Part shown: positions 1-64,000 of the stretch, one piece after another
How the letters are laid out: each line of letters begins with the position of its first letter
How positions within the stretch are numbered: the stretch's first letter is position 1
IMG/VR virus record: IMGVR_UViG_3300033068_001704
Span: 96,001 to 160,000 of that record
Origin: a virus
Lineage: Duplodnaviria; Caudoviricetes
Reading direction: 5' to 3' (one strand)
DNA: 64,000 bases
Notes under the pieces: model-generated
Database searches by the model: none
Seen by the model: only the letters and a program-made list of their open reading frames with translations
Told to the model about the DNA's origin: nothing
Program-made: the position numbers and the translations under genes

Positions 1-329
1 TGAGGTCCGTTCGGTTCCGGTACTCGTCGGAGGACGACCTTCAGCTCGGGATCGACGGACTCCTGAAAGAACGTGGGTTCGTGTTCCAGAGGGAAGTCCG
101 CCTGAACCCCCGCTGCCGGATCGACTTCCTCGTTGATCCGGGGATCGGCATCGAGGTGAAGATCGACGGTAGCGTCGATGAACTCGGCCGGCAGGTCCTC
201 CGGTACCTTGCCCACGAGCAGGTGAAGGAGATCGTCGTCGTCTCGACCCGAGCTTCTCACCGGGATCTCCCCTCCGAGATGGAGGGGAAGAGGATTTCCG
301 TGGTGTACCTGTTCTCCAGCGCCTTCTGA
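1..329 (+). CDS. PD-(D/E)XK-family nuclease-like protein, 5' partial
   Basis: Frame is open from nt 3: SEDDLQ...FQREV...RIDFLV...GIEVK gives the E..D..ExK pattern. Confidence 0.7.
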   Translation, partial: RSVRFRYSSEDDLQLGIDGLLKERGFVFQREVRLNPRCRIDFLVDPGIGIEVKIDGSVDELGRQVLRYLAHEQVKEIVVVSTRASHRDLPSEMEGKRISVVYLFSSAF

Positions 330-331
330 CC

Positions 332-565
332 ATGTATCGAGTGAATGCCAAGGGAGGCTCTGTGCGAGTCGAGAAGATCCTCAGCCGCGAGGAAGTCTGC
401 GAGATCGTGAAGGCTCACCTCACCAAGACCGGGCAAATCCCTGAGGACGCTGGGGTTGAGATCAACGAGGTCGGCAACGGAACCCGGAACGAGTGGGTGT
501 CGCCGAAGTCCCGGAGCTTGTTCCCGACCGTCCGGATGTCGTGGGATGAGCCTGTAGGGAAGTGA
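332..565 (+). CDS. Hypothetical protein
   Basis: Fills the gap between neighbours; GTGA overlap with the next gene. Confidence 0.6.
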   Translation: MYRVNAKGGSVRVEKILSREEVCEIVKAHLTKTGQIPEDAGVEINEVGNGTRNEWVSPKSRSLFPTVRMSWDEPVGK

Positions 566-2283
566 TGCGTACCTACGGCTCCATCGAACTCAAGGACGGG
601 CACTGGCAAATCGAGGCTGAGCCTCACGTCATGATCCGCCTGAAGAGGCTCTTCCCTCGCGTGAGCACGCAGATGGGGGTCCTCTCGATCCGAGACACAG
701 ATGAGGTCTCGAAGGACCTCGCCTGGATCTTGGAGCGGTACCCGCTGGAGGTCGTCGGGGAACACCTGACCCACATGCGAGGGCGTGCGAGCACGTTCGA
801 CGAGCGTTCGGAGGCCTTCGCTTCGGTTCTCTCAGGGAAGCTCGATGCCCGTCCCTTCGATCTCGCCGTTCCTGCCCGGGACTACCAGAGGGTCGCAGCA
901 GATCTCGCCCTTCGGATGAAGGGGCTGCTCATCGCCGACGACCTCGGCATCGGGAAGACCTGCGCGGCGATCTGCGCTCTCACGGACCCGTCTACGCGTC
1001 CGACCGTCGTCGTGACCCTCACGCACCTCACGGATCAGTGGGCGCGGGAGATTCAGAAGTTCGCGCCAAACCTCACCACCCACATCATCAAGAAGGGGAC
1101 GCCCTACGACCTTTTGGCGGCGATGAAGAAGAGCACGGGAGAGGCCCGCTTCCCCGATGTCGTCATCATCAACTACCACAAGCTCGCAGGCTGGGCCGAG
1201 ACGTTCTCTGGCGTCATGAAGATGGTCGTCTTCGACGAGATCCAGGAGCTTCGTCACGATGGCAGCGCCAAGTACAACGCAGCCATGCACATCCGTGCAG
1301 GGGCTGTGTACTGCGTCGGCCTGAGCGCGACCCCCATCTACAACTACGGGAGCGAATTCTACCACGTTCTCAACGTCATCCGACCGGATGCGCTTGGGAC
1401 GAAGATGGAGTTCATTCGCGAATGGTGTAAGGGAAACCTGGATCAGTCAGGGCGGGGGAAGATCTCTGATCCGAAGGCCTTCGGGGCTTTCGTGAGGGAT
1501 TCCGGGATCATGATCCGACGTACCCGCTCGGACGTGGGCAGGGAGCTTCCGGCGCTGACGAAGGTCCCCCATCACGTCGATGCAGATCTCAGGGAGCTGG
1601 ACAAGGCCCGAGACTCCGTGACCGAGCTGGCGAAGCTCATCCTTGCGCGGCAGGGGACGACTCTCGACCGGATGAAGGCCGGGGGCGAGATCGACTACAA
1701 GATGCGCCAGGCGACGGGCATCGCCAAGGCGCCGTTCGTCGCAGAGTTCGTGCGGATGCTCGTGGATTCGGGCGAGAAGATCGTCCTCTACGGATGGCAC
1801 CATGCCGTCTACGACATCTGGAAGAAGCGCTTCAAGGGCCACGTGAAGTGCGTCCTCTACACCGGGGAGGAGACCCCGGCCCAGAAGGAGAAGGCTCGCC
1901 TCGATTTCATCGAGGGGGATGCCCAGGTCCTCATCATGAGCCTGCGTGCTGGTGCCGGCCTCGATGGGATCCAGCACGCCTGTCGGACCGTCGTGTTCGG
2001 TGAGCTGGACTGGTCTCCCGGCGTCCACGAGCAGTGCATCGGACGCGCCTACCGTGATGGGCAGCCCGACCCGGTCATCGCGTACTTCCTCGTGTCGGAT
2101 GAGGGGTCGGACCCGGTCATCGCGGATGTGCTCGGCCTCAAGAAGGCGCAGATCGAGGGCGTCAGAGATCCGAACGCGGCCCTGACGGAGATCGTGGAGG
2201 CGTCTCATGACGGGATCCGTCGGCTCGCTGAGTCGGTTCTGAGGTCGAAGGGGATCGACCCCAGGCAGTACGAGGCGGCGTAA
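562..2283 (+). CDS. SNF2/SWI2-family SF2 helicase/ATPase
   Basis: ADDLGIGKT (I), DEIQ (II), SATP (III), SLRAGAGLDG (V), QCIGRAYRDGQ (VI). Confidence 0.93.
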   Translation: MMRTYGSIELKDGHWQIEAEPHVMIRLKRLFPRVSTQMGVLSIRDTDEVSKDLAWILERYPLEVVGEHLTHMRGRASTFDERSEAFASVLSGKLDARPFDLAVPARDYQRVAADLALRMKGLLIADDLGIGKTCAAICALTDPSTRPTVVVTLTHLTDQWAREIQKFAPNLTTHIIKKGTPYDLLAAMKKSTGEARFPDVVIINYHKLAGWAETFSGVMKMVVFDEIQELRHDGSAKYNAAMHIRAGAVYCVGLSATPIYNYGSEFYHVLNVIRPDALGTKMEFIREWCKGNLDQSGRGKISDPKAFGAFVRDSGIMIRRTRSDVGRELPALTKVPHHVDADLRELDKARDSVTELAKLILARQGTTLDRMKAGGEIDYKMRQATGIAKAPFVAEFVRMLVDSGEKIVLYGWHHAVYDIWKKRFKGHVKCVLYTGEETPAQKEKARLDFIEGDAQVLIMSLRAGAGLDGIQHACRTVVFGELDWSPGVHEQCIGRAYRDGQPDPVIAYFLVSDEGSDPVIADVLGLKKAQIEGVRDPNAALTEIVEASHDGIRRLAESVLRSKGIDPRQYEAA

Positions 2284-2291
2284 GGGTTCCC

Positions 2292-2516
2292 ATGGAAACG
2301 TTGGAGACGCTGACCCCCAAGAAGATCTCCGAGCTGATCTCGGAGCACCTCAACCCGGTTGAGCGCGAGGAAGTCCAACGGGCTGCCCTCTCGAATCCCG
2401 ACCAGTTCTCCCTGATGCTCTCGGTGAGCACGCAGAGGCACTACGAGAACGGCAGGGCAGTCGCGATGGACATGCTTCGGGTGGCCCGCGACGTGATCCG
2501 CAGCGGCAAGGCGTAA
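2292..2516 (+). CDS. Hypothetical protein
   Basis: Coding-like codon usage; starts 8 nt after GCGTAA. Confidence 0.65.
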   Translation: METLETLTPKKISELISEHLNPVEREEVQRAALSNPDQFSLMLSVSTQRHYENGRAVAMDMLRVARDVIRSGKA

Positions 2517-2521
2517 CACCC

Positions 2522-2674
2522 ATGTACACCCACTTCATGACGTACCTCTTCCGAATCTCCCCCAGGCTTCACGCTTGGGCAGTGCGGAGAGAGCACCGGC
2601 GCCTCAACCGTATCCTCTCGGAGCTTCTGGAGCTGCGGGGGATCACCAAGAACGACCAAGGACCGTCCGCATGA
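2522..2674 (+). CDS. Small hypothetical protein (50 aa, not in ORF track)
   Basis: MYTHFMTYLFRISPRLHAWAVRREHRRLNRILSELLELRGITKNDQGPSA; ATGA overlap with the 2671 start. Confidence 0.55.
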   Translation: MYTHFMTYLFRISPRLHAWAVRREHRRLNRILSELLELRGITKNDQGPSA

Positions 2675-2970
2675 CCACCCAGAAGCCCAAGAGGATCCCG
2701 ATCAAGGCAGCGAAGGAAGTTGCCGAGAAGCTCGGACTACGGCAGGTCATCCTGGTCGCTTGGGACGGGGAGGCGACCCACGTCATCACGTACGGGGAGA
2801 CGGAAGAGGATTGCGCTCAGGCGGCGATCGGGGGGAACAAGATCAAGAGGGCGATCGGGTTCCCCGAAGAGATGACGCACGAGAAGCCCGCTCGGGTTCG
2901 TCGCCGGGAGCGGCGTCGGAAGAACCCTGACGCTGAGGTGGCCGTTGACCTCGGGGAGGTCGTCTCGTGA
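2671..2970 (+). CDS. Hypothetical protein
   Basis: Start reassigned to MTTQKPKRIPIKAAK at the ATGA overlap. Confidence 0.7.
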   Translation: MTTQKPKRIPIKAAKEVAEKLGLRQVILVAWDGEATHVITYGETEEDCAQAAIGGNKIKRAIGFPEEMTHEKPARVRRRERRRKNPDAEVAVDLGEVVS

Positions 2971-3209
2971 TGGCCCCCGTGGACGAGTACGACCCGGATA
3001 CGTGCGTCACAGCGGGGGAACTTCGTGCGCGGGGGATCCCCATCCCCGACACGATCCCCGACGTTGGCTGGATCCCTCGACATGGCCTCCATCTGGGCGA
3101 GTCGGAGGTGACGGTGGACGAGGGGGAGGTCGCGCACATCAACGTCTCGTTGACGTTCCCCTACCCGTTCCGCTGGATCAACATGACGTTCGACCTCGGC
3201 GGGGAGTAG
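2967..3209 (+). CDS. Hypothetical protein
   Basis: GTGA overlap; GGGGAGG Shine-Dalgarno-like sequence upstream. Confidence 0.65.
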   Translation: MMAPVDEYDPDTCVTAGELRARGIPIPDTIPDVGWIPRHGLHLGESEVTVDEGEVAHINVSLTFPYPFRWINMTFDLGGE

Positions 3210-3213
3210 GTAC

Positions 3214-3618
3214 GTGGCCTACCGCGAACCGGATCGAATCCCCGATCCCCCTCCCCCCGCCGAAGTGCGACCCCTGCATCTTCTGTGCGGGTGCCAGCTC
3301 CCGTACCCTCTGTGGTGGTTCTTCCGGGGGCGGTTCAAGTTGCGGACCGAGGCTTGGCGTTTCATCGGGAAGCCGACAGGGGCTGGGGAGACCTGGTTCG
3401 CTCACACGGTCTACTTGCGGTGCAAGAGGTGCCGACGTGTGTGGTGTCGGGAGAAGATCGGTCAGCTCAAGCTTCGACGTGTCTCTGAGGAAGAGGCCGC
3501 GAGGGTGAACCTTCTCGACAGCGAAGGTTGGCGCAAGCACAACGAAGCGAATCGCACCAATATCGAAGACGACTTCAAGCCCTTCGTGGGGGATGATGAA
3601 CCGCCTGCGTCCGATTGA
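3214..3618 (+). CDS. Hypothetical protein, possible Zn-binding
   Basis: CGC and CKRC motifs; tightly packed in the operon. Confidence 0.55.
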   Translation: MAYREPDRIPDPPPPAEVRPLHLLCGCQLPYPLWWFFRGRFKLRTEAWRFIGKPTGAGETWFAHTVYLRCKRCRRVWCREKIGQLKLRRVSEEEAARVNLLDSEGWRKHNEANRTNIEDDFKPFVGDDEPPASD

Positions 3619-3853
3619 GATGTCCGGTCTCGCCTTGCTGGCGTACAGCGAGGGTCTGCGAATCGACGTCCGGGAGGGCATCCTCTCCTCTCTGGAGGGG
3701 GACGCGAGGAAGATCGGGACCGCGATCGTTCATGGGGACGGTCCTGGCATCAGCCAGACTCATCTCGCCGCTGCGGCCCAGTTGAAGGACTGGGCGAAGC
3801 GCCTGAAGGATCGGCGTGAGGCCAGAATCCGAAGGTCCTCATTATCCGGGTGA
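3593..3853 (+). CDS. Hypothetical protein
   Basis: Fills the gap; GGGGGA upstream. Confidence 0.5.
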   Translation: MMNRLRPIEMSGLALLAYSEGLRIDVREGILSSLEGDARKIGTAIVHGDGPGISQTHLAAAAQLKDWAKRLKDRREARIRRSSLSG

Positions 3854-3868
3854 TTGGGGCAAGGGTTC

Positions 3869-5041
3869 ATGACCGACCGCGACCTACGATCCAAGCTGAT
3901 CCGCCTCGCACACAAGAAGCCCGAGTTCCGTGGGGTTCTCCTCCCCATCCTTGATTCTCGGGTGGCCTCGAAGGACCTGAAGTCTCTCGTGGTGAAGATG
4001 GTGGCGAGTGCTGGGAAGAAGCTGAAGGCGTTCGCGGCTACAGTGCCGGTCGAGGCGTACCGAGAGGTCGGTGTCGTCAAGGCCACGGTGGAGTCCCCCC
4101 CTCCCCGAGGGGGCTACGGACCCTTCGAGAAGGGTGAGATCACGATCGGCAAGTATCTGATCAGCGTGACCGGAGACCACTCCAACGGCACTGTTACCAT
4201 TGGGGTTCGGGCTGGGGGCAGCTACGTCATGGAGAGCCTGTACTCCAAGGGTCCGGCAGCCGATGCCCCTGCCCGCCTCAAGAAAGTCCTGAGCACCATC
4301 GAGGGCCTCGTGTCTGCGAATGTGGGGAGGGTGATGGAGAAGGTCCCTCAGGCGACCTCGAACCCCATCGATTCCGTCGAAGACAAGCTGAAGTCGATGC
4401 GCCTTGGACCGGGTGGCCGGGTCCGCTCGGTCGAGCGGGACTCCCCCACTGAGTGGACCGTGGAGCCTACGAACCGGTTGCGCCTCGACCACTACAGTGG
4501 GGACGATGAGGACGGGTGGAACGAAGACGGGTGGCGAGAGGACTACGCAGACCCCGTCGAGATCGCTGCGCAAGGATGGCTGGAACAGGAATTCGGAGCG
4601 GGCCTGTTCGAGGTGACCGAAGTGGGGGAAAAGGGCCACGTCCACATCTCCCTCACCCCCAAGGGCAAGCAGACGCTCAAGGGGGCATCCCCGAAGGCAG
4701 CAGGGTTCGACGCGTCGGACTTCGACTGGCTGGGGGACCCTGAGGGGGAAGGGCCTCCCCCTAACGCCCAAGAGCGGGTCTATGCGTCACTTCGGCGCGG
4801 GGACCTCGTTCGGATCGACGGCAAGGGTCCCACGTTCCGGGTGACGCAATCCCAGGATGACCACGTCAAGATCCTCGCGAAGCACGACACGACCGGTCGC
4901 AACTACTACATCTCGAAGATCGTCAGCCGAGATCCGCTCCAGGTCGCAATCTACCAGGGTCAGGGGGGTGGGATGGGCCACAAGCCGAACCCTGTCGCCC
5001 GGCCTGGTGTCCCGAAGCTCGTCGGTCACGTGGACGAGTAG
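3869..5041 (+). CDS. Tagged putative internal virion protein (multi-segment)
   Basis: N-terminal LRSKLIRLAHKKPEFRGVLLPILDSRVAS closely matches the N-terminus of the 27984 ORF. Confidence 0.7.
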   Translation: MTDRDLRSKLIRLAHKKPEFRGVLLPILDSRVASKDLKSLVVKMVASAGKKLKAFAATVPVEAYREVGVVKATVESPPPRGGYGPFEKGEITIGKYLISVTGDHSNGTVTIGVRAGGSYVMESLYSKGPAADAPARLKKVLSTIEGLVSANVGRVMEKVPQATSNPIDSVEDKLKSMRLGPGGRVRSVERDSPTEWTVEPTNRLRLDHYSGDDEDGWNEDGWREDYADPVEIAAQGWLEQEFGAGLFEVTEVGEKGHVHISLTPKGKQTLKGASPKAAGFDASDFDWLGDPEGEGPPPNAQERVYASLRRGDLVRIDGKGPTFRVTQSQDDHVKILAKHDTTGRNYYISKIVSRDPLQVAIYQGQGGGMGHKPNPVARPGVPKLVGHVDE

Positions 5042-5084
5042 TTCGGTCTTCAGCCCCTTGGACCTCTATAAAACGTGAGGTGCT

Positions 5085-6770
5085 ATGGGACTCTGGGACG
5101 ACGCGGTCGTGGACATCGGGAAGTTCAACGCGCTCTATGCGCAGGTTGAACGGAAGCCCCACGACCAGGCGACCCTGAAGAAGGCCGTTTCGGGGTCCCT
5201 CAAGCTTCTGAGGGTGGCTGTTTGGGCGAGCAAGTGTCTCTCTCCGGAAGCCTATGCCCCTTACTCGGAGGCGAGACGGGGGGTTTCCCGTATCTCCAAG
5301 GATGCTGCCGCATCGGGGGAAGACCTCCGCTCCGCGCTGGACCGGCTCAAGGATGTCACGCAGCGTGTGATCGACAGCGCGGCCCCGGAGGACTTCACCT
5401 ACTCAGGGTTCCACATCTCGAACCCGGACCGGTTCTCTGACGAGCTGTGTCGGAAGACGCTGGAGGGGGTGGACTTCCTCGTCGGCCTCTTCAAGAAGCG
5501 GGGGATCTCGAATCTCCTCAAGCAGGCGGTCTCCAAGGTCAACCTCCTTCTCGACAGTGATGGGGCGTCGGCTTTCTTCCACTCCGGCAAGCGGGAGCTG
5601 ACGCTCAACGTCCCCGAGCTGTCGAAGGGGGCTCCTGGGAGGTTCATCGACACGTTCGTGGGGGAGACCGTCCTGCACGAGTTCGGTCACTACATCCACC
5701 GCAACTACATCAGGGGCGAGGCTGCGGATGTTTGGGACGACCCGTGGGAAGGCCTGTCCCAGGGCGACCCGAGGCTGGACGCCCTGGACATCGTCACAGA
5801 CTACGGCAAGAGCGACAAGTACGAGGACTTCGCCGAGACCTTCATGCTCTTCATGGCAGCTCCTGGGAAGCTGACCCCGACGGCGAAGTTCCGGATGCAG
5901 AGGGCTCTGTCGGTCTCCGGGCTCTACGGGAAGCCGGTCATCCGTCTCGCTGAACGAACGGCGGCTCGTCCGATCTACGTGGACAAGCAGGGGTTGAAGA
6001 CGTTCGTCCAGCAACAGTTGGTCCCTGACATTGAGAAATGGCTTCGGCGCCGTCCCAATCAGGCGGATCCGATTGGCTCGGTGAGGGGCATCGCCAAGGG
6101 TCGGGTTGAGGTCCTGGAAGCGGACGGCCGTCAGTCCCATTCTGTGGGGGTCATCGTCAACGCGAGACCGTCGAACGCGAAGGGCGTGGCTGTTCTTGGT
6201 GGAAGCGCTGGGAAAGAACAGATCGACATCTACATGAACGGGGCCCTCAGCCCCTCAGACTTCTTGGTTCCGACCCCTCAGACAGATCGCATGGCCCCAC
6301 TCTGGGAGTGCACCTACGAGACGTGCCTTCCGTACGGGCTGTACTCAATTCTCATCCACGAAGTCACCCATGCCGCCGATGTCTTCGTGAAGGGGCTCAA
6401 GTACAGCCCTTCTGATGTCCTCGAACGGGGAGAGGCAGCATGGGGCCCTTACGTCAACGATCCTAGCGAGGTCCGCGCTTTCATGCAGGAGATCGTGGAC
6501 CAGACGGAACGCATGGCGAGAAAGCTCCGTCCACATGCGAAGACGAATCGCCGTCTGGTGGACATGATCTTGAAGACCAGCACGACTTGGGGTCTGATCG
6601 AGAAGCACCTCAATCCCCGCAACAAGACCCGCATCCTCAAGGCTGTCTACGACAATCTCGATCGTGAGGGTCTTCTCCTTGAGGAACCCTCCCAGTCTCG
6701 TGTGGCAAGCGGGATCTTCGTGGCGTCTCGTTTTCTGGTGGGGGATGGGGGCAAGGTCGAAGTCGTCTGA
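5085..6770 (+). CDS. Tandem zincin metalloprotease-domain protein, tagged
   Basis: HEFGH plus TDYGKSDKYEDFAE; second HEVTH plus YVNDPSEVRAF; linker IRLAERTAA; C-terminal SRVASGIFVASRFL. Confidence 0.75.
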   Translation: MGLWDDAVVDIGKFNALYAQVERKPHDQATLKKAVSGSLKLLRVAVWASKCLSPEAYAPYSEARRGVSRISKDAAASGEDLRSALDRLKDVTQRVIDSAAPEDFTYSGFHISNPDRFSDELCRKTLEGVDFLVGLFKKRGISNLLKQAVSKVNLLLDSDGASAFFHSGKRELTLNVPELSKGAPGRFIDTFVGETVLHEFGHYIHRNYIRGEAADVWDDPWEGLSQGDPRLDALDIVTDYGKSDKYEDFAETFMLFMAAPGKLTPTAKFRMQRALSVSGLYGKPVIRLAERTAARPIYVDKQGLKTFVQQQLVPDIEKWLRRRPNQADPIGSVRGIAKGRVEVLEADGRQSHSVGVIVNARPSNAKGVAVLGGSAGKEQIDIYMNGALSPSDFLVPTPQTDRMAPLWECTYETCLPYGLYSILIHEVTHAADVFVKGLKYSPSDVLERGEAAWGPYVNDPSEVRAFMQEIVDQTERMARKLRPHAKTNRRLVDMILKTSTTWGLIEKHLNPRNKTRILKAVYDNLDREGLLLEEPSQSRVASGIFVASRFLVGDGGKVEVV

Positions 6771-6794
6771 CCGCCTGGGTGCGTAACATCTCGG

Positions 6795-7082
6795 ATGAAC
6801 GAGAACGCCACCGAGACGCCGGTTCAGGTAGGTCACCAAGATCTCCGCACGCTCCTGATCTGCTCGGTCAGGTACTCGATGGGGCGCATGACCTACATGC
6901 CGTCCTACGTTCAGGACCTTGTGAAGGTTCACGTGGGGGTTCTCAGCGCCCAGGACCTCAACCAGTTCGCCTCTGATGTCGAGGAGTGCTCGGACGCGCG
7001 GCTGGGGATGGACTTCGACGCGGCGGGGTGGCGTCGGTTTGCGGAATGGTGCCGGAAGAAGGCGACCGAAGCCGTCCGCTAG
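6795..7082 (+). CDS. Hypothetical phage protein
   Basis: CSVRYSMGRMTYMPS segment; starts 8 nt after GCGTAA. Confidence 0.7.
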   Translation: MNENATETPVQVGHQDLRTLLICSVRYSMGRMTYMPSYVQDLVKVHVGVLSAQDLNQFASDVEECSDARLGMDFDAAGWRRFAEWCRKKATEAVR

Positions 7083-7223
7083 CAACTCTATCCGCGTCGG
7101 CTGATAGCAGGGGGGTAGAAACCCTTCTGTCACCCGTTCCTTGTCCCGAAGGGCCCGGTTCATCGGGTCAGAAGAAGCGTAATGAACCGGGTTCAGCGTT
7201 CACGTGAGAGGAGCTGGAGAACA

Positions 7224-8729
7224 ATGAGAGCAAGTGTTTGGGGTTTCTTGTGTTTCGTGATGATCGGTTGTGTGGCCTCCGGCCCAGAGGCCGAGGTGAG
7301 TCTGGCGGAGCAGGATCTGCTCGGTGGGGCCAGCCTCGCATCTGTGGCGCGGGGGCGTGAGCTGTTTCGTCACGAGGCGATGGGCGGCAACGGTCGCACG
7401 TGTGAGTCCTGCCACACCACCGTCGAGCGCGCGATCGACGTCGGCTACCGGCGTGGTCGGCAGCTTGGGCTCAGCAAGCCGCAGGCTGCTCTCATGGGTC
7501 TCGACTTCGCGCAGCGCTTCGCCACGTTCGACCTCGCACCCGAGTTCGCTCGCGAGCTGTTCGCCCTCGACCCGAACGATGGGTTGTTCCGCACGATCGA
7601 TTCCGATGGGGGCAACAGCAACTCCTACGAGCTGGTTCAGCAGGGTCTCATCCGCATCCCGATGACGCTGCACCCGCGTGTGCAGGTGATCGGCTGTGGC
7701 GCACCGGGCTCGGACTGCGAAGTGCTGCCGAACGGTCAGCATCGAATCGTGGTTCTGCGGAGCCCGCCCACGACGCTGAACACCATCCTTCAGGAGGTCG
7801 ATGCGAACGCTCCGGGCCGCCCCGGCATGCTGATGTGGGACGCACGTGAGGTCGATGCGGTGACGCAGACCGGGAGCGCGTTCAACGATCACTTCGAGCG
7901 CACCGAGACGCCGACGCTCCAGCAGCTCGAAGACATCGCGGCCTTCGAACGCAACACTTTCACGGACCTGGCTTCTGCGTACTACGCGGTCACCGGGAAC
8001 GACCCCGGCCTTCCTCCGTGCACGACCCCGAGCGAGTGCCGCGGCCGGGAGTTCTTCATCGAACAGCCCATCCTCGCGAGTGACATGGCGCACCGTGGTC
8101 TCTGTGCGCAGTGTCACAGCGGACCTGCTCTCAACCGATCTGGCATCTTCCATCGCCTCCAGCCCCCGGTTCCCCCGGTCGGTTCGATCTGCCCCTGCCA
8201 GGACGGCAGCATGCCGGTCGCTGGGAACTGTGGGCTGTCGGTGCCGATGGAGGGCCCCATCGCAACGCCCATCGGGGCGATGTGCCTGCATCGCATCTCG
8301 GCGCCCAACGCGGACCCGCCGGGTCGCCCTGGGTTCATCGACCGCACCTTCGTCTGGGTGGATGTCCCCGGCTGGGGCACTCGCGTGATGCAGGGACACG
8401 ATCCTGGACGTGGTGGCATCACCGGCGACCCGTGCTCGGAGCTGTCGTCGCAGTGCCTCATCGCCAGTGCGAATCCCGCCGACCCCTCGCAGGGCGGTGG
8501 TGTCCTCGTTCCGATGTTCCGCATCGCCTCGCTTCGCGGAGCCGGCAGACGCACCCACTTCGATCACAGCAACATCGCGCTCACGCACCGTGAACAGGTG
8601 GACGACGTGGCGGATGGCTTCGCAGCGTTCGTCCCGCTGTTCCAGTCTCAAGGGGATCCGAACGCCACGGCGTTCCTGATGTCCGAGCAGGATCGCGAAG
8701 ACGTCGCGGCGTACCTGGGCCGCCTCTGA
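7224..8729 (+). CDS. Di-haem cytochrome c lipoprotein (CcP/MauG-like)
   Basis: Lipobox-like MIG-C; GRELF..GNGRTCESCH (7401-7415); RGREFF..CAQCH (8103-8117); LMWDAR; SLRG; GGAG SD before 7224. Confidence 0.8.
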   Translation: MRASVWGFLCFVMIGCVASGPEAEVSLAEQDLLGGASLASVARGRELFRHEAMGGNGRTCESCHTTVERAIDVGYRRGRQLGLSKPQAALMGLDFAQRFATFDLAPEFARELFALDPNDGLFRTIDSDGGNSNSYELVQQGLIRIPMTLHPRVQVIGCGAPGSDCEVLPNGQHRIVVLRSPPTTLNTILQEVDANAPGRPGMLMWDAREVDAVTQTGSAFNDHFERTETPTLQQLEDIAAFERNTFTDLASAYYAVTGNDPGLPPCTTPSECRGREFFIEQPILASDMAHRGLCAQCHSGPALNRSGIFHRLQPPVPPVGSICPCQDGSMPVAGNCGLSVPMEGPIATPIGAMCLHRISAPNADPPGRPGFIDRTFVWVDVPGWGTRVMQGHDPGRGGITGDPCSELSSQCLIASANPADPSQGGGVLVPMFRIASLRGAGRRTHFDHSNIALTHREQVDDVADGFAAFVPLFQSQGDPNATAFLMSEQDREDVAAYLGRL

Positions 8730-8747
8730 TCTCCCAACGGACCTAAC

Positions 8748-9839
8748 ATGGCATCCCCTTCCCGCGTCGCCTCTGAGTACCTGCATTCTCAGAGTGCGGC
8801 GCGGGTCGCGTCTAGGTTTCTGGTCTCGAAGACCTGGGGTTCAACCGAGAGGCTGATCGCGGACTACAGGTCGGCCCTGGGAATCTTCCGGGCCCATGTT
8901 GAAGAACAGCGCACCCGTACTGACGGAAGTCCGAACAACCTGCTTCTCGCCTACAAGCTCACCCCCGCGGTGAAGGCAGGGCGAGAGCTGGTGGAGTGGA
9001 TCGTTCAGACGCGTGCGATCCCGACCGCGAAGGCGAAGTCGATGGAGATGGCGGCACGGACGCTTGGTGCGATCCGGAAGTCGCCCCCCGACATCATCGC
9101 CTGGACCGACAAGAACGGCGCGAGGCTCGACTTCCTTCTGGAAGCAGCGACCTGGCCGGAGCGGTCTGCGGAGGGTGAGATCATCACTGTCGGTCCCCTC
9201 AAGGTCCACAACACGACCGGGGCGACCGAAAAGCAGTTCTCGGACATCCAGAAGCTCGTCGAGAGCACAGTCCGAATCATGACCTCGACGCTGGACTACA
9301 AGAAGGTCCTCTACGGGGACGTGTACGTCGTCGGGCAGCTCAAGCAGGCCACGACGGTCGCCTGGTACAACGTCAATGACGACGATGTCTACCTTCGGTC
9401 GATGGCGAAGAAGGGTGAAGACGACGTCCAGAACCTCATCCATGAGTTCGGGCATCGGTACTGGCACAAGGTCATGACCCCGACGGCCAAGAAGGCGATC
9501 GGGACGATCTACACCACGTTGAAGTACGTGGGTGGGGCGGAGAAGGTGGTGTACCCGAAGGTCGGGGACCCGCTTCCTATCCCGGTCAAGGGCCAGAAAG
9601 AGCGCCCGATCATCACTGGGTACAACGGGCTGTACTACACCCTCTCGACGGGTGGGGCCGCGAAGGTCTCCCAGGTCCACAAGATCCTGCAAGAGATCTC
9701 GATGGAGTCCCGGTTCCCGTCGCGGTACGCAGCGACCAGCATCGACGAGTTCTTCTCCGAATGCTTCTCGTTCTACGCCCTCGACCAGAAGCTCACCCCC
9801 AGGCTTCGCGAGCAGTTCGAGGAAGCGCTCCGAGCGTAG
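8748..9839 (+). CDS. Tagged zincin metalloprotease (lethal-factor-like signature)
   Basis: N-terminal SRVASEYL..ARVASRFL; HEFGH (9441-9455); SRYAATSIDEFFSECF. Confidence 0.75.
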   Translation: MASPSRVASEYLHSQSAARVASRFLVSKTWGSTERLIADYRSALGIFRAHVEEQRTRTDGSPNNLLLAYKLTPAVKAGRELVEWIVQTRAIPTAKAKSMEMAARTLGAIRKSPPDIIAWTDKNGARLDFLLEAATWPERSAEGEIITVGPLKVHNTTGATEKQFSDIQKLVESTVRIMTSTLDYKKVLYGDVYVVGQLKQATTVAWYNVNDDDVYLRSMAKKGEDDVQNLIHEFGHRYWHKVMTPTAKKAIGTIYTTLKYVGGAEKVVYPKVGDPLPIPVKGQKERPIITGYNGLYYTLSTGGAAKVSQVHKILQEISMESRFPSRYAATSIDEFFSECFSFYALDQKLTPRLREQFEEALRA

Positions 9840-9860
9840 GGTCCTCTCGGAGGTCCCCCT

Positions 9861-10073
9861 ATGTACAAGGTCCCGTTCCGGCAGGTCTACTGCCACACGT
9901 TCATCGACTGCCTGCGAAGCACCTTCTGGTGCCACGTTGTCACCCGTATCTTCCCCGGAGCGGCAGACCTCGCGTCTGACTCCCTGCGTGACTGCTACGC
10001 GGAGCGCCCCGACATGATGTACGAGCAGTACAAGCATGTCTGGGTCGGCAACGAGCACGCCCCGAAGGCCTGA
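9861..10073 (+). CDS. Hypothetical protein
   Basis: GGAGG SD 7 nt upstream. Confidence 0.55.
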   Translation: MYKVPFRQVYCHTFIDCLRSTFWCHVVTRIFPGAADLASDSLRDCYAERPDMMYEQYKHVWVGNEHAPKA

Positions 10074-10122
10074 TCTGGAGAGGACGGGTGGCCTTCGATG
10101 CCACCCGTCCTTCTCAAGGTGA

Positions 10123-10605
10123 TCAGCCAGGGGTCTGTACCGAAACCTGAGCTGAAGTCTCCCCATCAGGGATGGACCAGCGTTCCAGCACGGTGCTCAG
10201 ACCTGTCTCCCAGTCCCGTTCCAGGACGAGGGCAGGGATGCCCTCATTCGCCGACTGGGTCGCCGCTCTCTGCGCTTTCGGGAAGAGCGTGTTCTGTGTG
10301 AGCGACTCCTTGGTCGCTTCGATGGCGGCATAGAACAAGCGTGGCTTCACTGCCTTGCTCTTCTTCGCCTTGGGCTCCCGAATCGGCTGGATGTGGGTCA
10401 GGGCGATGCAGGAAGCTTCCCCCTCCACCCACACAACAGCGGAGTGACCCATCTCCTGCGCCCCACTCCGGGTCTTGCTGAGCTTGCCCTCCCCCTCGCG
10501 GAGGAAGGTCCAGTATCGCACCGGGGTGCCGATCGGGTTCTTGGTGTTGAACTTGTCGGCCAAGCGTTGAGCGCGGGCCCTTCGTTGTTCTTCTCTGGTC
10601 GCCAT
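10123..10605 (-). CDS. Hypothetical phage protein
   Basis: GGGGGAG SD; FN..NPIGTPVRY small beta-domain-like N-terminus. Confidence 0.7.
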   Translation of the reverse strand: MATREEQRRARAQRLADKFNTKNPIGTPVRYWTFLREGEGKLSKTRSGAQEMGHSAVVWVEGEASCIALTHIQPIREPKAKKSKAVKPRLFYAAIEATKESLTQNTLFPKAQRAATQSANEGIPALVLERDWETGLSTVLERWSIPDGETSAQVSVQTPG

Positions 10606-10623
10606 TGCACTCCCCCCTCACGA

Positions 10624-10905
10624 TCAGTGTCTGATCGTGCAGTCCTTTAGCCATCCGCAACAGATCACGCCTTCCACCTCGCGGATCGAGGTGGATCCAT
10701 CGGGGTTGACGATGGTGCGACTGGCCGTCCAGTTGGATCCGAACGTGTCGCCTTCGGAGCACCCGAAGAACGCGACGCCCGTGACCTGAACGTTGTGGAA
10801 CCCCTCGTCCTCCAGGGCTTCGCGCGCTGTGTCTTCAGACACCGGGAGCGTGCAGGCCGTGAGGAGGGTCAGGGTCGAGGCGATGAGGAAGAGCTTCTTG
10901 GTCAT
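10624..10905 (-). CDS. Small Cys-rich lipoprotein
   Basis: MTKKLFLIASTLTLLTA-C lipobox; FGCSEGD...GVICCGWLKDCTIR. Confidence 0.8.
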   Translation of the reverse strand: MTKKLFLIASTLTLLTACTLPVSEDTAREALEDEGFHNVQVTGVAFFGCSEGDTFGSNWTASRTIVNPDGSTSIREVEGVICCGWLKDCTIRH

Positions 10906-10913
10906 GCGCGACC

Positions 10914-11405
10914 TTACGCCTGCGACCCCGAGGGGGACATGTCGTCGATGAGCGAGTCGAAGTCGTGCCGGGAGTAGACGTAGGAGCCCCGCTTGCCACG
11001 ACGGGAGATCTTGCCGCTCTGCGTCATGCGGTACAGGGCGCTCTGGATGGACTTCGGCCGCGTGAAGGAGTCCTTCACGATGACACGCGCCATGATGTCG
11101 CCTTCCTCCACGGTGATGACGGAGGGGTTGCTGAAGATCTCTTCCACGACCTCGTGGGTGATGGCAGCCACGTTCATCTGACGGCCGCGGGTGAGGCTCT
11201 CCTGCGGGTCGAGGCCGACCGACTTGAGGATGGCAGCGAGACGGTCCGTATCCATCTCCACCTTCTTCAGCTCTGCTTCGATCCGTTCCCGCTCCTTGGT
11301 GAGATGCGTTCGCATCTCGGAAAGGGCTGCGTACCCGATCCTCGCATCGCGTAGGAACGCGTCGAAGTCGAACCGGCTCTCGATCTCTTCATTTTCGATG
11401 GGCAT
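10914..11405 (-). CDS. Coiled-coil plus winged-HTH DNA-binding protein
   Basis: Coiled N-terminal half; C-terminal KSIQSALYRMTQSGKISRRGKRGSYVY; start set to MPIEN. Confidence 0.6.
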   Translation of the reverse strand: MPIENEEIESRFDFDAFLRDARIGYAALSEMRTHLTKERERIEAELKKVEMDTDRLAAILKSVGLDPQESLTRGRQMNVAAITHEVVEEIFSNPSVITVEEGDIMARVIVKDSFTRPKSIQSALYRMTQSGKISRRGKRGSYVYSRHDFDSLIDDMSPSGSQA

Positions 11406-11412
11406 GCTTCTC

Positions 11413-11427
11413 TTACGCCGCGTGTAA
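11413..11427. promoter_or_regulatory. Back-to-back GTAA elements for divergent genes
   Basis: TTACgccgcgtGTAA, 7 and 8 nt from the two divergent start codons (11405 and 11436). Confidence 0.6.
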
Positions 11428-11435
11428 GGTCCCCT

Positions 11436-11891
11436 GTGAGACACATTTCACTTTCCCAGGTGGATCTTTCGTCACCCAGCCCCTCGTTCGTTGTGCCTGA
11501 GGATCCGGACGATCTGTTCACGGCCATCCTCTCGCACATCGAGGGGAAGTACCTGAACCAGAGGAACGATGAGAGAACCCGCTACGTGATGCGGGGGGCC
11601 ATCCGTGGGATGATCCAGCATGCCTGCCAGGCGTACGGGATCGACCGAGGGGGGCTGCTTGCTATCGGGGTCTCGGAGAGTCGGCAAGCCCCTCAGGCGC
11701 TCACGCTCACGCCCACCGTCGCGGGCGTCGAGTGGAAGTACCTCACCTTCGAGGTTCGGGAGATGGTGGACCGAACCCCCCATGGGACCCTGATCATCGC
11801 GAAGTACGATCGAGACCAGGGCTGGGGGAAGTCTCAGTTGGAGGCGGCGGTCGATCTGTTCGAGAGAAGAGCCGACCGCACCGGGGGCTAG
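11436..11891 (+). CDS. Hypothetical protein
   Basis: GTG start 8 nt after GTAA. Confidence 0.6.
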   Translation: MRHISLSQVDLSSPSPSFVVPEDPDDLFTAILSHIEGKYLNQRNDERTRYVMRGAIRGMIQHACQAYGIDRGGLLAIGVSESRQAPQALTLTPTVAGVEWKYLTFEVREMVDRTPHGTLIIAKYDRDQGWGKSQLEAAVDLFERRADRTGG

Positions 11892-11956
11892 AGAAAATCC
11901 CCCTGAGGGGGGTAAAAAGAACCTCTCCGCTCGTTCCTACTTCGGAGGGGTTCAAC

Positions 11957-12733
11957 ATGATCAGATCGTTTCTACTCGCGGCGCTCGTCGCCCTGGTTCC
12001 CGTTCAGGCCTTCGCTCAGGAGAGGCCGGTGGCCGAGGCCCAGCATCTCTACGAGCTGGGTGTGATCTCCTACGAGCGGCAGGAGTGGGCACGGTGTGCC
12101 GACTTCTTCGAGCGGAGCTTCACCCTGGTGTTCGCGCCTGAGCTGCTGTTCAACATCGGTCGCTGCCACGCGCGAGAGGGCGGGGCCACCGGTGAGATCG
12201 ATTCGCTTCAGCGGGCTATCTTGGCGTACGCCCGGTACCTCCGTGAGCCGGTGACGATGGAGCCGAGCGAGCGCGCTGAGGTCGAGGCGGAGGTTGCGCG
12301 GATCCGAGCCAGGGTGGCAGAGATCCGGGCCTCGGTGCTCCCCATCGAACGACAGACGGTTGTCCCGGTCGTGGTGGTGGAAGAGCCGCAGGTCGAAGCC
12401 CCGCTCGCCGAAGAGACTCGGGTCGAGACCTCCCCCGAGGTGTTCGCGGTGGAGGCCCCGACTTCGGCCGAGTTCGGGTTCTCAGGCACGGTGACTGGAG
12501 CTGCCCTCACAGGGGTCTCTCTCATCACGGCGATCATCCTGGGGGTCGTGGCTCAGGAACGCTACGAGACCCTCGCGGAGACGTGTGGTCGTTCCCCTGA
12601 GGGGTGCTCGGCTGGTCAGATCCAAGAGGTCGATTCTCTCGGGGTGGCTGCCAACGCGATGTTCGGGGTGAGCGGCGCGCTCGCGGCAGGGACCGGGGTC
12701 ATGTTCGGGTTGGAGGTCTCTGGATCGTTCTGA
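11957..12733 (+). CDS. Exported TPR protein with C-terminal membrane segments (myxobacterial-style)
   Basis: Signal peptide ending AFA; AQHLYELG..FERSF..PELLFNIGRC..AILAYARYL; two C-terminal hydrophobic helices separated by a Cys pair. Confidence 0.75.
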   Translation: MIRSFLLAALVALVPVQAFAQERPVAEAQHLYELGVISYERQEWARCADFFERSFTLVFAPELLFNIGRCHAREGGATGEIDSLQRAILAYARYLREPVTMEPSERAEVEAEVARIRARVAEIRASVLPIERQTVVPVVVVEEPQVEAPLAEETRVETSPEVFAVEAPTSAEFGFSGTVTGAALTGVSLITAIILGVVAQERYETLAETCGRSPEGCSAGQIQEVDSLGVAANAMFGVSGALAAGTGVMFGLEVSGSF

Positions 12734-12787
12734 GCTGGGTCCTCTCTGCCTTGGGTGGGTGTAACGACCCACACCCTGAAGGTAGAG

Positions 12788-15256
12788 ATGACCCAAACCA
12801 CCAAATTCGCCCTCCGCAACTTCGCAGGTAAGCCGGTCCGATTCTTCCGTGTCGAGCGGGATGACCTCACGTCCCAGGCGCCGACTCCGGTCAAGAACCC
12901 CACCCACCACATCGTCGTCATCGACCGCTCCGGTTCGATGTACGGGGAGATGGAGGACATCAAGACCACGGCCGAGAAGATCTTCACGCTCGAAGAGTTC
13001 AACGACCCGACGATGCGCGTGTCGCTCGTCTCCTACTCGTCGAAGGGAGACGTCACGCTCCACTTCTCTCACGTCACGGTCGGCGACGTGATGAAGGGGG
13101 GAAGCCCCCACCTGAAGTCGATCCGAGCGATCCGAGCGACCGCCCTCACCTGCATCTCGCAGGGTCTCGCTCTCGCTGAGACGCTCGTGGACGACAAGGA
13201 GACGACCTGCATCACGCTCCACACGGACGGATTCGCGAACGACTCGTCCCCGACGGCCGAGGCGCGGGACATCCAGTCCGTCATCGCGAAGCTCAAGACG
13301 CACCCGGCTGTGTTCGTGAACACGGTCGCACATCGTGGCTGGTGTGACTTCGGGCTGATGTCGTCGATCTCGAACCAGCTCTCGGGCGTCTGCATCCAGG
13401 CAACGGACACACGCCAGGTCTACAACGCCTTCTACGACGGGATGAAGCTCCTGTCGGGAACGATGACACCCGCCCTGGAGGCGAGCCCCGGCGGCGCCTC
13501 GTACATGACCTTCGTGTCGAAGTCGGCGAAGAAGGTGCTCGGAACGGGTGACAACATCGTCATCCGCGGCCTCGCAGCAACGGACGATCGCGCCCTCTTC
13601 CGCTACTACGACGTCACCGAGGAGGAGTACGAGAAGATCCCCGGCGAGGAAGTCCTCAACAGCCGTGCGGTCTTCGCGTACTGTCGGACCCAGCTCGCCG
13701 AGGGACGGATCAACGCGGCGAAGTACGCCCTCGTTGCGACGCGCCATGAGGAACTCCTGAGCGTCCACGCGCGAGCGCTTGTCTCGTCGGATGTCGCCGC
13801 TTTCGCTCGGGCCGTCGAAGATCAGCTCTTCATCCCCTACGACAGCGAGATCGACGCAACCCCGCTGTACAAGACGACCCCGAGCTTCGGCCTGCCGGCA
13901 ACCGGCCCGTCCGTCCTGCGTGTCCTGTCGGTCCTCGACAAGCACGCGAAGAGCCTCGCGGTGAACCTCCCGTTCCTGCTCGCGGGCTACAAGCGCCGGG
14001 GGGTGAAGCGCGTCCCCGGGGCCCGCAAGGAGGATGGCACGATCGAGATCCCCGTGGCCGAGTCTCGCTACCGCAACCAGGACGAGTGGGTCTCGGTCAA
14101 CGGGTTCGAGATCAACCGGAACACGGCGACGATCAACATGCTCGTGAGCCAGCCGATCGATCTCTTCCTGATCGGTGGGACGGAGAAGATCGAGCAGGTG
14201 GCCGGGGTCAGTCTCGATGGCCTCCGGTCGTTCAACAACTACACGCTCGTGGGCGATGGTTCGCTGAACGTCCAGCAGCTCATGGTCCGGACCTCGGACA
14301 AGCGCTGCTGGAAGGAGCTGAAGGACCTCGGACTCGTCGAGGGGGAGTACAAGCCCAACGAGCCGTTCGCGCTCGGGTTCTCGAACCTCCCGCTCGTGGA
14401 CTACGACGTGACCTTCGATGCGATCTCCCCCGATGAGATCAAGGAAGTCGCACGTCTCACGGTGCTGTCGAAGATCCTCTCGGGGATGACGAAGGGGGAG
14501 AGCGCTTCTCTCACCGGGGAGCAGATCTCCGAGCTGAAGAAGATCTACCTCACCCCCGCGCTCAACTTCTCGCCCCCGACCACCACGGAGTACGCGAACC
14601 TCGACGAGGCCATCGCGCAGGGCAAGATCGACACCCGCCTGTCGTACAAGATCGACATCGGGTACCCGGCTCTGACCTCGGTCTCGAAGCTCAAGTCGGG
14701 CAACGAGTACCTTCAGCGTCGGTTCACGGTCAAGACGCTCGACAAGGAAGTCGAGAAGCCGACGCTTCGTGATGCCGCGTTCCCTGGTGCGAAGATCGGT
14801 CTGAAGACGCTCAGCGCCCGTACCACCCTCGACGAGGTGGATGCGCTCTCGATGCCTGTGTACGAGAGCTTCTTCGGGACCTCGGGCACGGAGGAAGTGA
14901 CCCGGCTCCTGACCCTCGCGGGGCACGACGATCCGGCGGACTTCTTCAAGACCATCCGGACCGGAGAGGCGGACGATGTCGTGGTGGCGGCTTCGGAGGC
15001 CCTCTCGTGCATCGAGAAGACCATCGAGTCGTTCTACGACCGCGTTCGCCCGCTCGCCTTCTACGTCGGTGCGACCGGTCTCGTGCCGGACTCCCTGAAC
15101 GCGGCGGCGATGACGGCGGACCAGTTCCTCGCAGCCCACCCGAGCGCCAAGCTCGCGAAGGCGGAGAAGGAGGAGGGCACGTTCTTCGTGCTCCCGAACG
15201 GTCTGGTCGTGACGGTCTACGTGAAGGGCGAGCACTTCACGGTCACCCAGGCGTGA
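12788..15256 (+). CDS. vWA (MIDAS) domain protein
   Basis: VVIDRSGSM (DxSxS), ALTCIS, LHTDG; long C-terminal region of unknown function. Confidence 0.85.
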   Translation: MTQTTKFALRNFAGKPVRFFRVERDDLTSQAPTPVKNPTHHIVVIDRSGSMYGEMEDIKTTAEKIFTLEEFNDPTMRVSLVSYSSKGDVTLHFSHVTVGDVMKGGSPHLKSIRAIRATALTCISQGLALAETLVDDKETTCITLHTDGFANDSSPTAEARDIQSVIAKLKTHPAVFVNTVAHRGWCDFGLMSSISNQLSGVCIQATDTRQVYNAFYDGMKLLSGTMTPALEASPGGASYMTFVSKSAKKVLGTGDNIVIRGLAATDDRALFRYYDVTEEEYEKIPGEEVLNSRAVFAYCRTQLAEGRINAAKYALVATRHEELLSVHARALVSSDVAAFARAVEDQLFIPYDSEIDATPLYKTTPSFGLPATGPSVLRVLSVLDKHAKSLAVNLPFLLAGYKRRGVKRVPGARKEDGTIEIPVAESRYRNQDEWVSVNGFEINRNTATINMLVSQPIDLFLIGGTEKIEQVAGVSLDGLRSFNNYTLVGDGSLNVQQLMVRTSDKRCWKELKDLGLVEGEYKPNEPFALGFSNLPLVDYDVTFDAISPDEIKEVARLTVLSKILSGMTKGESASLTGEQISELKKIYLTPALNFSPPTTTEYANLDEAIAQGKIDTRLSYKIDIGYPALTSVSKLKSGNEYLQRRFTVKTLDKEVEKPTLRDAAFPGAKIGLKTLSARTTLDEVDALSMPVYESFFGTSGTEEVTRLLTLAGHDDPADFFKTIRTGEADDVVVAASEALSCIEKTIESFYDRVRPLAFYVGATGLVPDSLNAAAMTADQFLAAHPSAKLAKAEKEEGTFFVLPNGLVVTVYVKGEHFTVTQA

Positions 15257-15278
15257 CCTGATCCTTAGATCTCAGGTG

Positions 15279-15315
15279 GAAGGCCGGCAGGGAAACCTGT
15301 CGGCCTTTCGTGTTT
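15279..15315 (+). terminator. Intrinsic terminator
   Basis: AAGGCCGGCAGG-GAAA-CCTGTCGGCCTT followed by TCGTGTTT. Confidence 0.75.
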
Positions 15316-15331
15316 GGGCGTAAGAGGCTGC

Positions 15332-15667
15332 ATGAAGCTTCCGACGACGTTCCACGCTCTTGGGGCCCCCATCACCGTGGAAGAGCAGGATCTTCAGGGA
15401 CAGGGGCTAGGGTTCTGGGACGAGTCCACTCGAACGATCGTCATCGAGAAGAACCAGCCCGCGATGGGGAAGCTCATCACCCTCGTCCATGAGGCGATGC
15501 ACGTGGTTGAGACGATGATGATCGAGAACGGGGCAATCAAGCGTCGCGTCTCCCACGACTTCATCACCGGGAGTGCGTTCGCACTCGCCACGATCCTCGT
15601 CCACACTGGGGCGATCGAGGGTGTCACCCCGGAAGACTGGGCGGCATTCGTCAAGGAACAGGGCTGA
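15332..15667 (+). CDS. Small zincin-like (HExxH) protein
   Basis: G.W...RTIVIE..TLVHEAMH; starts 8 nt after GCGTAA. Confidence 0.75.
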   Translation: MKLPTTFHALGAPITVEEQDLQGQGLGFWDESTRTIVIEKNQPAMGKLITLVHEAMHVVETMMIENGAIKRRVSHDFITGSAFALATILVHTGAIEGVTPEDWAAFVKEQG

Positions 15668-15668
15668 T

Positions 15669-16379
15669 ATGCCTCGCAAGCCTCGCAAGAAGCCCACCCC
15701 GGCAGGTCTGAGCCCCTTGAAGATCCTCGAAGAGACCTTCCAGCTCGACTACTTCTACGATGACGGTGGGGATCCCGTGGCCATCCCTCACCGGTGGCAC
15801 CGAGGGGCAGAAGATCAGCGCCTGTGTGTCATCGCTGGGGAGAACGCGTGCGGGAAGTCGTTCTTCCGTCGTGTCGTCCAGGCGGTCCACGGCCACCTGA
15901 AAACGGAGCTGATCCACCTCTCCATGGAGGGCCGGAAGAGCCCCATGGCTGCGATGGTCTACGGTGACGAGGGGTGCCGAAGCACGGGCGAGAACAGCAT
16001 CAACACGGTTCTTGGGGCGATGAGCACTGCCAATTCCCGCGACAAGGACACGGCGATCTTCTGGGACGAGCCTGACATCGGGTTGAGCGACTCCTGGTGC
16101 GCTGGGGTTGGGGTTCGCATCCGCGAGTACGCGGAGAGCGCCCCCAAGCACGTTCGAGGGATGTACGTCGTCACCCACAACCGAACTCTGCTGAGGGAGC
16201 TGGCCTCTGTAGATCCTCACTTCGTCTGGCTCGGTGAGGAGTCCCAGGGAGTAGATCGCTCCATCCCCCTCTCGGAATGGGTCGAACTCCCGATCAAGCC
16301 GCGTTACGATCTGGAGGCCCTCAGGGATCTCTCCAGAGCGAGGTACCGCGCCCTCCAGGCGATTCTGAAGCGGGTCTAG
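15669..16379 (+). CDS. Small ABC-type ATPase
   Basis: GENACGKS (Walker A), STGE, IFWDEPDIGL (Walker B/D-loop), VVTHN (H-loop). Confidence 0.8.
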   Translation: MPRKPRKKPTPAGLSPLKILEETFQLDYFYDDGGDPVAIPHRWHRGAEDQRLCVIAGENACGKSFFRRVVQAVHGHLKTELIHLSMEGRKSPMAAMVYGDEGCRSTGENSINTVLGAMSTANSRDKDTAIFWDEPDIGLSDSWCAGVGVRIREYAESAPKHVRGMYVVTHNRTLLRELASVDPHFVWLGEESQGVDRSIPLSEWVELPIKPRYDLEALRDLSRARYRALQAILKRV

Positions 16380-16385
16380 GCGCCA

Positions 16386-16613
16386 ATGGATGACGGCAAC
16401 TCCGGGAACCTCACCGCGATCACGGATCTGAACAGGATGTCCGCGACGACGCTGATGAGCGTCGGTCGGCGTTGGGGAAAGTCGCTGCTCGTTTCCGCTA
16501 TGGCCGAGTACGAGATTTCTAGGGCGTACCCCCGTCCGGTGGGGAAGAACCGGGCAACGCGCCGGAAAGAAGCTGCCCAGGCCCGGCGCAAACTCCGTCC
16601 TGTGCGTTCGTAG
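16386..16613 (+). CDS. Hypothetical protein with isolated GRRWGKS motif
   Basis: 75 aa; P-loop-like motif and basic tail. Confidence 0.5.
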   Translation: MDDGNSGNLTAITDLNRMSATTLMSVGRRWGKSLLVSAMAEYEISRAYPRPVGKNRATRRKEAAQARRKLRPVRS

Positions 16614-16654
16614 GGCAAACTTTCGGTATGGATGTTCTATCCGAACCCCCCATT

Positions 16655-16759
16655 ATGTACGACGACCTAAGCTGGATGGAGATCTTCTGCCTAGCAGTTC
16701 TCCTTGGTGTCATGTGGGCCATCTCGGAGATGGAACAGCGAGGAAAGCGGACGAAGTAG
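16655..16759 (+). CDS. Small single-TM protein (34 aa, not in ORF track)
   Basis: MYDDLSWMEIFCLAVLLGVMWAISEMEQRGKRTK; 13 nt after TTCTATC. Confidence 0.45.
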   Translation: MYDDLSWMEIFCLAVLLGVMWAISEMEQRGKRTK

Positions 16760-16807
16760 TGTTTCGTGGCCGGTAGAGTCGCTCACCCTCAGGGTGGAGA
16801 AGACTGA

Positions 16808-17107
16808 ATGACCGACCAGATGAACACGGGTACGACCGCCGCTGACACGACCGAGAACGCCCTCAAGCTTTCCCCGGAGGAGCTGGGGCAGATGCTCCGC
16901 ATCCATCAGGAGGCTCAGCAGGTCACGGTCCAGATCGGGCAGTCCGAGATCCGCAAGGCCCGACTGCTGTCGGGACTCGGTGAGATCGAGGAGCGCGGCA
17001 TGCGCATGATGGGTGAGATCGGGAAGCGCCTCGGGATTCCGGAAGGCACGCGCTGGCAGGCCGGACCGGATGGCTCGGTGATTATCGAGTCAAGCCCCCA
17101 GAGATAG
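16808..17107 (+). CDS. Hypothetical coiled-coil protein
   Basis: GGAG SD; helical heptads. Confidence 0.7.
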   Translation: MTDQMNTGTTAADTTENALKLSPEELGQMLRIHQEAQQVTVQIGQSEIRKARLLSGLGEIEERGMRMMGEIGKRLGIPEGTRWQAGPDGSVIIESSPQR

Positions 17108-17141
17108 ACCCGAGGATCCTCCTCGGGTCTCGTGAGGTGCC

Positions 17142-18530
17142 ATGCCCCCGTGGGTCCCCCAGACGTACCCCCTGCCCCCGCAGAACGTGATGGTCGTGTC
17201 CCCTTTTTTGAGTGGGATGCTGGACATCCGGTGGGATGACCCTTCTCTGCTCGGGGGGAACTCGGCGTACAACGTCCTCGGGGTGAATGTCTACCGGTCC
17301 GATGCTTCGGATCGGGGCCCGTTTCGGAGGCTCAACTCATTCCCGGTGAGTGGGACGTTCTTCCGGGACTTCACGGACGTCTCCCTCGTTTCCCAGGAGG
17401 TCATCCCCTGGGAAACGGGGTGGCAGTCCCGTGGTGATGCCCCGAATGTGCGTCGGTGGACGCTCCGAACCAGGTACGCGATCCACAAGCCGAGGACTCA
17501 GGGGGTCTTCGCGAACTCTCCGGAGGACGTGATCGTCACGATCAACGGGGTCCCGGCGCGGATCGACATGGTTTTCGGGTCCTCGAACGAGATCACTCTC
17601 GGCGATGCTCCGGAGATCGATCCGAGGGACGACAGGTTCGCATTCGCCCCGCTTCCTACAGGTCCGAGTGATGTGGTCGTCGTTACGTACTACACGCTCC
17701 GGAACCTCGTCCATCCGGGCGTGGACAAGAAGTCGTTCTACCGGGTCACGACGGTGGCAGAGGCCGTTTCAGACAACGGTCCCACGCCCCCCGACCTGGT
17801 CGAGACGCCCATGAATGTGACGATTCCTGCGTCCGACATGGCCATCGAGCAGCTCGACTACATCTGGCGCGAGGCGGTCCGTCGAAACCTGTGGATCCTG
17901 GAGCAGGGCGGTGAGCGTGTGAAGCTCTTCGTCCAGAAGGTCTCTGGGATCCGATGTGCGTGCCCCACGGAAATCGACCCGCGGTCCAGGGAGTTCAACA
18001 AGCAGCCCTCGAACCGCTGTCACACCTGTTACGGGACAGGTTTCGTGGGTGGGTACGAGGGCCCTTACGACGTCATCATGGCCCCGGACGACGGGGACAA
18101 GAGGGTCACGCAGACGGCAACCGGGCGGCGGAAGGAACACACCTACGACGTGTGGATGAGCTTCACCCCGATCGTCTCTCAGCGGGACTTCGTCATCAAG
18201 CAGAACAACGATCGCTACTCGATCGGACCTGTTCGGCGCCCGACGAACCGAGGGAACGTGCTCCAGCAGCACTTCCAGATCGGGTACCTCGACTACGGGG
18301 ACATCCGCTACTCGGTTCCGATTGACGGGACGATCGCGTCTCCGAACCTGCCGTGGCCTCAGACCCGGTACACCTACCGCCCTCTCCGGGAGACCTACGA
18401 TGCTCGGACGGACGCTCCCTGGCCTACCGATCCCGATGCGGCTCTGCCGATGGCGACCGACAAGGACAACGTCCCGGGTCCGGTCCAGATTCGCTCGCGC
18501 ACAGGTGCTGGCGAGAACTCGAACTACTGA
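17142..18530 (+). CDS. Putative neck/head-closure protein with Fn3-like N-terminus and Zn finger
   Basis: PQNV..IRWD..GVNVYRS; RCAC...CHTCYGTGFVGGY; first gene of the virion cluster. Confidence 0.6.
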   Translation: MPPWVPQTYPLPPQNVMVVSPFLSGMLDIRWDDPSLLGGNSAYNVLGVNVYRSDASDRGPFRRLNSFPVSGTFFRDFTDVSLVSQEVIPWETGWQSRGDAPNVRRWTLRTRYAIHKPRTQGVFANSPEDVIVTINGVPARIDMVFGSSNEITLGDAPEIDPRDDRFAFAPLPTGPSDVVVVTYYTLRNLVHPGVDKKSFYRVTTVAEAVSDNGPTPPDLVETPMNVTIPASDMAIEQLDYIWREAVRRNLWILEQGGERVKLFVQKVSGIRCACPTEIDPRSREFNKQPSNRCHTCYGTGFVGGYEGPYDVIMAPDDGDKRVTQTATGRRKEHTYDVWMSFTPIVSQRDFVIKQNNDRYSIGPVRRPTNRGNVLQQHFQIGYLDYGDIRYSVPIDGTIASPNLPWPQTRYTYRPLRETYDARTDAPWPTDPDAALPMATDKDNVPGPVQIRSRTGAGENSNY

Positions 18531-18537
18531 GGTCTAG

Positions 18538-19038
18538 GTGAAGCAGACCCTGAAGCGTCGGTACGTATCCCCGCTGGTGAAGCGAACTCAGGTTCAGCTT
18601 GACCGGAGGGATCTCCAATTCTTCGGCCGGTGCCTCATCAAGTTCGTACGGGAGGAAGCCGAGAAGGACGCCGCGAAGATGGGCCAGCTCCCGACGGCCC
18701 CTGAGTTCTACAAGTCGTTCTCCTTTCGAGTGAAGGGGAATGGGATCGAAGTCATGTCGAGCTGGCCGTGGATCCGCGTATACACGGAGGGCACGAACGG
18801 TCCGTTCCGCATGAAGTGGCTGACCCGCCAAGAGGGGGTCAACGTCGTTCCTCTACGTGGGAAGTTCGGGGAGGTCGTCTTCCGGACGGCCCCGCTCACC
18901 ACAGACAAGGCGTGGATCCATCCCGGGATCGCTCGGCACACCTTCATTCAGCGTGCGTTCAAGCGCGCTCAGAAGTCCTGTGTGGAGCGGTTCCTCCTCA
19001 AGAACCTCGGACAGATCTTGGATGGTGCGCTCGGATGA
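18538..19038 (+). CDS. Putative neck/tail-completion protein (HK97 gp10-like)
   Basis: Basic; WIHPG..TFIQRA motif; position in cluster. Confidence 0.5.
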   Translation: MKQTLKRRYVSPLVKRTQVQLDRRDLQFFGRCLIKFVREEAEKDAAKMGQLPTAPEFYKSFSFRVKGNGIEVMSSWPWIRVYTEGTNGPFRMKWLTRQEGVNVVPLRGKFGEVVFRTAPLTTDKAWIHPGIARHTFIQRAFKRAQKSCVERFLLKNLGQILDGALG

Positions 19039-19673
19039 AAGAGGTAGAGATCGTTTGCCTGGGAGATTCGGCCCACATTCCGGACCTCGGGCTGAAGTTG
19101 AGGCGAGGGGCGAAGGTCGCGGCCACGCTCACGATGGTGAGTGGGTCTCGTGATCTTGCCGAGCTGAAGCGTCTCGGGGTGGTGGCGGTGACAGAGTTGA
19201 AGGCTCAGGCGATCCGTCGGGACGCCCCGGTCGCTCAAATCCCTTCCCCCAAGAACCCCCCGCCCCCCCTCCCTGCTACGCGGCCGATGGCTCCGACCGT
19301 CCCGGATGAAACGGCCCATCTTCTGAGGGGGATCTTGGAGGAGATCAAGGGTCTGCGAGCAGACCTCAAGGCGCGACCTGTTCAGGAGGCACGTCCGGAG
19401 ATCGACCTCGGGCCCATGGTCTCGGCAATCCAGAGTGCCCTCAACCGTCCCGGGGTGGACTCGGGGCGACGGGTGGAGACCCGCCACGAAGTTGAGGCAG
19501 GTGACCTGAGCCGGGAGGAGCGGTTCATCCCGAGCGGTATCGTCTCAGGAAACCTCAAATCTGAGATCGCAACTCAAGATTCTTCTTCGGAGAACTCGGG
19601 CCTCGATGAGGCTGAGGCGCTTCTGAAGCAGGTTCGACGAGGTGCGAAAGATGCGAAGAAGAAGGCCGGGTAA
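19035..19673 (+). CDS. Hypothetical protein with Pro-rich linker and coiled coil
   Basis: ATGA overlap start (MKEVEIV); PSPKNPPPPLP; LRGILEEIKGLRADLK. Confidence 0.7.
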   Translation: MKEVEIVCLGDSAHIPDLGLKLRRGAKVAATLTMVSGSRDLAELKRLGVVAVTELKAQAIRRDAPVAQIPSPKNPPPPLPATRPMAPTVPDETAHLLRGILEEIKGLRADLKARPVQEARPEIDLGPMVSAIQSALNRPGVDSGRRVETRHEVEAGDLSREERFIPSGIVSGNLKSEIATQDSSSENSGLDEAEALLKQVRRGAKDAKKKAG

Positions 19674-19680
19674 CCTCGAC

Positions 19681-20715
19681 ATGGCGAAGAGCGACAGCAC
19701 CGACGAGAAGCGCACCGACGAGAAGATGGGTGTGGGACTCGACGTTGGGACGATGAATCTGGTGTCGGCACGCCGCACCCCGAAGGGTGTCGAGACGCGT
19801 CGGATGCGGGATGCGTTCCTTGATCTTCCCCCCGAGTCGAAGAAGATGCTGAAGCTCTCGGGCGTCAGCTACATCGATCGGGGGGATGAGATCCTCATCC
19901 TCGGAGACGCGGCTCTCGACACCGCGAACATCTTCGGTCGCGAGGCACGCCGACCGCTCTCGGGTGGTCTCGTCTCCTCGTCCGAGGTGGATTCGTTGGA
20001 GGTGCTGGGCCTCCTCATCCGCAACGTGCTCGGGGAGCCCAAGGAGAAGGGGGAGCACTGCTACTTCTCGGTGCCGGCAGCCCCGATCGATCTCGTGGGT
20101 CGGGACGTGGTCTACCACCGAGGTATCTTCGAGCGCATCGTGTCGGAGTGCGGGTACACCCCGACTTCCAGCAACGAGGCGATGGCGATCATCTACTCGG
20201 AGGCGGCGAAGGACAACTTCTCCGGCATCGCGATCTCGTTCGGTTCGGGCATGAGCAACGTCGCGCTCGCCGTGAACACGATCGAGGGCCTGACGTTCTC
20301 GGTCGGCCGTGGGGGTGACTGGATCGACTCAGGGGCGGCGAAGTCCCTCGGGTCCACTCAGGCACGCATCTGCTCGATCAAGGAGAAGGGCATCGACCTG
20401 AACGCCCCGGTGGGTCGTGACCAGGAGGCGCTCGCCTTCTACTACAAGAACCTCATCGAGTACGTGCTCGACCAGATCGCGGCGCAGTTCAAGTCCATCG
20501 AGGGCAAGTTCGCTCTGCCCAAGGCCATCCCGATCATCATCTCGGGTGGCACCTCGAAGGCGGGTGGGTTCACCGAGTTCTTCACCTCGGTCTTCGAGAA
20601 GAAGCGGAAGAAGTTCCCGATCGACGTGAGTGAGATCCGCGCAGCCAGCGACCCGCTCAACGCAGTGGCGAACGGACTGCTCGTTCAGGCGCTTCAGGAG
20701 TACACCGACGACTGA
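19681..20715 (+). CDS. Actin-superfamily ATPase (MreB/MamK/Alp-like)
   Basis: GLDVGT (phosphate 1), NEAMA (connect 1), SFGSG (phosphate 2), GGDWID, ISGGTS (adenosine), DPLNAVANG (connect 2). Confidence 0.9.
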   Translation: MAKSDSTDEKRTDEKMGVGLDVGTMNLVSARRTPKGVETRRMRDAFLDLPPESKKMLKLSGVSYIDRGDEILILGDAALDTANIFGREARRPLSGGLVSSSEVDSLEVLGLLIRNVLGEPKEKGEHCYFSVPAAPIDLVGRDVVYHRGIFERIVSECGYTPTSSNEAMAIIYSEAAKDNFSGIAISFGSGMSNVALAVNTIEGLTFSVGRGGDWIDSGAAKSLGSTQARICSIKEKGIDLNAPVGRDQEALAFYYKNLIEYVLDQIAAQFKSIEGKFALPKAIPIIISGGTSKAGGFTEFFTSVFEKKRKKFPIDVSEIRAASDPLNAVANGLLVQALQEYTDD

Positions 20716-20765
20716 TGGGTGGGAGGTCTAGGCCTCCTGATCCACCTATCGATTCTCAGGTTGAG

Positions 20766-21887
20766 ATGTACTTCTTTCTGACGAGCGCGGTAAAAAACCG
20801 CTTCATCCTGGAGCTTCGCAAGTTCTGGTCGCTGAATCCTCGGTACCAGGACTTGATTGACAACATCCAGGGGAAGTACGGCTTCTCAGAGAGACCTCAG
20901 TACGGGATCATCGTCAAGGCGGGGTCGGCGTCCCGGGTCCAGTTCTCGGCCGACAATTTCCTGGGGACTGGCTTCAGCTACGCAGCTTTGGCCAAGATCC
21001 CGGGATCCCCTGGTTTGTCGGTCGAATGGGTCCGAGAGGACTCTATCGCCATCCGGAACAACGGTGGGTTCCCGTCCCCTGCGGGCGTGTACTACTGCGA
21101 GATGACGGCGGAAGACGAATTCCACGTTGACCCGCTGCTCGACGTCCACGACGAGAGGCTCACGCTCACCACCAGCACCGAGGGCACGCTCCAGCAGGTT
21201 CCTGTTGGTGGGAGCCTCCGACTGTTCGAGATCCCGAGCGGCCGTCTCCTGAGGCCTGAGACCGACTACACCGTGGGGTCTGACGGGGTGACGATCCACC
21301 TCGCCGCAGACGTGCTGCCTGGAACGTCGATTTCGGCGGACTATCGGTACGCCGGGGAGACAACGGGACCTTGGAAGGTCCTCCCGCAGTCTGGACTCAA
21401 CAAGCCCATCCCTGGTGTGGTGATGGTGTTCGGTCGTAGGTACCGCCTGGGGGACAAATGGGCGGTCATCATCAACCCGACGCGTGAGCCGGCCTACCTC
21501 CTCTACGGAGGAAAGTGGGAGCTTGGTCTCGATCTCGACATCATTTCGAGAGACCCTGAGGCACAGATGGAGATTGCCGATCAGACGGCGATGTACCTGT
21601 GGGCGAGCCTCCGTTCGAGTCTCGTGGACGAGGGGATCGACATCCAGGACGTGTCGATGACCGGTGAGTCGGAAGAGATCTACGACGAGACCGGAGACGA
21701 TTACTACTACAACGCCTCCCTCTCCATGACGGTCCAGACCGACTGGTTCCTCGCGACCCCGATTCTTCCGCGTCTCCTGGCGTACCAGGAGACGATCAAG
21801 AACCTGAGCGACGCGTCGTCCTTGGCCCCCTTCCAGGACCCTTACTTCAGCGCCGGCAAACTCACCTCTTTCGAGATGGTGAAGTGA
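20766..21887 (+). CDS. Putative tail terminator/completion protein with Ig-like insert
   Basis: Position before sheath; YPxIIV-like start and C-terminal LDIISRD..YNASLSMTV; start set to MYFFL. Confidence 0.5.
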   Translation: MYFFLTSAVKNRFILELRKFWSLNPRYQDLIDNIQGKYGFSERPQYGIIVKAGSASRVQFSADNFLGTGFSYAALAKIPGSPGLSVEWVREDSIAIRNNGGFPSPAGVYYCEMTAEDEFHVDPLLDVHDERLTLTTSTEGTLQQVPVGGSLRLFEIPSGRLLRPETDYTVGSDGVTIHLAADVLPGTSISADYRYAGETTGPWKVLPQSGLNKPIPGVVMVFGRRYRLGDKWAVIINPTREPAYLLYGGKWELGLDLDIISRDPEAQMEIADQTAMYLWASLRSSLVDEGIDIQDVSMTGESEEIYDETGDDYYYNASLSMTVQTDWFLATPILPRLLAYQETIKNLSDASSLAPFQDPYFSAGKLTSFEMVK

Positions 21888-21966
21888 CCGAGCCCTACGA
21901 AGCCGAATAGCGAACAGGGTTGATCGCTAGACCCTCTATATGACCGGGCTAGGGGCAGAGGCTCCT

Positions 21967-22437
21967 ATTCCGGTCTTTCGCTACCAGTGCTCGTCATGCG
22001 GGCTGAACTTCTCGGCTCGGGTCGCTTCGGCCACGAGTTCGGTGAAGTGCGGCTGTGGTGAAACGGTGGAGAGAGATCTCCCCCGTTCATTCTCCGTGAG
22101 CACCAAGGTGGCTGGAGACGGGATCTCGGCTCCCGCCACGGGGCTGTCGGGGCACGACTACGAGATTGACCGGATTGTTGGATCTGATGCCCAGACGAAG
22201 TGGGATCAGATCGCCGCCCGCCAGAAGGACAAGGTTCGGATGATCGAAGAGAGCGGAGCCACTGGCTTCGATCTCTCTCGGAATCCGGATGGTTCCTACC
22301 GAGTGATGAAGCCTGAGGAACGGGCTGCATCCGAACGGTCCCGCAACTTCCACTTCAAGATGCAAGACCGTCTTGAACAGGTAGTTCCGGCAGAGGTCCT
22401 CTACGGGCCCCGCAAAACTCCGCAGAAACAGGCCTAA
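21967..22437 (+). CDS. FmdB-like zinc-ribbon protein (possible ATT start; alternative ATG at 21940)
   Basis: (M)PVFRYQCSSCG..F...VKCGCG..VER matches the MPxYxYxCxxCG pattern. Confidence 0.75.
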   Translation: MPVFRYQCSSCGLNFSARVASATSSVKCGCGETVERDLPRSFSVSTKVAGDGISAPATGLSGHDYEIDRIVGSDAQTKWDQIAARQKDKVRMIEESGATGFDLSRNPDGSYRVMKPEERAASERSRNFHFKMQDRLEQVVPAEVLYGPRKTPQKQA

Positions 22438-22522
22438 CAACCTGTTTCTCTCCCGGCTCGCCTAGGGCGAACCGTGGTCAAGACCGACAGACATACGCAC
22501 GCATCTCCCGCGCTTTTCGTTT

Positions 22523-22544
22523 CCTCTCCGATAGCTCGGAGAGG
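22523..22544 (+). promoter_or_regulatory. Hairpin in the sheath gene leader
   Basis: CCTCTCCGA-TAGC-TCGGAGAGG, perfect 9-bp stem. Confidence 0.5.
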
Positions 22545-22579
22545 TTTGGAATTACCCCGTTCTCAGGAGCGCGCGAAAC

Positions 22580-25500
22580 ATGCCGAGTCTTCTCCGTGGA
22601 GGGTACGCCCCGCCGGGCGTCTACACCCAGACCTCTTTCGGCGTCCCGCCGTCCCCGACGCCGGTACCGCCCCGTATTCCCGTGTTCGTTGGCACGGGTG
22701 TCGAGATCCTCTCTCGATCGAACCTCCCGCTCGTTCGAGGTTCTTCCTCGACCATCGACCAGCAGGTCGTGGATGAAGACGAGGCGGGTCGCGCCGTCGT
22801 GAGTGTGTCCGGCAGTGGGCTGGTGACGCTCGGCGAGTTCGAGGGCACCCTCACTCGCTTCCAGGTCCGCAACTTCCCGATCGTCTCGGGGGCGGGCACT
22901 GGCACGGTCGCAACCGACGCCAGCGCGGTCTCGGTTCGCATCAACGGCCTCCCGGTCGTCGTGCTCGGTCTCGATGCCACCAAGGGCATCGTCGAGATCG
23001 CTCAGGCACCGTCGGCGAGCGACGTCGTGCGATGCACGTACTTCTTCGACCGCACCGACACCATCGCCACCGACGACCTGTCTGATCAGGTCACGGCAGA
23101 GGCAGCGGTCCTCAACGGCCTCGCGGGTCAGAGCTTCTCGTTCACCGCGGGTGTGAACGACGTGTTCCGCATCGCGGTGGACGGCCTCGCAGAGGTCGCG
23201 ATCGTTCTCCCCTCGTCCTCCCCTACGGTCTCGGCTGCGATCGTCGCGGCGACGCTGAGTGGAGCGGCGGGCATCGGGTCGCTCGTCGCCTCGACGTACG
23301 TGAACAACCTCGGGCTGGTGTGCCTTCGCCTGACTGCCGACAAGTCGATCCGCATCGGCACCGGCACGGCGAACACGACCCTCGGGTTCGTGCCGAACGC
23401 GCAGACCTCGCGCAACCGCGTGTTCTACACGTTCAACGGTCCGATCGTGGACGGATCGGGGGGTGGTGTCACGACCACCAACCCGTCGGATGTCGTCGTC
23501 CTCGTGGACAACGTCCAGGTCATCCCGACCTCGGTCAACGGGTCGAACCGGTCGGTGACGCTCCCCTACGCCCCGGCGATGGGCTCGAAGGTCACGGTCC
23601 GCTACTCCCACAACTCGTGGCAGGACACGTTCGACTACCTCGCGAACATCGGCGTGACGCGCATCACGCGCACCGCGCTCACTCCCGAGGGCTCGACGGC
23701 CGGCACGTTCATCCAGGGCGTCTCGTACGTCCTGAAGGACGACGCGATCGTCTGGGGAACGTCGGCGCTCGTCTCGGCCGGCACCCACACCGAGGGCGGG
23801 GAGATCTTCGGGACTTCCCAGATCTCGGCGATGCTGGTGGACAACCAGGCCTTCCTCGCGCCGTGCTCCAGCACGACTGACACCAGTGGCTCGGTCTCGA
23901 TCGAGAGCCGGACGGTCTTCCAGCTCCCGTTCCAGCCGACGACCGGCAACGGCCGTGGCAACCCGCTCGGGTCGGACTACCTGACGATCTCGAACGGTCG
24001 GATGGACCTTCCGACCACCCGCCCGGACCTGATCACGGCGTACTGGGGCTTCGGCGTCCAGGATGCACTCACCCGCGGCCCGGTGACGGTCCTCAAGGTG
24101 GACAGCGACACGTCGCGGATCACGCTCGCATCGAGCGTTCCGGATGGCGCCGAGGTCTTCGCGACCTTCTACTACAACACGCTCGTCGATCAGGCGAACG
24201 TCGGGTCCAGCTCGGGCTACGAGATCTCCTCGCTGCTCGCTGGCCCCGGTGGCATGGGCACCTTCCAGATCGCGGACGGCGAGGGCAACTCGCTCTACGG
24301 GGTCTCGCTCACCGGCAAGGGCTCGGACCTCGCGACGGTGGACGTGGTCTTCCCGAGCGGTTCGGAGTTCTTCCCCGACGCGCGCATCGAGGGCGGTGAG
24401 GCGGTCGAGGAGACCGTCACGGTCGAGTTCGCAACGTCGGATGCGACCCCCGCGCGGTTCGTGAACCTCGGGCCGGCTCCGTACTACACGATCGACAACA
24501 CGTCGGACCGCCTCCGGGTGACGTTCGATGCGTCGGCTTCGCAGACCGGCGTCGCAGGTGGTGTCGATCTCTCGTCCCCGACGGGTGCGACGCGCGCAGG
24601 TGCCTTCGCTCACCTTCTCGGTGAAGAGATCGCGTACGAGGCGGACTCGGGCCAGACGACGTTCGACCTCACCTCGGGTGTGGACGACACCGTCAACTTC
24701 GTGGTGGACGGCGTGCCGCTCTCGGCTTCGACCGGCACCGTGTCCAGCGCAACGGCCGCGACCTTCGTCGCAGCGATCAACGCAGAGGCGATGGAAGCGG
24801 GCAACGAGCCCCGCTACGACGCGGCGGGTGTCTTCACCGGCATCACCATCGCGGTGAACGAGTACGACCAGCTCACGATGCACTACACCGGTTCGACCGG
24901 GGGTGCCTCGGGCAACCAGGCGATCACGATCGCTCCGGGAACCTACGCCTCGGTCGGTTCGCTCGTCACGCAGATCAACACGCAGCTCTCGACGATCAAC
25001 GGCCCGGTCGGTGGTCTCGGCGGTGAAGTGACCTGCTCGGCGCTCTCGTCGGGTCGGCTGCGCTTCTCGCTCATGACGGAGCGCGCAAGCAGCGTCCTGA
25101 CCTTCGTGTCGAACCCGCTCAACGCCACGACGGCCACGATCGGTGGGAAGGTCTACACCTTCCAGACCGTGCTGACCGACGTGGACGGCAACGTCCTGAT
25201 CGGGGCGGCGGCAACCAACACGCTCGACAACCTGATCGCGGCGATCACGCTCGGCGCCGGTGCTGGCACCACCTACGCGACATCGACGACCCTTCACCCC
25301 ACCGTCACGGCGGCAGCGGGTGCGGGCGACACGATGCGGGCAACCGCGAAGTCCGCCGGGACGGCAGGCAACGCCATCACCACCACGACGACCGTGGCGG
25401 GTGCAACCTGGACGGGCGCGACGCTCGCCGGGGCGGACGAGGCCGGCTACCTGGAGTTCATCACGAACGCCAGCGCGGCCCGTGACTTCGCCATCCTCGC

Positions 25501-27886
25501 AGGCATCGACACCGACTCGGCCGCGGGCGGAAACCAGTCGAAGCTCTACCAGGGCCCGATCGCTCGCCGCTTCACGGTGGCAACGACCGGTGGGCGCCTC
25601 GCCTACGACCGCATCCTCCTCCGCAACCGCCTCTTCCCGGGTGGAAGCTCGGTCGCACACGAGAACGTGCTCTCGCAGGCTGGGATCACCCTCCAGGGTG
25701 GTACCGGCGCCGCGAAGGCAGGTCTCCTCGGTGGTGTGACCGGAGAGGCTGTGTTCGGGGCGAACGTGAAGGCTCCCTCGATCTTCGCGCAGACCGGATG
25801 GTCGAGCGGACAGGTGGCGGCGCTGACCTTCGGGGATGCACGCGACAGCCAGCCGCTGGTCACGTTCTACGACGGGTCCGACCCGTCGAACCCGGCGAAC
25901 GATCTCCTGACCTTCACGGCAGGCGGGTCCCTCGTCACAACGGTCTTCACGGCTTCGAGCAGCGGGACGGACACCGCGCTCGGCCCGGTCACCGAGGCTG
26001 ACTCGGTCCTCGGGCAGATCAACGCGGCGATCGTCGCGGCGGGTCTCTCGGCGGTCGTGAGTGTGCGCCAGGAGGGTGCGGGCTTCCGCATCGTCGGTGG
26101 TGGCGTCGGCCCGACCGGCAACCTGACCATCGGGGCGGGTTCGGCGAACGACACCCTCGGTCTGTCCGAGGATGACACGGCGGCACCGGTGCCGGTCTCG
26201 GCGAAGCAGATGGCGAGCGCCCTCATGGGTCACGCTCAGGCGCCTGGTTCGTTCTCGACGGCGATGCTCGACTACGACACGCCCGACGCGAGCTACTTCG
26301 CGGGGCGAGCGCTCGCATGGGTCGCGACTGATTCGACTGGCAACGAGTTCCTCTACCTCCAGAGCCAGACGCTCGGGACCTCGTCCAGCATCGACTTCCA
26401 GGATGCGACCTCGAACAACGCCTTCGTGACCGGGACCCAGCTCCTGATCACGGCGGATGACGGGGCATCGGGAGAGGCCACCACGGACGGCTTCTTCGTC
26501 GTCAGCTCGAACCCGAGCGCGGGCTCCGGCTCGGCGAACACCTCGGTGTTCAACGCCGGTGTGGGTCAGGACGGCGTCGTCGGCCAGACCTACATGGACG
26601 ACGTCTCGGGCCTGACGTTCACCATCCTGCCCCGTGATGGCGGGATCCCGTACCCGACGGGTGCGAACGCGACCCTGTCGTTCCGCGTCTCGAAGACCTT
26701 CCTGACCGATGGCAACATCCCGACCCTCGCGGTCCCGGGCATCGAGCTGACGGTGACGAACACCTCGGGCGTCGCGACGGGTGACACCGCCTTCGTCGAG
26801 ACCTTCAAGAAGTCCGGCGCGGAGCCGAGCATCGGGCAGGTCTACTACGTCTCGTACGACTACGAGAAGCAGAACTTCTCCCCGAAGCTCTTCTCGAAGC
26901 TGTCGGACGTCGTCGCCGAGTACGGGCCGGTGAGCACGGACAACCCGCTCTCGCTCGCGGCCTACATCGCCTTCCTGAACGGGTCGAGCGTCATCGGTAC
27001 CTACCAGGTGCGGAAGGCGACCAACTCGTCCCAGGCGAGCGCGCAGGCGTACCTCGACGCGCTGGTCGAGCTGGAGGGCGCCTCGCTCCCCGGCAACATC
27101 AACCCGACGGTGCTCGCCCTGCTGACCCCGGCGACTGCGGACCTCGCGAAGCAGACCGCGATCCACTGCGACATCCAGTCGTCCATCCGGTACCGCGCAG
27201 AGCGGACGGCGGTCTTCGGATACGCATCGGGCACGCAGCCGGCGCAGGCGGGTCTCATCTCGCAGGCGGCAGGTTCGACGCGCGTCCGGTTCGTCTACCC
27301 GGACATCGCGACCCTCACCCTCACCGACGTCCTCGGGAACTCCCGTGAGTCCCTCGTGGACGGTCGGTACATCGCGGCGGCGGTCGCTGCGAACACGACG
27401 GCTCCGAGCATCGACTCGGCAACCCCCTGGACGGGTCGCCTCCTGTCGGGCTTCACGTCCCTCGGACGTCGGCTCGATGCGGTGGCAGCCAACCAGGTCG
27501 CGGCTCGCGGCGTGACCGTGGTCGAGGATCGCCTGCCCTTCCTTCGGATCCGGCACGGCCTCACCTCGGACATGACCAACGTCCTGACCAAGACGCCGAC
27601 GGTCATCCAGATCGCCGACGACATGCAGCGTCGGGCGCGTGCGGTTCTCGACCCCTTCATCGGTGTCAAGTTCCTCCCGCAGATCCTCGGTCAGATCGAG
27701 GGTCAGCTCAGCGAGATGTTCAAGCGCGCTGTGCAGGAGCAGATCATCACCTCCTTCACGGGCATCAGCGTCGCTGTCGATCCCGAGGATCCGACCGCGG
27801 TTCTGGTCGAGGCGTACTACGTCCCGGTCTTCCCGCTGCTCTACATCCAGCTCTCGTTCCGAGTCTCGGCCCAGTCGAGCTTCTGA
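22580..27886 (+). CDS. Contractile tail sheath protein with very large insertion
   Basis: N-terminal YAPPGVYTQ, P..PVFVG; C-terminal YG..NPLSLAA, IRHGLT, V...Y.PVFPLLYI; lies upstream of the tube. Confidence 0.92.
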   Translation: MPSLLRGGYAPPGVYTQTSFGVPPSPTPVPPRIPVFVGTGVEILSRSNLPLVRGSSSTIDQQVVDEDEAGRAVVSVSGSGLVTLGEFEGTLTRFQVRNFPIVSGAGTGTVATDASAVSVRINGLPVVVLGLDATKGIVEIAQAPSASDVVRCTYFFDRTDTIATDDLSDQVTAEAAVLNGLAGQSFSFTAGVNDVFRIAVDGLAEVAIVLPSSSPTVSAAIVAATLSGAAGIGSLVASTYVNNLGLVCLRLTADKSIRIGTGTANTTLGFVPNAQTSRNRVFYTFNGPIVDGSGGGVTTTNPSDVVVLVDNVQVIPTSVNGSNRSVTLPYAPAMGSKVTVRYSHNSWQDTFDYLANIGVTRITRTALTPEGSTAGTFIQGVSYVLKDDAIVWGTSALVSAGTHTEGGEIFGTSQISAMLVDNQAFLAPCSSTTDTSGSVSIESRTVFQLPFQPTTGNGRGNPLGSDYLTISNGRMDLPTTRPDLITAYWGFGVQDALTRGPVTVLKVDSDTSRITLASSVPDGAEVFATFYYNTLVDQANVGSSSGYEISSLLAGPGGMGTFQIADGEGNSLYGVSLTGKGSDLATVDVVFPSGSEFFPDARIEGGEAVEETVTVEFATSDATPARFVNLGPAPYYTIDNTSDRLRVTFDASASQTGVAGGVDLSSPTGATRAGAFAHLLGEEIAYEADSGQTTFDLTSGVDDTVNFVVDGVPLSASTGTVSSATAATFVAAINAEAMEAGNEPRYDAAGVFTGITIAVNEYDQLTMHYTGSTGGASGNQAITIAPGTYASVGSLVTQINTQLSTINGPVGGLGGEVTCSALSSGRLRFSLMTERASSVLTFVSNPLNATTATIGGKVYTFQTVLTDVDGNVLIGAAATNTLDNLIAAITLGAGAGTTYATSTTLHPTVTAAAGAGDTMRATAKSAGTAGNAITTTTTVAGATWTGATLAGADEAGYLEFITNASAARDFAILAGIDTDSAAGGNQSKLYQGPIARRFTVATTGGRLAYDRILLRNRLFPGGSSVAHENVLSQAGITLQGGTGAAKAGLLGGVTGEAVFGANVKAPSIFAQTGWSSGQVAALTFGDARDSQPLVTFYDGSDPSNPANDLLTFTAGGSLVTTVFTASSSGTDTALGPVTEADSVLGQINAAIVAAGLSAVVSVRQEGAGFRIVGGGVGPTGNLTIGAGSANDTLGLSEDDTAAPVPVSAKQMASALMGHAQAPGSFSTAMLDYDTPDASYFAGRALAWVATDSTGNEFLYLQSQTLGTSSSIDFQDATSNNAFVTGTQLLITADDGASGEATTDGFFVVSSNPSAGSGSANTSVFNAGVGQDGVVGQTYMDDVSGLTFTILPRDGGIPYPTGANATLSFRVSKTFLTDGNIPTLAVPGIELTVTNTSGVATGDTAFVETFKKSGAEPSIGQVYYVSYDYEKQNFSPKLFSKLSDVVAEYGPVSTDNPLSLAAYIAFLNGSSVIGTYQVRKATNSSQASAQAYLDALVELEGASLPGNINPTVLALLTPATADLAKQTAIHCDIQSSIRYRAERTAVFGYASGTQPAQAGLISQAAGSTRVRFVYPDIATLTLTDVLGNSRESLVDGRYIAAAVAANTTAPSIDSATPWTGRLLSGFTSLGRRLDAVAANQVAARGVTVVEDRLPFLRIRHGLTSDMTNVLTKTPTVIQIADDMQRRARAVLDPFIGVKFLPQILGQIEGQLSEMFKRAVQEQIITSFTGISVAVDPEDPTAVLVEAYYVPVFPLLYIQLSFRVSAQSSF

Positions 27887-27926
27887 TCTGAGCTGATAGC
27901 TCACCCGCGAGCGCGGGAGGAGTTCG

Positions 27927-27962
27927 GAGCCGCTCACGGAAACGTGGGCGGCTCTTTTCTTC
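27927..27962 (+). terminator. Intrinsic terminator after the sheath gene
   Basis: GAGCCGCTCACG-GAAA-CGTGGGCGGCTC-TTTTCTT. Confidence 0.85.
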
Positions 27963-27983
27963 TATATGGATGTGATTCGTGAG

Positions 27984-28322
27984 ATGGCGTCACTCAGAGC
28001 CCAAACAATCCGACTCGCACACGCGAAGCCGGAACTCCGTCCACATCTTCTCCCGCTCCTCAAGAGCGCGAAGATGCCTTGGGGTGGAGGCTCTGACGTC
28101 AACTGGGCGGAGATCGCAATGGTGGAACGCCACCGCCTCACGAGACGAGTCCGAGACCTGAAGAAGGCCGTCAGCACACTGCAAGAAGTGACGACGATCA
28201 TTCGGTCAGCGCCGGACGCTTCAGGGGATGAACTCCTGTTTGCGATGTCGCTCTTGAAGGCGGTCAACGAATCCATCCGAGCGATTCACCGCGACATCAA
28301 GGATGTACTTGGAATTCCCTGA
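27984..28322 (+). CDS. Tagged putative internal virion protein
   Basis: MASLRAQTIRLAHAKPELRPHLLPLLKSA followed by a helical segment; own TTCTATA element. Confidence 0.7.
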   Translation: MASLRAQTIRLAHAKPELRPHLLPLLKSAKMPWGGGSDVNWAEIAMVERHRLTRRVRDLKKAVSTLQEVTTIIRSAPDASGDELLFAMSLLKAVNESIRAIHRDIKDVLGIP

Positions 28323-28365
28323 GAAAATCGGGCCCTCACTCGATTCCCTATGAAAGGCGGTAGCC

Positions 28366-29145
28366 ATGGCGAACCAGGACGTGAACCCCTCTAACGGGAC
28401 TCAGGGAAGCTCGTATCTCTACGACTTCGGTACGAGCCCGAACACCCGCGTCGCGGTGAGCCAGAAGGTCCGCCTTCTTGCTCCGGCGTACGGGTCCGGA
28501 ACGAAGGCCCTCTTCCAGATGGGCGTCGTTTCGAGCTTCTCCCCGAGTCAGAGCCGGAACGTCGATACCGTTCGTGGTATCGGCTTCGGCGACACGATCG
28601 CCGAGCTGGTCCCGTCGGTGACCGAGCCGGTCACGGGTTCGCTCGAACGCGCGCTGCTGTACCTGTCCAACCTCTGGCAGGCAACCGGGTACGCAGGCGG
28701 CGTGGACGGCCCGGTGCGCTCTCTGGCGCACCACCGGTGGCCGTTCGACATCGAGCACCAGCTCGTGTTCAGCTCGCTCGCAGACCAGGACCTCGGTGTG
28801 GCGAACACGGGTCGGTCGGGCGCTGAGCGCTCGTTCGGGTCGGGCGTCCAGCGGATCACGTATCCGACGACGACCCTCCCCGATCCCCCGCTCTACGCTG
28901 GCGGCCCCCAGGGTCACTCGGCCATCGTCACGATGTACGAGGCGTGCTGGTTCACGAGCTGGTCGGCGACCTACTCGCAGGACGCGGGCCAGATCATGGA
29001 GCAGGGGGACGTGACCGTTTCGGACGTTCACGACTTCAGCTCGCTCTACGGGGAGTTCCTTCCCACGGGGAACGATCCCACGGTCGATCAGCTCGGCTCG
29101 ATCCGGTACGGCGGACCCTCGGGAGCGGCGACGCTCACGCCGTAA
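28366..29145 (+). CDS. Tail tube protein
   Basis: GVVSSFSPSQSR..VRGIG..ELVP, PFDI, MYEACWFTSWS..Y; position after sheath. Confidence 0.85.
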   Translation: MANQDVNPSNGTQGSSYLYDFGTSPNTRVAVSQKVRLLAPAYGSGTKALFQMGVVSSFSPSQSRNVDTVRGIGFGDTIAELVPSVTEPVTGSLERALLYLSNLWQATGYAGGVDGPVRSLAHHRWPFDIEHQLVFSSLADQDLGVANTGRSGAERSFGSGVQRITYPTTTLPDPPLYAGGPQGHSAIVTMYEACWFTSWSATYSQDAGQIMEQGDVTVSDVHDFSSLYGEFLPTGNDPTVDQLGSIRYGGPSGAATLTP

Positions 29146-29176
29146 GGCGCTGAGACCTTTCGGGTTCGGTAGAGTG

Positions 29177-29214
29177 CGGGGAGTCTCCAGGTCGGAGGCT
29201 CCCCGTCTCACTTT
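29177..29214 (+). terminator. Hairpin after the tube gene, probable attenuating terminator
   Basis: CGGGGAGTCTCC-AGGTC-GGAGGCTCCCCG with a weak U tract. Confidence 0.5.
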
Positions 29215-29231
29215 CAGGACCAGGAGACCCC

Positions 29232-30428
29232 GTGGGCTTCACCCTTCAGGACATCAAGGCCGCGATGGCTCCCATCGCCAACGTTGGCAAGGGGGAACTC
29301 GACTTCGAGGTCAACGGTCTCCGCCTCGTGCTCAGAGCCCTCACTCCGGATGAGGAGATCCAGGTTCAGAAGTACGCCAGGGAGGTGCTCGCGGATGGCG
29401 GGGATGTCTCCGACCAAACCAGCATGCTGGAGTACCTCGACCGGTTCCGATGGGCTTCCCTCGGGTTCAGCCTCATCCAGATCGGGGAGAACGACTTCCG
29501 AGAGGTCGCCACGGTGGAGACTGGGGCCAAGCTGCCGAATGGCACTCCGGTCAAGGTGCATCGTCACGAGGCCTTCCGACAGCTCGTGTCTACATGGGCT
29601 CGGCCGATGCAGACGGCTGTGTTCCGGAAGTTCGGGGAGCTGAACGAGCGGATCGAGCGAGAGGTCGAGGGGGTCATCGAGTTCGACCCGGTGGACTTCG
29701 ATGCTGAGATCGCCCGTGTAGAGGACCGGCTGCGCGAGCTTCGTGAGGAGAAGGCGCGGTACGACGCCCTCGACAACGATCCGCGTACGAGAGATCGGGA
29801 ACAGGCCGCTGGCCGCGCCAAGAAGGCGAAGGCCGCGAAGCAGGATTCGGTCGAAGAGCAGACCAGCACGAACCAGGAGTCGTTCACGGTAGCGACCCCG
29901 GCAGACGTCGAACGGGAGGTCGTCTTCGAGGAAGAGGAGCCCGAGGAGCCGGAAGCCCCGCCGGTAGCGGTGGGCCCGAGAACCCCGGTCTTCGCCCGTC
30001 CTGACATGAAGATGCCGCCTCCGGCCCCGCGTATGTCCAGCCAGGCAGAACCCGAGCCCCAGGCAGCCGTGGAGGCTGAGGACCAGCCGGAGCTTCCCGC
30101 GGAGGACCATCTCCCCGACGTGATGTCGTCTATGGTGGACACGAGCGACCCGGACCAGATGGAACAGGCTGTGGCGGCCGAGACGGCTCGCATCGCGGCC
30201 ATGCGGGCTCGCGCAGCAGGGGCTCGAAAGCCGGCTCCCCACCTCGCTGCAAGGGATGTCGCTCAGGAGGTCGTCGGTCCTACCACGCCCACGCTGGTGG
30301 GGAAGATGGCAGGCACGGACGTCTACAAGATGCCGACGCAGACCCTCACGGATCGGCGCCCTCCCGACAACACGCCTTCCCCCGCCCCGAAGAGCAACGT
30401 CAACCCGCGATTCAAGCCCGCACGTTGA
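29232..30428 (+). CDS. Putative tail assembly chaperone with disordered C-terminus
   Basis: LRALTPDEE motif; lies between tube and tape measure. Confidence 0.6.
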   Translation: MGFTLQDIKAAMAPIANVGKGELDFEVNGLRLVLRALTPDEEIQVQKYAREVLADGGDVSDQTSMLEYLDRFRWASLGFSLIQIGENDFREVATVETGAKLPNGTPVKVHRHEAFRQLVSTWARPMQTAVFRKFGELNERIEREVEGVIEFDPVDFDAEIARVEDRLRELREEKARYDALDNDPRTRDREQAAGRAKKAKAAKQDSVEEQTSTNQESFTVATPADVEREVVFEEEEPEEPEAPPVAVGPRTPVFARPDMKMPPPAPRMSSQAEPEPQAAVEAEDQPELPAEDHLPDVMSSMVDTSDPDQMEQAVAAETARIAAMRARAAGARKPAPHLAARDVAQEVVGPTTPTLVGKMAGTDVYKMPTQTLTDRRPPDNTPSPAPKSNVNPRFKPAR

Positions 30429-30451
30429 ACTCGGACATCTGAGGGCCTGAC

Positions 30452-31648
30452 GTGCTCCCCTCCACGACCAAGGAACAACGGGAGCCGATGTATGACGACC
30501 TGGTCCCTCTGGTCGTCCCTGGGTTCCTCACCACGACGCTTCGGATCGGGGATCTGACGCTCGGGCTGCGCTCACTTTCGACCAACGACACAGGCCTCCT
30601 GAGGCAGTTCGCGAAGGAGAACGGTCCTGACTGGCCGTTCTACCTGGCGGCGGCAAGCATCTGGATGATCGATGGTGTCCCTCTGTTGGAGGGGTACCCG
30701 TACACGTTCAAGACCGCCTTCGACCTCCTCAAGAGGTCGCATCTCTCGGTGGTTCGAGCCATCTTCGCTCAGGCACTTGCGTTCTTCCAGCGGATGCGGA
30801 AGGCGAACCTCGTGTTCGAGTCGTTCCTCTACGAGGAAGATTCGAGGCGCATGTGGGACTCCACGAACGATGGAGTGCACCCGATCCAGCAGCAGGCGGG
30901 TATCCCCGGGGTCGAACGCCTTGGGATGAACTCGTTTCAGTCCTCCTGGATCCAGTGGAATCGGAAGGAGGACACGAAGATCAGCGACGATTACTCGTGG
31001 AGCCTGACGAAGGTTCTCGTGTCGGTCCAGTCTGGGAAGTCGGGGAAGAAGCTCGACGAGAAGGACAAGACACGGATCGCGGGTGAGAAGAGCCGGCGTT
31101 CTGCGGTTCAAGATCGTGCGTACTACATGTGGCGCGGACTCGTCAGCCCTGACGGGGAGATGAAGGACAGCGATGTCCCCACGGTCCATCAGCCTCGGTC
31201 GGCCGCTGAGCTGGCAGAGGAGATGCGCCGCTGGGTCTCCGGCGAGAAGGATTTCCACGACAAGGTCGTCGAGGAGTACAAGGACCGCGTACGCCTGGAG
31301 ATGGAGCGGAGCGAGCGGGACAAGGAAGAGCGCGCTGCACGAGCACGCGAGCGCGCCACGGTGAACGAACAGGCCGGGAGACCGGCCCTCGTCGCCTACA
31401 CGGCGGAGCAGCTTTCAGAGCTTCGTCCGAAGAACGCGAAGGCTGGGGCGAAGTTCATCGTCGAGGCCGACCCGGTCGCCCGGACGTTCAACCGCTACCT
31501 CAGGGACGAGCCGGACGCAGGGGCGCTTGCGGTCGAGGGGGGTCGGGTAGTCAATAGCCGCCCTCTTACAGGCCAGGAAGAGGGGGCCCCTCGACCCTCT
31601 CTGAACGAGATGATCGCAAGCCGCAAGCCGGTCCTACCTAATGGCTAA
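30452..31648 (+). CDS. Putative second tail assembly chaperone
   Basis: LRSLS motif; immediately upstream of and overlapping the tape measure gene. Confidence 0.55.
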   Translation: MLPSTTKEQREPMYDDLVPLVVPGFLTTTLRIGDLTLGLRSLSTNDTGLLRQFAKENGPDWPFYLAAASIWMIDGVPLLEGYPYTFKTAFDLLKRSHLSVVRAIFAQALAFFQRMRKANLVFESFLYEEDSRRMWDSTNDGVHPIQQQAGIPGVERLGMNSFQSSWIQWNRKEDTKISDDYSWSLTKVLVSVQSGKSGKKLDEKDKTRIAGEKSRRSAVQDRAYYMWRGLVSPDGEMKDSDVPTVHQPRSAAELAEEMRRWVSGEKDFHDKVVEEYKDRVRLEMERSERDKEERAARARERATVNEQAGRPALVAYTAEQLSELRPKNAKAGAKFIVEADPVARTFNRYLRDEPDAGALAVEGGRVVNSRPLTGQEEGAPRPSLNEMIASRKPVLPNG

Positions 31649-34600
31649 GCCGAACGTCAGTGACCACGTAGTCCGGCTACAAACGGACTTCAAGGACTTC
31701 GTCCGGGACGCGAAGCGTGCCGGTGAGAAGTCTGGTGACTTGATCGCGAAGTCGATCGAGCAGGGTGTCAAGCATCGTTTCGTCAACGGCTTCATGAAGG
31801 AAGTCCGCACGGCGGACAAGAAGCGTCGCGAAATCGAGAAGCGGTTCCACGTCTACTCGGAGACGCTGGATGCGAAGCGCACGGGCAAGGTCACCCAGCA
31901 GCTCTCGGAGAACGCGAAGGAACTCGCGAAGCTCAACGCGGAACTCTCGAAGCGCAACATCGACCGGGAGACGAAGGAGCGGAAGGAAGCAGAGCGGGAC
32001 GTCTACCGCGAGAAGCTCCGACTTCTGGAGAAGCTCCACGACGAGTCGATCGGGGAGGATGCCCTCGTCGAGTCGTTGAAGAAGGCTCACGCTGAGATGG
32101 ACTCCCTCGTCGCCGACCAGGCGCGAGCTGCGCGGAGCATGGACCGCGCGACTGAGAAGATGACCCGCGGCTCTCAGCGCGCCGCGGACTTCATGAAGCG
32201 GTTCCGCCGAGACGCGACGAAGGGGGCGGACGACTTCGCAGAGAGCCTCCAGGGCAGCCTCTCTGGACTTCAGGGGAAGCTCACCGGCAGCCTCGACCTC
32301 GGGTCCATGGTCTCTGGTGGAGCTGGGGCACTCGGGAAGGGTGCCGGGGGTCTGAGCGAGATCCTTGGTGGTGTTGGGGCAGGTGGCGGTGCCTTCGCTT
32401 CCTTGGCCAAGGGGGCGTCCGGGCTCTTGATGGTCCTGGGGCCGTTGACTGTTGCTCTCGGGATGTTCGCCTCCCTCATGTTCGAGATGGACAAGGGGAT
32501 CAAGGAGTTCAACAAGGGGGCCGTCAACACCTTCGGAACGCGCGGGGTGATGAACCTCGGGATGAAGACGCTCGATGAGAACCTCCGAGTGCTCAGGCAC
32601 TCGACGCAGGATCTGACGGCGAGCCTCGGGCTCACAGAGCAGGAAGCCCTCGGTGTCTTCGACGCGTTCGACGCGGGTGGCGTGACGTTCAGGCGCCTGA
32701 CGGGAGGGGTCGAGGACGCGACCAAGGCACAGCAGCGTCTCCAGAGCACCCTGCGGGCAACCGCATCGACGGCGAAGGCCCTCGGGGTGGGCGTCAACGA
32801 ATTCACCGGGACTCTGACGGAGTACATGGATACCCTCGCGTTCTCCTTGGAGGACGTCACGGGGCAGTTCGCGATGGTCTCCAAGCAGGCGCAGGAGGCT
32901 GGTTTCTCGACGCGCCGGTTCTACTCGCTGATCGTTCAGGCGACCTCGGGTCAGGCCTCTCTCAACACGCGCCTCGACCAGACGGCCGAGCTGCTCGTCC
33001 GCATGAGCAAGGTGCTCGGCGAGAAGGGGGCGGCGGAGGCCCTCGGTGGGGCGGCAGGGTCCTTCAAGGACATGGGCACGTCCGATCGCTATCGGATGAT
33101 GATGACCACCGGAACCGGTCGAACGAAGGAGACGATCGCGAGGAGCGCGCAGACCCAGGCGGCGAACTTCCTGACGCGAGACGACCTCGACAAGGGCGCT
33201 CTTCTGAGTGCGATGAAGGACTCGGGGGTCAACCTCTCTGGGGGGGCGCTCTCGGACTCGAAGACCCTTGTGTCCGAGCTGGCCTCGATGACTCGGACCG
33301 ATCAGGCCAAGCTCATCGCAGCGATCACCTCTTCGAGCGACAAGACGATCCAGTCTCAGGGGCGAGCCCTCAGCCAGCTCGTGACCGTCACACGCGGGAC
33401 CTCTGGGTCGATGGCCGACATGAGCGATGCGCTCTCTGCGCTCGACCCTGGGGCTACGATCGCGATGAAGCTCCAGAGCGCGATGGCTGTGCTCGGGAGG
33501 CCCATCCACGAACTCACCGGCGTGCAGCGCATGGCCGCCGAGCAGATCACGGGCATGAGCGGGGCCCAGTTCGAGCAGTACCAGGCGATGGCCGCTCAGG
33601 CGGAGGGGAGCTTCGGGATCCTCACCTCGATCCGCGACAGCGGAGTCGATGCGTCGGATCGAGAGTCGGAGCTTCTTGAGCGCTTCGGGGCGAAGATCGA
33701 GGACGGGAAGATCATCGCGGAGAACGGGCAGGAAGTCACCTCGTCGATGGACCTGCTGACCTCTCTCGCTGAGCGGGACCAGGTCAAGGTCGCCGACGTG
33801 ATGGATGAGAATCTCGGACTCGCCTACGAGTCCTTCGACGCGACCGTCACGATCGCCGACATCCTGGAGAACAAGATCCTGTTCTACCTCCGGGGTCTCT
33901 ACGAAGACATCGGGCAGCCGATGTTGATGTGGATCCAGAAGACCCTCGGGCTCGGTGGTTCCAGCGATGCTCGTCAGGCGTCGATCAGCGCGCGGGCTGC
34001 TCTCCGAAACGAGATCGAGACCCAGCAGGGGAGAGCATCCTCGGCGAGCAAGACCGTGTCCTCCTTGGAGGTCGCGGAGAGGCGGGGTTCGCTCACGGAT
34101 GAGCAGAAGACCGCTCTGGAAGAAGCACGGCGCGTCCAGGCAGAGGCTCAGGCAGTCGTCTCGGCGGGCACGCTGGAACTTCGGAAGCAGTCGTCTGGTG
34201 ACTTCAGCAGCCTGACTGGGACGAAGCAGGTTCGGGTCGAGGGCCGGAGAATCGGGGGGATGGCCGCCGCGCGATCCGGTCTGGACTCCGCTGGGGCTGG
34301 TCCGACGATGCGGTCGGAGTCCTACACGCTCTCCCCCGAAGAACTTCTCAAGCAGGTGCGGTCGAGGGCCGGGGCATCCGTTGCTTCTTCCCATGCAATC
34401 ACGGGGGGCTCTGGGGCAACGCCCACGGCCACCTCGAAGGCCGCCGCAGAGACCACGGCAGAGGTCACGGATGCGATGGTTGCCTCCGGCGACACGGTCG
34501 CTGAGACCACGCGCGAGGAGTCGGTAGAGACGCGGAAGACGCTTGAGGTCGAGGGGAAGGACACCCGAGACCACCTCACGAAGGTTCTTACGAGAGAGAC

Positions 34601-35144
34601 CAAGCTCGGGAACGCACTCGCGAGAAGCGATCTGCCGGACGCGATCGTCGCGGCTCAGATGAAGCAGCAGCTCATGTCGCTGGGGTACGCGGCTGGGTTG
34701 GACCAGACCGAGGTGACCGAGGCGATCGACACGTACTTCTCGGAAGGCAAGCTCAGCTCGAAGCTACACGCTGGACTTCAAAGTCAGGGCGGGTTCGAGG
34801 ATGGATCTCCGCTCTCGGGGATGATGTCCTCGCTCGGGATCATGCCGGGCGCGCGGGGTGCTGGCCGGCATGGGTTGGACCGGCACCGGTCTATCGTCGA
34901 GGAAGAGGGCGTCGAGGACTTCATCTACCGTGGGGATGGGATCCGAGGATCGATCACTCCCATCGACTCGGGCGACGAGTTCTTCGGGGCCAAGCGCGGG
35001 GGTCCGATCGATCGAGCGACAGGCGGTGGCGGTAACGTCGTCAACATCAGCATCCATGGGGATGAAGGCCGAATCTTCTCGGTGGTGAAGCGCGTCCTTC
35101 AGACGTCCGGAATCGGACCGGGAAGAGTGTCCTCACGTGCCTGA
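31641..35144 (+). CDS. Tape measure protein
   Basis: 1167 aa, helical and A/G/S-rich, hydrophobic segment, C-terminal GGNVVNISIHG; gene order. Confidence 0.85.
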   Translation: MAKPNVSDHVVRLQTDFKDFVRDAKRAGEKSGDLIAKSIEQGVKHRFVNGFMKEVRTADKKRREIEKRFHVYSETLDAKRTGKVTQQLSENAKELAKLNAELSKRNIDRETKERKEAERDVYREKLRLLEKLHDESIGEDALVESLKKAHAEMDSLVADQARAARSMDRATEKMTRGSQRAADFMKRFRRDATKGADDFAESLQGSLSGLQGKLTGSLDLGSMVSGGAGALGKGAGGLSEILGGVGAGGGAFASLAKGASGLLMVLGPLTVALGMFASLMFEMDKGIKEFNKGAVNTFGTRGVMNLGMKTLDENLRVLRHSTQDLTASLGLTEQEALGVFDAFDAGGVTFRRLTGGVEDATKAQQRLQSTLRATASTAKALGVGVNEFTGTLTEYMDTLAFSLEDVTGQFAMVSKQAQEAGFSTRRFYSLIVQATSGQASLNTRLDQTAELLVRMSKVLGEKGAAEALGGAAGSFKDMGTSDRYRMMMTTGTGRTKETIARSAQTQAANFLTRDDLDKGALLSAMKDSGVNLSGGALSDSKTLVSELASMTRTDQAKLIAAITSSSDKTIQSQGRALSQLVTVTRGTSGSMADMSDALSALDPGATIAMKLQSAMAVLGRPIHELTGVQRMAAEQITGMSGAQFEQYQAMAAQAEGSFGILTSIRDSGVDASDRESELLERFGAKIEDGKIIAENGQEVTSSMDLLTSLAERDQVKVADVMDENLGLAYESFDATVTIADILENKILFYLRGLYEDIGQPMLMWIQKTLGLGGSSDARQASISARAALRNEIETQQGRASSASKTVSSLEVAERRGSLTDEQKTALEEARRVQAEAQAVVSAGTLELRKQSSGDFSSLTGTKQVRVEGRRIGGMAAARSGLDSAGAGPTMRSESYTLSPEELLKQVRSRAGASVASSHAITGGSGATPTATSKAAAETTAEVTDAMVASGDTVAETTREESVETRKTLEVEGKDTRDHLTKVLTRETKLGNALARSDLPDAIVAAQMKQQLMSLGYAAGLDQTEVTEAIDTYFSEGKLSSKLHAGLQSQGGFEDGSPLSGMMSSLGIMPGARGAGRHGLDRHRSIVEEEGVEDFIYRGDGIRGSITPIDSGDEFFGAKRGGPIDRATGGGGNVVNISIHGDEGRIFSVVKRVLQTSGIGPGRVSSRA

Positions 35145-35790
35145 TCGTCGCTCCGTGGTCCGTTCGGCGTTCAACTCCGCTCAGGATGGGCTCCTGGGTC
35201 TCGGGAAGCGTCCTGTCGTATTCGACATCATCGCCCCGGACAAGCGAACCTCGCTCCTCGGTGATCTGAAGCTCGTGCTTCACGTCAACCCGAGTACGAT
35301 GCAGATCTCCTACACCAAGGTCGTGGAACGCCTCCAGACGATGGGGGGTTTCGTAGAGCAGCACTGGGGCCAGGCCCCTTCGGAGATCAGCCTCACGGGC
35401 GCGACGGGAGGCTTCGTTCGGTTGTTCTCCGGGTTGTCGAACATCACCGGTCCGACTCCCTCGAACCCCGACGTCCTCCCGACGACGATGCAGGCGCAGA
35501 CGGTGGGTGGGACCCGGCGAGACACGATCGCGTACGACAAGTACCTCGACTTCCTCGCGATGTACAAGAACAACGGGTCGATCTACGACACGAACGGGAA
35601 CGTGGCCCTCCAGGGTCAGATCCTGATGATGTTCGACGGCGGGATGTGGTGGGGGTACTTCACTGATTTCGGGGTGGAGGAGACGGCAGAGCAGCCGTAC
35701 CAGTTCTCCATCACCGCCACGTTTCAGGTCGAGAGGGAGAAGCATCTCCTCCGCACGATCAACACTCCCATCTCTCCGACGGGGGGGTGA
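35137..35790 (+). CDS. Baseplate tube-initiator-like protein
   Basis: LHVNPSTMQISY..T.GG..EQHWG..ISLTG; G.F..F..EE..PYQF. Confidence 0.7.
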   Translation: MPDRRSVVRSAFNSAQDGLLGLGKRPVVFDIIAPDKRTSLLGDLKLVLHVNPSTMQISYTKVVERLQTMGGFVEQHWGQAPSEISLTGATGGFVRLFSGLSNITGPTPSNPDVLPTTMQAQTVGGTRRDTIAYDKYLDFLAMYKNNGSIYDTNGNVALQGQILMMFDGGMWWGYFTDFGVEETAEQPYQFSITATFQVEREKHLLRTINTPISPTGG

Positions 35791-35793
35791 TCC

Positions 35794-36996
35794 GTGCCGA
35801 ATCCGACCCAGCCCGCCCGCTACTTCCAGGGGCTTCCGACAGGACCCGCGTTCGAGCGTGAGTACGAGATCCAGGAGACGATCCCGATCGATGGGTCGAA
35901 GGGGAATCTCCGGGGCTACTCGCCGTTCGTCATGCGTACGCTTCCGCCGACGATTCTCGGCGACAGCCTGAACATCCTTCAGGCAAGCCCCCCGTCCTCT
36001 CAGGAGACCCGGGGTCGCCGGGACTTCGCGGGGGCCATCCGATCTCTCGACCAGTCGAGCCCCTCCGCAGATACCTACCGACAGCTCGTCAATCGGGGGG
36101 AGACGATCCCTGGGTTGACCGCAGCGAGTGTCAGGGACATCGACCAGGCGATCTCGAACTCGGCTCGGAACCAGTCCATCGCTCAGACTGCCGGGGCCAG
36201 AGTCGTTCCGGCCGTCACAAATGACGCAACGGCTCTCTCGATCATCCTCCAGCTCAAGAGGCTCATCGAGGTCCCCCCACTCGTGCTCCTGATCAACCCC
36301 ACGAGCTTCTCGGTTCGCCACCAGAAGATCGCTCAGTTCCAGGAGCGGAGCCGGTACGGGTACATCTACCAGGTCTGGGGAGAGGAGCTGGCGAAGGTAT
36401 CGTTCTCTTGCACCATCGGCGCGTTTATCGCGGGGAAGACGTCCCCGACTCAGCGGGTCGCTTCAGGTGTTCAGTACGCGTCGAAGAGAGACTCGGCTTC
36501 GTTCCAGCAGCTCATGGCAGTGCTCGCGGTCTATCAGAGCAGCGGGCAGATCCAGGACCTGAATGGGAACGCAACAGGTCGTGCTTCGAGAGCCAACCTC
36601 ATGGTCGGGAACACAGCCATCGAGTACGACAACAACGTCTACGTCGGACACATGGACTCATTCTCCTACTCGGAGGAAGAGACGCTCCAGGGTGGCGGGA
36701 TGAAGTTCGAGATCGAGTTCACGGCCGTGAAGATGTTCGATGTCGCCGAATCGAAAGTCTCGTTGACCCCACTGAACTCCCCGAACAACGCATACAATCC
36801 GTCTGCTGCGGTGACCGCTTCGCAGGGGTCGCGGTTGTCTCGGACCTTCCTGGGCTCCGGCGGGACGCAGCTCCTCACGGCCCCGACGGTTGGGACTCAG
36901 GGCAGTTCCGATCCCCCGCAGCCTTGGGCGGGGGAGGCCGTGGTGGTGGAAGACACAGAACAGACGGGCGTCGTGGTCACGACCCGACGCAGGTGA
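35794..36996 (+). CDS. Second tube-initiator-like paralog
   Basis: LLINPTSFSV..QVWGEE..VSFS; YVGHMDSFSYSE..FEIEF. Confidence 0.65.
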   Translation: MPNPTQPARYFQGLPTGPAFEREYEIQETIPIDGSKGNLRGYSPFVMRTLPPTILGDSLNILQASPPSSQETRGRRDFAGAIRSLDQSSPSADTYRQLVNRGETIPGLTAASVRDIDQAISNSARNQSIAQTAGARVVPAVTNDATALSIILQLKRLIEVPPLVLLINPTSFSVRHQKIAQFQERSRYGYIYQVWGEELAKVSFSCTIGAFIAGKTSPTQRVASGVQYASKRDSASFQQLMAVLAVYQSSGQIQDLNGNATGRASRANLMVGNTAIEYDNNVYVGHMDSFSYSEEETLQGGGMKFEIEFTAVKMFDVAESKVSLTPLNSPNNAYNPSAAVTASQGSRLSRTFLGSGGTQLLTAPTVGTQGSSDPPQPWAGEAVVVEDTEQTGVVVTTRRR

Positions 36997-36999
36997 TTC

Positions 37000-39900
37000 A
37001 TGGGACTCCTCGACCGCCCCTATGCCGGCACATGGTCTCCGAACAAGCGGAAGATCGTCCAGTACACGCCCGACGCCCTCGTCTACCTGAACGGGGACAC
37101 GTCCCTCTCAGGATGCCGGCTGTGCCGACACAACATCGACATCCAGCAGTTCGTCACGTCGCTCTCTGTTGATGCGGGGATCGATCCCGGTGCGGCGTCG
37201 GCGAGCGTGACGCTCTCGATCCCGAAGAGCTACGGGGACTCGTTGTTCCGAGATGGGAACACGCTCCTTCGGAACGGGCTGGAGGTCCACATCTACTTCC
37301 GCGGGTACTTCCCGATGGCGGGGATGGCGGACCCGTCCGAAGAGGTCGCCGGGATCAAGCTCGGAGACGTCCCTCAGTACCCGTACTACCCCGGATTCCA
37401 TGGGGTGGTGACCCAGGTTTCCCATGAGTATTCGGGGGGTTACTACTCCGCGTCCCTGACCTGCGCGGGCATGCTGCACTTCTGGCAGTACATGCAGATC
37501 GCGTCGAACGGCGCAGCCTTCGGCGCGCGACCCACGAACTCCGGGGTTCGCACCAACCTCCGTGGCCACGTCTTCACGGGCATGAGCCCGTTCTCAATCA
37601 TCTACAGCCTCTACCGGGACACGGCTGGCGCCGCGGCAGGCGTTGGGTTCGCCCTCCAGAGCCGCACCAACTACCGCACGGTCTCGTCGGCGACCGGGGA
37701 TTCCCTGTACGCGTCGATGCTCCGGTACTGGGAGCGCCGCTTCATGCAGCGGATGTATGGGCTCCGGATGCACGGCGCCTCGGGGCAGCTCTTCAGTGCG
37801 AGCCAGCAGGCGTATCTCGCCCGTCTTGGTGGTGGGGATGCCCGAGTTCTTTCTCTCGTTTCTCAGAGAGCTTCGACGGCGTCCGACCCCCTCGCCAACA
37901 GCGCCGCGGAGCTTGGCCTCATCGATCGTGACGGTGATGGTCGCATCCTGCGCGGGCTCGACGCTCGATTCCTTGCCAGCTCGGGTGGGGGTCGGGGCGA
38001 CTACGGCGTGGTCGTCCCTCAGATGCAGGCCTTCGTCAACGACATCTCCCAGTTCGGGCAGGTCAACCTGTTCGAGTCCACGTACGAATCGAAGCTCGAC
38101 ATCGCGACGCAGGTCGCGAACATCTGCGGCTACGAGTTCTACCAGGACATGGACGGGGATCTCGTCTTCAAGCCGCCTCTCTACAACCTCGACACGTCAT
38201 CCTCTCGGGTCTACCGGATCGAGCCCGAGGACATCATGTCGATCTCCTTCACGGAGAGCGAGCCGGAGGCGACCTACGCGACGGTCAGCGGAGGTCCGTT
38301 CCAGAACCTGCGTGGCGCAGTGGATCAGGCCGAGTGGGGTGTCCGCTCGACGTACGTGGACTACCGTCTCGTCGCCCAGTTCGGGTGGCGCGAGGGGTCT
38401 CTTCAGTCGAACTACTACTCGAACGCCAGGTCCGCCTACTACGCGGCGGTGGCTCAGCTCGACAAGCTGAATCAGGGGATGAACTCGGCTTCGGTGACGA
38501 TCCCCCTCCGTCCGGAGCTTCGTCAGGGGTTCCCGGTCTACATCCCGCACATCGACTGTTTCTACTACGTTCAGTCGATCAGCCATTCGTTCACGTTCGG
38601 CGGGTCGTGCACGACCACGTTGAATCTCGTGGCGCGCCGTCGGAAGTTCATCCCTCCGGGTGAACGGGATGGCGAGAGCATCAACTCGATCAAGCTCGAT
38701 CGCCTCAACCTCGCCCCTCGCGCGCTCCAGTACCTGGACAACAGCGGGGTTCCTCGCATCCTCGGGTTCCCGAACGTCGTGATGGCGTTGGACCCGACGC
38801 GGATCAACCCCCTGTTCTTCGTCTTCGGGCTGGACGCCGAAGAGGCCGGCGTCACGGGGCGTGGTCGAGGTGGGATCGAGACGGCAGAGGCTCGACAGGA
38901 ACAGCTCGCCACGAACTTCTCGCAGCTCCTGATTCAGGAGGGTGTCCTGGGTCTGGGGAGCCCTGAATCAGACCTGGACACGTTCGATGGGGACATCACG
39001 GTCGATGCGGAGGGTCGGATCACGTCCGCCACCGAGATCGCAGGGCGAGAACAGGCTCAGACGGCTGCTCCCGTCACGGGATCATCCGCGTCCGGTCAGG
39101 ATCCCGTGCTCGGCCCCTGGTTCATCCAGGCGGATGACTTCCGAGGGCGGCAGGTCACGGCAGATCAGCTTCGAGAAGGACTGATCAGTCTTGTCCAGGT
39201 TCGAGGACGGGTCCGAGGTCGGATCGCCCGAGTCCAGCGAGATATCCGGAGCCGTGAGGCTCAGCTCTCCAGGAGTGGGACGGCGCCCTCCGCACAGGAA
39301 GGTCTCACGGTCGAGATCGCAGATCTCCGACGCGAGGCGAGCACCCTCAACGAGTTCCTTGCTGGGGAAGCTTCGATCGGAGCTGTTCAGACCGCGAATG
39401 CCGGACTGGTCCAGGGGGTGGCAGACGTGGAGTCGGTCACGCTCGTGAACTTCCTCCTGAGCCGTGTCCGTCAGCCGAACCCTGGAACTGCCAGTCGGGA
39501 CATGTCGGTGGATGCGACGGGGGCGCTCAACGACTCGGCGACCATCCTCGACATCCTCGGAGACCGGAAGGCATCCCTTGGGATCAACGTTCCGGGCTAC
39601 TACAGGTACTACTCCTCGGCTCATCCCGATCCTGTACAGCAGGGCTATGCTCCTCTGACCTCCGCGGACGCAACGTCGGAAGAGGGCGAGATCCCGGAAG
39701 GTTCGGAAGACGACCCGAGTGCTGGGTCCGACCTCCGAACGGTGGGCATCGTGGCTCTGACGGGGGAAGACGCAGAGTCTCTCGGGGAGGATGAGCTTCG
39801 AGACTTCGTACAGCTCCAGAACGTCATCCCGGTCAACGGGCTGAATGTGCGGACGTTCGCGTCCCAGGAGCCGACGCCCACTCCGACGGATCAGATCTAC

Positions 39901-41871
39901 GCGCTTTCCTTCGAGCAGCGTTCATCCCGTCGCTTCGGTCGGACGATGTACTTCGTCGCCCGCACGGGGGATGTCTCGGAGATCCGTCGTGCCTTCGAGG
40001 CCTGCCAGGCCCCCGGAAATGATGTGGGACGTCAGCTCGGGCGGGTTCTCGCAAGCCGCGTGGGGGAGTCTGGTCTCTCGAATGCCGGGCAGACGGGAGG
40101 CGCGCTAGTCGCTGCGGCTCTCTCCAACGTCACGGGGCTCGTGGGCTCCGATGGCAGCAACATCGACAGCGATGACATCTCAGGCGGGACGCCGAACAAC
40201 GTCGCAAGAGCGGATGGCGCGGTCGTCACGGATGCTCCTGTGGGTGGGGCGAACACGGTATCCAGGGCGGAGACGATCCTGACCCTCAAGGCGCAGGCTC
40301 TGGTCCAGCAGGTTTCGATCGCGAACCGAGCCGGGATCATGAGGGCCCTGGAGATCCTCTCGGAGAACCCCCTCACTCGTGAAGGTTCGAGCCCGTCCGC
40401 GACGGGTGGGGCCGCGACGCAGGCGAGCGAGAGTGATGCTTCCTTGGCGCGTCGCGCAGGGATCCCGGCGAACGTCATGCGGGCCATCCGGGCGATCGAG
40501 TCCACGAGCAACCCGAACGTGGTTCGGTTCGAGACGAGACTCTTCCGGGAACGGACGGGGCAGACGATCGAGGGGACGAACAGGACGACCTTCGAGCAGG
40601 CGTTCGCGATCAACCCTCAGGCAGCGGTCGAGTCCACCAGCTTCGGGTCCTACCAGGTGTTGGGCGCCACTCTCCTCCGCCTTGAGTCTGATCCTGCTGC
40701 TGCCCTTCGGCGATTCGATGAGAACCCTCAGGGGGTCAGCGATGACCTTCTCGTCACGTACTTCCGAGAGGCACGCCCTCGTCTTCGAGAGATCGCGAAC
40801 GGGAATCCGCTCGACGTCGCTGCGCTCGCGGAAGGCTACAACGGAAGCTCTCAGACCCGCTGGGCAAGCCGCTTCAGCGCCGCTCTGGCCTCCGGCACCG
40901 GGGCAGCTCGAAGCCAGACGGCAACGCGTGGTGGGGGGACCAACTTCGTGCTCTCTGGCCAGGCCGCCAGGGATCTCAACTCTGCGCTCATGCGCTGGCG
41001 TCAGGACCTGACGAAGCTCTTCGGCGAGGCGCGAGTCTCCGGGCTTCCCTTCTCGTTCGAGCGTCGGACGGGTGTGGTCGAGGAACCCCTCAACATGTTC
41101 TCCCCGGTGTTCCCGGTGTCGGACGCAATCGGGTACGAGCACTACGGCACGTACCAGTACGGGCGTGGGCTCAGCATCGAGGCAGGGGGGAACTACGAGC
41201 GGTTGATGGCGGTGGATCCGTTCGAGTATGTGGATCCGGAGCTGGCATACCGCTTCGCGGATGCACTTCGACGGGAAGGGCGTCTCGGGGACCGCACCCG
41301 TGCTGTGCTTGCGGAGATCGCTTCGGACGCAACGTTCCGGCAAAGCCCCGGTGCAGACATCGCGATCCGCGAGTACACCGAGGGCTCGACTGACGAGGCC
41401 GCCTCTTCCACAGCGATGATCGCAGCCGGGCTCGCCAACTACGTCATGAGCGACCGGGACGCGGTCACGAAGCTCCCCGTCTCGAACTCGGCGTTCCGGC
41501 TCTCGGAGATCCACCCGTACGAGCAGGATGAGACCTGCGAGTGCCGTGGGGCCGAGGCCGACCTCCTGCTGGGGGCCTACATGGCTGGGGCGAGCGCCAC
41601 GACGTTCGTGTCGGTCGATGCACCCGACAAGGCATCTCAGTGGGCGGCACAACAGATGGCCCTCGCAGCGGACTCCTGGTCCCTCTCGCAGGAAGCTCTG
41701 CGGGGGTCGGCGCTGTCTTCGGATGGGCGTCGCTCGCTGTTCGACACGGTGCAGGGCATCGCGGGGATGGCCTCATCCCTCACAGCCCCGGTCGAGCAGC
41801 TCGAAAACCAGTTCGAGGGCGAGACCGAGCGTGGTCTTCGCCGACTCAACGAGCTGGCTGGTCGGGTCTAG
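37000..41871 (+). CDS. Baseplate hub (gp27/VgrG-like) with internal N-acetylmuramidase
   Basis: FHGVVTQVS, YEFYQDMDGDLVFKPP, LRPELRQGFPV..YYVQSISHSF; AIRAIES..RFE..AVESTSFGSYQVLG..GYNG at about 40440-40890. Confidence 0.8.
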   Translation: MGLLDRPYAGTWSPNKRKIVQYTPDALVYLNGDTSLSGCRLCRHNIDIQQFVTSLSVDAGIDPGAASASVTLSIPKSYGDSLFRDGNTLLRNGLEVHIYFRGYFPMAGMADPSEEVAGIKLGDVPQYPYYPGFHGVVTQVSHEYSGGYYSASLTCAGMLHFWQYMQIASNGAAFGARPTNSGVRTNLRGHVFTGMSPFSIIYSLYRDTAGAAAGVGFALQSRTNYRTVSSATGDSLYASMLRYWERRFMQRMYGLRMHGASGQLFSASQQAYLARLGGGDARVLSLVSQRASTASDPLANSAAELGLIDRDGDGRILRGLDARFLASSGGGRGDYGVVVPQMQAFVNDISQFGQVNLFESTYESKLDIATQVANICGYEFYQDMDGDLVFKPPLYNLDTSSSRVYRIEPEDIMSISFTESEPEATYATVSGGPFQNLRGAVDQAEWGVRSTYVDYRLVAQFGWREGSLQSNYYSNARSAYYAAVAQLDKLNQGMNSASVTIPLRPELRQGFPVYIPHIDCFYYVQSISHSFTFGGSCTTTLNLVARRRKFIPPGERDGESINSIKLDRLNLAPRALQYLDNSGVPRILGFPNVVMALDPTRINPLFFVFGLDAEEAGVTGRGRGGIETAEARQEQLATNFSQLLIQEGVLGLGSPESDLDTFDGDITVDAEGRITSATEIAGREQAQTAAPVTGSSASGQDPVLGPWFIQADDFRGRQVTADQLREGLISLVQVRGRVRGRIARVQRDIRSREAQLSRSGTAPSAQEGLTVEIADLRREASTLNEFLAGEASIGAVQTANAGLVQGVADVESVTLVNFLLSRVRQPNPGTASRDMSVDATGALNDSATILDILGDRKASLGINVPGYYRYYSSAHPDPVQQGYAPLTSADATSEEGEIPEGSEDDPSAGSDLRTVGIVALTGEDAESLGEDELRDFVQLQNVIPVNGLNVRTFASQEPTPTPTDQIYALSFEQRSSRRFGRTMYFVARTGDVSEIRRAFEACQAPGNDVGRQLGRVLASRVGESGLSNAGQTGGALVAAALSNVTGLVGSDGSNIDSDDISGGTPNNVARADGAVVTDAPVGGANTVSRAETILTLKAQALVQQVSIANRAGIMRALEILSENPLTREGSSPSATGGAATQASESDASLARRAGIPANVMRAIRAIESTSNPNVVRFETRLFRERTGQTIEGTNRTTFEQAFAINPQAAVESTSFGSYQVLGATLLRLESDPAAALRRFDENPQGVSDDLLVTYFREARPRLREIANGNPLDVAALAEGYNGSSQTRWASRFSAALASGTGAARSQTATRGGGTNFVLSGQAARDLNSALMRWRQDLTKLFGEARVSGLPFSFERRTGVVEEPLNMFSPVFPVSDAIGYEHYGTYQYGRGLSIEAGGNYERLMAVDPFEYVDPELAYRFADALRREGRLGDRTRAVLAEIASDATFRQSPGADIAIREYTEGSTDEAASSTAMIAAGLANYVMSDRDAVTKLPVSNSAFRLSEIHPYEQDETCECRGAEADLLLGAYMAGASATTFVSVDAPDKASQWAAQQMALAADSWSLSQEALRGSALSSDGRRSLFDTVQGIAGMASSLTAPVEQLENQFEGETERGLRRLNELAGRV

Positions 41872-42077
41872 CCGAAGATCCGGCGCAAGACCAGGACGGC
41901 GTACAAGCCTTCCTCGGACCAGAACTCGTCTTCGGAGTCTACCTTGACTCCGCGCATTTCGAGTTCGTCCTCCACATCGGCCTTGATGCTGTCGAGGCGG
42001 TACCCCTTCGTCTTCACCATGACCTCTCTGGTCAGAACGACAACGAGGGTGTTCTTCTTGTGTAGATGGAACTTCAT
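41868..42077 (-). CDS. Hypothetical protein
   Basis: ATGA-coupled minus-strand operon. Confidence 0.6.
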   Translation of the reverse strand: MKFHLHKKNTLVVVLTREVMVKTKGYRLDSIKADVEDELEMRGVKVDSEDEFWSEEGLYAVLVLRRIFG

Positions 42078-42280
42078 TGGTTCCGCCGATTGGGGACGAT
42101 TGCGTATCCCATTCGATCTAGGTGTTCGATGACCTTCATACCGAGGACCCCAGGGTCGCCCTTCGTTAGGGCGGTTGCCGTGGCGGTCGCCGGCTTCTCT
42201 CGCGGGCCCTGAAGATCGAGTTCTTCAAGGGCACGTGCGATGGAGGACGCCAGGGCCATGCAGGCGAACGGGTCGGTCAT
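42074..42280 (-). CDS. Hypothetical protein
   Basis: ATGA-coupled minus-strand operon. Confidence 0.55.
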   Translation of the reverse strand: MTDPFACMALASSIARALEELDLQGPREKPATATATALTKGDPGVLGMKVIEHLDRMGYAIVPNRRNQ

Positions 42281-42828
42281 CTCTTCTTCTTACCCTTCTT
42301 GGGGGGAGGGGCGGACCCTCTCTTCCCCCCTCGGCGGATCCGATAGGCGTCGTCCCCCCAGCCCTGGGAGATCCGCTTGAGGAGCTGCTTGTACGAGATC
42401 CCGATCCATTTCGCCCAGCCAGTCTTTGTTTTCGTCCGCCCATCGACAGTCACCTTGTGGTGCTTGAAGGTGATGCGGCGGATCGAGAGGCTCTGCTGGT
42501 GGGACGTCTGCCAAGCGCATTCCCCCGGCTCGTAGTGGCTGAAGGGGGTGATCCTGCCGAGCGTCGTGCCCTGAGGACGGGCCCCCATGTCCTCAAGGAA
42601 ATTCGCGAACGTGTGCCATCGGTCTGTGACGATGACCCCTGCTCCGCCGTAGTGCTCGTACGAGGGGTGCTTCTTCGAGTAGCACCGCTGCATCATCGCC
42701 CGCCATGAGGTGTAGGTCGGGGATTCGAGCCGACCGTCTGCGGTCAGCGTGCGGTGGCCGTGGATCTTCTGGAACCGCTGAGGATGACCCGCCGACTTTC
42801 CGTTAGAGGATTCAGGTCGGCGGGCCAT
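42277..42828 (-). CDS. Phage HNH-endonuclease-like protein, apparently degenerate
   Basis: PTYTSWRAMMQRC, YGGAGV.V.DRW..F.NFLEDMG.RP...TLGRI..YEPGECAW; C-terminal WA..GI helix-turn-helix-like segment. Confidence 0.8.
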   Translation of the reverse strand: MARRPESSNGKSAGHPQRFQKIHGHRTLTADGRLESPTYTSWRAMMQRCYSKKHPSYEHYGGAGVIVTDRWHTFANFLEDMGARPQGTTLGRITPFSHYEPGECAWQTSHQQSLSIRRITFKHHKVTVDGRTKTKTGWAKWIGISYKQLLKRISQGWGDDAYRIRRGGKRGSAPPPKKGKKKR

Positions 42829-42831
42829 TCC

Positions 42832-42850
42832 GGTCGGTAAGTTACCGACC
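42832..42850. promoter_or_regulatory. Perfect inverted repeat over a GTAA element
   Basis: GGTCGGTAA-G-TTACCGACC, 3 nt from the start codon. Confidence 0.6.
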
Positions 42851-42875
42851 CTGACTCAGTAACGAACCGAGCGAA

Positions 42876-43691
42876 TCAACCTCCGAACAGGGTTTCCTCG
42901 ACTTCTGCACGTCTCGGGGCGAGGCGCTCGTAGTGGCGCATGACCGAGCGCCAGTTCGACAGCCGGAACCGCCTCCTCTCGCCGTGGGACGACCAGTACG
43001 TCTGCTCACAGCTCAGCCCAGGTCGGACACGGACACCGGTCGCATCCTCCGACACGGTCCATGGATGTGCCCTACATGCGGCGAGGGACCGTCGCAGGTT
43101 GGTCGCGAGGATCCCCACGGCCCTCTCCGCCTCGAACAGCTCTTGCGGGGAACGGACCCCACGAGAGTAGACCCCCGGAAAACGAACCTGGACGAGGCCG
43201 AAGTCCATCGCGCGGATGTCGTGCTGCCGACGCCACTCCGAACTTCGGACCTGGCGCATCATGTCTCGAACGGAGATCGGGTCTCCCCCAGCCGCTTCAC
43301 GTGCACGGACGACACGACGAACTTCCTGCCGACCCACAGCACATCGGTTGAAGCTGCTCTCCTGGAACGCGATGGAGGCGAGGATCCATGGATCCAGAGA
43401 CACGTCAGGCTGTCCTTGAGGCGTGTCGTAGGCTGCGCTGACGAAGATGCCAGCCAGCTCGGCTGCATGGGCGTTGGCCGTCGTGCCAGCGTGCAGCCGA
43501 TCGCCGCACACTTCCCATCGCAGTCTCCGCTCTGTGCCCATTGCCAGGTCCAGGATCCCTTCCGAGAGGGCTTCCTGAACTCGGGTGCGGTCGGGGAGTT
43601 CCCCGTTCCCGACATCTTGGGCAGTCGATTCTCCGGCCGTCACCATCATGGTGAGGACGAAAAACATGAGTACAATTCCACACTTACGCAT
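42876..43691 (-). CDS. Exported lytic-transglycosylase-like (SLT) protein
   Basis: Signal peptide; WILASIAFQESSFN (catalytic ES); DFGLVQV. Confidence 0.65.
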   Translation of the reverse strand: MRKCGIVLMFFVLTMMVTAGESTAQDVGNGELPDRTRVQEALSEGILDLAMGTERRLRWEVCGDRLHAGTTANAHAAELAGIFVSAAYDTPQGQPDVSLDPWILASIAFQESSFNRCAVGRQEVRRVVRAREAAGGDPISVRDMMRQVRSSEWRRQHDIRAMDFGLVQVRFPGVYSRGVRSPQELFEAERAVGILATNLRRSLAACRAHPWTVSEDATGVRVRPGLSCEQTYWSSHGERRRFRLSNWRSVMRHYERLAPRRAEVEETLFGG

Positions 43692-43862
43692 CGAAACTCT
43701 CCTTCAGGGTGTGTATCGGTCGGGGGACCTCTCATCGTCTCGGGCCCCTCAGTCCGTTCGTTCTGTTCGTTCTCCTCGTGGTTTTGGTCCCTCAGGGGAC
43801 GCGGTCCGGCCCGTACAGGGCTGTTATCGCCCTATCCGGGAAAATCTTGTTGTTACGAGGGG

Positions 43863-44522
43863 TTACCCTCTTTTTGCGGTGCGCTGGATCCAGGGGGTGC
43901 ACGAGTGGTGGACCCACCCGATGTTCCCGCCACCCCAAACGACCCTCCCAGGGTCGGCATCTTTGAGGACGGAAAGTCCGCAGAAGACGCAGTGATTGAT
44001 CCCATCCGGGATCCTCTGGGGGGTGTTGGAGAGGGAGGCTTCCTGATGTGAGAGGTACCAGACGCTCCACCCATTACCAAATGGGGGGTGGTGGAACACC
44101 GCCGGGTCGAACAACGGGGTCACCGGGAACCACGGGGAGTCGATCGGGAGGCCGATTCTCGGGTCCAGCTCGAAGAGGTGTGGAGCGAGGGACCGAGCCA
44201 GCGCCGTGAAAGCACTCAAGATGGTCTCCTGGTGGTCCTCATCGGTCTGGCTGAGATTCATCTGCGGCCCGAACCTAGTCCCCGGGATCGTTCTTCGCTG
44301 CCCAAACTGGGTGCTCCCCTTCTTCCAGGGACGTCCTGCGGGGATGTGCTCGGACAGGACGGAGACGGTCAGGCCGATCTGAATGTTGTTCGAGATGCCT
44401 TCTCGGTTGAGCGTCGTGGCCACGGAAATGAAGGGGATGTCCCGTGCCGGAATCCATCCCAAGACGTATTCCTCGATCAGATCCGGGGAGTTCTGGAGGA
44501 TCTCGGTGACCTGGTTGAGCAT
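43863..44522 (-). CDS. Hypothetical protein with C-terminal CxxC..HxxC
   Basis: CVFCG...WVHHSC. Confidence 0.55.
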   Translation of the reverse strand: MLNQVTEILQNSPDLIEEYVLGWIPARDIPFISVATTLNREGISNNIQIGLTVSVLSEHIPAGRPWKKGSTQFGQRRTIPGTRFGPQMNLSQTDEDHQETILSAFTALARSLAPHLFELDPRIGLPIDSPWFPVTPLFDPAVFHHPPFGNGWSVWYLSHQEASLSNTPQRIPDGINHCVFCGLSVLKDADPGRVVWGGGNIGWVHHSCTPWIQRTAKRG

Positions 44523-44647
44523 CTACCTGTCGCCTTTACGCTTCGGACGAGGTGTAGGGTACCCGTCACTGTCAATTCCCGACCCGGTATCAGAACTATC
44601 AATCACCAGGGTCGTACTTCCCCACCCGAGATTCGTCGAAGAAAAGC

Positions 44648-47600
44648 ATGACCGACACCCTCGACAAGCTGAAGAAGGCGTTCGAGCAGACGATCAGCAC
44701 GTCGGCCTCGGTTCAGCCCTGGAACGAGCCTCTTACCCGACGGGACATGGTCCAGTCGAGCCAGGCGCTGGCGGGACCCATTGTCCCCGGTGGCCTTGGG
44801 TCTTGGGTGGCCTCGGGTGGGTTTCCGCTCACTGTTACGACGAGCCTCGGGGTTCAGACCGGTGCCGCGACCCCGAACCGCAACCGGTTCGAGATGGGGT
44901 TGGGGCTGCCTGGAGTTCCGGATGTGGACTTCATCCCGTATGCGGCGAACACGAACCGCTTCGGGGCGAAGGGGCCCTCCCTTCTGGGTCATCCGATCTC
45001 GTGGGAGGTCGTCGGACCGACGCTGAAGTCCCCGTACTGCGACTGGCAGTGGAACGTGATTCCGGCGGACAACGAGATCGTCTTGGAGGCGGGTCCGTTC
45101 CCGCGTCTTGGGGCCGTCCCGACGGTTGAGGAGGCCTACGGGCTGGCGGGTGACGTACCGACCAACTACGACCCGTTCGGCGGCCTTTACGTGTTGTTCT
45201 CGTTCACGGGTGAGGACTTCACGGGCTCACTCGCGGGTGGGCGGACGCCCATCACGGCGACCTACAAGGCGAGGGCACCGTACGAGATCTTCCGCGTCAC
45301 GGACTTCGCGGGCCAGAAGTTCTTCCTCCGGTCTGAGAAGTTGATCGGGGACTACTACGGGTCGGGCAATGGGTGTCGGGCGATCACGGTCATTCGACCG
45401 AAGGTCACGCGCCTGGTTCCGTTCCAGGTGCCTGTGTCTGGGCAGACGCAGCGAAACCGAGTCTTCGTCTTCGTGCCCCCCGAGACGTCGGCAACCTCCG
45501 AGTACATGCCCCCGTTCGACCAGGGTACGCTCGGTCTGGGCACCTGGAAGAACGGTGGTTTCGACGTCTCGGGAACGATCCCCCCGGGAGCGACCTACGG
45601 AACTTCGGTTGCCCTCCCGATCCCCAAGCCGATCGTCCAACTGACGGCAGAGATCGCCTCTGGTGCCACCGGTTTCGATGCCGACACCTGGGAGATCGAG
45701 TTCCCGACCCCGTCTGCTGAGGTCGTCGAGGGGCGCATTGTGCGCATCTCACAGATCACCGACTCGGCCACGACCAACTTCACCGATGGTTCGGCAGCAA
45801 ACGCCCTCGGCTACTTCCAGATCTTGAGCGTCACGGCTGGTCCTCCGGACGTCGTGCTTCTTCAGCGTGTGCCGGAAGCGAACCCCGACACAGGGGCCGT
45901 CTTCTTCGGCAACGGACCCTCGGCGGTCGCGGGGGCCATCAGCATCCGGGTGGAGGTCTACGACGCGATCTCCTCGCTCTTCAGTGGGTCTCTCGACATC
46001 GGGAAGCTGGCTGCTGCCCGGTTGACGAATCTGATCGACCCTAAGACCGTTGGGGCATCGGTCGGTTTCCGGGACACGAACAAGCCTGTCCCCTCCTCGA
46101 AGCCGGACCGGGCAATCTTCGACACGCGTCCGGGTGCGGATCCCGGCAACCTGCTCGACCTGGGCTTCCGGGCTGTCTACTTCCCGGCGAAGGTGGAAGC
46201 TGGGGTCGCCGTCCCGGACTTCGATCACCCGATCGATTCGAACGAGGTCAAGCTCGACCCGGCGGTCAACGAACGTCAGTGGATCGAGACGGACTACGCG
46301 AGCGGGGTCGCGTACCTCTCCCACACCCCGGAGGCAGGGGATCCTGCGTGTGAGGTCGCTCCGGGCCTGGGTCCGTTCTTCGCCTCGAACAACCCGCGTG
46401 GGGAGGTCGTTCTCTTCGCAGCGTGTGTCCCCTTCTCGATGGAGGAGGGGCAGACCGGGGCAGGCGTCCGCGTCATGGCCTCGAACCCTGATTCGGTCAC
46501 GAATGGCCTCGGGGACAACGACTTCGCGGATGTGTATGGGCGTCGAATCATCACGTCTCCGACCGTCAACACGACGATCGAGCCGGGGGTTACGACGGCT
46601 ATCATCACCTCTTTCACCGATCTCTTGGCGATCCCCCCGAGCGGATTCTTCTTCGTCGGGAACGTGGTAGCTGGTGCCCTCACCACGAAGAACGGCCCGT
46701 ACTTCTATCAGTACACGGACCTCTCTGGCCCCAACGTCCGCCTCAACGGGATCACCGGACCGACCGGAGCTGTGGTGGTCAACCCCGCGGCGGGTGGCAG
46801 GATCTTCTTCCAGCGATCGTTGCGTTCGTTCGATCCTCAGAATGCGTCCTCCGACGCGGTTCGTGGGTCTTCGAAGCGAGTCAACACGCTGGCGTTCAAG
46901 AACTTCGGGATTGAGTTCTCAGCGGATGGGTCGGTCATCATCGAGGCCCCCGCCGCGGCTGTGGCTGCCACGCTTCAAAGCGCGTACGTGGCAGGGAACA
47001 CGATCGCGGTAACGGCGGGCGAGGGATCGATCTCGTTCACCAACACGGCTGATACGACCGCTGTCCTTGCCGTGGGCGCGAACTCGACTGGGGCGGCCAT
47101 CCTTACCTCGGTGGAGGATGGTGTCGGTTTCTACACGGATGTGTCTGGGGTTTCATCTTCTGCCAGAGGGGTCGAAATCGAGGTCTCCGACAACGCCTCC
47201 GACGCAATCGGAGTGCTCGTCAATCACACGGGCACTGGCACCGGAATCTCGGTGGACCAGACCGGGGGTGGTAATGCTGTCTCGTTGAACTGCGCCTCGA
47301 CCGGGAGCGGTGTTGTTGCCTTGGTGGAGGAGGGCGTCGGGTTCTACGCGGGGGTGAGCGGCACCACTTCCACCGCGGCTGGCGTCCGCGTAGAGATCAC
47401 TGACGTTGCCTCTGCCTCTGCGGGCGTTCGTGTCACGAACGACGGAAATGGGCCCGGCCTATATGTCCTGACCGATGGGAACGGGCTCGGTCTCTACATC
47501 CGTCAGAGCGGCACTGGGAACGCGATCCGGGTGGACGATCCGGGGGGCGTCGAGGTGTTCGGTGTCACTGAGGCTGGGCGGGTGACAGGGGAGGACTACT

Positions 47601-48055
47601 CGTTCAACACCCCGACCACATTCATCACGCGTATCGATTCCTCCCAGATGAAGGCCGAAGACTCCGCCGACTGGACGTACAAGTACAACCCGGTAGGTGG
47701 TGTTGGTGGTCCTGGGTGGGAGAAGGATACTGCGGCAGGAACCTCCCTCTACGCGTCCATCAGTATCCCGAGAGGTGCGACTATCACCACGGTTTTCGCT
47801 CAGCTCAACAACCCGGGGGCTGGGATGACGGTTGGGATGTTGACGGTCAACGGCACGTCTGGGACCCCTTCGACGTTGATCTTGGGGTCCGCAGCAACGG
47901 CGGGTTTTGGGACGCAGATGTTCTCTGCTGGACTTCCCGTCACCGTGAACACCAACAACAACTACCACATCTACTTCCAGTCCGCGATTGGGAACGCGGT
48001 CCACTGGGTGGACCTCTTCTGGACGTACGATGCCGTCAGGCTTGGCAACTTCTGA
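44648..48055 (+). CDS. Virion structural protein, putative tail fibre/receptor-binding protein
   Basis: 1135 aa beta-rich; TLQSAYVAGNTI linker, then beta-helix-like repeats and a terminal domain. Confidence 0.6.
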   Translation: MTDTLDKLKKAFEQTISTSASVQPWNEPLTRRDMVQSSQALAGPIVPGGLGSWVASGGFPLTVTTSLGVQTGAATPNRNRFEMGLGLPGVPDVDFIPYAANTNRFGAKGPSLLGHPISWEVVGPTLKSPYCDWQWNVIPADNEIVLEAGPFPRLGAVPTVEEAYGLAGDVPTNYDPFGGLYVLFSFTGEDFTGSLAGGRTPITATYKARAPYEIFRVTDFAGQKFFLRSEKLIGDYYGSGNGCRAITVIRPKVTRLVPFQVPVSGQTQRNRVFVFVPPETSATSEYMPPFDQGTLGLGTWKNGGFDVSGTIPPGATYGTSVALPIPKPIVQLTAEIASGATGFDADTWEIEFPTPSAEVVEGRIVRISQITDSATTNFTDGSAANALGYFQILSVTAGPPDVVLLQRVPEANPDTGAVFFGNGPSAVAGAISIRVEVYDAISSLFSGSLDIGKLAAARLTNLIDPKTVGASVGFRDTNKPVPSSKPDRAIFDTRPGADPGNLLDLGFRAVYFPAKVEAGVAVPDFDHPIDSNEVKLDPAVNERQWIETDYASGVAYLSHTPEAGDPACEVAPGLGPFFASNNPRGEVVLFAACVPFSMEEGQTGAGVRVMASNPDSVTNGLGDNDFADVYGRRIITSPTVNTTIEPGVTTAIITSFTDLLAIPPSGFFFVGNVVAGALTTKNGPYFYQYTDLSGPNVRLNGITGPTGAVVVNPAAGGRIFFQRSLRSFDPQNASSDAVRGSSKRVNTLAFKNFGIEFSADGSVIIEAPAAAVAATLQSAYVAGNTIAVTAGEGSISFTNTADTTAVLAVGANSTGAAILTSVEDGVGFYTDVSGVSSSARGVEIEVSDNASDAIGVLVNHTGTGTGISVDQTGGGNAVSLNCASTGSGVVALVEEGVGFYAGVSGTTSTAAGVRVEITDVASASAGVRVTNDGNGPGLYVLTDGNGLGLYIRQSGTGNAIRVDDPGGVEVFGVTEAGRVTGEDYSFNTPTTFITRIDSSQMKAEDSADWTYKYNPVGGVGGPGWEKDTAAGTSLYASISIPRGATITTVFAQLNNPGAGMTVGMLTVNGTSGTPSTLILGSAATAGFGTQMFSAGLPVTVNTNNNYHIYFQSAIGNAVHWVDLFWTYDAVRLGNF

Positions 48056-49342
48056 TCAGGTCGGGGGGGAGACGATGACCGGGACTGCGCTGTCCACAGT
48101 CGTCCCGTTCCCGAGCTGACCAGCGTTGTTCAGACCCCAGCACACGATCTGTCCGGTCGAGCGGATGGTGCAGACATGCTGGCTGGACTGGATGGCGTCC
48201 GCATCCACGATTCCGGTGACCGGGGTCGAGGGGTTGAGGCGCCGACCTTCGGTCGTGTTCCCATCACCCATCTGACCGTAGGTGTTGTCACCCCAGCAGA
48301 GAACCTGGCCCGAGGTCTGGATCACGCAGGTGCTCTCACGCCCTGCCGCGATGAGGACCGCGTCTGCGTCGGGGACCCGCTGCGGGGTGAGGGCGGAGAT
48401 AGCAGCGGACCCAGATCCAATCTGCCCCTGGCGGTTGCGACCCCAGCAGTACACTTCGCCGGCCTGAAGCACACACGAATGGTCGTCTCCGACCGAGAGA
48501 TGGGTCGCACTGGAGATGGAGGACACGGGGCCGGGGGTGGTCGGGCGTGCCAGCATGGTCCCATCACCGAGCTGCCCGAAGGAGTTGTTCTCACCCCAGC
48601 AGGAGACCTGTCCGGTTGCTCGGCGCACACAGGTGAATCCCGAGCCCGCTCCGATTTCCACCGCGTTGGTGATGCCTGCGATCGTCACCGGGACCGTCCG
48701 CTCTAGGCCCATCTGGTAGTACCAACAGGACACACTTCCAGAGATGATGGCGCACACGTGGTAGGCACCTGCCGCGATCTCATCTGCGCCGACGATGCCA
48801 GCCACCAGGGTCGGGGTCAGGGCCCAACCAGCGCCATCCTGAAGCTGGCCCCAGCAGGAGACCGTGCCGTCCGTATGCCGGGCGCAGGTGCCATCATGGA
48901 GGGCTTCGATCTCCACCGCGTCGGTGATGCCGGAGATGAGGCGGGGGGTCTCACCACCCACCCGAGTCCCATCACCGAACTGCCCGGAGCCGTTCCCACC
49001 CCAGCACGCGACCTCACCCGAAGCGTAGAGCGCGCAGGTGTGGACTCGTCCGGTCGCCAGCGAGACGGGATCGAGGCAACGACCCGTGCACGGCATCGTG
49101 CCGCCATCCGGGTCCTCGACCATCATGCCCGCATCGGTGCCAGCATCGGTGCCCGCGTCCGAGTCCTCGACCATGCCGCCATCTTCCATGGGGACCTGGG
49201 CATCGTCGGTGGCAGGGAGACCACCATCGTCGAGGGGCATCTCCATCCCACCGTCGGCGACGGGATTTGCCTGGAGCGTCCCGAGATCGAACGCGCACCC
49301 ACCGAGAACGAACAGACAGGAAACTAGCGTGTTGCGGATCAT
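48056..49342 (-). CDS. RCC1/BLIP-II repeat beta-propeller lipoprotein
   Basis: Lipobox LGG-C; DAG/DGG acidic linker; about 7 repeats of G..HTC....G.V.CWG.N..GQLGDG. Confidence 0.9.
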   Translation of the reverse strand: MIRNTLVSCLFVLGGCAFDLGTLQANPVADGGMEMPLDDGGLPATDDAQVPMEDGGMVEDSDAGTDAGTDAGMMVEDPDGGTMPCTGRCLDPVSLATGRVHTCALYASGEVACWGGNGSGQFGDGTRVGGETPRLISGITDAVEIEALHDGTCARHTDGTVSCWGQLQDGAGWALTPTLVAGIVGADEIAAGAYHVCAIISGSVSCWYYQMGLERTVPVTIAGITNAVEIGAGSGFTCVRRATGQVSCWGENNSFGQLGDGTMLARPTTPGPVSSISSATHLSVGDDHSCVLQAGEVYCWGRNRQGQIGSGSAAISALTPQRVPDADAVLIAAGRESTCVIQTSGQVLCWGDNTYGQMGDGNTTEGRRLNPSTPVTGIVDADAIQSSQHVCTIRSTGQIVCWGLNNAGQLGNGTTVDSAVPVIVSPPT

Positions 49343-49428
49343 GATGACCTCTCTTCACCTAGGTAACGAGCGACCCACCCCGTTTTACCTGTTTCCGGGG
49401 GAGAATCGTACGGTCCCTAGGCGGGGGG

Positions 49429-50223
49429 TCAGTACAGGATCGCGTAGTTCGCCAAGTACCGCTTGGTTCCCGCGGACTTGTTCACGAATGCGAGGCGGAT
49501 GTTCGTCCCGGGGTCACAGGTTCCACACGGGACGAGACGGCGGACCTGGGAGTACCCCGCCCCATCAGAAGCGGAGAGGTACACCTCGAAGTCCGAGGGC
49601 TCCTGATCGACCTCGACAAGGTTCTTGATCGCGGGGGCGTTCTGGTTGGCGTTGGGGCCATCGTACGCCATCACGTCATGTGTGACGCTGTACTCGTGGA
49701 TCTTCCAGTAGACGAGGAAGTTGTCCACCCCGGCCGGGACGTCGGCGGAGATGTCGATCGTGTCCGTGATGAGCACGCCGGGCCGTACGGGGCTGACGAG
49801 GCTGTTCTGAGGGAGCACTGCGACAGAGTTCGCTGCGAGCCCTTCATCCACCCCACCCCCACGTCCGACCTGCGCGCGTGTGGCCCAGGCGATCAAGGGG
49901 GTCGAGCTGGCCGGGAAGGCTGCCGTCAGGTCGAGGAGATCCACATCGGCGGAAGTGAGCAGCCCGTTGTAGTGGATGTAGTTGTAGCGGGGGAACCGAG
50001 CGAGGAGCCCCTCGAAGATGGAGTCCAGGACGTTGTTCGGCCCGAGGAGTCGGGACGTGGATGAGATCGACGGAGGCGTGACCCCATCAGGGACGTCCAC
50101 ATAGAACTTCCCGTTCGACGCCACAGAGGCCCCGACCTCCGGTGTGGGGGCCACCTGGATGATGACCGAGCTGCTCTCGGGACCAGTGTTCGGCAAACGG
50201 TTGATGTCGGCGTAGATTCGCAT
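49429..50223 (-). CDS. Putative virion (baseplate) structural protein
   Basis: Beta-rich; VYLS..DGAGY and IRLAF at the C-terminus; CCCTATC element upstream. Confidence 0.5.
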   Translation of the reverse strand: MRIYADINRLPNTGPESSSVIIQVAPTPEVGASVASNGKFYVDVPDGVTPPSISSTSRLLGPNNVLDSIFEGLLARFPRYNYIHYNGLLTSADVDLLDLTAAFPASSTPLIAWATRAQVGRGGGVDEGLAANSVAVLPQNSLVSPVRPGVLITDTIDISADVPAGVDNFLVYWKIHEYSVTHDVMAYDGPNANQNAPAIKNLVEVDQEPSDFEVYLSASDGAGYSQVRRLVPCGTCDPGTNIRLAFVNKSAGTKRYLANYAILY

Positions 50224-50289
50224 CGGCGGCTACTCTACGTCCTTCGGGCGATAGGGCGAATCACGACAGACCATTGGTAGTGTTTGCCC

Positions 50290-50541
50290 ATGAAGAATGA
50301 TCTTGAGGGGGATCCTACCACCTCAACGTTGGCGGTCTCGATCTGCGCGGAGTCCATTGAGGTGGCGAGATTCAGCCCGAAGGCCATCGTGCTCCTGAAT
50401 GGGGCCGGAGGAGAACGGGTTCGGATCGAGGACAACGCCTTCTACGTCGATGGGCAGAAGGTCAACAACGATCCGAACGGCCTCTACCAAGCGATGTGTG
50501 ACTTCTTCAGGCTCCAAGCCGTCACGGACACGATCAGGTAG
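50290..50541 (+). CDS. Hypothetical protein
   Basis: Fills the gap; AFYVDGQKVNND. Confidence 0.55.
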   Translation: MKNDLEGDPTTSTLAVSICAESIEVARFSPKAIVLLNGAGGERVRIEDNAFYVDGQKVNNDPNGLYQAMCDFFRLQAVTDTIR

Positions 50542-50992
50542 CTTCGTCCGGGGGGGTGCTGTCCCGGGAGTCGTCCCCGAGCTTCTTCCGCAACATGCGC
50601 TTGGTGGTCGAGATGATCGTGTCGTACCCGATCTTCGCGAGGATGCCGGCGAAGGTGTAGGTGGCGAGGTGGGCCGCGAACTCGTACCCGGGCTTCACGA
50701 GTTCATCGGCGGCGGGTAGCCACGGGACGAGTCCGAGCAGCATCCCCACGAGGATGGGGTGGGCCGGAAGCGTGACGTAGTACAGACGCTTCCACAGGTC
50801 CGGCTTGTACGGCTCAGGCTCAGGGGGCTTCGCCGAGTCGCGGTAGCCGACCGGGCGATCCCGCCAAGCCACGACCTCGGCCTCTAGCCTCCGAGCGTTG
50901 ACGACGCGCTTTCCAATCTCACCGAGGCTGCCGATGACGAGTGCCGCGATGAGGACAACCGGCGATGTGATCAGAACGTACCAGGTCTGCAT
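50534..50992 (-). CDS. Membrane protein, holin-like
   Basis: Three hydrophobic segments, charged C-terminus; CTCTATA upstream. Confidence 0.5.
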   Translation of the reverse strand: MQTWYVLITSPVVLIAALVIGSLGEIGKRVVNARRLEAEVVAWRDRPVGYRDSAKPPEPEPYKPDLWKRLYYVTLPAHPILVGMLLGLVPWLPAADELVKPGYEFAAHLATYTFAGILAKIGYDTIISTTKRMLRKKLGDDSRDSTPPDEAT

Positions 50993-51005
50993 GGAATGGC
51001 GACGG

Positions 51006-51027
51006 TATAGAGAAGAACGCTTCTATA
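51006..51027. promoter_or_regulatory. Divergent pair of YTCTATA elements
   Basis: TATAGAG-aagaacgc-TTCTATA between divergent genes. Confidence 0.6.
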
Positions 51028-51101
51028 CTTGAACGGTGGGGAACACGGTTCCCCCTACATCCGTCGGTACGACCGACAGATCCAGAAGAAGAACGACAAC
51101 A

Positions 51102-54100
51102 ATGGCTGAGAACTGGGGTCCCGGAGTCACTCGAACGCTCTCTGCGCTCTCCCGTCAGTTCATGGGTGTGGTGTGGCATCCCGATGCCCCCCCGCTCGAC
51201 AGCGAACTGAACTTGATGAGCCAGATCGACTGGGAGAACCTGTCGAGTGTGGTCCGCTCTCAGGTCCATTCCGGGTTCTTCCTGGATCCGACCCGGGCGC
51301 GGGAGGACTACGAGGTCAACCCTCTCTGGTCGAACCAGTTCGCGATCGGCGTGCCGGCTGTGGTGGACGGTTCCCCCGAGCAGGAGCCGGTCCTCATCGC
51401 ATCCGTGAACGGGTGGGTCTTTCCCGTTGCTGGGACACGCATCGCTGACTCGGTGCGGAACCGGATCGCTCTGTATCCGCCCCCCTCGACTGACTCCCGC
51501 ACGGATCTCATCTTCCTGGAGGTCTGGCGGACGCTGATCTCTCCGAACCCCTCGACGACCAACAAGCCGACTGCTTCCACGATCTGGAAGTACGGCAACG
51601 TCGAGTTCGGTGGGGTCAACATCACGGACGACATCGAAGATCCGTCCATGGGGTTCCGGACCACCAAGCGTGTCCAGCTCCAGTACCGGATCCGCGTCGT
51701 CGGATCGGGGGACTCGCTGGGTGTCTCGGTCGATCTCTCGAACTACCCGGACGGTCTCGACGACCCGCAGGTCCGTGGGCAGGGCGCCGCTTCGACTCCG
51801 ACCTCCTTCACGTTCGACAACATGCGGGAGACTCTCGGCGACCCGAGTCTCTGGCGTGCAGGTGATGGGGATTCGGAGAACGGTCTCGGGACGATCGACG
51901 GATACGTCTACGCGGTGCCGATCTGCGCGATCTTCCGTCGGAACACGAGTCCCTTCGTCGCGGTGACGAACTCCGGCAACCCGAACCAGAACGGCGCGTC
52001 GGATCGGACTCCTTCCTCCCATGCGCTCCCGGATCCGCGGGATGGTGCCCGAGAACTCACGGAGGCCGTTCTCACGACGGCGATCACCGGGACCCAGTTC
52101 GGTTCGATCAGCATCACCGACCTCGATGATTCCGGGCTCGCCGATCCGGCTCTCTTCCCCGGTGGCGTGACGACCCGGTTCCTGGTCCTCGGGTCCGGCA
52201 TCGATCGCGAGATCATCGCCTACACGGGAACCGGATCGGGAACGATCACCGTCCCCTCTACGGGTCGCGGGCGCGCCGGGACGATGGCGAAGTACCATCC
52301 GGCAGGGACCTCGGTCTCGCTCTACAACTCCCGTCCCGACGAGATCTTCGCGGACGAGATCGTGCGTGATGACATCGCGGACCTCCGACGCGCAGTGAGC
52401 TTCGGTGAGTGGGACTACTCCCGCATGCTTCAGCACGCGGTCGCCTCGCTCGCCCAGGGGTCGCTCAAGACCACCTTCAAGAAGGCTGGCACTGGCGGTG
52501 ACTCGTTCGGCGTGGTCACCACGGAGGTCTCGTACCTCTGGGGTGTGAGCAGCAGCCCGGCCCCGAACCACACCGATCAGATCGATGGTCCGGATGGCAT
52601 TCGGACGGTCTGGTCCGACAGCGCCGCGCTTCAGCCGGACGTCACGGTGATGGTGGACCCGAACGCCCCGACGACCAACGGGTTCGCGGACACCACGTTC
52701 TCTTCATCCGTCGCAGCGAACTGGAGCGTGGGGGCAGACTTCCAGCCCTCAGGGTTCCTGAACAACCCGAGCGGCAACGGCTGGACGAACGGCTCGGTCA
52801 TCCTGATGCACATCGGGGGCACCACGGGTGCTGACGGTGCGCACGCAGGGTTCCCGCAGTCCCCGAACCCGAGGGCGGTCCGCTTCGTATCGCCCTCGGA
52901 GATGTGGCTCTCGGACTCCGGTGAGTCTCTCGGCGAGCAGCGCCCCTGGAAGGTGCGCTTCGAGGGTGGCCCGACCTACGCGCCGACCTTCCCGCTTCCG
53001 ACTCCGGTCTCCCCGCTCGACAACGCATTCCTCGCGGCCCGGATCACCTCCCCTGCTGCGATCGGGGAAGACGAGGAAGAGCACCCGGGACCGATGTTCC
53101 CGCTGCGCGACGCGAACTTCGAGCGCCCGTTCGTCGTGCTGGGTGGGGTCCTGAACCCGTCGCTGGTCTTCTCGGGTGTCCCGAGCACCAGCGCCAACTT
53201 CATCAACCCGACGGGACCGGACACCCGGCATCAGGTTCGGATTCCGGGGGCGAACTGGAACACGTTCGCACTCCCGCTTCTTCGCGGTGAGCGGACGCTG
53301 CGGGACATGCTCACCGACGGCGGCCGAGACCTGTCCGGTGCATCCTCGCTCGTGTACATCGTCGCCTACGGCAACGCGCTGTCGAAGGACAACAACGGGG
53401 CCTTCCGAGTGGTGGGCGCCGGTACGTCGGCAGCGGTGGGTGGGGCCTACACGGATCGTGTCGCAGACACGACCGACGGCATCGTGGTCGAGCCCCTCTC
53501 GGCCGACTTCGCGGCCTTCACCAGCAACGTCGGCCAGTCGGTGTTCGTCGAGTTCCGCTCGCAGTTCATCAACGCGGAGGACGATCAGGGCCGTGTGACC
53601 GGACCGGCCGGTGTGGCACTCGTCTTCACCGACCTCGCGAACATCGAGGGCGGCACGGCGAACCCCTGGAACTCCGCGAACACGGGAGACCTCGCCGTTC
53701 GGGAAGACGCCGGGAAGCTCGTTCCGGTCAACTCCAAGGCGGTCATCACGTCCACCTTGCTGTGGCACCCGAACCGCGGCGCAAGCACCCGTGTCCCCGA
53801 GCAGGTCATGCGCTTCTCCGCGCGTGCTTCCGGGTCCACATTCCTGCGCAACGTCCCCTCGTCGCTCGATGCTGAGTTCTCGACGCTCGCCCCCTACCCG
53901 TCGGGGGAGCGTGAGTTCGATGGGACCCACATCCAGCTCTGGAACCGGCTCGGGTCTCTGGGCCAGTTCGCCCCGTTCGCTCCGGCCTACGGCGGGACGG
54001 TAGTCGGTCGGTCCGAGCAGGATCGAGAGCACGAGCTGTTCTTCGATCCGGGCTCGAAGTCCGTCATCTTCAGGCCCTTCATCCTGAAGAACATGACGTT

Positions 54101-56588
54101 CAAGGCTCTGACGACCGAGGCCTCGCCCTCGCTCCTCGGGCCGCTGACGTATGCGGATGCCGCGACGAAGGATGGCGCGGCCATCTTCACGTCAGGTCTC
54201 AAGATGGGCTATCCGGTTCCTCCGGAGTACATGCCCAGATTCGGGCGCCAGGACATCCCCTACCACGTGCGCACGGGGACGACCGACCCGTTCATGCCGG
54301 GGATCAACCACCTGTTCGCGGATCAGACCGATCCGACCCAGGAGGTCTTCTACATCATCGGCGGGGAGGACAACGGAGGCTCTCCCGCAGCCAACCTCGT
54401 CAACCCGATGCTGTTCGCAACGGGTGCTGGGATCACGTACTGCCACCGTGGGACGGTCGGTGGGGCGCCTCACCCGGCGTACGGAGCGCGGAAGCAGTTC
54501 TACACCGATGTCGTCTCGTCCGACCTGGGTGTTGGCCTGAATGGCATCGAGCTTCCGCCCTACCACGGCGTGGCCCGACTCTATGGGGTGTACGAACTCC
54601 AGGACTTCCTGGCTCACCTCAGCCCGACGTACATCGGGGCCTTCCAGGGTGACCGGCTGACGCCGATCGGAGATCCGCCGAAGAACCTTCTCCGGACGGG
54701 CGCGACCCAGCAGACGTTGTTCGTTCGCCAGAACGGCGGCAACGACGTCACGGAGACCGACGACGCCCACACGTACCTCGTGCCGGAGTCGGCGATCGAC
54801 ATCTCGGGGATCCCGGGGTACCTCGACGGAGACACGTTCACCGACTTCGACTACGTCGTCGAGTGCGTCGTGTTCGGGTTTAGCGAAGGGTTCATCAACA
54901 AGAACAACTTCGTGCTCGCACGTCGCAACACGGGAACGGGAGCGGACATCTCGGACGGTTCCAACCCGGAGCTGACCGACGTCTCGACGGTCCTTCCCTG
55001 CGCCGCCCCCCGAGGGGATGCCCTCTACCAGGCCTACGCCCGCACCGTCTACCAGGGCGACCCCTACATGACGCGGGATGGATCGACGATCCAGATCACG
55101 GACTACGAGTCCCGCTACGGGCAGGTTGCTCAGGGGGATGCGTTCCAGCTCGCGACGTCGATCGAGCAGTTCGATGCCACGACCGGGACGATGACCGTCG
55201 AACGTCCGAACGCTCGGGCGCTCCAGGTCGTCGCGACGATGGACTTCTACACGACGGTGGGGACGGGGAAGATCGGGGGCCGGATGTATGCCGGCACGTC
55301 GATCGACGCCGGGTACATCGATGATGCGACGGCAGGATCTCTCGGAAGGATCCCGTCCAGTTCGTCGGATCTCCCGTGGAGAGTGCTCCCTCGTGCGTTC
55401 ACCGAGGGTCAGAGCCGGAACAGCTCCAGGGCTTCTCTCTCGATCCAGCTCTCGAACGCCAACCTGATCAACGGGACGACCGCAACGGTCTCGGTGGCCG
55501 TTGCGCCTCCGGGTATCACGGCCCCCGCAGCCCTCGTGGGTGGCGTGGACTTCGTCGGGGCGAACACCCTCGACCTCGCGGCCAACCTGGCGGAGGTGAT
55601 CAACAGCAACGCCACGATGGGCCGGTTCGTGACCGCGCTTGCGCTCGCGGACAGAGTCGTGATCGTCGCGAAGGACGTGGGAGTGGCAGGGAACGGGACG
55701 CGCGTCACCGTTCGCTACACGACCGCCCCGACCGCGTTCGTTCCGGTCAACCAGGCGGTTCAGCTCCTCGACGGATACGGTCTCGGCCTGTACCCCTCGT
55801 CGAACAACCATCCGGTCGGCGGGACCGTGACGTCGGCGATGCTGGCTGGGGGATCGGACATCCCGGTCAACGGGGGTTCCGGCGACTCGGCGATCTCCCT
55901 GGGTGGCATGACGGAACGCCTTCCGCTCGGCATTCTCGTCAGCGACTCGGACTTCCTGAGCGAGAACCCGCTCGGGGACAACGCGTCGGCGATGAGGACG
56001 TTCTTCGGCGGTGTCCGTCCGATCTACTCGGATCTCCCGCTGACGAGTGGGGGTGTCGAGTACACCCGGTTCGTCAACGACCCGGGCTCCCTCATCTCGA
56101 TGTCGGACGGGGGCGTCCTTCTCTATGCCCCCTACACGACCACCACCCCCGGCGGGTCGAAGAAGTTCCGCCTGTTCCGTGGCGGTGGAGCTTCGTTCGT
56201 CCTCTCGGGAACGGCTCCTGGTGGTCCGGTGGACTGGGTGAGCGATGCCCTCCCGTCCAGCCTGCGCCCGGTGCTCAAGGGAGCAGCACTCGCGTGCAAG
56301 GCCCTCCTCGTGAGGAACTTCCACGAAGAGGCCTTCTCCGGCGCAGCTCCCCACCGGACTCGGTCGGAGGGTGATGAGCTTCAGCTCGTGATCCTCACGT
56401 ACGCGGTCTACGGCGATGGTGACACCCAGCAGGGTGGTGTGACCCTCTCCGGCCAGATCTCCCCGACTGGGTACGGAGAAGGGTACGCGGCAGCCGATCG
56501 GTATCTCCTTGAAGGCCGCCCGATGGATAGAGGTCGTACTCGCACGACCCCGTCCCCGGATCTTCAGCCCGCCCCCTTCAAAGAGTGA
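51102..56588 (+). CDS. Very large virion protein (baseplate wedge/fibre-attachment type)
   Basis: N-terminal PPLDSELNLMSQI, R.DLIFLEVW, R.QLQYRIRV (DUF4815/DUF6519-like from memory); DGYVYAVPIC..RRN; start set to MAENW. Confidence 0.65.
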   Translation: MAENWGPGVTRTLSALSRQFMGVVWHPDAPPLDSELNLMSQIDWENLSSVVRSQVHSGFFLDPTRAREDYEVNPLWSNQFAIGVPAVVDGSPEQEPVLIASVNGWVFPVAGTRIADSVRNRIALYPPPSTDSRTDLIFLEVWRTLISPNPSTTNKPTASTIWKYGNVEFGGVNITDDIEDPSMGFRTTKRVQLQYRIRVVGSGDSLGVSVDLSNYPDGLDDPQVRGQGAASTPTSFTFDNMRETLGDPSLWRAGDGDSENGLGTIDGYVYAVPICAIFRRNTSPFVAVTNSGNPNQNGASDRTPSSHALPDPRDGARELTEAVLTTAITGTQFGSISITDLDDSGLADPALFPGGVTTRFLVLGSGIDREIIAYTGTGSGTITVPSTGRGRAGTMAKYHPAGTSVSLYNSRPDEIFADEIVRDDIADLRRAVSFGEWDYSRMLQHAVASLAQGSLKTTFKKAGTGGDSFGVVTTEVSYLWGVSSSPAPNHTDQIDGPDGIRTVWSDSAALQPDVTVMVDPNAPTTNGFADTTFSSSVAANWSVGADFQPSGFLNNPSGNGWTNGSVILMHIGGTTGADGAHAGFPQSPNPRAVRFVSPSEMWLSDSGESLGEQRPWKVRFEGGPTYAPTFPLPTPVSPLDNAFLAARITSPAAIGEDEEEHPGPMFPLRDANFERPFVVLGGVLNPSLVFSGVPSTSANFINPTGPDTRHQVRIPGANWNTFALPLLRGERTLRDMLTDGGRDLSGASSLVYIVAYGNALSKDNNGAFRVVGAGTSAAVGGAYTDRVADTTDGIVVEPLSADFAAFTSNVGQSVFVEFRSQFINAEDDQGRVTGPAGVALVFTDLANIEGGTANPWNSANTGDLAVREDAGKLVPVNSKAVITSTLLWHPNRGASTRVPEQVMRFSARASGSTFLRNVPSSLDAEFSTLAPYPSGEREFDGTHIQLWNRLGSLGQFAPFAPAYGGTVVGRSEQDREHELFFDPGSKSVIFRPFILKNMTFKALTTEASPSLLGPLTYADAATKDGAAIFTSGLKMGYPVPPEYMPRFGRQDIPYHVRTGTTDPFMPGINHLFADQTDPTQEVFYIIGGEDNGGSPAANLVNPMLFATGAGITYCHRGTVGGAPHPAYGARKQFYTDVVSSDLGVGLNGIELPPYHGVARLYGVYELQDFLAHLSPTYIGAFQGDRLTPIGDPPKNLLRTGATQQTLFVRQNGGNDVTETDDAHTYLVPESAIDISGIPGYLDGDTFTDFDYVVECVVFGFSEGFINKNNFVLARRNTGTGADISDGSNPELTDVSTVLPCAAPRGDALYQAYARTVYQGDPYMTRDGSTIQITDYESRYGQVAQGDAFQLATSIEQFDATTGTMTVERPNARALQVVATMDFYTTVGTGKIGGRMYAGTSIDAGYIDDATAGSLGRIPSSSSDLPWRVLPRAFTEGQSRNSSRASLSIQLSNANLINGTTATVSVAVAPPGITAPAALVGGVDFVGANTLDLAANLAEVINSNATMGRFVTALALADRVVIVAKDVGVAGNGTRVTVRYTTAPTAFVPVNQAVQLLDGYGLGLYPSSNNHPVGGTVTSAMLAGGSDIPVNGGSGDSAISLGGMTERLPLGILVSDSDFLSENPLGDNASAMRTFFGGVRPIYSDLPLTSGGVEYTRFVNDPGSLISMSDGGVLLYAPYTTTTPGGSKKFRLFRGGGASFVLSGTAPGGPVDWVSDALPSSLRPVLKGAALACKALLVRNFHEEAFSGAAPHRTRSEGDELQLVILTYAVYGDGDTQQGGVTLSGQISPTGYGEGYAAADRYLLEGRPMDRGRTRTTPSPDLQPAPFKE

Positions 56589-56629
56589 CGGTTTCCTGAC
56601 CCGGTAGTCAGGACAAGGAGTGACCCCCC

Positions 56630-56971
56630 ATGGATCCCATGATGCTTGAAACCCTTCTCACTGCGATCGAGCAGCAGCACTGGCCGATCGTCGCTGCGGT
56701 GCTGATCACCTTCGTGGTCTACGCCGCGAACCGATACGGTCTCAAGGAGAAGGTCGGGGAGAAGTGGGTCCCCTGGGTGGCGGTGGGCCTCGGCCTACTC
56801 TCGGCCATCGGAGCCCAGCTCTCGACCGGCATGGAGTGGCATGAGGCGCTTGGCTCCGGGTTCCTTGCAGGAGCCACGGCAACGGGCATGTGGGAGCTGC
56901 TCCTGAAGAGGGTGCTCCCGGGTGCAGTCAAGACCGAGTCGTCCGTCCCCCCGTCCGACCCGGCTCTCTGA
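56630..56971 (+). CDS. Holin-like membrane protein
   Basis: Three TM segments; KWVPW; GATATGMWE; AAGGAG SD. Confidence 0.65.
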   Translation: MDPMMLETLLTAIEQQHWPIVAAVLITFVVYAANRYGLKEKVGEKWVPWVAVGLGLLSAIGAQLSTGMEWHEALGSGFLAGATATGMWELLLKRVLPGAVKTESSVPPSDPAL

Positions 56972-56994
56972 CCGTCAGCTCAGTCTCGTCCCGT

Positions 56995-57029
56995 CTTCGC
57001 CTCCTCACTCTCTGGGTGGGGGGGCGAAG
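56995..57029. terminator. Hairpin between convergent genes
   Basis: CTTCGCCTCCTCAC...GTGGGGGGGCGAAG. Confidence 0.6.
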
Positions 57030-57034
57030 TCGTT

Positions 57035-57334
57035 TCAGTTGTCGTCGGAGGACGACTCTTCCTTGAAGAGTCCGTCCTTCCGCATCCCCTCGGTGACGTA
57101 GAACGCGACCTGGTTGCTCGGGGTTCGGTACTGCTCGACGGAATGCGTCTTGAGTTGTTCGACGATCGACTTGGGAAGGCTGACCGTGATGGCGATCAGC
57201 TCGACCTTGTTCGGGTTCGGCTTTCGGCCCGACTTCTGTCTCTCGGGGGCCTGGGTCACTTCAGCAGCGACGGCACCCTGGACGTTCTTCTTCTTGGGAC
57301 CCGGACGACCTGCCTGAACCTTCGTGTCTTCCAT
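57035..57334 (-). CDS. Ribbon-helix-helix (Arc/CopG-like) regulator with GRP/GRK arms
   Basis: GRPGP, GRKP, ITVSLPKSIVEQLK..YRTPSNQV. Confidence 0.75.
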   Translation of the reverse strand: MEDTKVQAGRPGPKKKNVQGAVAAEVTQAPERQKSGRKPNPNKVELIAITVSLPKSIVEQLKTHSVEQYRTPSNQVAFYVTEGMRKDGLFKEESSSDDN

Positions 57335-57477
57335 CTTTGCTATCCTTCTCCAAGCTCCCTCCCCCCTGGAGAGAACCGGTTCCCATTAGCTAGACGCAGA
57401 AGGGTGAAACAAAAGGCCCACCTCACATTTTTTTTGTCTGGGGGCTGTTTGAAGGGCAGCGGTGTAACGTAGAACGC

Positions 57478-57720
57478 ATGCCGACATGGCGTCAGGACTT
57501 CCAGGAAGACCATGGAAGGGTTTGGACCGACTACGTTTCAGGGTGTGGTCGGTGGAGATGCGAGCAGGGTCACTCGACCGACCCGGAAGAAGTCTGGGCA
57601 TTGCTCCGCGTTGAGCCCGGGAAGAAGCACTGGGAGGCTTCCTTCCGGACTTTGCAGGATGCGAAGATGTTCGTGGAGGAGGGAGAGGCATCCGGGCAGG
57701 AGCAGCCCGGAGACGACTAG
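57478..57720 (+). CDS. Hypothetical protein
   Basis: Starts 10 nt after GTGTAA; FRTLQDAKMFVE. Confidence 0.6.
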   Translation: MPTWRQDFQEDHGRVWTDYVSGCGRWRCEQGHSTDPEEVWALLRVEPGKKHWEASFRTLQDAKMFVEEGEASGQEQPGDD

Positions 57721-58607
57721 AACAGCTCGTGAGCAGGCTTCCCGTTGAGGTCCGGGATGGCGTAGCTCTTCATCTTCTCCCCGATGACGCGAAGCTGAGG
57801 CCCTGAGAGCCGCCGGTTCACGGACACGAACTTCTTCGCTACATCCTCTGCGAACTGCATCGTCCACGCGTCGTTTGCACGACGGGCTGAAACCCAGAGC
57901 TTCCGAAGAGCGTCGAGGCGAAGCTCGCGGACCTCGTCAGGATTCTGGCGCGTGTCGTTGGGGTCTTCTTCGGGGGTCTGGCGTCCGGGGCCCGTACGAG
58001 CCGGCTCCTGACGCTGCTCGATGCGCTGGGGATCGGGGCCTCTGGCAGGCCGACGGTTCTTCGCCTCCGCGATGGCCTCGACCTCTCGGGGCATCAGCAC
58101 GCCCCCGCGCTCGATCTTGCGGTACAGACCGACCATCTCAGCATCGTGATCCCATCCGGGGACTGTCTCGATGCGCTTGATCATGTCCGTCTTGTAGGCG
58201 TCCCGGTCCGCAATGACCGCGATGACATCGTAGAAGTCGGAGGCGCCAAGGTACGCCTTCTTGATGGTCTCGACGCCAGCAGCCCAGGTCTTCTTCCACC
58301 CAACGGTGCGCTTGAAGTGCGACTGGCCCTGGGCCTTCTTGTTCAGCACGCGCCCGGTTACGGTAGAGACGAGGGCGAGCTGCATCGAGGCCTTTCCGAC
58401 CCCCATCGCGTCATCTCTCGATCCGATGGTCGAGGAGAGCTTCACCGCCACCGACGGGGAGAGCTTGAGCAGGTAGACGCCAGCGTACTTCGGGTCACGT
58501 TCCCAGTGGCCTCGGTACCCGATGTCGTTGATCCATTCCTCCAGCTCCTCGCGGGAGATCTGGACGAAGGTGGCGGCGGCAGTTCGACGAGTCATGTTCG
58601 TTTCCAT
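57717..58607 (-). CDS. Hypothetical protein, possibly tagged (RRTAA)
   Basis: Starts 1 nt after the UvrD stop (METNMTRRTAAA). Confidence 0.7.
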   Translation of the reverse strand: METNMTRRTAAATFVQISREELEEWINDIGYRGHWERDPKYAGVYLLKLSPSVAVKLSSTIGSRDDAMGVGKASMQLALVSTVTGRVLNKKAQGQSHFKRTVGWKKTWAAGVETIKKAYLGASDFYDVIAVIADRDAYKTDMIKRIETVPGWDHDAEMVGLYRKIERGGVLMPREVEAIAEAKNRRPARGPDPQRIEQRQEPARTGPGRQTPEEDPNDTRQNPDEVRELRLDALRKLWVSARRANDAWTMQFAEDVAKKFVSVNRRLSGPQLRVIGEKMKSYAIPDLNGKPAHELF

Positions 58608-58608
58608 C

Positions 58609-61600
58609 TCAGATCTCCCCGCTGTCCGCGTAGGTACCCCAGGCGCTCTCCAGATCGTCCGGCTCTTCCGGGGCGAGGGTGGGAAGGACCGGGACCATCT
58701 CTGCGGGAGGCATCTCCTCCGGCAGGTACTCATCGTCCGAGTACGGCATCACGAAGTCGAGAGGGTGAGCAGACTTGAGGTAGTCCTCGAACCCGAGTGC
58801 ACTCGCGCTCGCGCTCTTCTCAGCGTCGGTTTCCGTGGTCCCAGAGAGGGGGACACACGCCTCGTACATGAACTGGCTTGCGGAAATGTCCTTTCCGATG
58901 CCATCCATACGGGGCTCCAGGATCGTGACGCTCTGTTGTCCACGGGTCAGGGCGACATACGCGAGGCGACGCTCCGACTCCATGAGCTTCGGATCACCGG
59001 ACGACCGGCGGTGGGGGAAGCCACCCTGCCACATCGGGACGAAGAGGTTGGCGGTCTCCAGACCCTTCCATCCGTGGACCGTGTCGATCTGGACCGCGTC
59101 GGCCTTGGTGTCCCCGTCGTTCGAGTTCTTCTTGTTCGACTCGACGAGGCTGCTGATGAAGTCCACGAAGGCGATGGCGGTCGGGAAGCGTTCCGCTGCG
59201 CGGCGCAGGGGCTCGATGGGGGCGAGGGCGTAGTTCGCCAGCATCTCCGGGGTGACCTTGCCGTCGTCGTTCTCTTCGGTGGCCTTCATCTGGATCTCTT
59301 CCATCGCCTCGGCATCGTCGAGGAGGGAGGCAGAGAGCGAGTCCACGAAGGTGTCCCCGTCCGGGCCCTTCGAGTTCAGGATGAGGTCGATGACATCCGT
59401 GGCGGAACCGGAAGTCCCAACCTTGACGATCTCCTCCAGGTAGTCCGCGTAGTCCTGAAGCTTGTCCGCCATCTTGCGGTACGAGTAGACCTGGCTCGCC
59501 CCACCTTCCTCGACAAGGAACTTGTAGAAGTCGCGAACCCGCAGCTCCTCCATCTTCCCGCGGATGGTCCGAGCGTTGATGCCGTAGTCAGGTGCCTTCA
59601 GGCCAGCGAGGACACCCTCGTTCCGGGCCTGCACGTCGTCGGTCCGCATGATCGAGAACAGACCGATGATCGGTCCGATCGCGGGGCCCGCCAGGAAGTT
59701 CTTCTTTGACTTGAACGGGATGCCACGCTCGATCATGGCCATCGCGTACCCGTAGACCTCTCGGTTGGTTCGGACAGCGAGCCCGTACCGCGAGTAGAAG
59801 CCCTTCTCGGTGCCGTTCTGCTTCGCTTCCTCGAAGTCGGCGAGGATCGAGTCTGCCATGAACGCGGCGCCATCCTCGGGGGTCTTCACGGAAGCGCGTC
59901 GGATGGTCCCCTCGCCCTTCGCAGGGTCCGTCTTGCAGACCATCGGGATCTGCTTCGAGTTGTAGGCGATGAGCTTGTTGGCAGCCTCGACGATCGCGGA
60001 ACCCGATCGGAAGTTCGTGTCGAGGAGCTTGGTCGCGAACCCTGCGCCGTTCGGGACGAGGTCGCTCTTGTCGATGAACTCGCCCGGGTCAGCGGCGCGG
60101 AACTCGTAGATCGCCTGCTTGTCGTCACCGATGAGGGCGAACGTGTCCGCGCTCATCTTCCCGTCTGCCCTCGGCTTCTGGGTGGCCGGGTCGATGTACC
60201 CAGCGAGCATTCCGAAGAGAAGGTGCTGAGCCTTGTTCAGGTCCTGAGCCTCATCCACGAGGACGCACTTGAACTGCTTCTGGTACTTCGTGAGAAGTTG
60301 CGGGTTCTCGATCAGCTCCCGCGAGGGGATGACGAGCTGGTCGTCGTAGTCGAGGCGTCCCTTGAGCTGGGGGACGTTCCCCTTCAGCCACTCGTACGCC
60401 CCATAGACGGCGGAGAACACGCGCTTCGAGCGAGCCGCGTCGAGCGTCTCCTGGTCGAGCGTGCCCTCCTCGTCCTCGCCGACCCCACTGTCGGTGACGC
60501 TGCCTTCCTTGAAGGCCGCACCGGGAGCGACGAGGCTGTTCTTGCGCAGTCCGACGAACCGAAGGAACTCCCCGACAGGGATGTCCTTCTCTTCGCCCTT
60601 TGCGTCGGTCGTCTTGAAGTCCGCCTCGGTCGCCCCGATGTTGAACCACTGGCTCGCAGGATTGTGCATCCAGTAGTAGAAGGGCGACTTGTCGTGGTCG
60701 AGGTAGCGGAGCTTCCTCTGCGAAGCCGACTCGATCCCCTTCTCGGAGACCGCCCCTGACGTGTCGTCGTCAGCCGCGAAGCGGGGCATGGGCTCTGCCT
60801 CTTCCTCTGAGACGCCCGGCTTCACGAGCACTCCACGGGCAGTGAGGCCGAAGGCGACGGCCGGCTGCGTGATGATGCTCTGGAAGATCTGCTTCTCGTT
60901 CTCCGAGAGCGAGTTCGGATCGCTGCTGGCAGCGAAGACCTCCAGGGCCTTCAGGCCGTTCTCGGCTCTGTCGATTCCGAGGGCTTCACGGACGAACGAG
61001 GTGACAGCCGCCTTGTCGAACGCACGGTTCTTCGCGAACGCCGTGTACCGATCGGGGCTGCGGTAGCGGGGTTCCGCCGGCTTGAACGAGAAGGCCGAGC
61101 TGGATCCGGGGATGCGGATGCGGGCGATCTCGTTGCCGAAGCGCTGGATCCCAGGGCCGAATAGTTCGGCGACGTGCCAGCCAGATCCGGTTGTGATCGT
61201 CTTCACTTCGGGCATCGAGGTGACGATGTCCCGAAGGGTGTCCATCGCGGCCTGGATGATGCTCTTGAAGCGGGCCTCGTCCTGGAAGTAGTAGGCGAGA
61301 GGCGACTTCTCCTCGACGGGGTTGGCGATCGGGGACTTGTCCGCCATCGCCGGGTTCTCGGCGCCCGGCTCGAACGGAGCGCGGTCGGGCTCGTCGATCT
61401 TGTTGGCGCGCGGGGGCGGGTTCGGGAAGAACGTCATCGCATCGTTGGGGATCTCAGGTGCGACCCCGCCCTGGGCGCGCATCTTGACCTGGAGGATTGC
61501 GACCTTGATCAGGTTCGACTGCTCGCTGCCGGTGATCGGCTGGGCGTCCTTGTCGTTCTTGTTCGCCGAGACGCGGTAGCCACGGCCGCTGCGCTTGAGG

Positions 61601-62706
61601 ATGTCCCGCCCGATCGAGTGGGTCGTCCCGATCCCTCGGAACGACTCGTAGGCGCTTCCCGGATCCGGGAGATTCACACCCACGTCCGCGGCGTACTTCA
61701 GGATGCGCTCCCGAAGTTCGGCGGAGGACTTCCGGGTGAACGACACCGCCATCACGTTCGAGATGTTCAGGCCGAGGTCGGAGATGTGGTGGACGACCTT
61801 GCCGGCGAGGACGCGGGTCTTTCCGGACCCGGCCCCAGCGGCCATGACGACCTTGCCGCGCGCCATCATGGCGTCTTCCTGCTCGGGGGTCATCTTCAGC
61901 GTCGCGCCGATGGTGGTCGCGTACCCACCCTTGACCCCATCGCCACCCTTCGCGAGCTTCGATGCGGCGTGGGCCTTCACCGAGGCCGGGTCCTTCGACT
62001 TCTCGGCGACGCGGGTCACCTTGTTCATCAGGTCCGCGTTCTCTTCGGAGACCGCAGCCGCCACGGGGTCGGTCGGGTCGAGAACGTCGAGCTTCCGGTT
62101 GTTCTTCATGACGCGGTCGAGGATCGCGTCGGTGGCAGCAACGTCCACCGCGACCTCTTCGACCTCGGAGACCGGGTTGCCGCAGATCTCGGTGGACTCC
62201 TGGATCCACTTCTTGAGGACCGTGAGCTTCCCACCCGAGGCCATCCGGATCCCAGCCAGCTTGAACAGGCGGGGGATGGGGCTCTCGACCTCGGAAGCCT
62301 GGACGACACGGATCGCCTGCGAGGAGTCATCACCGAAGACGTCACGAAGAACGTTCTGGTGCGACTTCAGTCGCGGGAGGAAGAACTCCAGGAACTGCGT
62401 CCGGTTCGCGTACGCCATGACGCCGCTGCCTCGGAGCGCCTGGTCGAGCCGTGTCTTGATGCGGAGCTTCGCCTTCTCGGCGGCCTCGCGGCAGATCGAG
62501 TCGATCCCTGCATCCACAGACGGGGAAATCCGACGCAGAATGATCGTCGCGTCCCCCCTGTGTGCTCGAAGTCGAGCTGCATCGACCCCCGAGTGGAGCG
62601 CGGGATCTGAGTCCAGATCGGATAGGACCCGGTCTACCGCGGCAACAGCCAGGTAGAAGGAGGTCATGTCGAGGAAGTCGGGGGCCTGGATCTGGTCGTT
62701 TGCCAC
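58609..62706 (-). CDS. UvrD/Rep/PcrA-family SF1 helicase with N-terminal extension and large insertion
   Basis: TPEQ, AGAGSGKT, SFTRKS, VDEAQD, GDDKQAIYEFRAA, TNFRS, TVHGWKGLE, ERRLAYVALTRG. Confidence 0.95.
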   Translation of the reverse strand: MANDQIQAPDFLDMTSFYLAVAAVDRVLSDLDSDPALHSGVDAARLRAHRGDATIILRRISPSVDAGIDSICREAAEKAKLRIKTRLDQALRGSGVMAYANRTQFLEFFLPRLKSHQNVLRDVFGDDSSQAIRVVQASEVESPIPRLFKLAGIRMASGGKLTVLKKWIQESTEICGNPVSEVEEVAVDVAATDAILDRVMKNNRKLDVLDPTDPVAAAVSEENADLMNKVTRVAEKSKDPASVKAHAASKLAKGGDGVKGGYATTIGATLKMTPEQEDAMMARGKVVMAAGAGSGKTRVLAGKVVHHISDLGLNISNVMAVSFTRKSSAELRERILKYAADVGVNLPDPGSAYESFRGIGTTHSIGRDILKRSGRGYRVSANKNDKDAQPITGSEQSNLIKVAILQVKMRAQGGVAPEIPNDAMTFFPNPPPRANKIDEPDRAPFEPGAENPAMADKSPIANPVEEKSPLAYYFQDEARFKSIIQAAMDTLRDIVTSMPEVKTITTGSGWHVAELFGPGIQRFGNEIARIRIPGSSSAFSFKPAEPRYRSPDRYTAFAKNRAFDKAAVTSFVREALGIDRAENGLKALEVFAASSDPNSLSENEKQIFQSIITQPAVAFGLTARGVLVKPGVSEEEAEPMPRFAADDDTSGAVSEKGIESASQRKLRYLDHDKSPFYYWMHNPASQWFNIGATEADFKTTDAKGEEKDIPVGEFLRFVGLRKNSLVAPGAAFKEGSVTDSGVGEDEEGTLDQETLDAARSKRVFSAVYGAYEWLKGNVPQLKGRLDYDDQLVIPSRELIENPQLLTKYQKQFKCVLVDEAQDLNKAQHLLFGMLAGYIDPATQKPRADGKMSADTFALIGDDKQAIYEFRAADPGEFIDKSDLVPNGAGFATKLLDTNFRSGSAIVEAANKLIAYNSKQIPMVCKTDPAKGEGTIRRASVKTPEDGAAFMADSILADFEEAKQNGTEKGFYSRYGLAVRTNREVYGYAMAMIERGIPFKSKKNFLAGPAIGPIIGLFSIMRTDDVQARNEGVLAGLKAPDYGINARTIRGKMEELRVRDFYKFLVEEGGASQVYSYRKMADKLQDYADYLEEIVKVGTSGSATDVIDLILNSKGPDGDTFVDSLSASLLDDAEAMEEIQMKATEENDDGKVTPEMLANYALAPIEPLRRAAERFPTAIAFVDFISSLVESNKKNSNDGDTKADAVQIDTVHGWKGLETANLFVPMWQGGFPHRRSSGDPKLMESERRLAYVALTRGQQSVTILEPRMDGIGKDISASQFMYEACVPLSGTTETDAEKSASASALGFEDYLKSAHPLDFVMPYSDDEYLPEEMPPAEMVPVLPTLAPEEPDDLESAWGTYADSGEI

Positions 62707-62770
62707 GTGGGGATCTCCACTCGCCTACGGCGCGCTACCCTAACCCCCTTATCGCAGGAATAGAGCGACG

Positions 62771-63379
62771 ATGCCTTATCGACACGCACCGCTCCCCGAG
62801 CCTGATGTTGCGGGGCTAGACACTGCCTTCTGGCAACAGAAGAATACCGTCTCGGGGGAGGGCTCTGCAATCCGATCGGCGGACACGCAGATCGTCAACG
62901 GTCTTACGCGTTTCGTCCAGGATTGGTACAAGGAAACGCAGCGGCGCTACCCGACGACGTACCACGTCATCCTCCACGACCTGAACCAGGCGGCGAGCGG
63001 GCGCGGTACGTACCTGAAGGTCCGTGGGAAATCGAGGTTCCTCCTTGGGGTCCTCGCCTCGATCGCGGAGCTGGGGGGATGGCTCTCGGTGAACCCCGAG
63101 CTGTTCGACCAGGCGAAGGCCACGCACGCTGAGGTGTCGGCTTCGGTCAAGGAGTCCGCGATCCGGTGGTCCCAGCAGGACCCTCAGATCCGCCGTGTCC
63201 TTTCGGCCGCGTTTCGGTCGAACTCAGCGAAGTTGGACCCGGATCTCCTGTACGGGTACCCCATTCCGCCCGAAGACATCATGGAGGGGGTGTACTTCCG
63301 CTCGGTTGCGCAGTACGACTTCTTGTTCTTCGAGTCCCCCCGGACGGCTCAGAACCTGTTTCTGTACCTGTACGGCTGA
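62771..63379 (+). CDS. Hypothetical protein
   Basis: Divergent from UvrD; CCTTATC element 17 nt upstream. Confidence 0.7.
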   Translation: MPYRHAPLPEPDVAGLDTAFWQQKNTVSGEGSAIRSADTQIVNGLTRFVQDWYKETQRRYPTTYHVILHDLNQAASGRGTYLKVRGKSRFLLGVLASIAELGGWLSVNPELFDQAKATHAEVSASVKESAIRWSQQDPQIRRVLSAAFRSNSAKLDPDLLYGYPIPPEDIMEGVYFRSVAQYDFLFFESPRTAQNLFLYLYG

Positions 63380-63404
63380 TTCCCTGGGTCCCTGACCCCC
63401 CTAG

Positions 63405-63425
63405 TGACGGTAACGCTTACCGTCA
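63405..63425. promoter_or_regulatory. Perfect inverted repeat over a GTAA element
   Basis: TGACGGTAA-CGC-TTACCGTCA; its last base is the A of the ATG. Confidence 0.6.
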
Positions 63426-64000
63426 TGTCTCAGAATGATCTCGCGGCCCTACACGCCAAACTCAAAGACATCCGGACGCGCACGGACCTCCAGACGCGAC
63501 CCACCCCGCTTCTGAAGCTGAAGTTCATCGCGCTCGACGGGAGCGAGCGCGAGGTCAAGCTCCGCTACTACCAGGTTCAGGGGGTCATGCACCTCCTGGC
63601 CATGAAGCGGTTCCTGCTGGGGGACGACACAGGCCTTGGAAAGACGCTTCAGTCGATCGCCGCCCTCTGCTTTCTTTGGGAGCGGAAGCCCGACCTCAAG
63701 GTTGTGATTCTCACGACGAAGTCGGCGGTCGAGCAGTGGGCCTCGGAGTTCGAGCGGTTCACCACCATCCCTCGACCCCTGGTTTGCCGGGGAAACCCAG
63801 CTCAGCGGACGAAGATCAGGGAGAAGTTCATGGCGACCGAGGGCCCGGCCGTCATGGTCATGGGGTATCGGTCCGCTGTCCAGGATCTCACGGAGATCCA
63901 GGAGTGGGGTGGGTTCATCCTCATCACGGATGAGGCGACGGCCTACAAGAACCAGAAGACGCAGTGCCACCAGGTCATTCGGCACCTTTCGATGCGGGCG
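63425..64000 (+). CDS. Second SNF2-family helicase, 3' partial (not in ORF track)
   Basis: MSQNDL...LRYYQVQGV..LLGDDTGLGKTLQ..QWASEFERF..ITDEATAYKN; open to the window end. Confidence 0.9.
   Translation, partial: MSQNDLAALHAKLKDIRTRTDLQTRPTPLLKLKFIALDGSEREVKLRYYQVQGVMHLLAMKRFLLGDDTGLGKTLQSIAALCFLWERKPDLKVVILTTKSAVEQWASEFERFTTIPRPLVCRGNPAQRTKIREKFMATEGPAVMVMGYRSAVQDLTEIQEWGGFILITDEATAYKNQKTQCHQVIRHLSMRA

What the first reader, a model, noticed from the sequence alone, without database searches (positions are those of the whole stretch)
3869..28070. Shared peptide tags on unrelated cargo proteins: candidate capsid-loading and maturation system
Seen: two unrelated ORFs 24 kb apart begin almost identically, LRSKLIRLAHKKPEFRGVLLPILDSRVAS (3884-3970) and LRAQTIRLAHAKPELRPHLLPLLKSA (27993-28070). 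A second motif recurs as SRVASEYL..ARVASRFL (8748-8822) and SRVASGIFVASRFL (6696-6737). Similar (R/K)xA junctions fall at domain boundaries: IRLAERTAA (5940-5966), PKAA in the 3869 ORF, RRTAA at the 58607 start and PRFAA in UvrD. Established: T4 internal proteins carry a cleaved capsid-targeting sequence, and phiKZ-like head proteins are cut by the prohead protease at short motifs. Inference: this is a modular tag plus (R/K)xA cleavage code that loads interchangeable cargo into the head for injection.
Basis: partly seen in the sequence, partly recalled or inferred. Interest (0 to 1): 0.9.

Follow-up and report, generated by a model that had tools for sequence, protein, structure and literature searches.

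The report
Portable phage tag with cut sites
A giant uncultured phage puts the same 24-residue two-helix peptide on the ends of eight unrelated proteins (two in this window). Where the tag meets its protein there is a short Lys/Arg-x-Ala signal that also crowds the phage's head-building proteins. It therefore looks like an address label with a built-in cutting site for loading proteins into the virus head, but no loading or cutting has been measured.

Summary
Both peptide motifs are real at the stated coordinates. The two-helix tag (LRxxLIRLAHxxPELRxxLLPLLK) starts the ORFs at 3869 and 27984. The 222-kb genome holds eight copies, always at a protein end, and 3,652 protein clusters in public data carry it. 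Codons are scrambled, so the peptide itself is under selection. RVAxR[FY] is a second portable motif.

Bare (R/K)xA is everywhere (741 copies, about 685 expected) and proves nothing. The sharper form [KRH]-x-A-[S/A/G] does:
- It lies on the cargo side of the tag, after N-terminal tags and before C-terminal or internal ones, in 62-79% of about 600 junctions against 4-9% of controls.
- It is strongly enriched in the scaffold-like protein and other head-region proteins, here and in five relatives.
- It is positionally conserved in disordered linkers of 118 homologues of the head protease, whose fold matches herpesvirus assemblin and T4 gp21.

Most likely this is a head-docking tag removed by the prohead protease. 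The tag's binding partner, the packaging and the cutting are all inferred.

This scan has already described the tag (same genome and others) and the Lys-x-Ala code on other DNA. I found neither in the literature.

The parts
3869..5041 (+). Tagged cargo gene 1 (390 aa): N-terminal two-helix tag, then SRVAS, a body of unknown fold, and an extra C-terminal domain
   Evidence: The AF2 model has helices at 3-16 and 18-58, a well-modelled body at 70-270 and disorder at 273-296. Homologues carry the two-helix tag, an RVAxRY-type start, or no tag.
3884..3955 (+). Two-helix tag core, copy 1 (24 aa)
   Evidence: (E 1.5e-14)
3956..3970 (+). SRVAS directly after the tag. It fits both the [KR]xA|[SAG] junction signal and a half-copy of the RVAxR[FY] motif.
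4679..4705 (+). KGA|S-P-KAA|G junction before the extra C-terminal domain
   Evidence: All full-length homologues end just before it. It lies in the predicted disordered segment 273-296.
5085..6770 (+). Two-zincin fusion protein (HEFGH at 5676-5690, HEVTH at 6357-6371) ending in RVAS..VASRFL
   Evidence: Domain 1 is weakly homologous to the C-terminally tagged zincin at genome 17752-19068 (E 5e-5). Domain 2 has a standalone orthologue in L055 (E 1e-66) that ends in RIASRYARRLL plus a two-helix tag.
5952..5969 (+). ERTA|AR junction between the two zincin domains
   Evidence: The standalone L055 orthologue starts M-RHRQAA-RPI exactly here.
6696..6737 (+). C-terminal SRVASGIFVASRFL (RVAxR[FY]-type motif, doubled)
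8748..9839 (+). Zincin-like protein (HEFGH at 9441-9455) with the RVAS motif twice at its N-terminus
   Evidence: A homologue (E 3e-47) lies inside the head module of L098, just upstream of the head polyprotein gene.
8760..8822 (+). SRVASEYL...ARVASRFL, N-terminal doubled motif
   Evidence: The probable orthologue in L063 keeps SRVASRYLL near its start.
27984..28322 (+). Tagged cargo gene 2 (112 aa, helical, unknown function)
   Evidence: The orthologues in L047 and L022 also carry the N-terminal tag.
27993..28064 (+). Two-helix tag core, copy 2 (24 aa)
   Evidence: (E 1.8e-14)
28062..28073 (+). KSA-K junction after tag 2 (K29-x-A31 of the tag profile)

Best explanation
The 24-residue helix-Pro-helix peptide is a portable docking module. 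It attaches otherwise unrelated proteins to a conserved component inside the assembling phage head. That component is either the acidic scaffold core or the inner face of the unusually conserved capsid protein; I could not tell which.

Wherever the chain continues beyond the tag, the junction carries [K/R/H]-x-Ala followed by Ser, Ala or Gly. I read this as the cutting site of the phage's own head-maturation protease, which has the assemblin/T4 gp21 fold. Cutting after Ala would release the cargo from its anchor once the shell is closed. This parallels T4, which removes the capsid-targeting sequence of its internal proteins, and herpesviruses, which cut the capsid-binding tail off their scaffold.

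RVAxR[FY] is a second portable helix, used at the same kinds of position.

Shown: portability, position at protein ends, selection on the peptide, the mirror-image placement of the junction signal, its enrichment and positional conservation in head proteins, the protease fold, and tag swapping on orthologous cargo.

Inferred: binding to the head, cleavage, packaging and injection.
For: 1. Eight terminal copies in the genome and none elsewhere. 3,652 clusters in 1.84 billion proteins carry the tag. 110 distinct tags came from this genome, LR745208.1 and 71 IMG/VR loci: 96 classed N-terminal (a start codon within 12 residues upstream), 9 C-terminal, 5 internal.

2. After N-terminal or internal tags, K29 is 59%, A31 57% and A/G32 52%, then composition returns to background. 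[KRH]xA occurs within 6 residues in 79/100 junctions against 4/100 controls.

3. In 343 tags of 150 multi-tag proteins the upstream consensus is K(-4) x A(-2) S(-1). [KRH]xA occurs in 62% upstream and 71% downstream, against 8.7% of controls. C-terminal tags simply stop after K29, and N-terminal ones start M-[ST]-[DNT]. The signal therefore belongs to the junction, not to the tag's fold.

4. Against per-protein shuffles, the top of the proteome is the scaffold-like protein at 63155 (19 sites against 3.3, z 9.5), then 48114, 46721, the protease 61664, window ORF 29232 and 61049. Five of the top six lie in the 46-64 kb head region.

5. This was replicated in four relatives (scaffold-like z 5.5-7.5 in three, no homologue found in the most distant; 60474 family z 3.4-6 in three; protease z 0.6-3.8; TerL at or below expectation, portal too except in the most distant relative). 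It also holds in cultured Tunturi_5 (gp328 14 against 3.7, gp332 9 against 2.6).

6. Sites are positionally conserved. The MCP N-terminus has KTA[SA]-x3-[KR]LAA in 5/5 genomes and in Tunturi_5. In 118 protease homologues, [VI]R[VT]A|[ASG] occurs at residue 25 in 93%, and [KR][AK]A|[SAG] at residue 297 in 83%, the latter inside an otherwise unconserved, gapped linker. Both sites lie in segments with pLDDT below 50 that flank the catalytic domain.

7. Protease fold: Z 10.4 to varicella-zoster virus protease (rmsd 2.4 over 113 residues) and Z 9.5 to T4 gp21, 5jbl (rmsd 3.0 over 127). Herpesvirus proteases cut at x-x-A|S/T, and their M-site cut frees the scaffold from the capsid protein (PMC4498786).

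8. Link between tag and head: the core of head-module gene 60474 (FMKGEFTQxE) sits between two-helix tags in P0013 (E 2e-10) and in the L049 ORF. In other phages the same core is fused to the head polyprotein.

9. Tag swapping: homologues of the 3869 body carry the two-helix tag, an RVAxRY-type start, or nothing. The L055 orthologue of zincin domain 2 carries both motifs.
Against: No proteomic, structural or binding data exist for any tagged protein, and no cut at such a site has been measured. The two papers I read on the cultured relatives report none.

Tagged genes are scattered over the genome (3, 4, 12, 18, 74, 75, 100 and 124 kb) rather than grouped with head genes.

The scaffold-like protein is a low-complexity Lys/Ala/Glu repeat. 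Composition-only shuffles overstate its z-score.

Lys-x-Ala-Ala could partly be helix-capping or linker composition.

The cultured relatives that keep the code (Tunturi_5, phage G) gave no tag match, so tag and code are separable.

AF2 models helix 2 of the 3869 tag as running on through SRVAS. That would make this particular site poorly accessible unless it unfolds.
Confidence: 0.55

Rival explanations
1. The tag docks proteins to some other conserved hub that has nothing to do with the head. Candidates are a replication or assembly compartment, the membrane, or the phage's actin-like (Volactin-family) filament.
For: Tagged genes are not clustered with head genes. The window encodes a Volactin-family protein (PF25216, E 3e-76). 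The partner is unidentified. Cargo bodies have no recognisable fold.
Against: The core of a head-module protein (60474 family) is the body between tags in P0013 and L049. The junction signal is the same as the one enriched and conserved in scaffold-like, protease and MCP N-terminal sequences.
Confidence: 0.15
2. The tag is a self-associating helical hairpin. Tagged and multi-tag proteins would then form the scaffold network themselves by tag-tag bundling, not as passive cargo bound to a separate receptor.
For: The 150 best-scoring proteins all carry 2-5 tags joined by acidic linkers and look like scaffolds. Some small proteins have a tag at each end.
Against: This genome has only single-tag proteins, including enzymes (a zincin at genome 17752-19068). 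Tags from different genomes are as alike as tags within one genome (0.67-0.70), which fits a fixed partner at least as well. This rival still places the tag inside the head.
Confidence: 0.12
3. The [KR]-x-A-[SAG] signal is not a cleavage site. It would be linker or helix-cap composition typical of Lys/Ala-rich disordered head proteins, and the tags would stay on their proteins.
For: The bare motif is ubiquitous. The scaffold-like protein is repetitive. Ser at -1 is a normal helix N-cap. AF2 puts SRVAS of the 3869 protein inside a helix. No cut has been measured.
Against: The signal is absent from N-terminal tag starts and C-terminal tag ends, and present only where the chain continues. It is a conserved three-residue island in an otherwise unconserved, gapped linker of 118 proteases. 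It is conserved in AT-rich, Ala-poor phage G gp19. Its P1' preference is the same at tag junctions and at protease linkers.
Confidence: 0.2
4. The tag is a degradation or timing signal (degron) read by a cellular or phage protease or unfoldase.
For: It sits at protein ends and is portable. Huge phages often encode Clp-type proteases (phage G does).
Against: A 24-residue, strongly conserved amphipathic two-helix module is unlike known short degrons. It occurs up to five times within scaffold-like proteins and internally between domains. No Clp-type gene turned up among the window and head-region proteins that I scanned.
Confidence: 0.04

Closest known systems
Phage T4 capsid-targeting sequence (CTS) of the internal proteins, removed by prohead protease gp21 (PMC3012670)
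   Same: A short conserved leader on otherwise diverse proteins directs them into the scaffolding core and can carry foreign proteins. It ends at the head protease's cutting site. The protease has the same fold (Z 9.5 to 5jbl).
   Different: The T4 CTS is N-terminal only, about 10-20 residues, and ends in (L/I)-x-Glu (own knowledge). This tag is a 24-residue two-helix module used at the N-terminus, the C-terminus or internally. Its predicted cut is after Ala. There is no sequence similarity.
Herpesvirus assemblin with its R-site and M-site (PMC4498786)
   Same: Same protease fold (Z 10.4 to varicella-zoster virus protease). Cutting occurs after Ala before Ser or Thr. The M-site cut removes the short capsid-binding tail of the scaffold, and the protease releases itself at a linker site. 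Both match the predicted 25 and 297 sites here.
   Different: Herpesvirus sites have Val/Leu-x-Ala without a required basic P3. Only the scaffold and the protease carry the capsid-binding tail, not a fleet of unrelated cargo.
Giant phage SPN3US/phiKZ prohead protease gp245 and its processed head and ejection proteins (PMC10052503)
   Same: In a jumbo phage, many head proteins lose N-terminal propeptides (some only 20-24 residues) at one short motif. The protease removes its own C-terminal part. Propeptides are suspected targeting signals.
   Different: The motif there is A-x-E, cutting after Glu. No shared portable tag sequence has been described.
P22 scaffolding protein C-terminal helix-turn-helix coat-binding domain, and the HK97 protease C-terminal targeting tail (own knowledge, not checked here)
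   Same: A small basic helical hairpin or tail is sufficient to bring a protein into the procapsid. It is used in engineering to load foreign cargo.
   Different: These occur on one dedicated protein per phage, are not spread over many cargo genes, and are not flanked by cleavage sites.
Encapsulin cargo-loading peptides (own knowledge)
   Same: Short terminal peptides, at either end, load unrelated enzymes into an HK97-fold shell.
   Different: They are about 10-residue extended peptides that are not removed by proteolysis. No sequence or predicted structural similarity.

Membership tests
T4-type capsid-targeting sequence system | Conserved leader shared by otherwise unrelated proteins of one phage | tested here: met
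   8 proteins share the tag. Their bodies are otherwise unrelated, apart from one weak zincin similarity to a non-tagged protein.
T4-type capsid-targeting sequence system | Leader ends at the head protease's consensus site | tested here: inconclusive
   [KRH]xA[SAG] occurs at 62-79% of junctions, and the same motif is enriched and conserved in head proteins. Cleavage itself is unmeasured.
T4-type capsid-targeting sequence system | Tagged proteins are packaged in the virion and the leader suffices for packaging | not testable with these tools
   No cultured tag-bearing phage was found among 50,697 phage records. No proteomics are available.
T4-type capsid-targeting sequence system | Sequence homology to the T4 CTS, N-terminal position only | tested here: not met
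   The tag also occurs at C-termini and internally. No Pfam or PHROG family matches the tagged proteins.
Assemblin / T4 gp21-fold capsid maturation protease (MEROPS S21/S77) | Fold of the catalytic domain | tested here: met
   AF2 domain 35-255 has high pLDDT. VIA Z is 10.4, 10.3 and 9.5 to varicella-zoster, pseudorabies and T4 gp21 proteases. phrog_18299 matches at E 9e-12.
Assemblin / T4 gp21-fold capsid maturation protease (MEROPS S21/S77) | Conserved catalytic His and Ser | tested here: inconclusive
   Invariant H130, S181 and H165 in 45 homologues are candidates. I did not superpose them on the known triads.
Assemblin / T4 gp21-fold capsid maturation protease (MEROPS S21/S77) | Gene placed in the head module next to scaffold and MCP | tested here: met
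   Gene order is portal, polyprotein, 60474, 61049, protease, scaffold-like, 64709, MCP. Relatives keep the same order.
Assemblin / T4 gp21-fold capsid maturation protease (MEROPS S21/S77) | Cleavage specificity (after Ala as in S21, after Glu as in S77) | not testable with these tools
   After-Ala cutting is predicted from conserved linker motifs. No enzymology exists.
P22-type scaffold coat-binding helix-turn-helix | Helical hairpin that binds the coat protein | tested here: inconclusive
   Helix 3-16, a break at Pro18 and a second helix were modelled. No complex could be modelled with the tools at hand.

The most novel reading that the evidence does not exclude
Huge phages run a general plug-and-play addressing system. 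A position-independent two-helix module (N-terminal, C-terminal or between domains) is bracketed by excision sites for an Ala-specific head protease. Any protein, or string of proteins, can then be loaded into the capsid and released as free cargo for injection. The system would be spread over thousands of protein families, with a cargo set that turns over almost completely between related phages (87 of 101 tagged bodies from relatives have no homologue here).
Probability: 0.4. Interest if true: 0.85.

Novelty: new variant of a known kind. Interest (0 to 1): 0.68.

Why it matters
If the model is right, huge phages carry a readable address code. From sequence alone one could then list which of their many unknown proteins travel inside the capsid and enter the host first. 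Here that list includes three zincin-type proteases, and in the head polyprotein noted earlier in this scan (e1-5658117) a topoisomerase and an ADP-ribosyltransferase-like domain.

It would also give a head protease of the T4 gp21 fold a herpesvirus-like after-Ala specificity, extending the link between phage and herpesvirus maturation from fold to substrate rule.

In practice, a 24-residue tag that works at either end, with a defined release site, would be a ready tool for loading foreign proteins into phage capsids.

The cleavage code is directly testable in a cultured relative, Tunturiibacter phage Tunturi_5.

Tried and rejected
I used the search for related loci instead.
- Pfam, PHROGs and NCBIfam gave nothing for any tagged protein or for the scaffold-like protein.
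- PDB sequence searches with the protease, alone and as a 45-sequence profile, gave only chance hits. The fold was recognised only from the model.
- The body of the 3869 protein has no convincing structural neighbour (Foldseek best E 0.016 to unrelated Mediator chains; Atlas TM 0.33 or less).
- No paper contains the string IRLAH in a relevant sense, and none links huge phages with capsid targeting.
- Cultured relatives by MCP similarity (phage G, Tunturi_5) gave no tag match at E up to 10. The tool warns that an empty answer is weak.
- The phage G and Tunturi papers report no cleavage sites.
- I dropped the idea that RVAS is simply the cleavage motif. In relatives the residue after Ala in RVAxR[FY] is often R, H, M or Q, so it is a separate helix motif that only sometimes coincides with the site.
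- I considered a phylogenetic-profile or co-variation test between tags and MCP to find the partner. I did not run it, because all head genes co-vary with phylogeny and it would not discriminate.
- Chance and recent DNA duplication are rejected.


Full report
**Setting.** The window is bases 96,001-160,000 of a single 222,154-bp contig with 63% G+C. It encodes SNF2 and UvrD helicases, giant structural proteins, a muramidase-bearing protein and a Volactin-family actin-like protein. The head module lies at about 46-66 kb of the genome: TerL 51464, portal 54008, a 1394-aa polyprotein 56196-60380, small proteins 60474 and 61049, the head-maturation protease 61664-63142, an acidic scaffold-like protein 63155-64453, protein 64709, and a 291-aa HK97-type capsid protein (MCP) 65418-66293. 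The closest records are uncultured huge phages of 250-485 kb, including LR745208.1, with MCPs 93-96% identical. The genome is probably incomplete.

**The observation: the tag.** A profile of the 24-residue core finds eight copies in the six-frame translation (E 1e-15 to 6e-13) and nothing else better than E 0.8. Five are at N-termini and three at C-termini. In an all-against-all short BLAST of my 242-protein gene set, the tag accounts for every one of the 28 possible pairs and dominates the list of short shared segments. At conserved residues only 43% of codons are identical. The peptide is therefore kept by selection, not by recent copying.

**The observation: the second motif.** It is also real. 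RV[AVI]xR[YWF] occurs 4 times against 0.09 expected, and VA[SA]R[FYW] 6 times against 0.36. In 998 ORFs from relatives' loci it occurs 12 times against 0.97. It sits at N-termini, C-termini and domain joints, and is often doubled.

**The observation: bare (R/K)xA.** By contrast, this occurs 741 times against about 685 expected. As written, it cannot mark anything.

**Spread of the tag.**
- LR745208.1 carries 11 copies.
- A strict core pattern pulled 71 loci from IMG/VR.
- A profile search of 1.84 billion representative proteins gave 3,652 clusters at E up to 1e-3.
- In the 110 distinct tags from loci, 96 are classed N-terminal (a start codon within 12 residues upstream; most begin M-[ST]-[DNT]-LR), 9 are C-terminal and 5 internal. 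Tagged genes often stand in tandem arrays.
- The 150 best-scoring representatives are multi-tag proteins with 2-5 tags joined by acidic linkers.
- Tags from different genomes are as alike as tags within one genome (0.67-0.70 identity). This points to a partner that hardly changes; the MCP is by far the most conserved head protein.
- No cultured phage among 50,697 records carries the tag at tblastn level.
- I found no paper that describes it.

**The junction signal.**
- After N-terminal and internal tags, the last tag residue is Lys in 59%, the residue two further on is Ala in 57%, and the next is Ala or Gly in 52%. After that, composition is background. [KRH]xA lies within six residues in 79 of 100 junctions, against 4 of 100 control windows from the same proteins.
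- In the independent multi-tag set (343 tags), the residues before internal and C-terminal tags read K(-4)-x-A(-2)-S(-1). [KRH]xA is present upstream in 62% and downstream in 71%, against 8.7% of control windows.
- C-terminal tags simply end after the last Lys, and N-terminal tags start straight after Met plus one to four residues.
- The signal is therefore not part of the tag's fold. It appears only on the side where polypeptide continues, in mirror image at the two ends. That is what one expects of an excision site.
- The IMG/VR set was retrieved with a core-only pattern, and the seed alignment has no K-x-A-S upstream. Selection bias therefore does not explain it.

**The same signal in head proteins.**
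- Shuffling each protein's residues puts these at the top of the proteome for [KRH]xA[SAG]: the scaffold-like protein (19 sites against 3.3), 48114, 46721, the protease, window ORF 29232 and 61049. Five of the six lie in the head region.
- The enrichment recurs in four related phages, although these proteins are only 38-64% identical. Scaffold-like z is 5.5-7.5 in three of them; no scaffold-like homologue was found in the most distant one. The 60474 family reaches z 3.4-6 in three, the 48114 family z 2.5-5.8, and the protease z 0.6-3.8. TerL is at or below expectation, and so is portal except in the most distant relative (3 sites against 1.1).
- Sites are positionally conserved: two in the MCP N-terminus, three in 60474, one in 55781.
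- In 118 protease homologues, [VI]-R-[VT]-A followed by A, S or G is present at residue 25 in 93%. [KR]-[AK]-A followed by S, A or G is present at residue 297 in 83%. The latter is the only conserved feature of a gapped, variable linker.
- In the AlphaFold model (45-sequence alignment, mean pLDDT 75.6), residues 1-31 and 284-334 are disordered and flank a confident catalytic domain. A confident C-terminal helical domain follows.
- The catalytic domain aligns with varicella-zoster virus protease (Z 10.4), pseudorabies virus protease (Z 10.3) and T4 gp21 (Z 9.5).
- Herpesvirus proteases cut after Ala (YLQA|T, VQA|S), release themselves at a linker site, and free the scaffold from the capsid protein by cutting off its C-terminal tail (PMC4498786).
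- The studied jumbo-phage protease gp245 of SPN3US cuts after A-x-E and removes short and long propeptides, including its own (PMC10052503). An after-Ala rule would be new for a phage enzyme of this fold.
- The code outlives the tag. Cultured Tunturiibacter phage Tunturi_5 (MCP 48% identical) has the same double MCP site, protease-linker sites, and two heavily marked head proteins. Phage G gp19 has four sites despite its Ala-poor composition. Neither gave a tag match.

**Links between tag and head.**
- The core of head gene 60474 (IG..VPGP...FMKGEFTQxE) is the body between tags in representative P0013 (E 2e-10).
- It is also the body of a 140-residue IMG/VR protein that has a tag at each end and a KFA|S site before the second tag.
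- In other phages the same core is fused to the C-terminus of the head polyprotein.
- The window's RVAS-tagged zincin (8748-9839) has a homologue (E 3e-47) just upstream of the head polyprotein gene in the head module of a 372-kb phage.

- Homologues of the 3869 body carry the two-helix tag (P0274, P0278), an RVAxRY-type start (P0275, P0277, P0281), or none (P0276, P0280).
- All full-length homologues (P0274-P0278) end just before the window protein's KGA|S-P-KAA|G. That segment lies in a disordered stretch ahead of an extra domain.
- The 5085 protein is a fusion. Its first zincin domain resembles the C-terminally tagged zincin at genome 17752-19068.
- Its second domain has a standalone orthologue in L055 (E 1e-66). 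That orthologue starts exactly at the window's ERTA|A-RPI joint and ends with RIASRYARRLL followed by a two-helix tag.
RRTAA and PRFAA, in replication-type genes, cannot be assessed.
- Cargo turns over fast: 87 of 101 tagged bodies from other phages have no homologue here.

**Interpretation.** The best reading is a head-docking tag excised by the prohead protease, analogous to the T4 capsid-targeting sequence (PMC3012670), with a herpesvirus-like cleavage rule. My confidence in each step is:

| Step | Confidence |
|---|---|
| Portable docking module under selection | about 0.9 |
| Junction signal is a protease site | about 0.65 |
| Destination is the head | about 0.6 |
| The whole chain | about 0.55 |

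The partner is unknown. The basic, amphipathic tag could bind the acidic scaffold core, as the T4 CTS does. Alternatively, given its strict hydrophobic face and cross-genome constancy, it could bind a folded conserved surface such as the MCP. RVAxR[FY] is a separate portable helix: the residue after Ala is often not S, A or G.

**Relation to earlier scan notes.** The tag was already reported for another window of this genome (e1-5658104) and for other genomes. The RVxxR helix was reported in e1-5754078 and e1-5650374. A Lys-x-Ala head-protease code was reported in e1-5802162, e1-5854297, e1-5339913 and e1-5810137. My tests agree with them. This report adds:
- the mirror-image placement of the code at tag junctions;
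- its conservation in the protease linkers;
- the two validated junctions in this window;
- the 60474-core link;
- a cultured phage in which the code can be tested.

Noticed in passing
window 19642-20715 (+): A full-length Volactin-family actin-like protein (PF25216, E 3e-76) encoded by a huge phage. LR745208.1 has a 70% identical copy and LR756511.1 a 32% identical one.
   Followed up: partly
window 7182-8729 (+): Weak sub-threshold haem-c type matches (CCP_MauG, DUF1924, Cytochrome_C7) at residues 53-83, in a gene wedged between the tagged zincin genes. An earlier scan note calls it a di-haem lipoprotein.
   Followed up: no
P0003, P0013; L027 and L042 (just after their N-terminal tags): A further portable mini-motif, GCEKLPEG.MRDNC.KK (two Cys nine residues apart), recurs next to two-helix tags in several phages. 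It is not present in this genome's tagged proteins.
   Followed up: no
P0005 residues 58-73 against genome 65418-66293 (MCP residues 25-40): A multi-tag scaffold-like protein contains TQPLRQRRDY, almost identical to the MCP segment that follows the two predicted cut sites (E 9e-4 for the pair). It may be a mimic or partner of the MCP N-arm.
   Followed up: partly
genome 61664-63142, protease residues about 465-480: The conserved C-terminal helix of the protease (..RTLARLAYLLEE; relatives ..IRLASLL..) resembles helix 1 of the tag (LIRLAH). It is not significant with the tag profile.
   Followed up: no
P0253, P0257 (protease homologues): Some homologues of the head protease carry Hint/intein domains (PF07591, PF14890), so the protease gene is interrupted by inteins in some phages.
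   Followed up: no
genome 65418-66293 against L093, L094, L096: The MCP is 93-96% identical between phages whose terminase, portal and protease are only 54-76% identical. This is unusually strong constraint on the capsid protein.
   Followed up: partly
window 29232-30428 (+): This 398-aa protein of unknown function, outside the head module, is among the six proteins most enriched in [KRH]xA[SAG] (5 sites against 1.4 expected).
   Followed up: no
L026, L048, L056 (IMG/VR loci): Tagged genes stand in tandem arrays of four or five consecutive small genes, each starting with the tag.
   Followed up: no
window 48056-49342 (-): An RCC1-repeat beta-propeller protein (PF25390, E 1.5e-66) lies among giant structural genes.
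   Followed up: no

What the first reader, a model, noticed from the sequence alone, without database searches (positions are those of the whole stretch)
19035..20715. Actin-like ATPase embedded in the neck/tail-completion genes, with a candidate adaptor
Seen: all actin-fold motifs are present, with phosphate 2 reading SFGSG instead of DxGxG. The gene lies between neck and tail-terminator genes, has its own GTAA element (19670), and follows a Pro-rich/coiled-coil ORF. Established: phage cytoskeletal proteins such as PhuZ tubulin and CGP3 AlpC move DNA or capsids. Inference: an actin filament linked to virion assembly or capsid trafficking rather than ParM-like segregation, since no centromere-like repeat array is visible nearby.
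Basis: partly seen in the sequence, partly recalled or inferred. Interest (0 to 1): 0.8.

Follow-up and report, generated by a model that had tools for sequence, protein, structure and literature searches.

The report
Huge-phage actin gene with adaptor partner
A giant uncultured bacteriophage carries its own strongly conserved actin-like gene and a partner gene between its neck and tail-terminator genes, so it probably builds actin filaments late in infection; related phages have repeatedly lost the pair, so it is a helper and not a required virion part.

Summary
The window is part of a 222-kb IMG/VR phage record. Gene 19681-20715 matches Pfam Volactin (PF25216) end to end (E 3e-76). The closest solved relatives by profile are MamK, BeeR and MreB. 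The odd phosphate-2 motif SFGSG is the family norm. Relatives carry inteins at three or more points inside that loop, which argues that it works.

The 390-aa product folds as a tail terminator (Z 12-14). The 166-aa product best matches a SaPI1 neck chain (Z 9.3).

The 212-aa upstream ORF is a real partner. In 55 of 56 actin-bearing relatives it lies directly upstream. Nine related loci lack the actin, including one complete 536-kb genome with no volactin gene. Five of these keep only the partner's N-terminal domain. The partner's C-terminal half and the actin are therefore lost together, about seven times on the terminator tree.

A second huge-phage clade has the same actin family in a different gene context.

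Filament formation, partner binding and the cargo are all inferred.

This scan has already followed up the same module in other genomes (11 such notes listed). I found no paper describing it.

The parts
18538..19038 (+). 166-aa neck (head-tail joining or tail-completion type) protein. Its TGA stop overlaps the partner's ATG (ATGA).
   Evidence: AF2 pLDDT 76. VIA-wide best match is SaPI1 neck chain 9mu2_P, Z 9.3, rmsd 3.7, 95 aa; the next hit is Z 7.2. ESM Atlas lead to HK97-gp10_like clusters, score 0.95. Foldseek found nothing. Overlap seen.
19035..19673 (+). 212-aa partner (candidate adaptor), pI 9.1
   Evidence: Directly upstream of the actin in 55 of 56 actin-bearing loci, full length in 53. 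Conserved architecture. No Pfam match.
19035..19220 (+). Partner N-terminal domain (aa 1-62)
   Evidence: It is the only part kept in 5 actin-less relatives (profile positions 1-65 to 1-95, E 1e-10 to 4e-19).
19221..19310 (+). Partner Pro-rich variable linker (aa 63-92)
   Evidence: Alignment; coordinates.
19311..19373 (+). Partner conserved helix (LLxxLxxEIxGLRxDL), coiled-coil-like
   Evidence: Conserved. Weak resemblance to the Lpp coiled coil, E 0.056.
19518..19544 (+). Partner F-I-P-S short motif
   Evidence: F164, I165 and P166 are invariant in A5. Absent from the homologues in actin-less loci.
19599..19670 (+). Partner C-terminal amphipathic basic helix (GLDxAxxALKxxRR...)
   Evidence: Conserved. 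Absent from the homologues in actin-less loci.
19681..20715 (+). Volactin-family actin-fold ATPase, 344 aa (the ORF opens at GTG 19642)
   Evidence: PF25216 E 3.1e-76. Profile against PDB: MamK 4.8e-14, BeeR 1e-9, MreB 2e-7. It is 69-88% identical across relatives, the most conserved gene of the block. One copy per genome.
20236..20250 (+). Phosphate-2 loop SFGSG
   Evidence: Family consensus is ISFGAGMxNV. Inteins sit at three or more points in this loop in 12 of 150 representatives and in L016.
20766..21887 (+). Tail terminator (gpU or gateway type) with an inserted beta domain. The ORF opens at 20715.
   Evidence: AF2 pLDDT 74.5. Foldseek 7.4e-8 to the phage 812 neck. VIA Z 13.9 (8q01_M), 13.4 (9c39_F), 13.2 (8fvh_M), 12.2 (lambda gpU 3fz2).
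21940..22437 (+). 165-aa zinc-ribbon protein, conserved in the block
   Evidence: Zn_ribbon_8 E 1.5e-4, below the cut-off. Syntenic in all relatives.
22580..27886 (+). 1768-aa probable tail sheath with large insertions
   Evidence: Phage_sheath_1C at the extreme C-terminus in 3 of 7 family members, best E 2.8e-5; the window copy scores 0.064. This assignment is weak.
27926..27955 (+). The one long, GC-rich terminator-like hairpin of the block (13 pairs, 9 G-C)
   Evidence: No promoter-like site was found; the other five terminator-like hits between 15000 and 29500 are short (5-8 pairs), and six hits in all equals chance expectation.

Best explanation
This is an accessory two-gene cytoskeletal module of a clade of huge phages. 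It sits inside the late neck-to-tail gene block.

Gene 19681-20715 encodes a Volactin-family actin, related to MamK, BeeR and MreB. It probably binds ATP and polymerises.

The 212-aa gene just upstream probably encodes its adaptor:
- Its N-terminal domain belongs to the neck gene set and persists in relatives without actin.
- Its C-terminal half (short helix, F-I-P-S motif, terminal amphipathic helix) occurs only where the actin occurs. It probably docks on the filament, as the ParR tail does on ParM.

The filaments would then hold or move a virion intermediate (filled heads, tails, or their joining site) in the infected cell. This would raise assembly efficiency without being required for it.

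What is shown: family membership, gene order, flank identities, co-occurrence and repeated joint loss. What is inferred: polymerisation, partner binding, late timing and the cargo.
For: - Family: PF25216 full length, E 3e-76. The nearest solved relatives are all filament formers: MamK 4.8e-14, BeeR 1e-9, MreB 2e-7, FtsA 1e-6 (BeeR paper). Haloferax volactin forms dynamic filaments in vivo (PMC10869688).
- Constraint: the actin is the best-conserved gene of the block. Median identity is 70%, against 48% for the terminator, 35% for the neck gene and 30% for the partner.
- Inteins sit at three or more points in the phosphate-2 loop.
- Context: tail terminator Z 12-14; neck protein Z 9.3; sheath-like C-terminus. 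Stop and start overlap or lie 7 nt apart. No promoter-like site, and only short chance-level terminator-like hits, before the long hairpin at 27926.
- Linkage: 60 of 69 terminator-sampled loci have the actin upstream.
- Partner: present in 55 of 56 actin loci, with no N-only forms. In 9 actin-less loci, five keep only the N-domain and four have nothing. The actin-less loci are scattered on the terminator tree, about 7 changes.
- No Pfam tubulin match in five such genomes. No repeat array nearby.
Against: - No experiment or complex model supports polymerisation or partner binding. Both structure-prediction jobs went to the flanking genes.
- The module is dispensable. A complete 536-kb relative with the same neck, terminator and sheath genes has no volactin gene.
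- A second huge-phage clade (112 or more contigs) has the same actin family next to glycosyltransferase-like and PKD genes. It has no detectable homologue of this partner, terminator or 259-aa protein.
- Related Volactin proteins of unknown origin (one from a MAG-catalogue contig) are fused to ParB-HTH or HU-like domains, which points to DNA as cargo.
- The phosphate-2 Asp is Ser, so ATP turnover may be unusual.
- The terminator tree is a quick FastTree with a midpoint root, and mosaicism could inflate the count of losses.
Confidence: 0.45

Rival explanations
1. This is a ParMRC- or AlpAC-like DNA positioning system. The partner binds phage DNA through its basic N-terminal domain, and the actin filament moves or anchors replicating or packaging genomes. 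The position among neck genes would then be incidental.
For: The gene order is adaptor next to actin, and the partner is basic (pI 9.1). Volactin-family members are fused to ParB-HTH (P0152, P0165) and to an HU-like N-terminus (P0237, judged by eye). AlpC/AlpA of prophage CGP3 works this way (PMC5539076, abstract).
Against: No repeat array lies within 10-30 kb of the window. The partner has no match to any DNA-binding family. The partner N-domain stays at the neck position in phages with no actin. The module lies in a structural gene block far from replication genes. ParM itself was not among the profile hits.
Confidence: 0.2
2. This is a host-cell remodelling factor. The phage actin changes the shape, size or division of the infected cell, or competes with host MreB, as volactin influences cell shape in Haloferax.
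For: Volactin is a cell-shape factor (PMC10869688). The protein is related to MreB and MamK. The module is dispensable and often lost, as auxiliary host-takeover genes are. The clade-2 context is not structural.
Against: A takeover gene would be expected among early genes, not tightly coupled between neck and terminator. The dedicated partner with a neck-module N-domain is not explained.
Confidence: 0.15
3. This is a non-polymerising actin-fold ATPase acting as an assembly chaperone for neck or tail proteins, in the manner of Hsp70 or EutJ. The disordered partner would be its client or co-chaperone.
For: It lies in the structural block. The partner is largely disordered with short motifs. Phosphate 2 has Ser for Asp. 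There is a weak profile hit to EutJ, E 0.0056.
Against: The best profile hits are filament formers, and no Hsp70 appeared at E up to 1. Membership of the family of filament-forming volactin is full length. The very high conservation of the whole surface (69-88%) is typical of polymers.
Confidence: 0.1
4. This is a virion-borne protein. The actin, the partner or both are packaged or attached at the neck and act at the next infection.
For: The genes are encoded among virion genes. The partner N-domain belongs to the neck gene set.
Against: Neither protein carries the portable tag motifs (LAHxNP, RVAS) that other notes on this genome describe on tagged cargo proteins (notes). There is no precedent. 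The module is lost without loss of the virion genes.
Confidence: 0.05

Closest known systems
Volactin (VolA, HVO_2015) of Haloferax volcanii; Pfam PF25216
   Same: Same Pfam family, matched end to end above the gathering score. Actin fold with all five motifs. Volactin forms dynamic filaments in vivo (PMC10869688).
   Different: This copy is encoded by a phage, in a neck-tail gene block, with a phage-only partner. Volactin is a chromosomal, apparently essential cell-shape factor of an archaeon. Its own phosphate-2 residues were not checked here.
MamK (PDB 5jyg, 5ljv) and BeeR (PDB 8r2n, PMC11929497)
   Same: They are the closest solved relatives by profile (E 4.8e-14 and 1e-9). Both are ATP-dependent filament formers. 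MamK positions an organelle through adaptor proteins (own knowledge).
   Different: Sequence similarity is low and there is no single-sequence hit. MamK has VDIGAG where this family has ISFGAG. The cargo and the partners differ.
AlpC/AlpA of Corynebacterium prophage CGP3, and ParM/ParR
   Same: An actin-like protein encoded on a phage or plasmid, with an adjacent adaptor gene. The proposed mode is an adaptor tail docking on the filament.
   Different: Those adaptors bind DNA sites (alpS, parC). Here no repeats and no DNA-binding fold were found, the partner N-domain belongs to the neck gene set, and ParM was not among the profile hits.
PhuZ tubulin of nucleus-forming jumbo phages
   Same: It is a phage-encoded cytoskeletal polymer. 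It centres the phage nucleus and delivers capsids (own knowledge; reviews PMC7950403 and PMC8314001). I recall it as helpful rather than strictly essential, but did not check this.
   Different: PhuZ has the tubulin fold and uses GTP. No Pfam tubulin match was found in five of these actin-bearing genomes.

Membership tests
Volactin (Pfam PF25216) | Full-length profile match above the curated cut-off (35 bits) | tested here: met
   257.4 bits, E 3.1e-76, profile 1-321 of 321. The same result came from the genome search.
Volactin (Pfam PF25216) | Actin-fold nucleotide-binding motifs (phosphate 1, connect 1, phosphate 2, adenosine, connect 2) | tested here: met
   All five were located. Phosphate 2 has Ser for Asp, as in at least 90% of 81 family representatives.
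Volactin (Pfam PF25216) | Forms dynamic filaments | not testable with these tools
   Shown only for the Haloferax protein (PMC10869688).
MreB/Mbl (Pfam PF06723) | Profile match above the cut-off | tested here: not met
   No PF06723 hit for the window protein at E up to 0.1. MreB chains appear only at 2e-7 with the family profile.
Type II partition (ParMRC) or AlpAC | Centromere-like repeat array next to the operon | tested here: not met
   TRF on window 10000-30000 found only two trivial repeats of about two copies each.
Type II partition (ParMRC) or AlpAC | Adaptor with a DNA-binding fold (RHH or other) | tested here: inconclusive
   No Pfam or PDB sequence match for the partner. No structure model was made.
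Type II partition (ParMRC) or AlpAC | Actin-like ATPase with an adjacent adaptor gene | tested here: met
   Partner directly upstream in 55 of 56 loci.
PhuZ/TubZ phage tubulins | Tubulin/FtsZ fold | tested here: not met
   The protein has the actin fold. There is no PF00091 match in five related genomes.
Tail terminator (lambda gpU or gateway type), for the 390-aa neighbour | gpU-like fold | tested here: met
   VIA Z 12-14 to seven neck or terminator chains, including lambda gpU 3fz2 at Z 12.2. Foldseek 7e-8.
HK97 gp10-like neck or tail-completion protein, for the 166-aa neighbour | Fold match to a solved neck component | tested here: inconclusive
   Best VIA-wide hit is 9mu2_P (SaPI1 neck), Z 9.3, about 2 above the next hit. 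Foldseek found nothing. ESM Atlas gives a lead only.

The most novel reading that the evidence does not exclude
Huge phages run a virus-encoded actin machine for virion morphogenesis. A neck-anchored adaptor couples filled heads, or the head-tail joining site, to phage actin filaments. The filaments gather or transport these very large particles in the host cell. This would be an actin counterpart of the PhuZ tubulin system, evolved separately and repeatedly discarded.
Probability: 0.25. Interest if true: 0.85.

Novelty: new variant of a known kind. Interest (0 to 1): 0.68.

Why it matters
The phage cytoskeletal proteins described so far are mainly tubulins (PhuZ, TubZ) and a few actin-like DNA movers (AlpC, ParM on plasmid-prophages). 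This is an actin of the volactin, MamK and BeeR lineage. It is kept at 60-88% identity in at least two large clades of 300-600-kb phages, which here include over a hundred IMG/VR contigs. In this clade it is wired to the neck genes through a bipartite partner.

If the filaments and the adaptor link are real, giant phages would solve the problem of organising very large particles with actin as well as with tubulin. The natural actin-less sister phages offer a ready comparison.

The module also gives the little-studied volactin family a second biological setting and a candidate binding partner.

Tried and rejected
- A single-sequence search of the PDB with the actin found nothing relevant. Only the family profile reached MamK, BeeR and MreB.
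- Profile searches of the PDB with the terminator, neck, 259-aa and sheath-C alignments found nothing useful.
- PHROGs gave no function for the actin, the partner or the flanking genes.
- Foldseek found nothing for the 166-aa model.
- The search for related loci with the 81-sequence alignment failed for lack of a conserved stretch. The single-protein scan of genome contigs returned one MAG contig only.
The genomic contexts of the ParB-HTH fusions and of most representatives therefore stayed unknown. The listing of cluster members gave no names.
- One metagenome locus for P0165 was fetched but not annotated.
- I could not fetch Haloferax VolA, MamK, ParM or AlpC sequences. The tree has only an MreB outgroup with half coverage and weak deep nodes, so no origin is claimed.
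- BLAST found no similarity between the N-terminal extensions of fused family members and the window's partner or neck proteins.
- I rejected the idea that the GTAA at 19670 is a conserved element of the actin gene itself.
- A by-eye resemblance of the partner N-domain to AbrB/SpoVT-type domains got no support from Pfam. I do not claim it.
Full report
WHAT THE WINDOW IS

The window is bases 96001-160000 of a 222-kb linear IMG/VR virus record that CheckV rates about 50% complete. GC is 61-68% throughout. Genes run almost entirely on the + strand across the region.

THE GENE ITSELF

The ORF 19642-20715 matches Pfam Volactin (PF25216) at E 3.1e-76 over profile positions 1-321 of 321. There is no other significant family. 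The likely start is ATG 19681, because relatives also begin MAK... a few residues before the G-L-D-V-G-T motif. That gives 344 aa, pI 5.3.

All five actin-fold motifs are present, at the window coordinates listed under parts.

A single-sequence search of the PDB found nothing. A profile of 81 diverse family representatives hit, in order:
- MamK, 4.8e-14
- the three-stranded verrucomicrobial actin BeeR (8r2n), 1e-9
- MreB, 2e-7
- FtsA, 1e-6

ParM and Hsp70 were not among the hits. The BeeR paper describes that family as the closest relative of MamK (PMC11929497). Haloferax volactin forms dynamic filaments in vivo (PMC10869688).

THE ODD PHOSPHATE-2 MOTIF

In the 81-sequence alignment, S186, G188 and G190 are at least 90% conserved, and the consensus reads ISFGAGMxNV. 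In the MamK alignment this lies opposite VDIGAGTTD.

Twelve of the 150 representative clusters, and relative L016, carry an intein in this ten-residue loop. One of them has Intein_splicing plus HNH by Pfam. There are at least three insertion points:
- after IS
- after GAGM
- after GxGMxN

Each intein opens with Cys; in the four whose C-terminal junction was displayed (L016, P0154, P0178, P0251) it ends His-Asn before a +1 Cys. From general knowledge, inteins gather at functionally critical nucleotide-binding motifs. I read this as indirect evidence that the loop works.

THE FLANKS

The 390-aa product was modelled from a 13-sequence alignment (pLDDT 74.5). It matches tail terminators:
- Foldseek 7.4e-8 to the phage 812 neck
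- VIA Z 13.9 (8q01_M), 13.4 (Sf14), 13.2 (E217 gateway) and 12.2 (lambda gpU 3fz2)

It has an extra beta domain at about residues 141-212. Its conserved start is probably ATG 20766.

The 166-aa product (pLDDT 76) had no Foldseek match. Its best VIA-wide match is a SaPI1 neck chain (9mu2_P, Z 9.3, rmsd 3.7, 95 residues), about 2 Z above the next hit. The ESM Atlas points to HK97-gp10-like clusters. I call it a probable neck protein.

The 1768-aa product has weak Phage_sheath_1C matches at its extreme C-terminus. Three of 7 family members match, best E 2.8e-5, and the window copy scores 0.064.

A 1623-aa protein further on has a muramidase domain and a weak match to a tail-protein family (phrog_52).

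The 166-aa stop overlaps the partner start (ATGA). The partner stop lies 7 nt before the actin ATG.

Between 15000 and 29500 no sigma-70-like site was found. Six terminator-like hits were listed, which equals chance expectation; the only long, GC-rich hairpin is at 27926-27955, after the sheath-like gene. One late transcription unit is a reasonable inference, but it is not shown.

RELATIVES AND LINKAGE

The GenBank phage collection holds two matches, both unannotated huge phages:
- LR745208, 485 kb, 70% identity over the whole protein (74% over residues 16-341)
- LR756511, 595 kb, 32% identity

Fourteen IMG/VR loci and LR745208 keep this order: 99 aa, 462 aa, 166 aa, partner, actin, terminator, Zn-ribbon protein, sheath-like protein, 259 aa. 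Four of them lack the 462-aa gene.

To test linkage from the other side, I searched with the terminator alignment. Of 69 loci with enough upstream sequence, 60 have the actin upstream on the same strand. GC ranges from 42% to 70%. Median identities are actin 70%, terminator 48%, neck 35% and partner 30%. The actin is the most constrained gene of the block.

The big protein collections hold 1863 homologues at E up to 1e-5 and 1068 clusters at 50% identity. Each phage genome checked has one copy. No Pfam tubulin match was found in five of these genomes.

THE PARTNER

The 212-aa ORF has a conserved plan:
- an N-terminal domain of about 62 residues
- a variable Pro-rich linker
- a short helix resembling the Lpp coiled coil (E 0.056)
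- an invariant F-I-P motif
- an acidic, Ser-rich stretch
- a C-terminal amphipathic basic helix

It has no Pfam or PDB sequence match.

In 56 actin-bearing loci, 55 have it directly upstream. Fifty-three are full length and none is N-terminal only.

THE ACTIN-LESS RELATIVES

In nine of the 69 loci the neck gene runs into the terminator with no actin. The gap is 65 to about 1600 nt.

One of these nine lies in a 536-kb record rated 100% complete. That record has no volactin gene by PF25216 or by my own profile. The same search finds the gene in every actin-bearing genome tried.

Five of the nine keep a 131-181-aa gene at the same place. It matches only the partner's N-terminal domain (profile positions 1-65 to 1-95, E 1e-10 to 4e-19). 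It lacks the helix, the F-I-P-S motif and the terminal helix.

On a tree of the terminators the nine are scattered among actin-bearing loci. This needs about seven changes. The tree is a FastTree with a midpoint root, and mosaicism could inflate the count.

I draw two conclusions:
- The module is dispensable for building this kind of virion.
- The partner's C-terminal half and the actin come and go together, while its N-domain belongs to the neck gene set.

This is the best evidence available here for an adaptor. It remains indirect.

A SECOND CLADE AND THE WIDER FAMILY

The LR756511-type actin occurs on at least 112 IMG/VR contigs of up to 533 kb, with GC 34-57%. It is again the most conserved gene locally (median 63%, against 32-46% for neighbours).

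Its conserved upstream neighbours are:
- PKD-domain proteins
- an MptE-like protein
- a 334-aa protein that looks like a family-9 glycosyltransferase; this is a by-eye call that I did not test

These genomes have no detectable homologue of the partner, the terminator or the 259-aa protein of clade 1.

In a tree rooted on an MreB, each clade is monophyletic (support 0.98 and 1.0). They are not sisters, and the deep nodes are weak.

Other representatives carry:
- N-terminal ParB-HTH domains (P0152, P0165)
- an HU-like N-terminus (P0237, judged by eye)
- long acidic or coiled-coil extensions
- tandem actin domains

P0165 comes from a 247-kb contig in a MAG catalogue. These fusions keep a DNA-cargo reading alive for the family at large.

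THE GTAA ELEMENT

GTAA at 19670-19673 contains the TAA stop of the partner gene.

Across the 222-kb genome, 25 of 206 called genes have GTAA in the 25 nt before their start. The background is 1.2% of 25-nt windows. A separate search found 31 sites where GTAA is followed within 20 nt by an in-frame start codon; their spacing peaks at 7-9 nt and they are usually preceded by GC.

It is not conserved in front of the actin gene in nine relatives, whose partner genes end in TGA, TAG or TAA at varying distances. It says nothing firm about a separate promoter for the actin.

READING

Most likely (0.45) this is an accessory, late-expressed actin filament system. Its adaptor ties it to the neck module, and it helps organise head-tail assembly or particle positioning.

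The rivals are DNA positioning (0.2), host-cell remodelling (0.15), a non-polymerising chaperone (0.1) and a virion-borne role (0.05).

LITERATURE AND EARLIER NOTES

Seven full-text searches found no description of an actin homologue in huge phages. Neither did a term search of the huge-phage paper (PMC7162821) or of a jumbo-phage review. The library is incomplete, so this does not prove novelty.

This scan has already followed up the same module in other genomes, with the same reading; 11 such notes were listed.

New in this report, as far as those short notes show:
- the inteins in the phosphate-2 loop
- the actin-less relatives with N-domain-only partners
- the repeated joint loss
- the restriction of the partner to one clade

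Noticed in passing
L016:10001-12400; proteins P0121, P0123, P0133, P0154, P0163, P0169, P0178, P0191, P0217, P0229, P0233, P0251: Inteins (some with an HNH endonuclease) interrupt the actin gene at three or more different points inside the phosphate-2 loop in related phages. I know of no report of inteins in an actin-family protein.
   Followed up: partly
whole 222-kb genome; in the window e.g. 6783, 11424, 15320, 19670, 57464, 63410: The motif (G)GC-GTAA followed 7-9 nt later by a start codon recurs at 31 sites. GTAA lies in the 25 nt before 25 of 206 called genes, against 1.2% of background 25-nt windows. In 8 of those 25 the TAA is an upstream gene's stop. Its function (translation or leaderless transcription signal) is unknown.
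   Followed up: partly
L006:3851-5171, L013:10982-12983, L015:11015-11836: Extra genes are inserted between the actin and the terminator in some relatives: 250 aa, 508 aa with repeated zinc-ribbon-like Cys motifs, and 269 aa. By eye they look like homing-endonuclease-type genes. They were not scanned.
   Followed up: no
L003:4500-13020 and loci L019-L098: A second huge-phage clade (GC 34-57%, contigs up to 533 kb) keeps a 32%-identical volactin-family actin. It lies after PKD-domain, MptE-like and GT9-like genes, with a primase nearby on the other strand.
   Followed up: partly
proteins P0152, P0165, P0158, P0162, P0182 (ParB-HTH type), P0237 (HU-like), P0126, P0136, P0138 (tandem actin), P0159 (Wzz/BY-kinase): Volactin-family proteins of unknown, partly MAG, origin are fused to DNA-binding or other domains.
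   Followed up: partly
window 19697-19725: A 15-nt direct duplication (1.9 copies) lies inside the variable N-terminal extension of the actin gene and encodes a repeated T-D-E-K stretch.
   Followed up: no
window 12755-15256 and 15573-16379: An 833-aa vWA-domain protein is conserved upstream of the block in 8 of 16 relatives checked (55-64% identity over nearly its full length; two more loci hold its C-terminal half at the locus edge). It is followed by a small zincin-like ORF and a 268-aa ORF with no family match.
   Followed up: no
window 37000-41871: A 1623-aa protein has an N-acetylmuramidase domain (E 1e-6) and a weak tail-protein match. It is probably a tail lysin or tape-measure-type protein.
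   Followed up: no
L018 (PBLX01000019.1, MAG Legionellales bacterium, 19-kb contig): The only hit in 185,579 species genomes is a short contig of a Legionellales MAG, carrying the actin at 75% identity. It is more likely a binned phage contig than a host clue.
   Followed up: no
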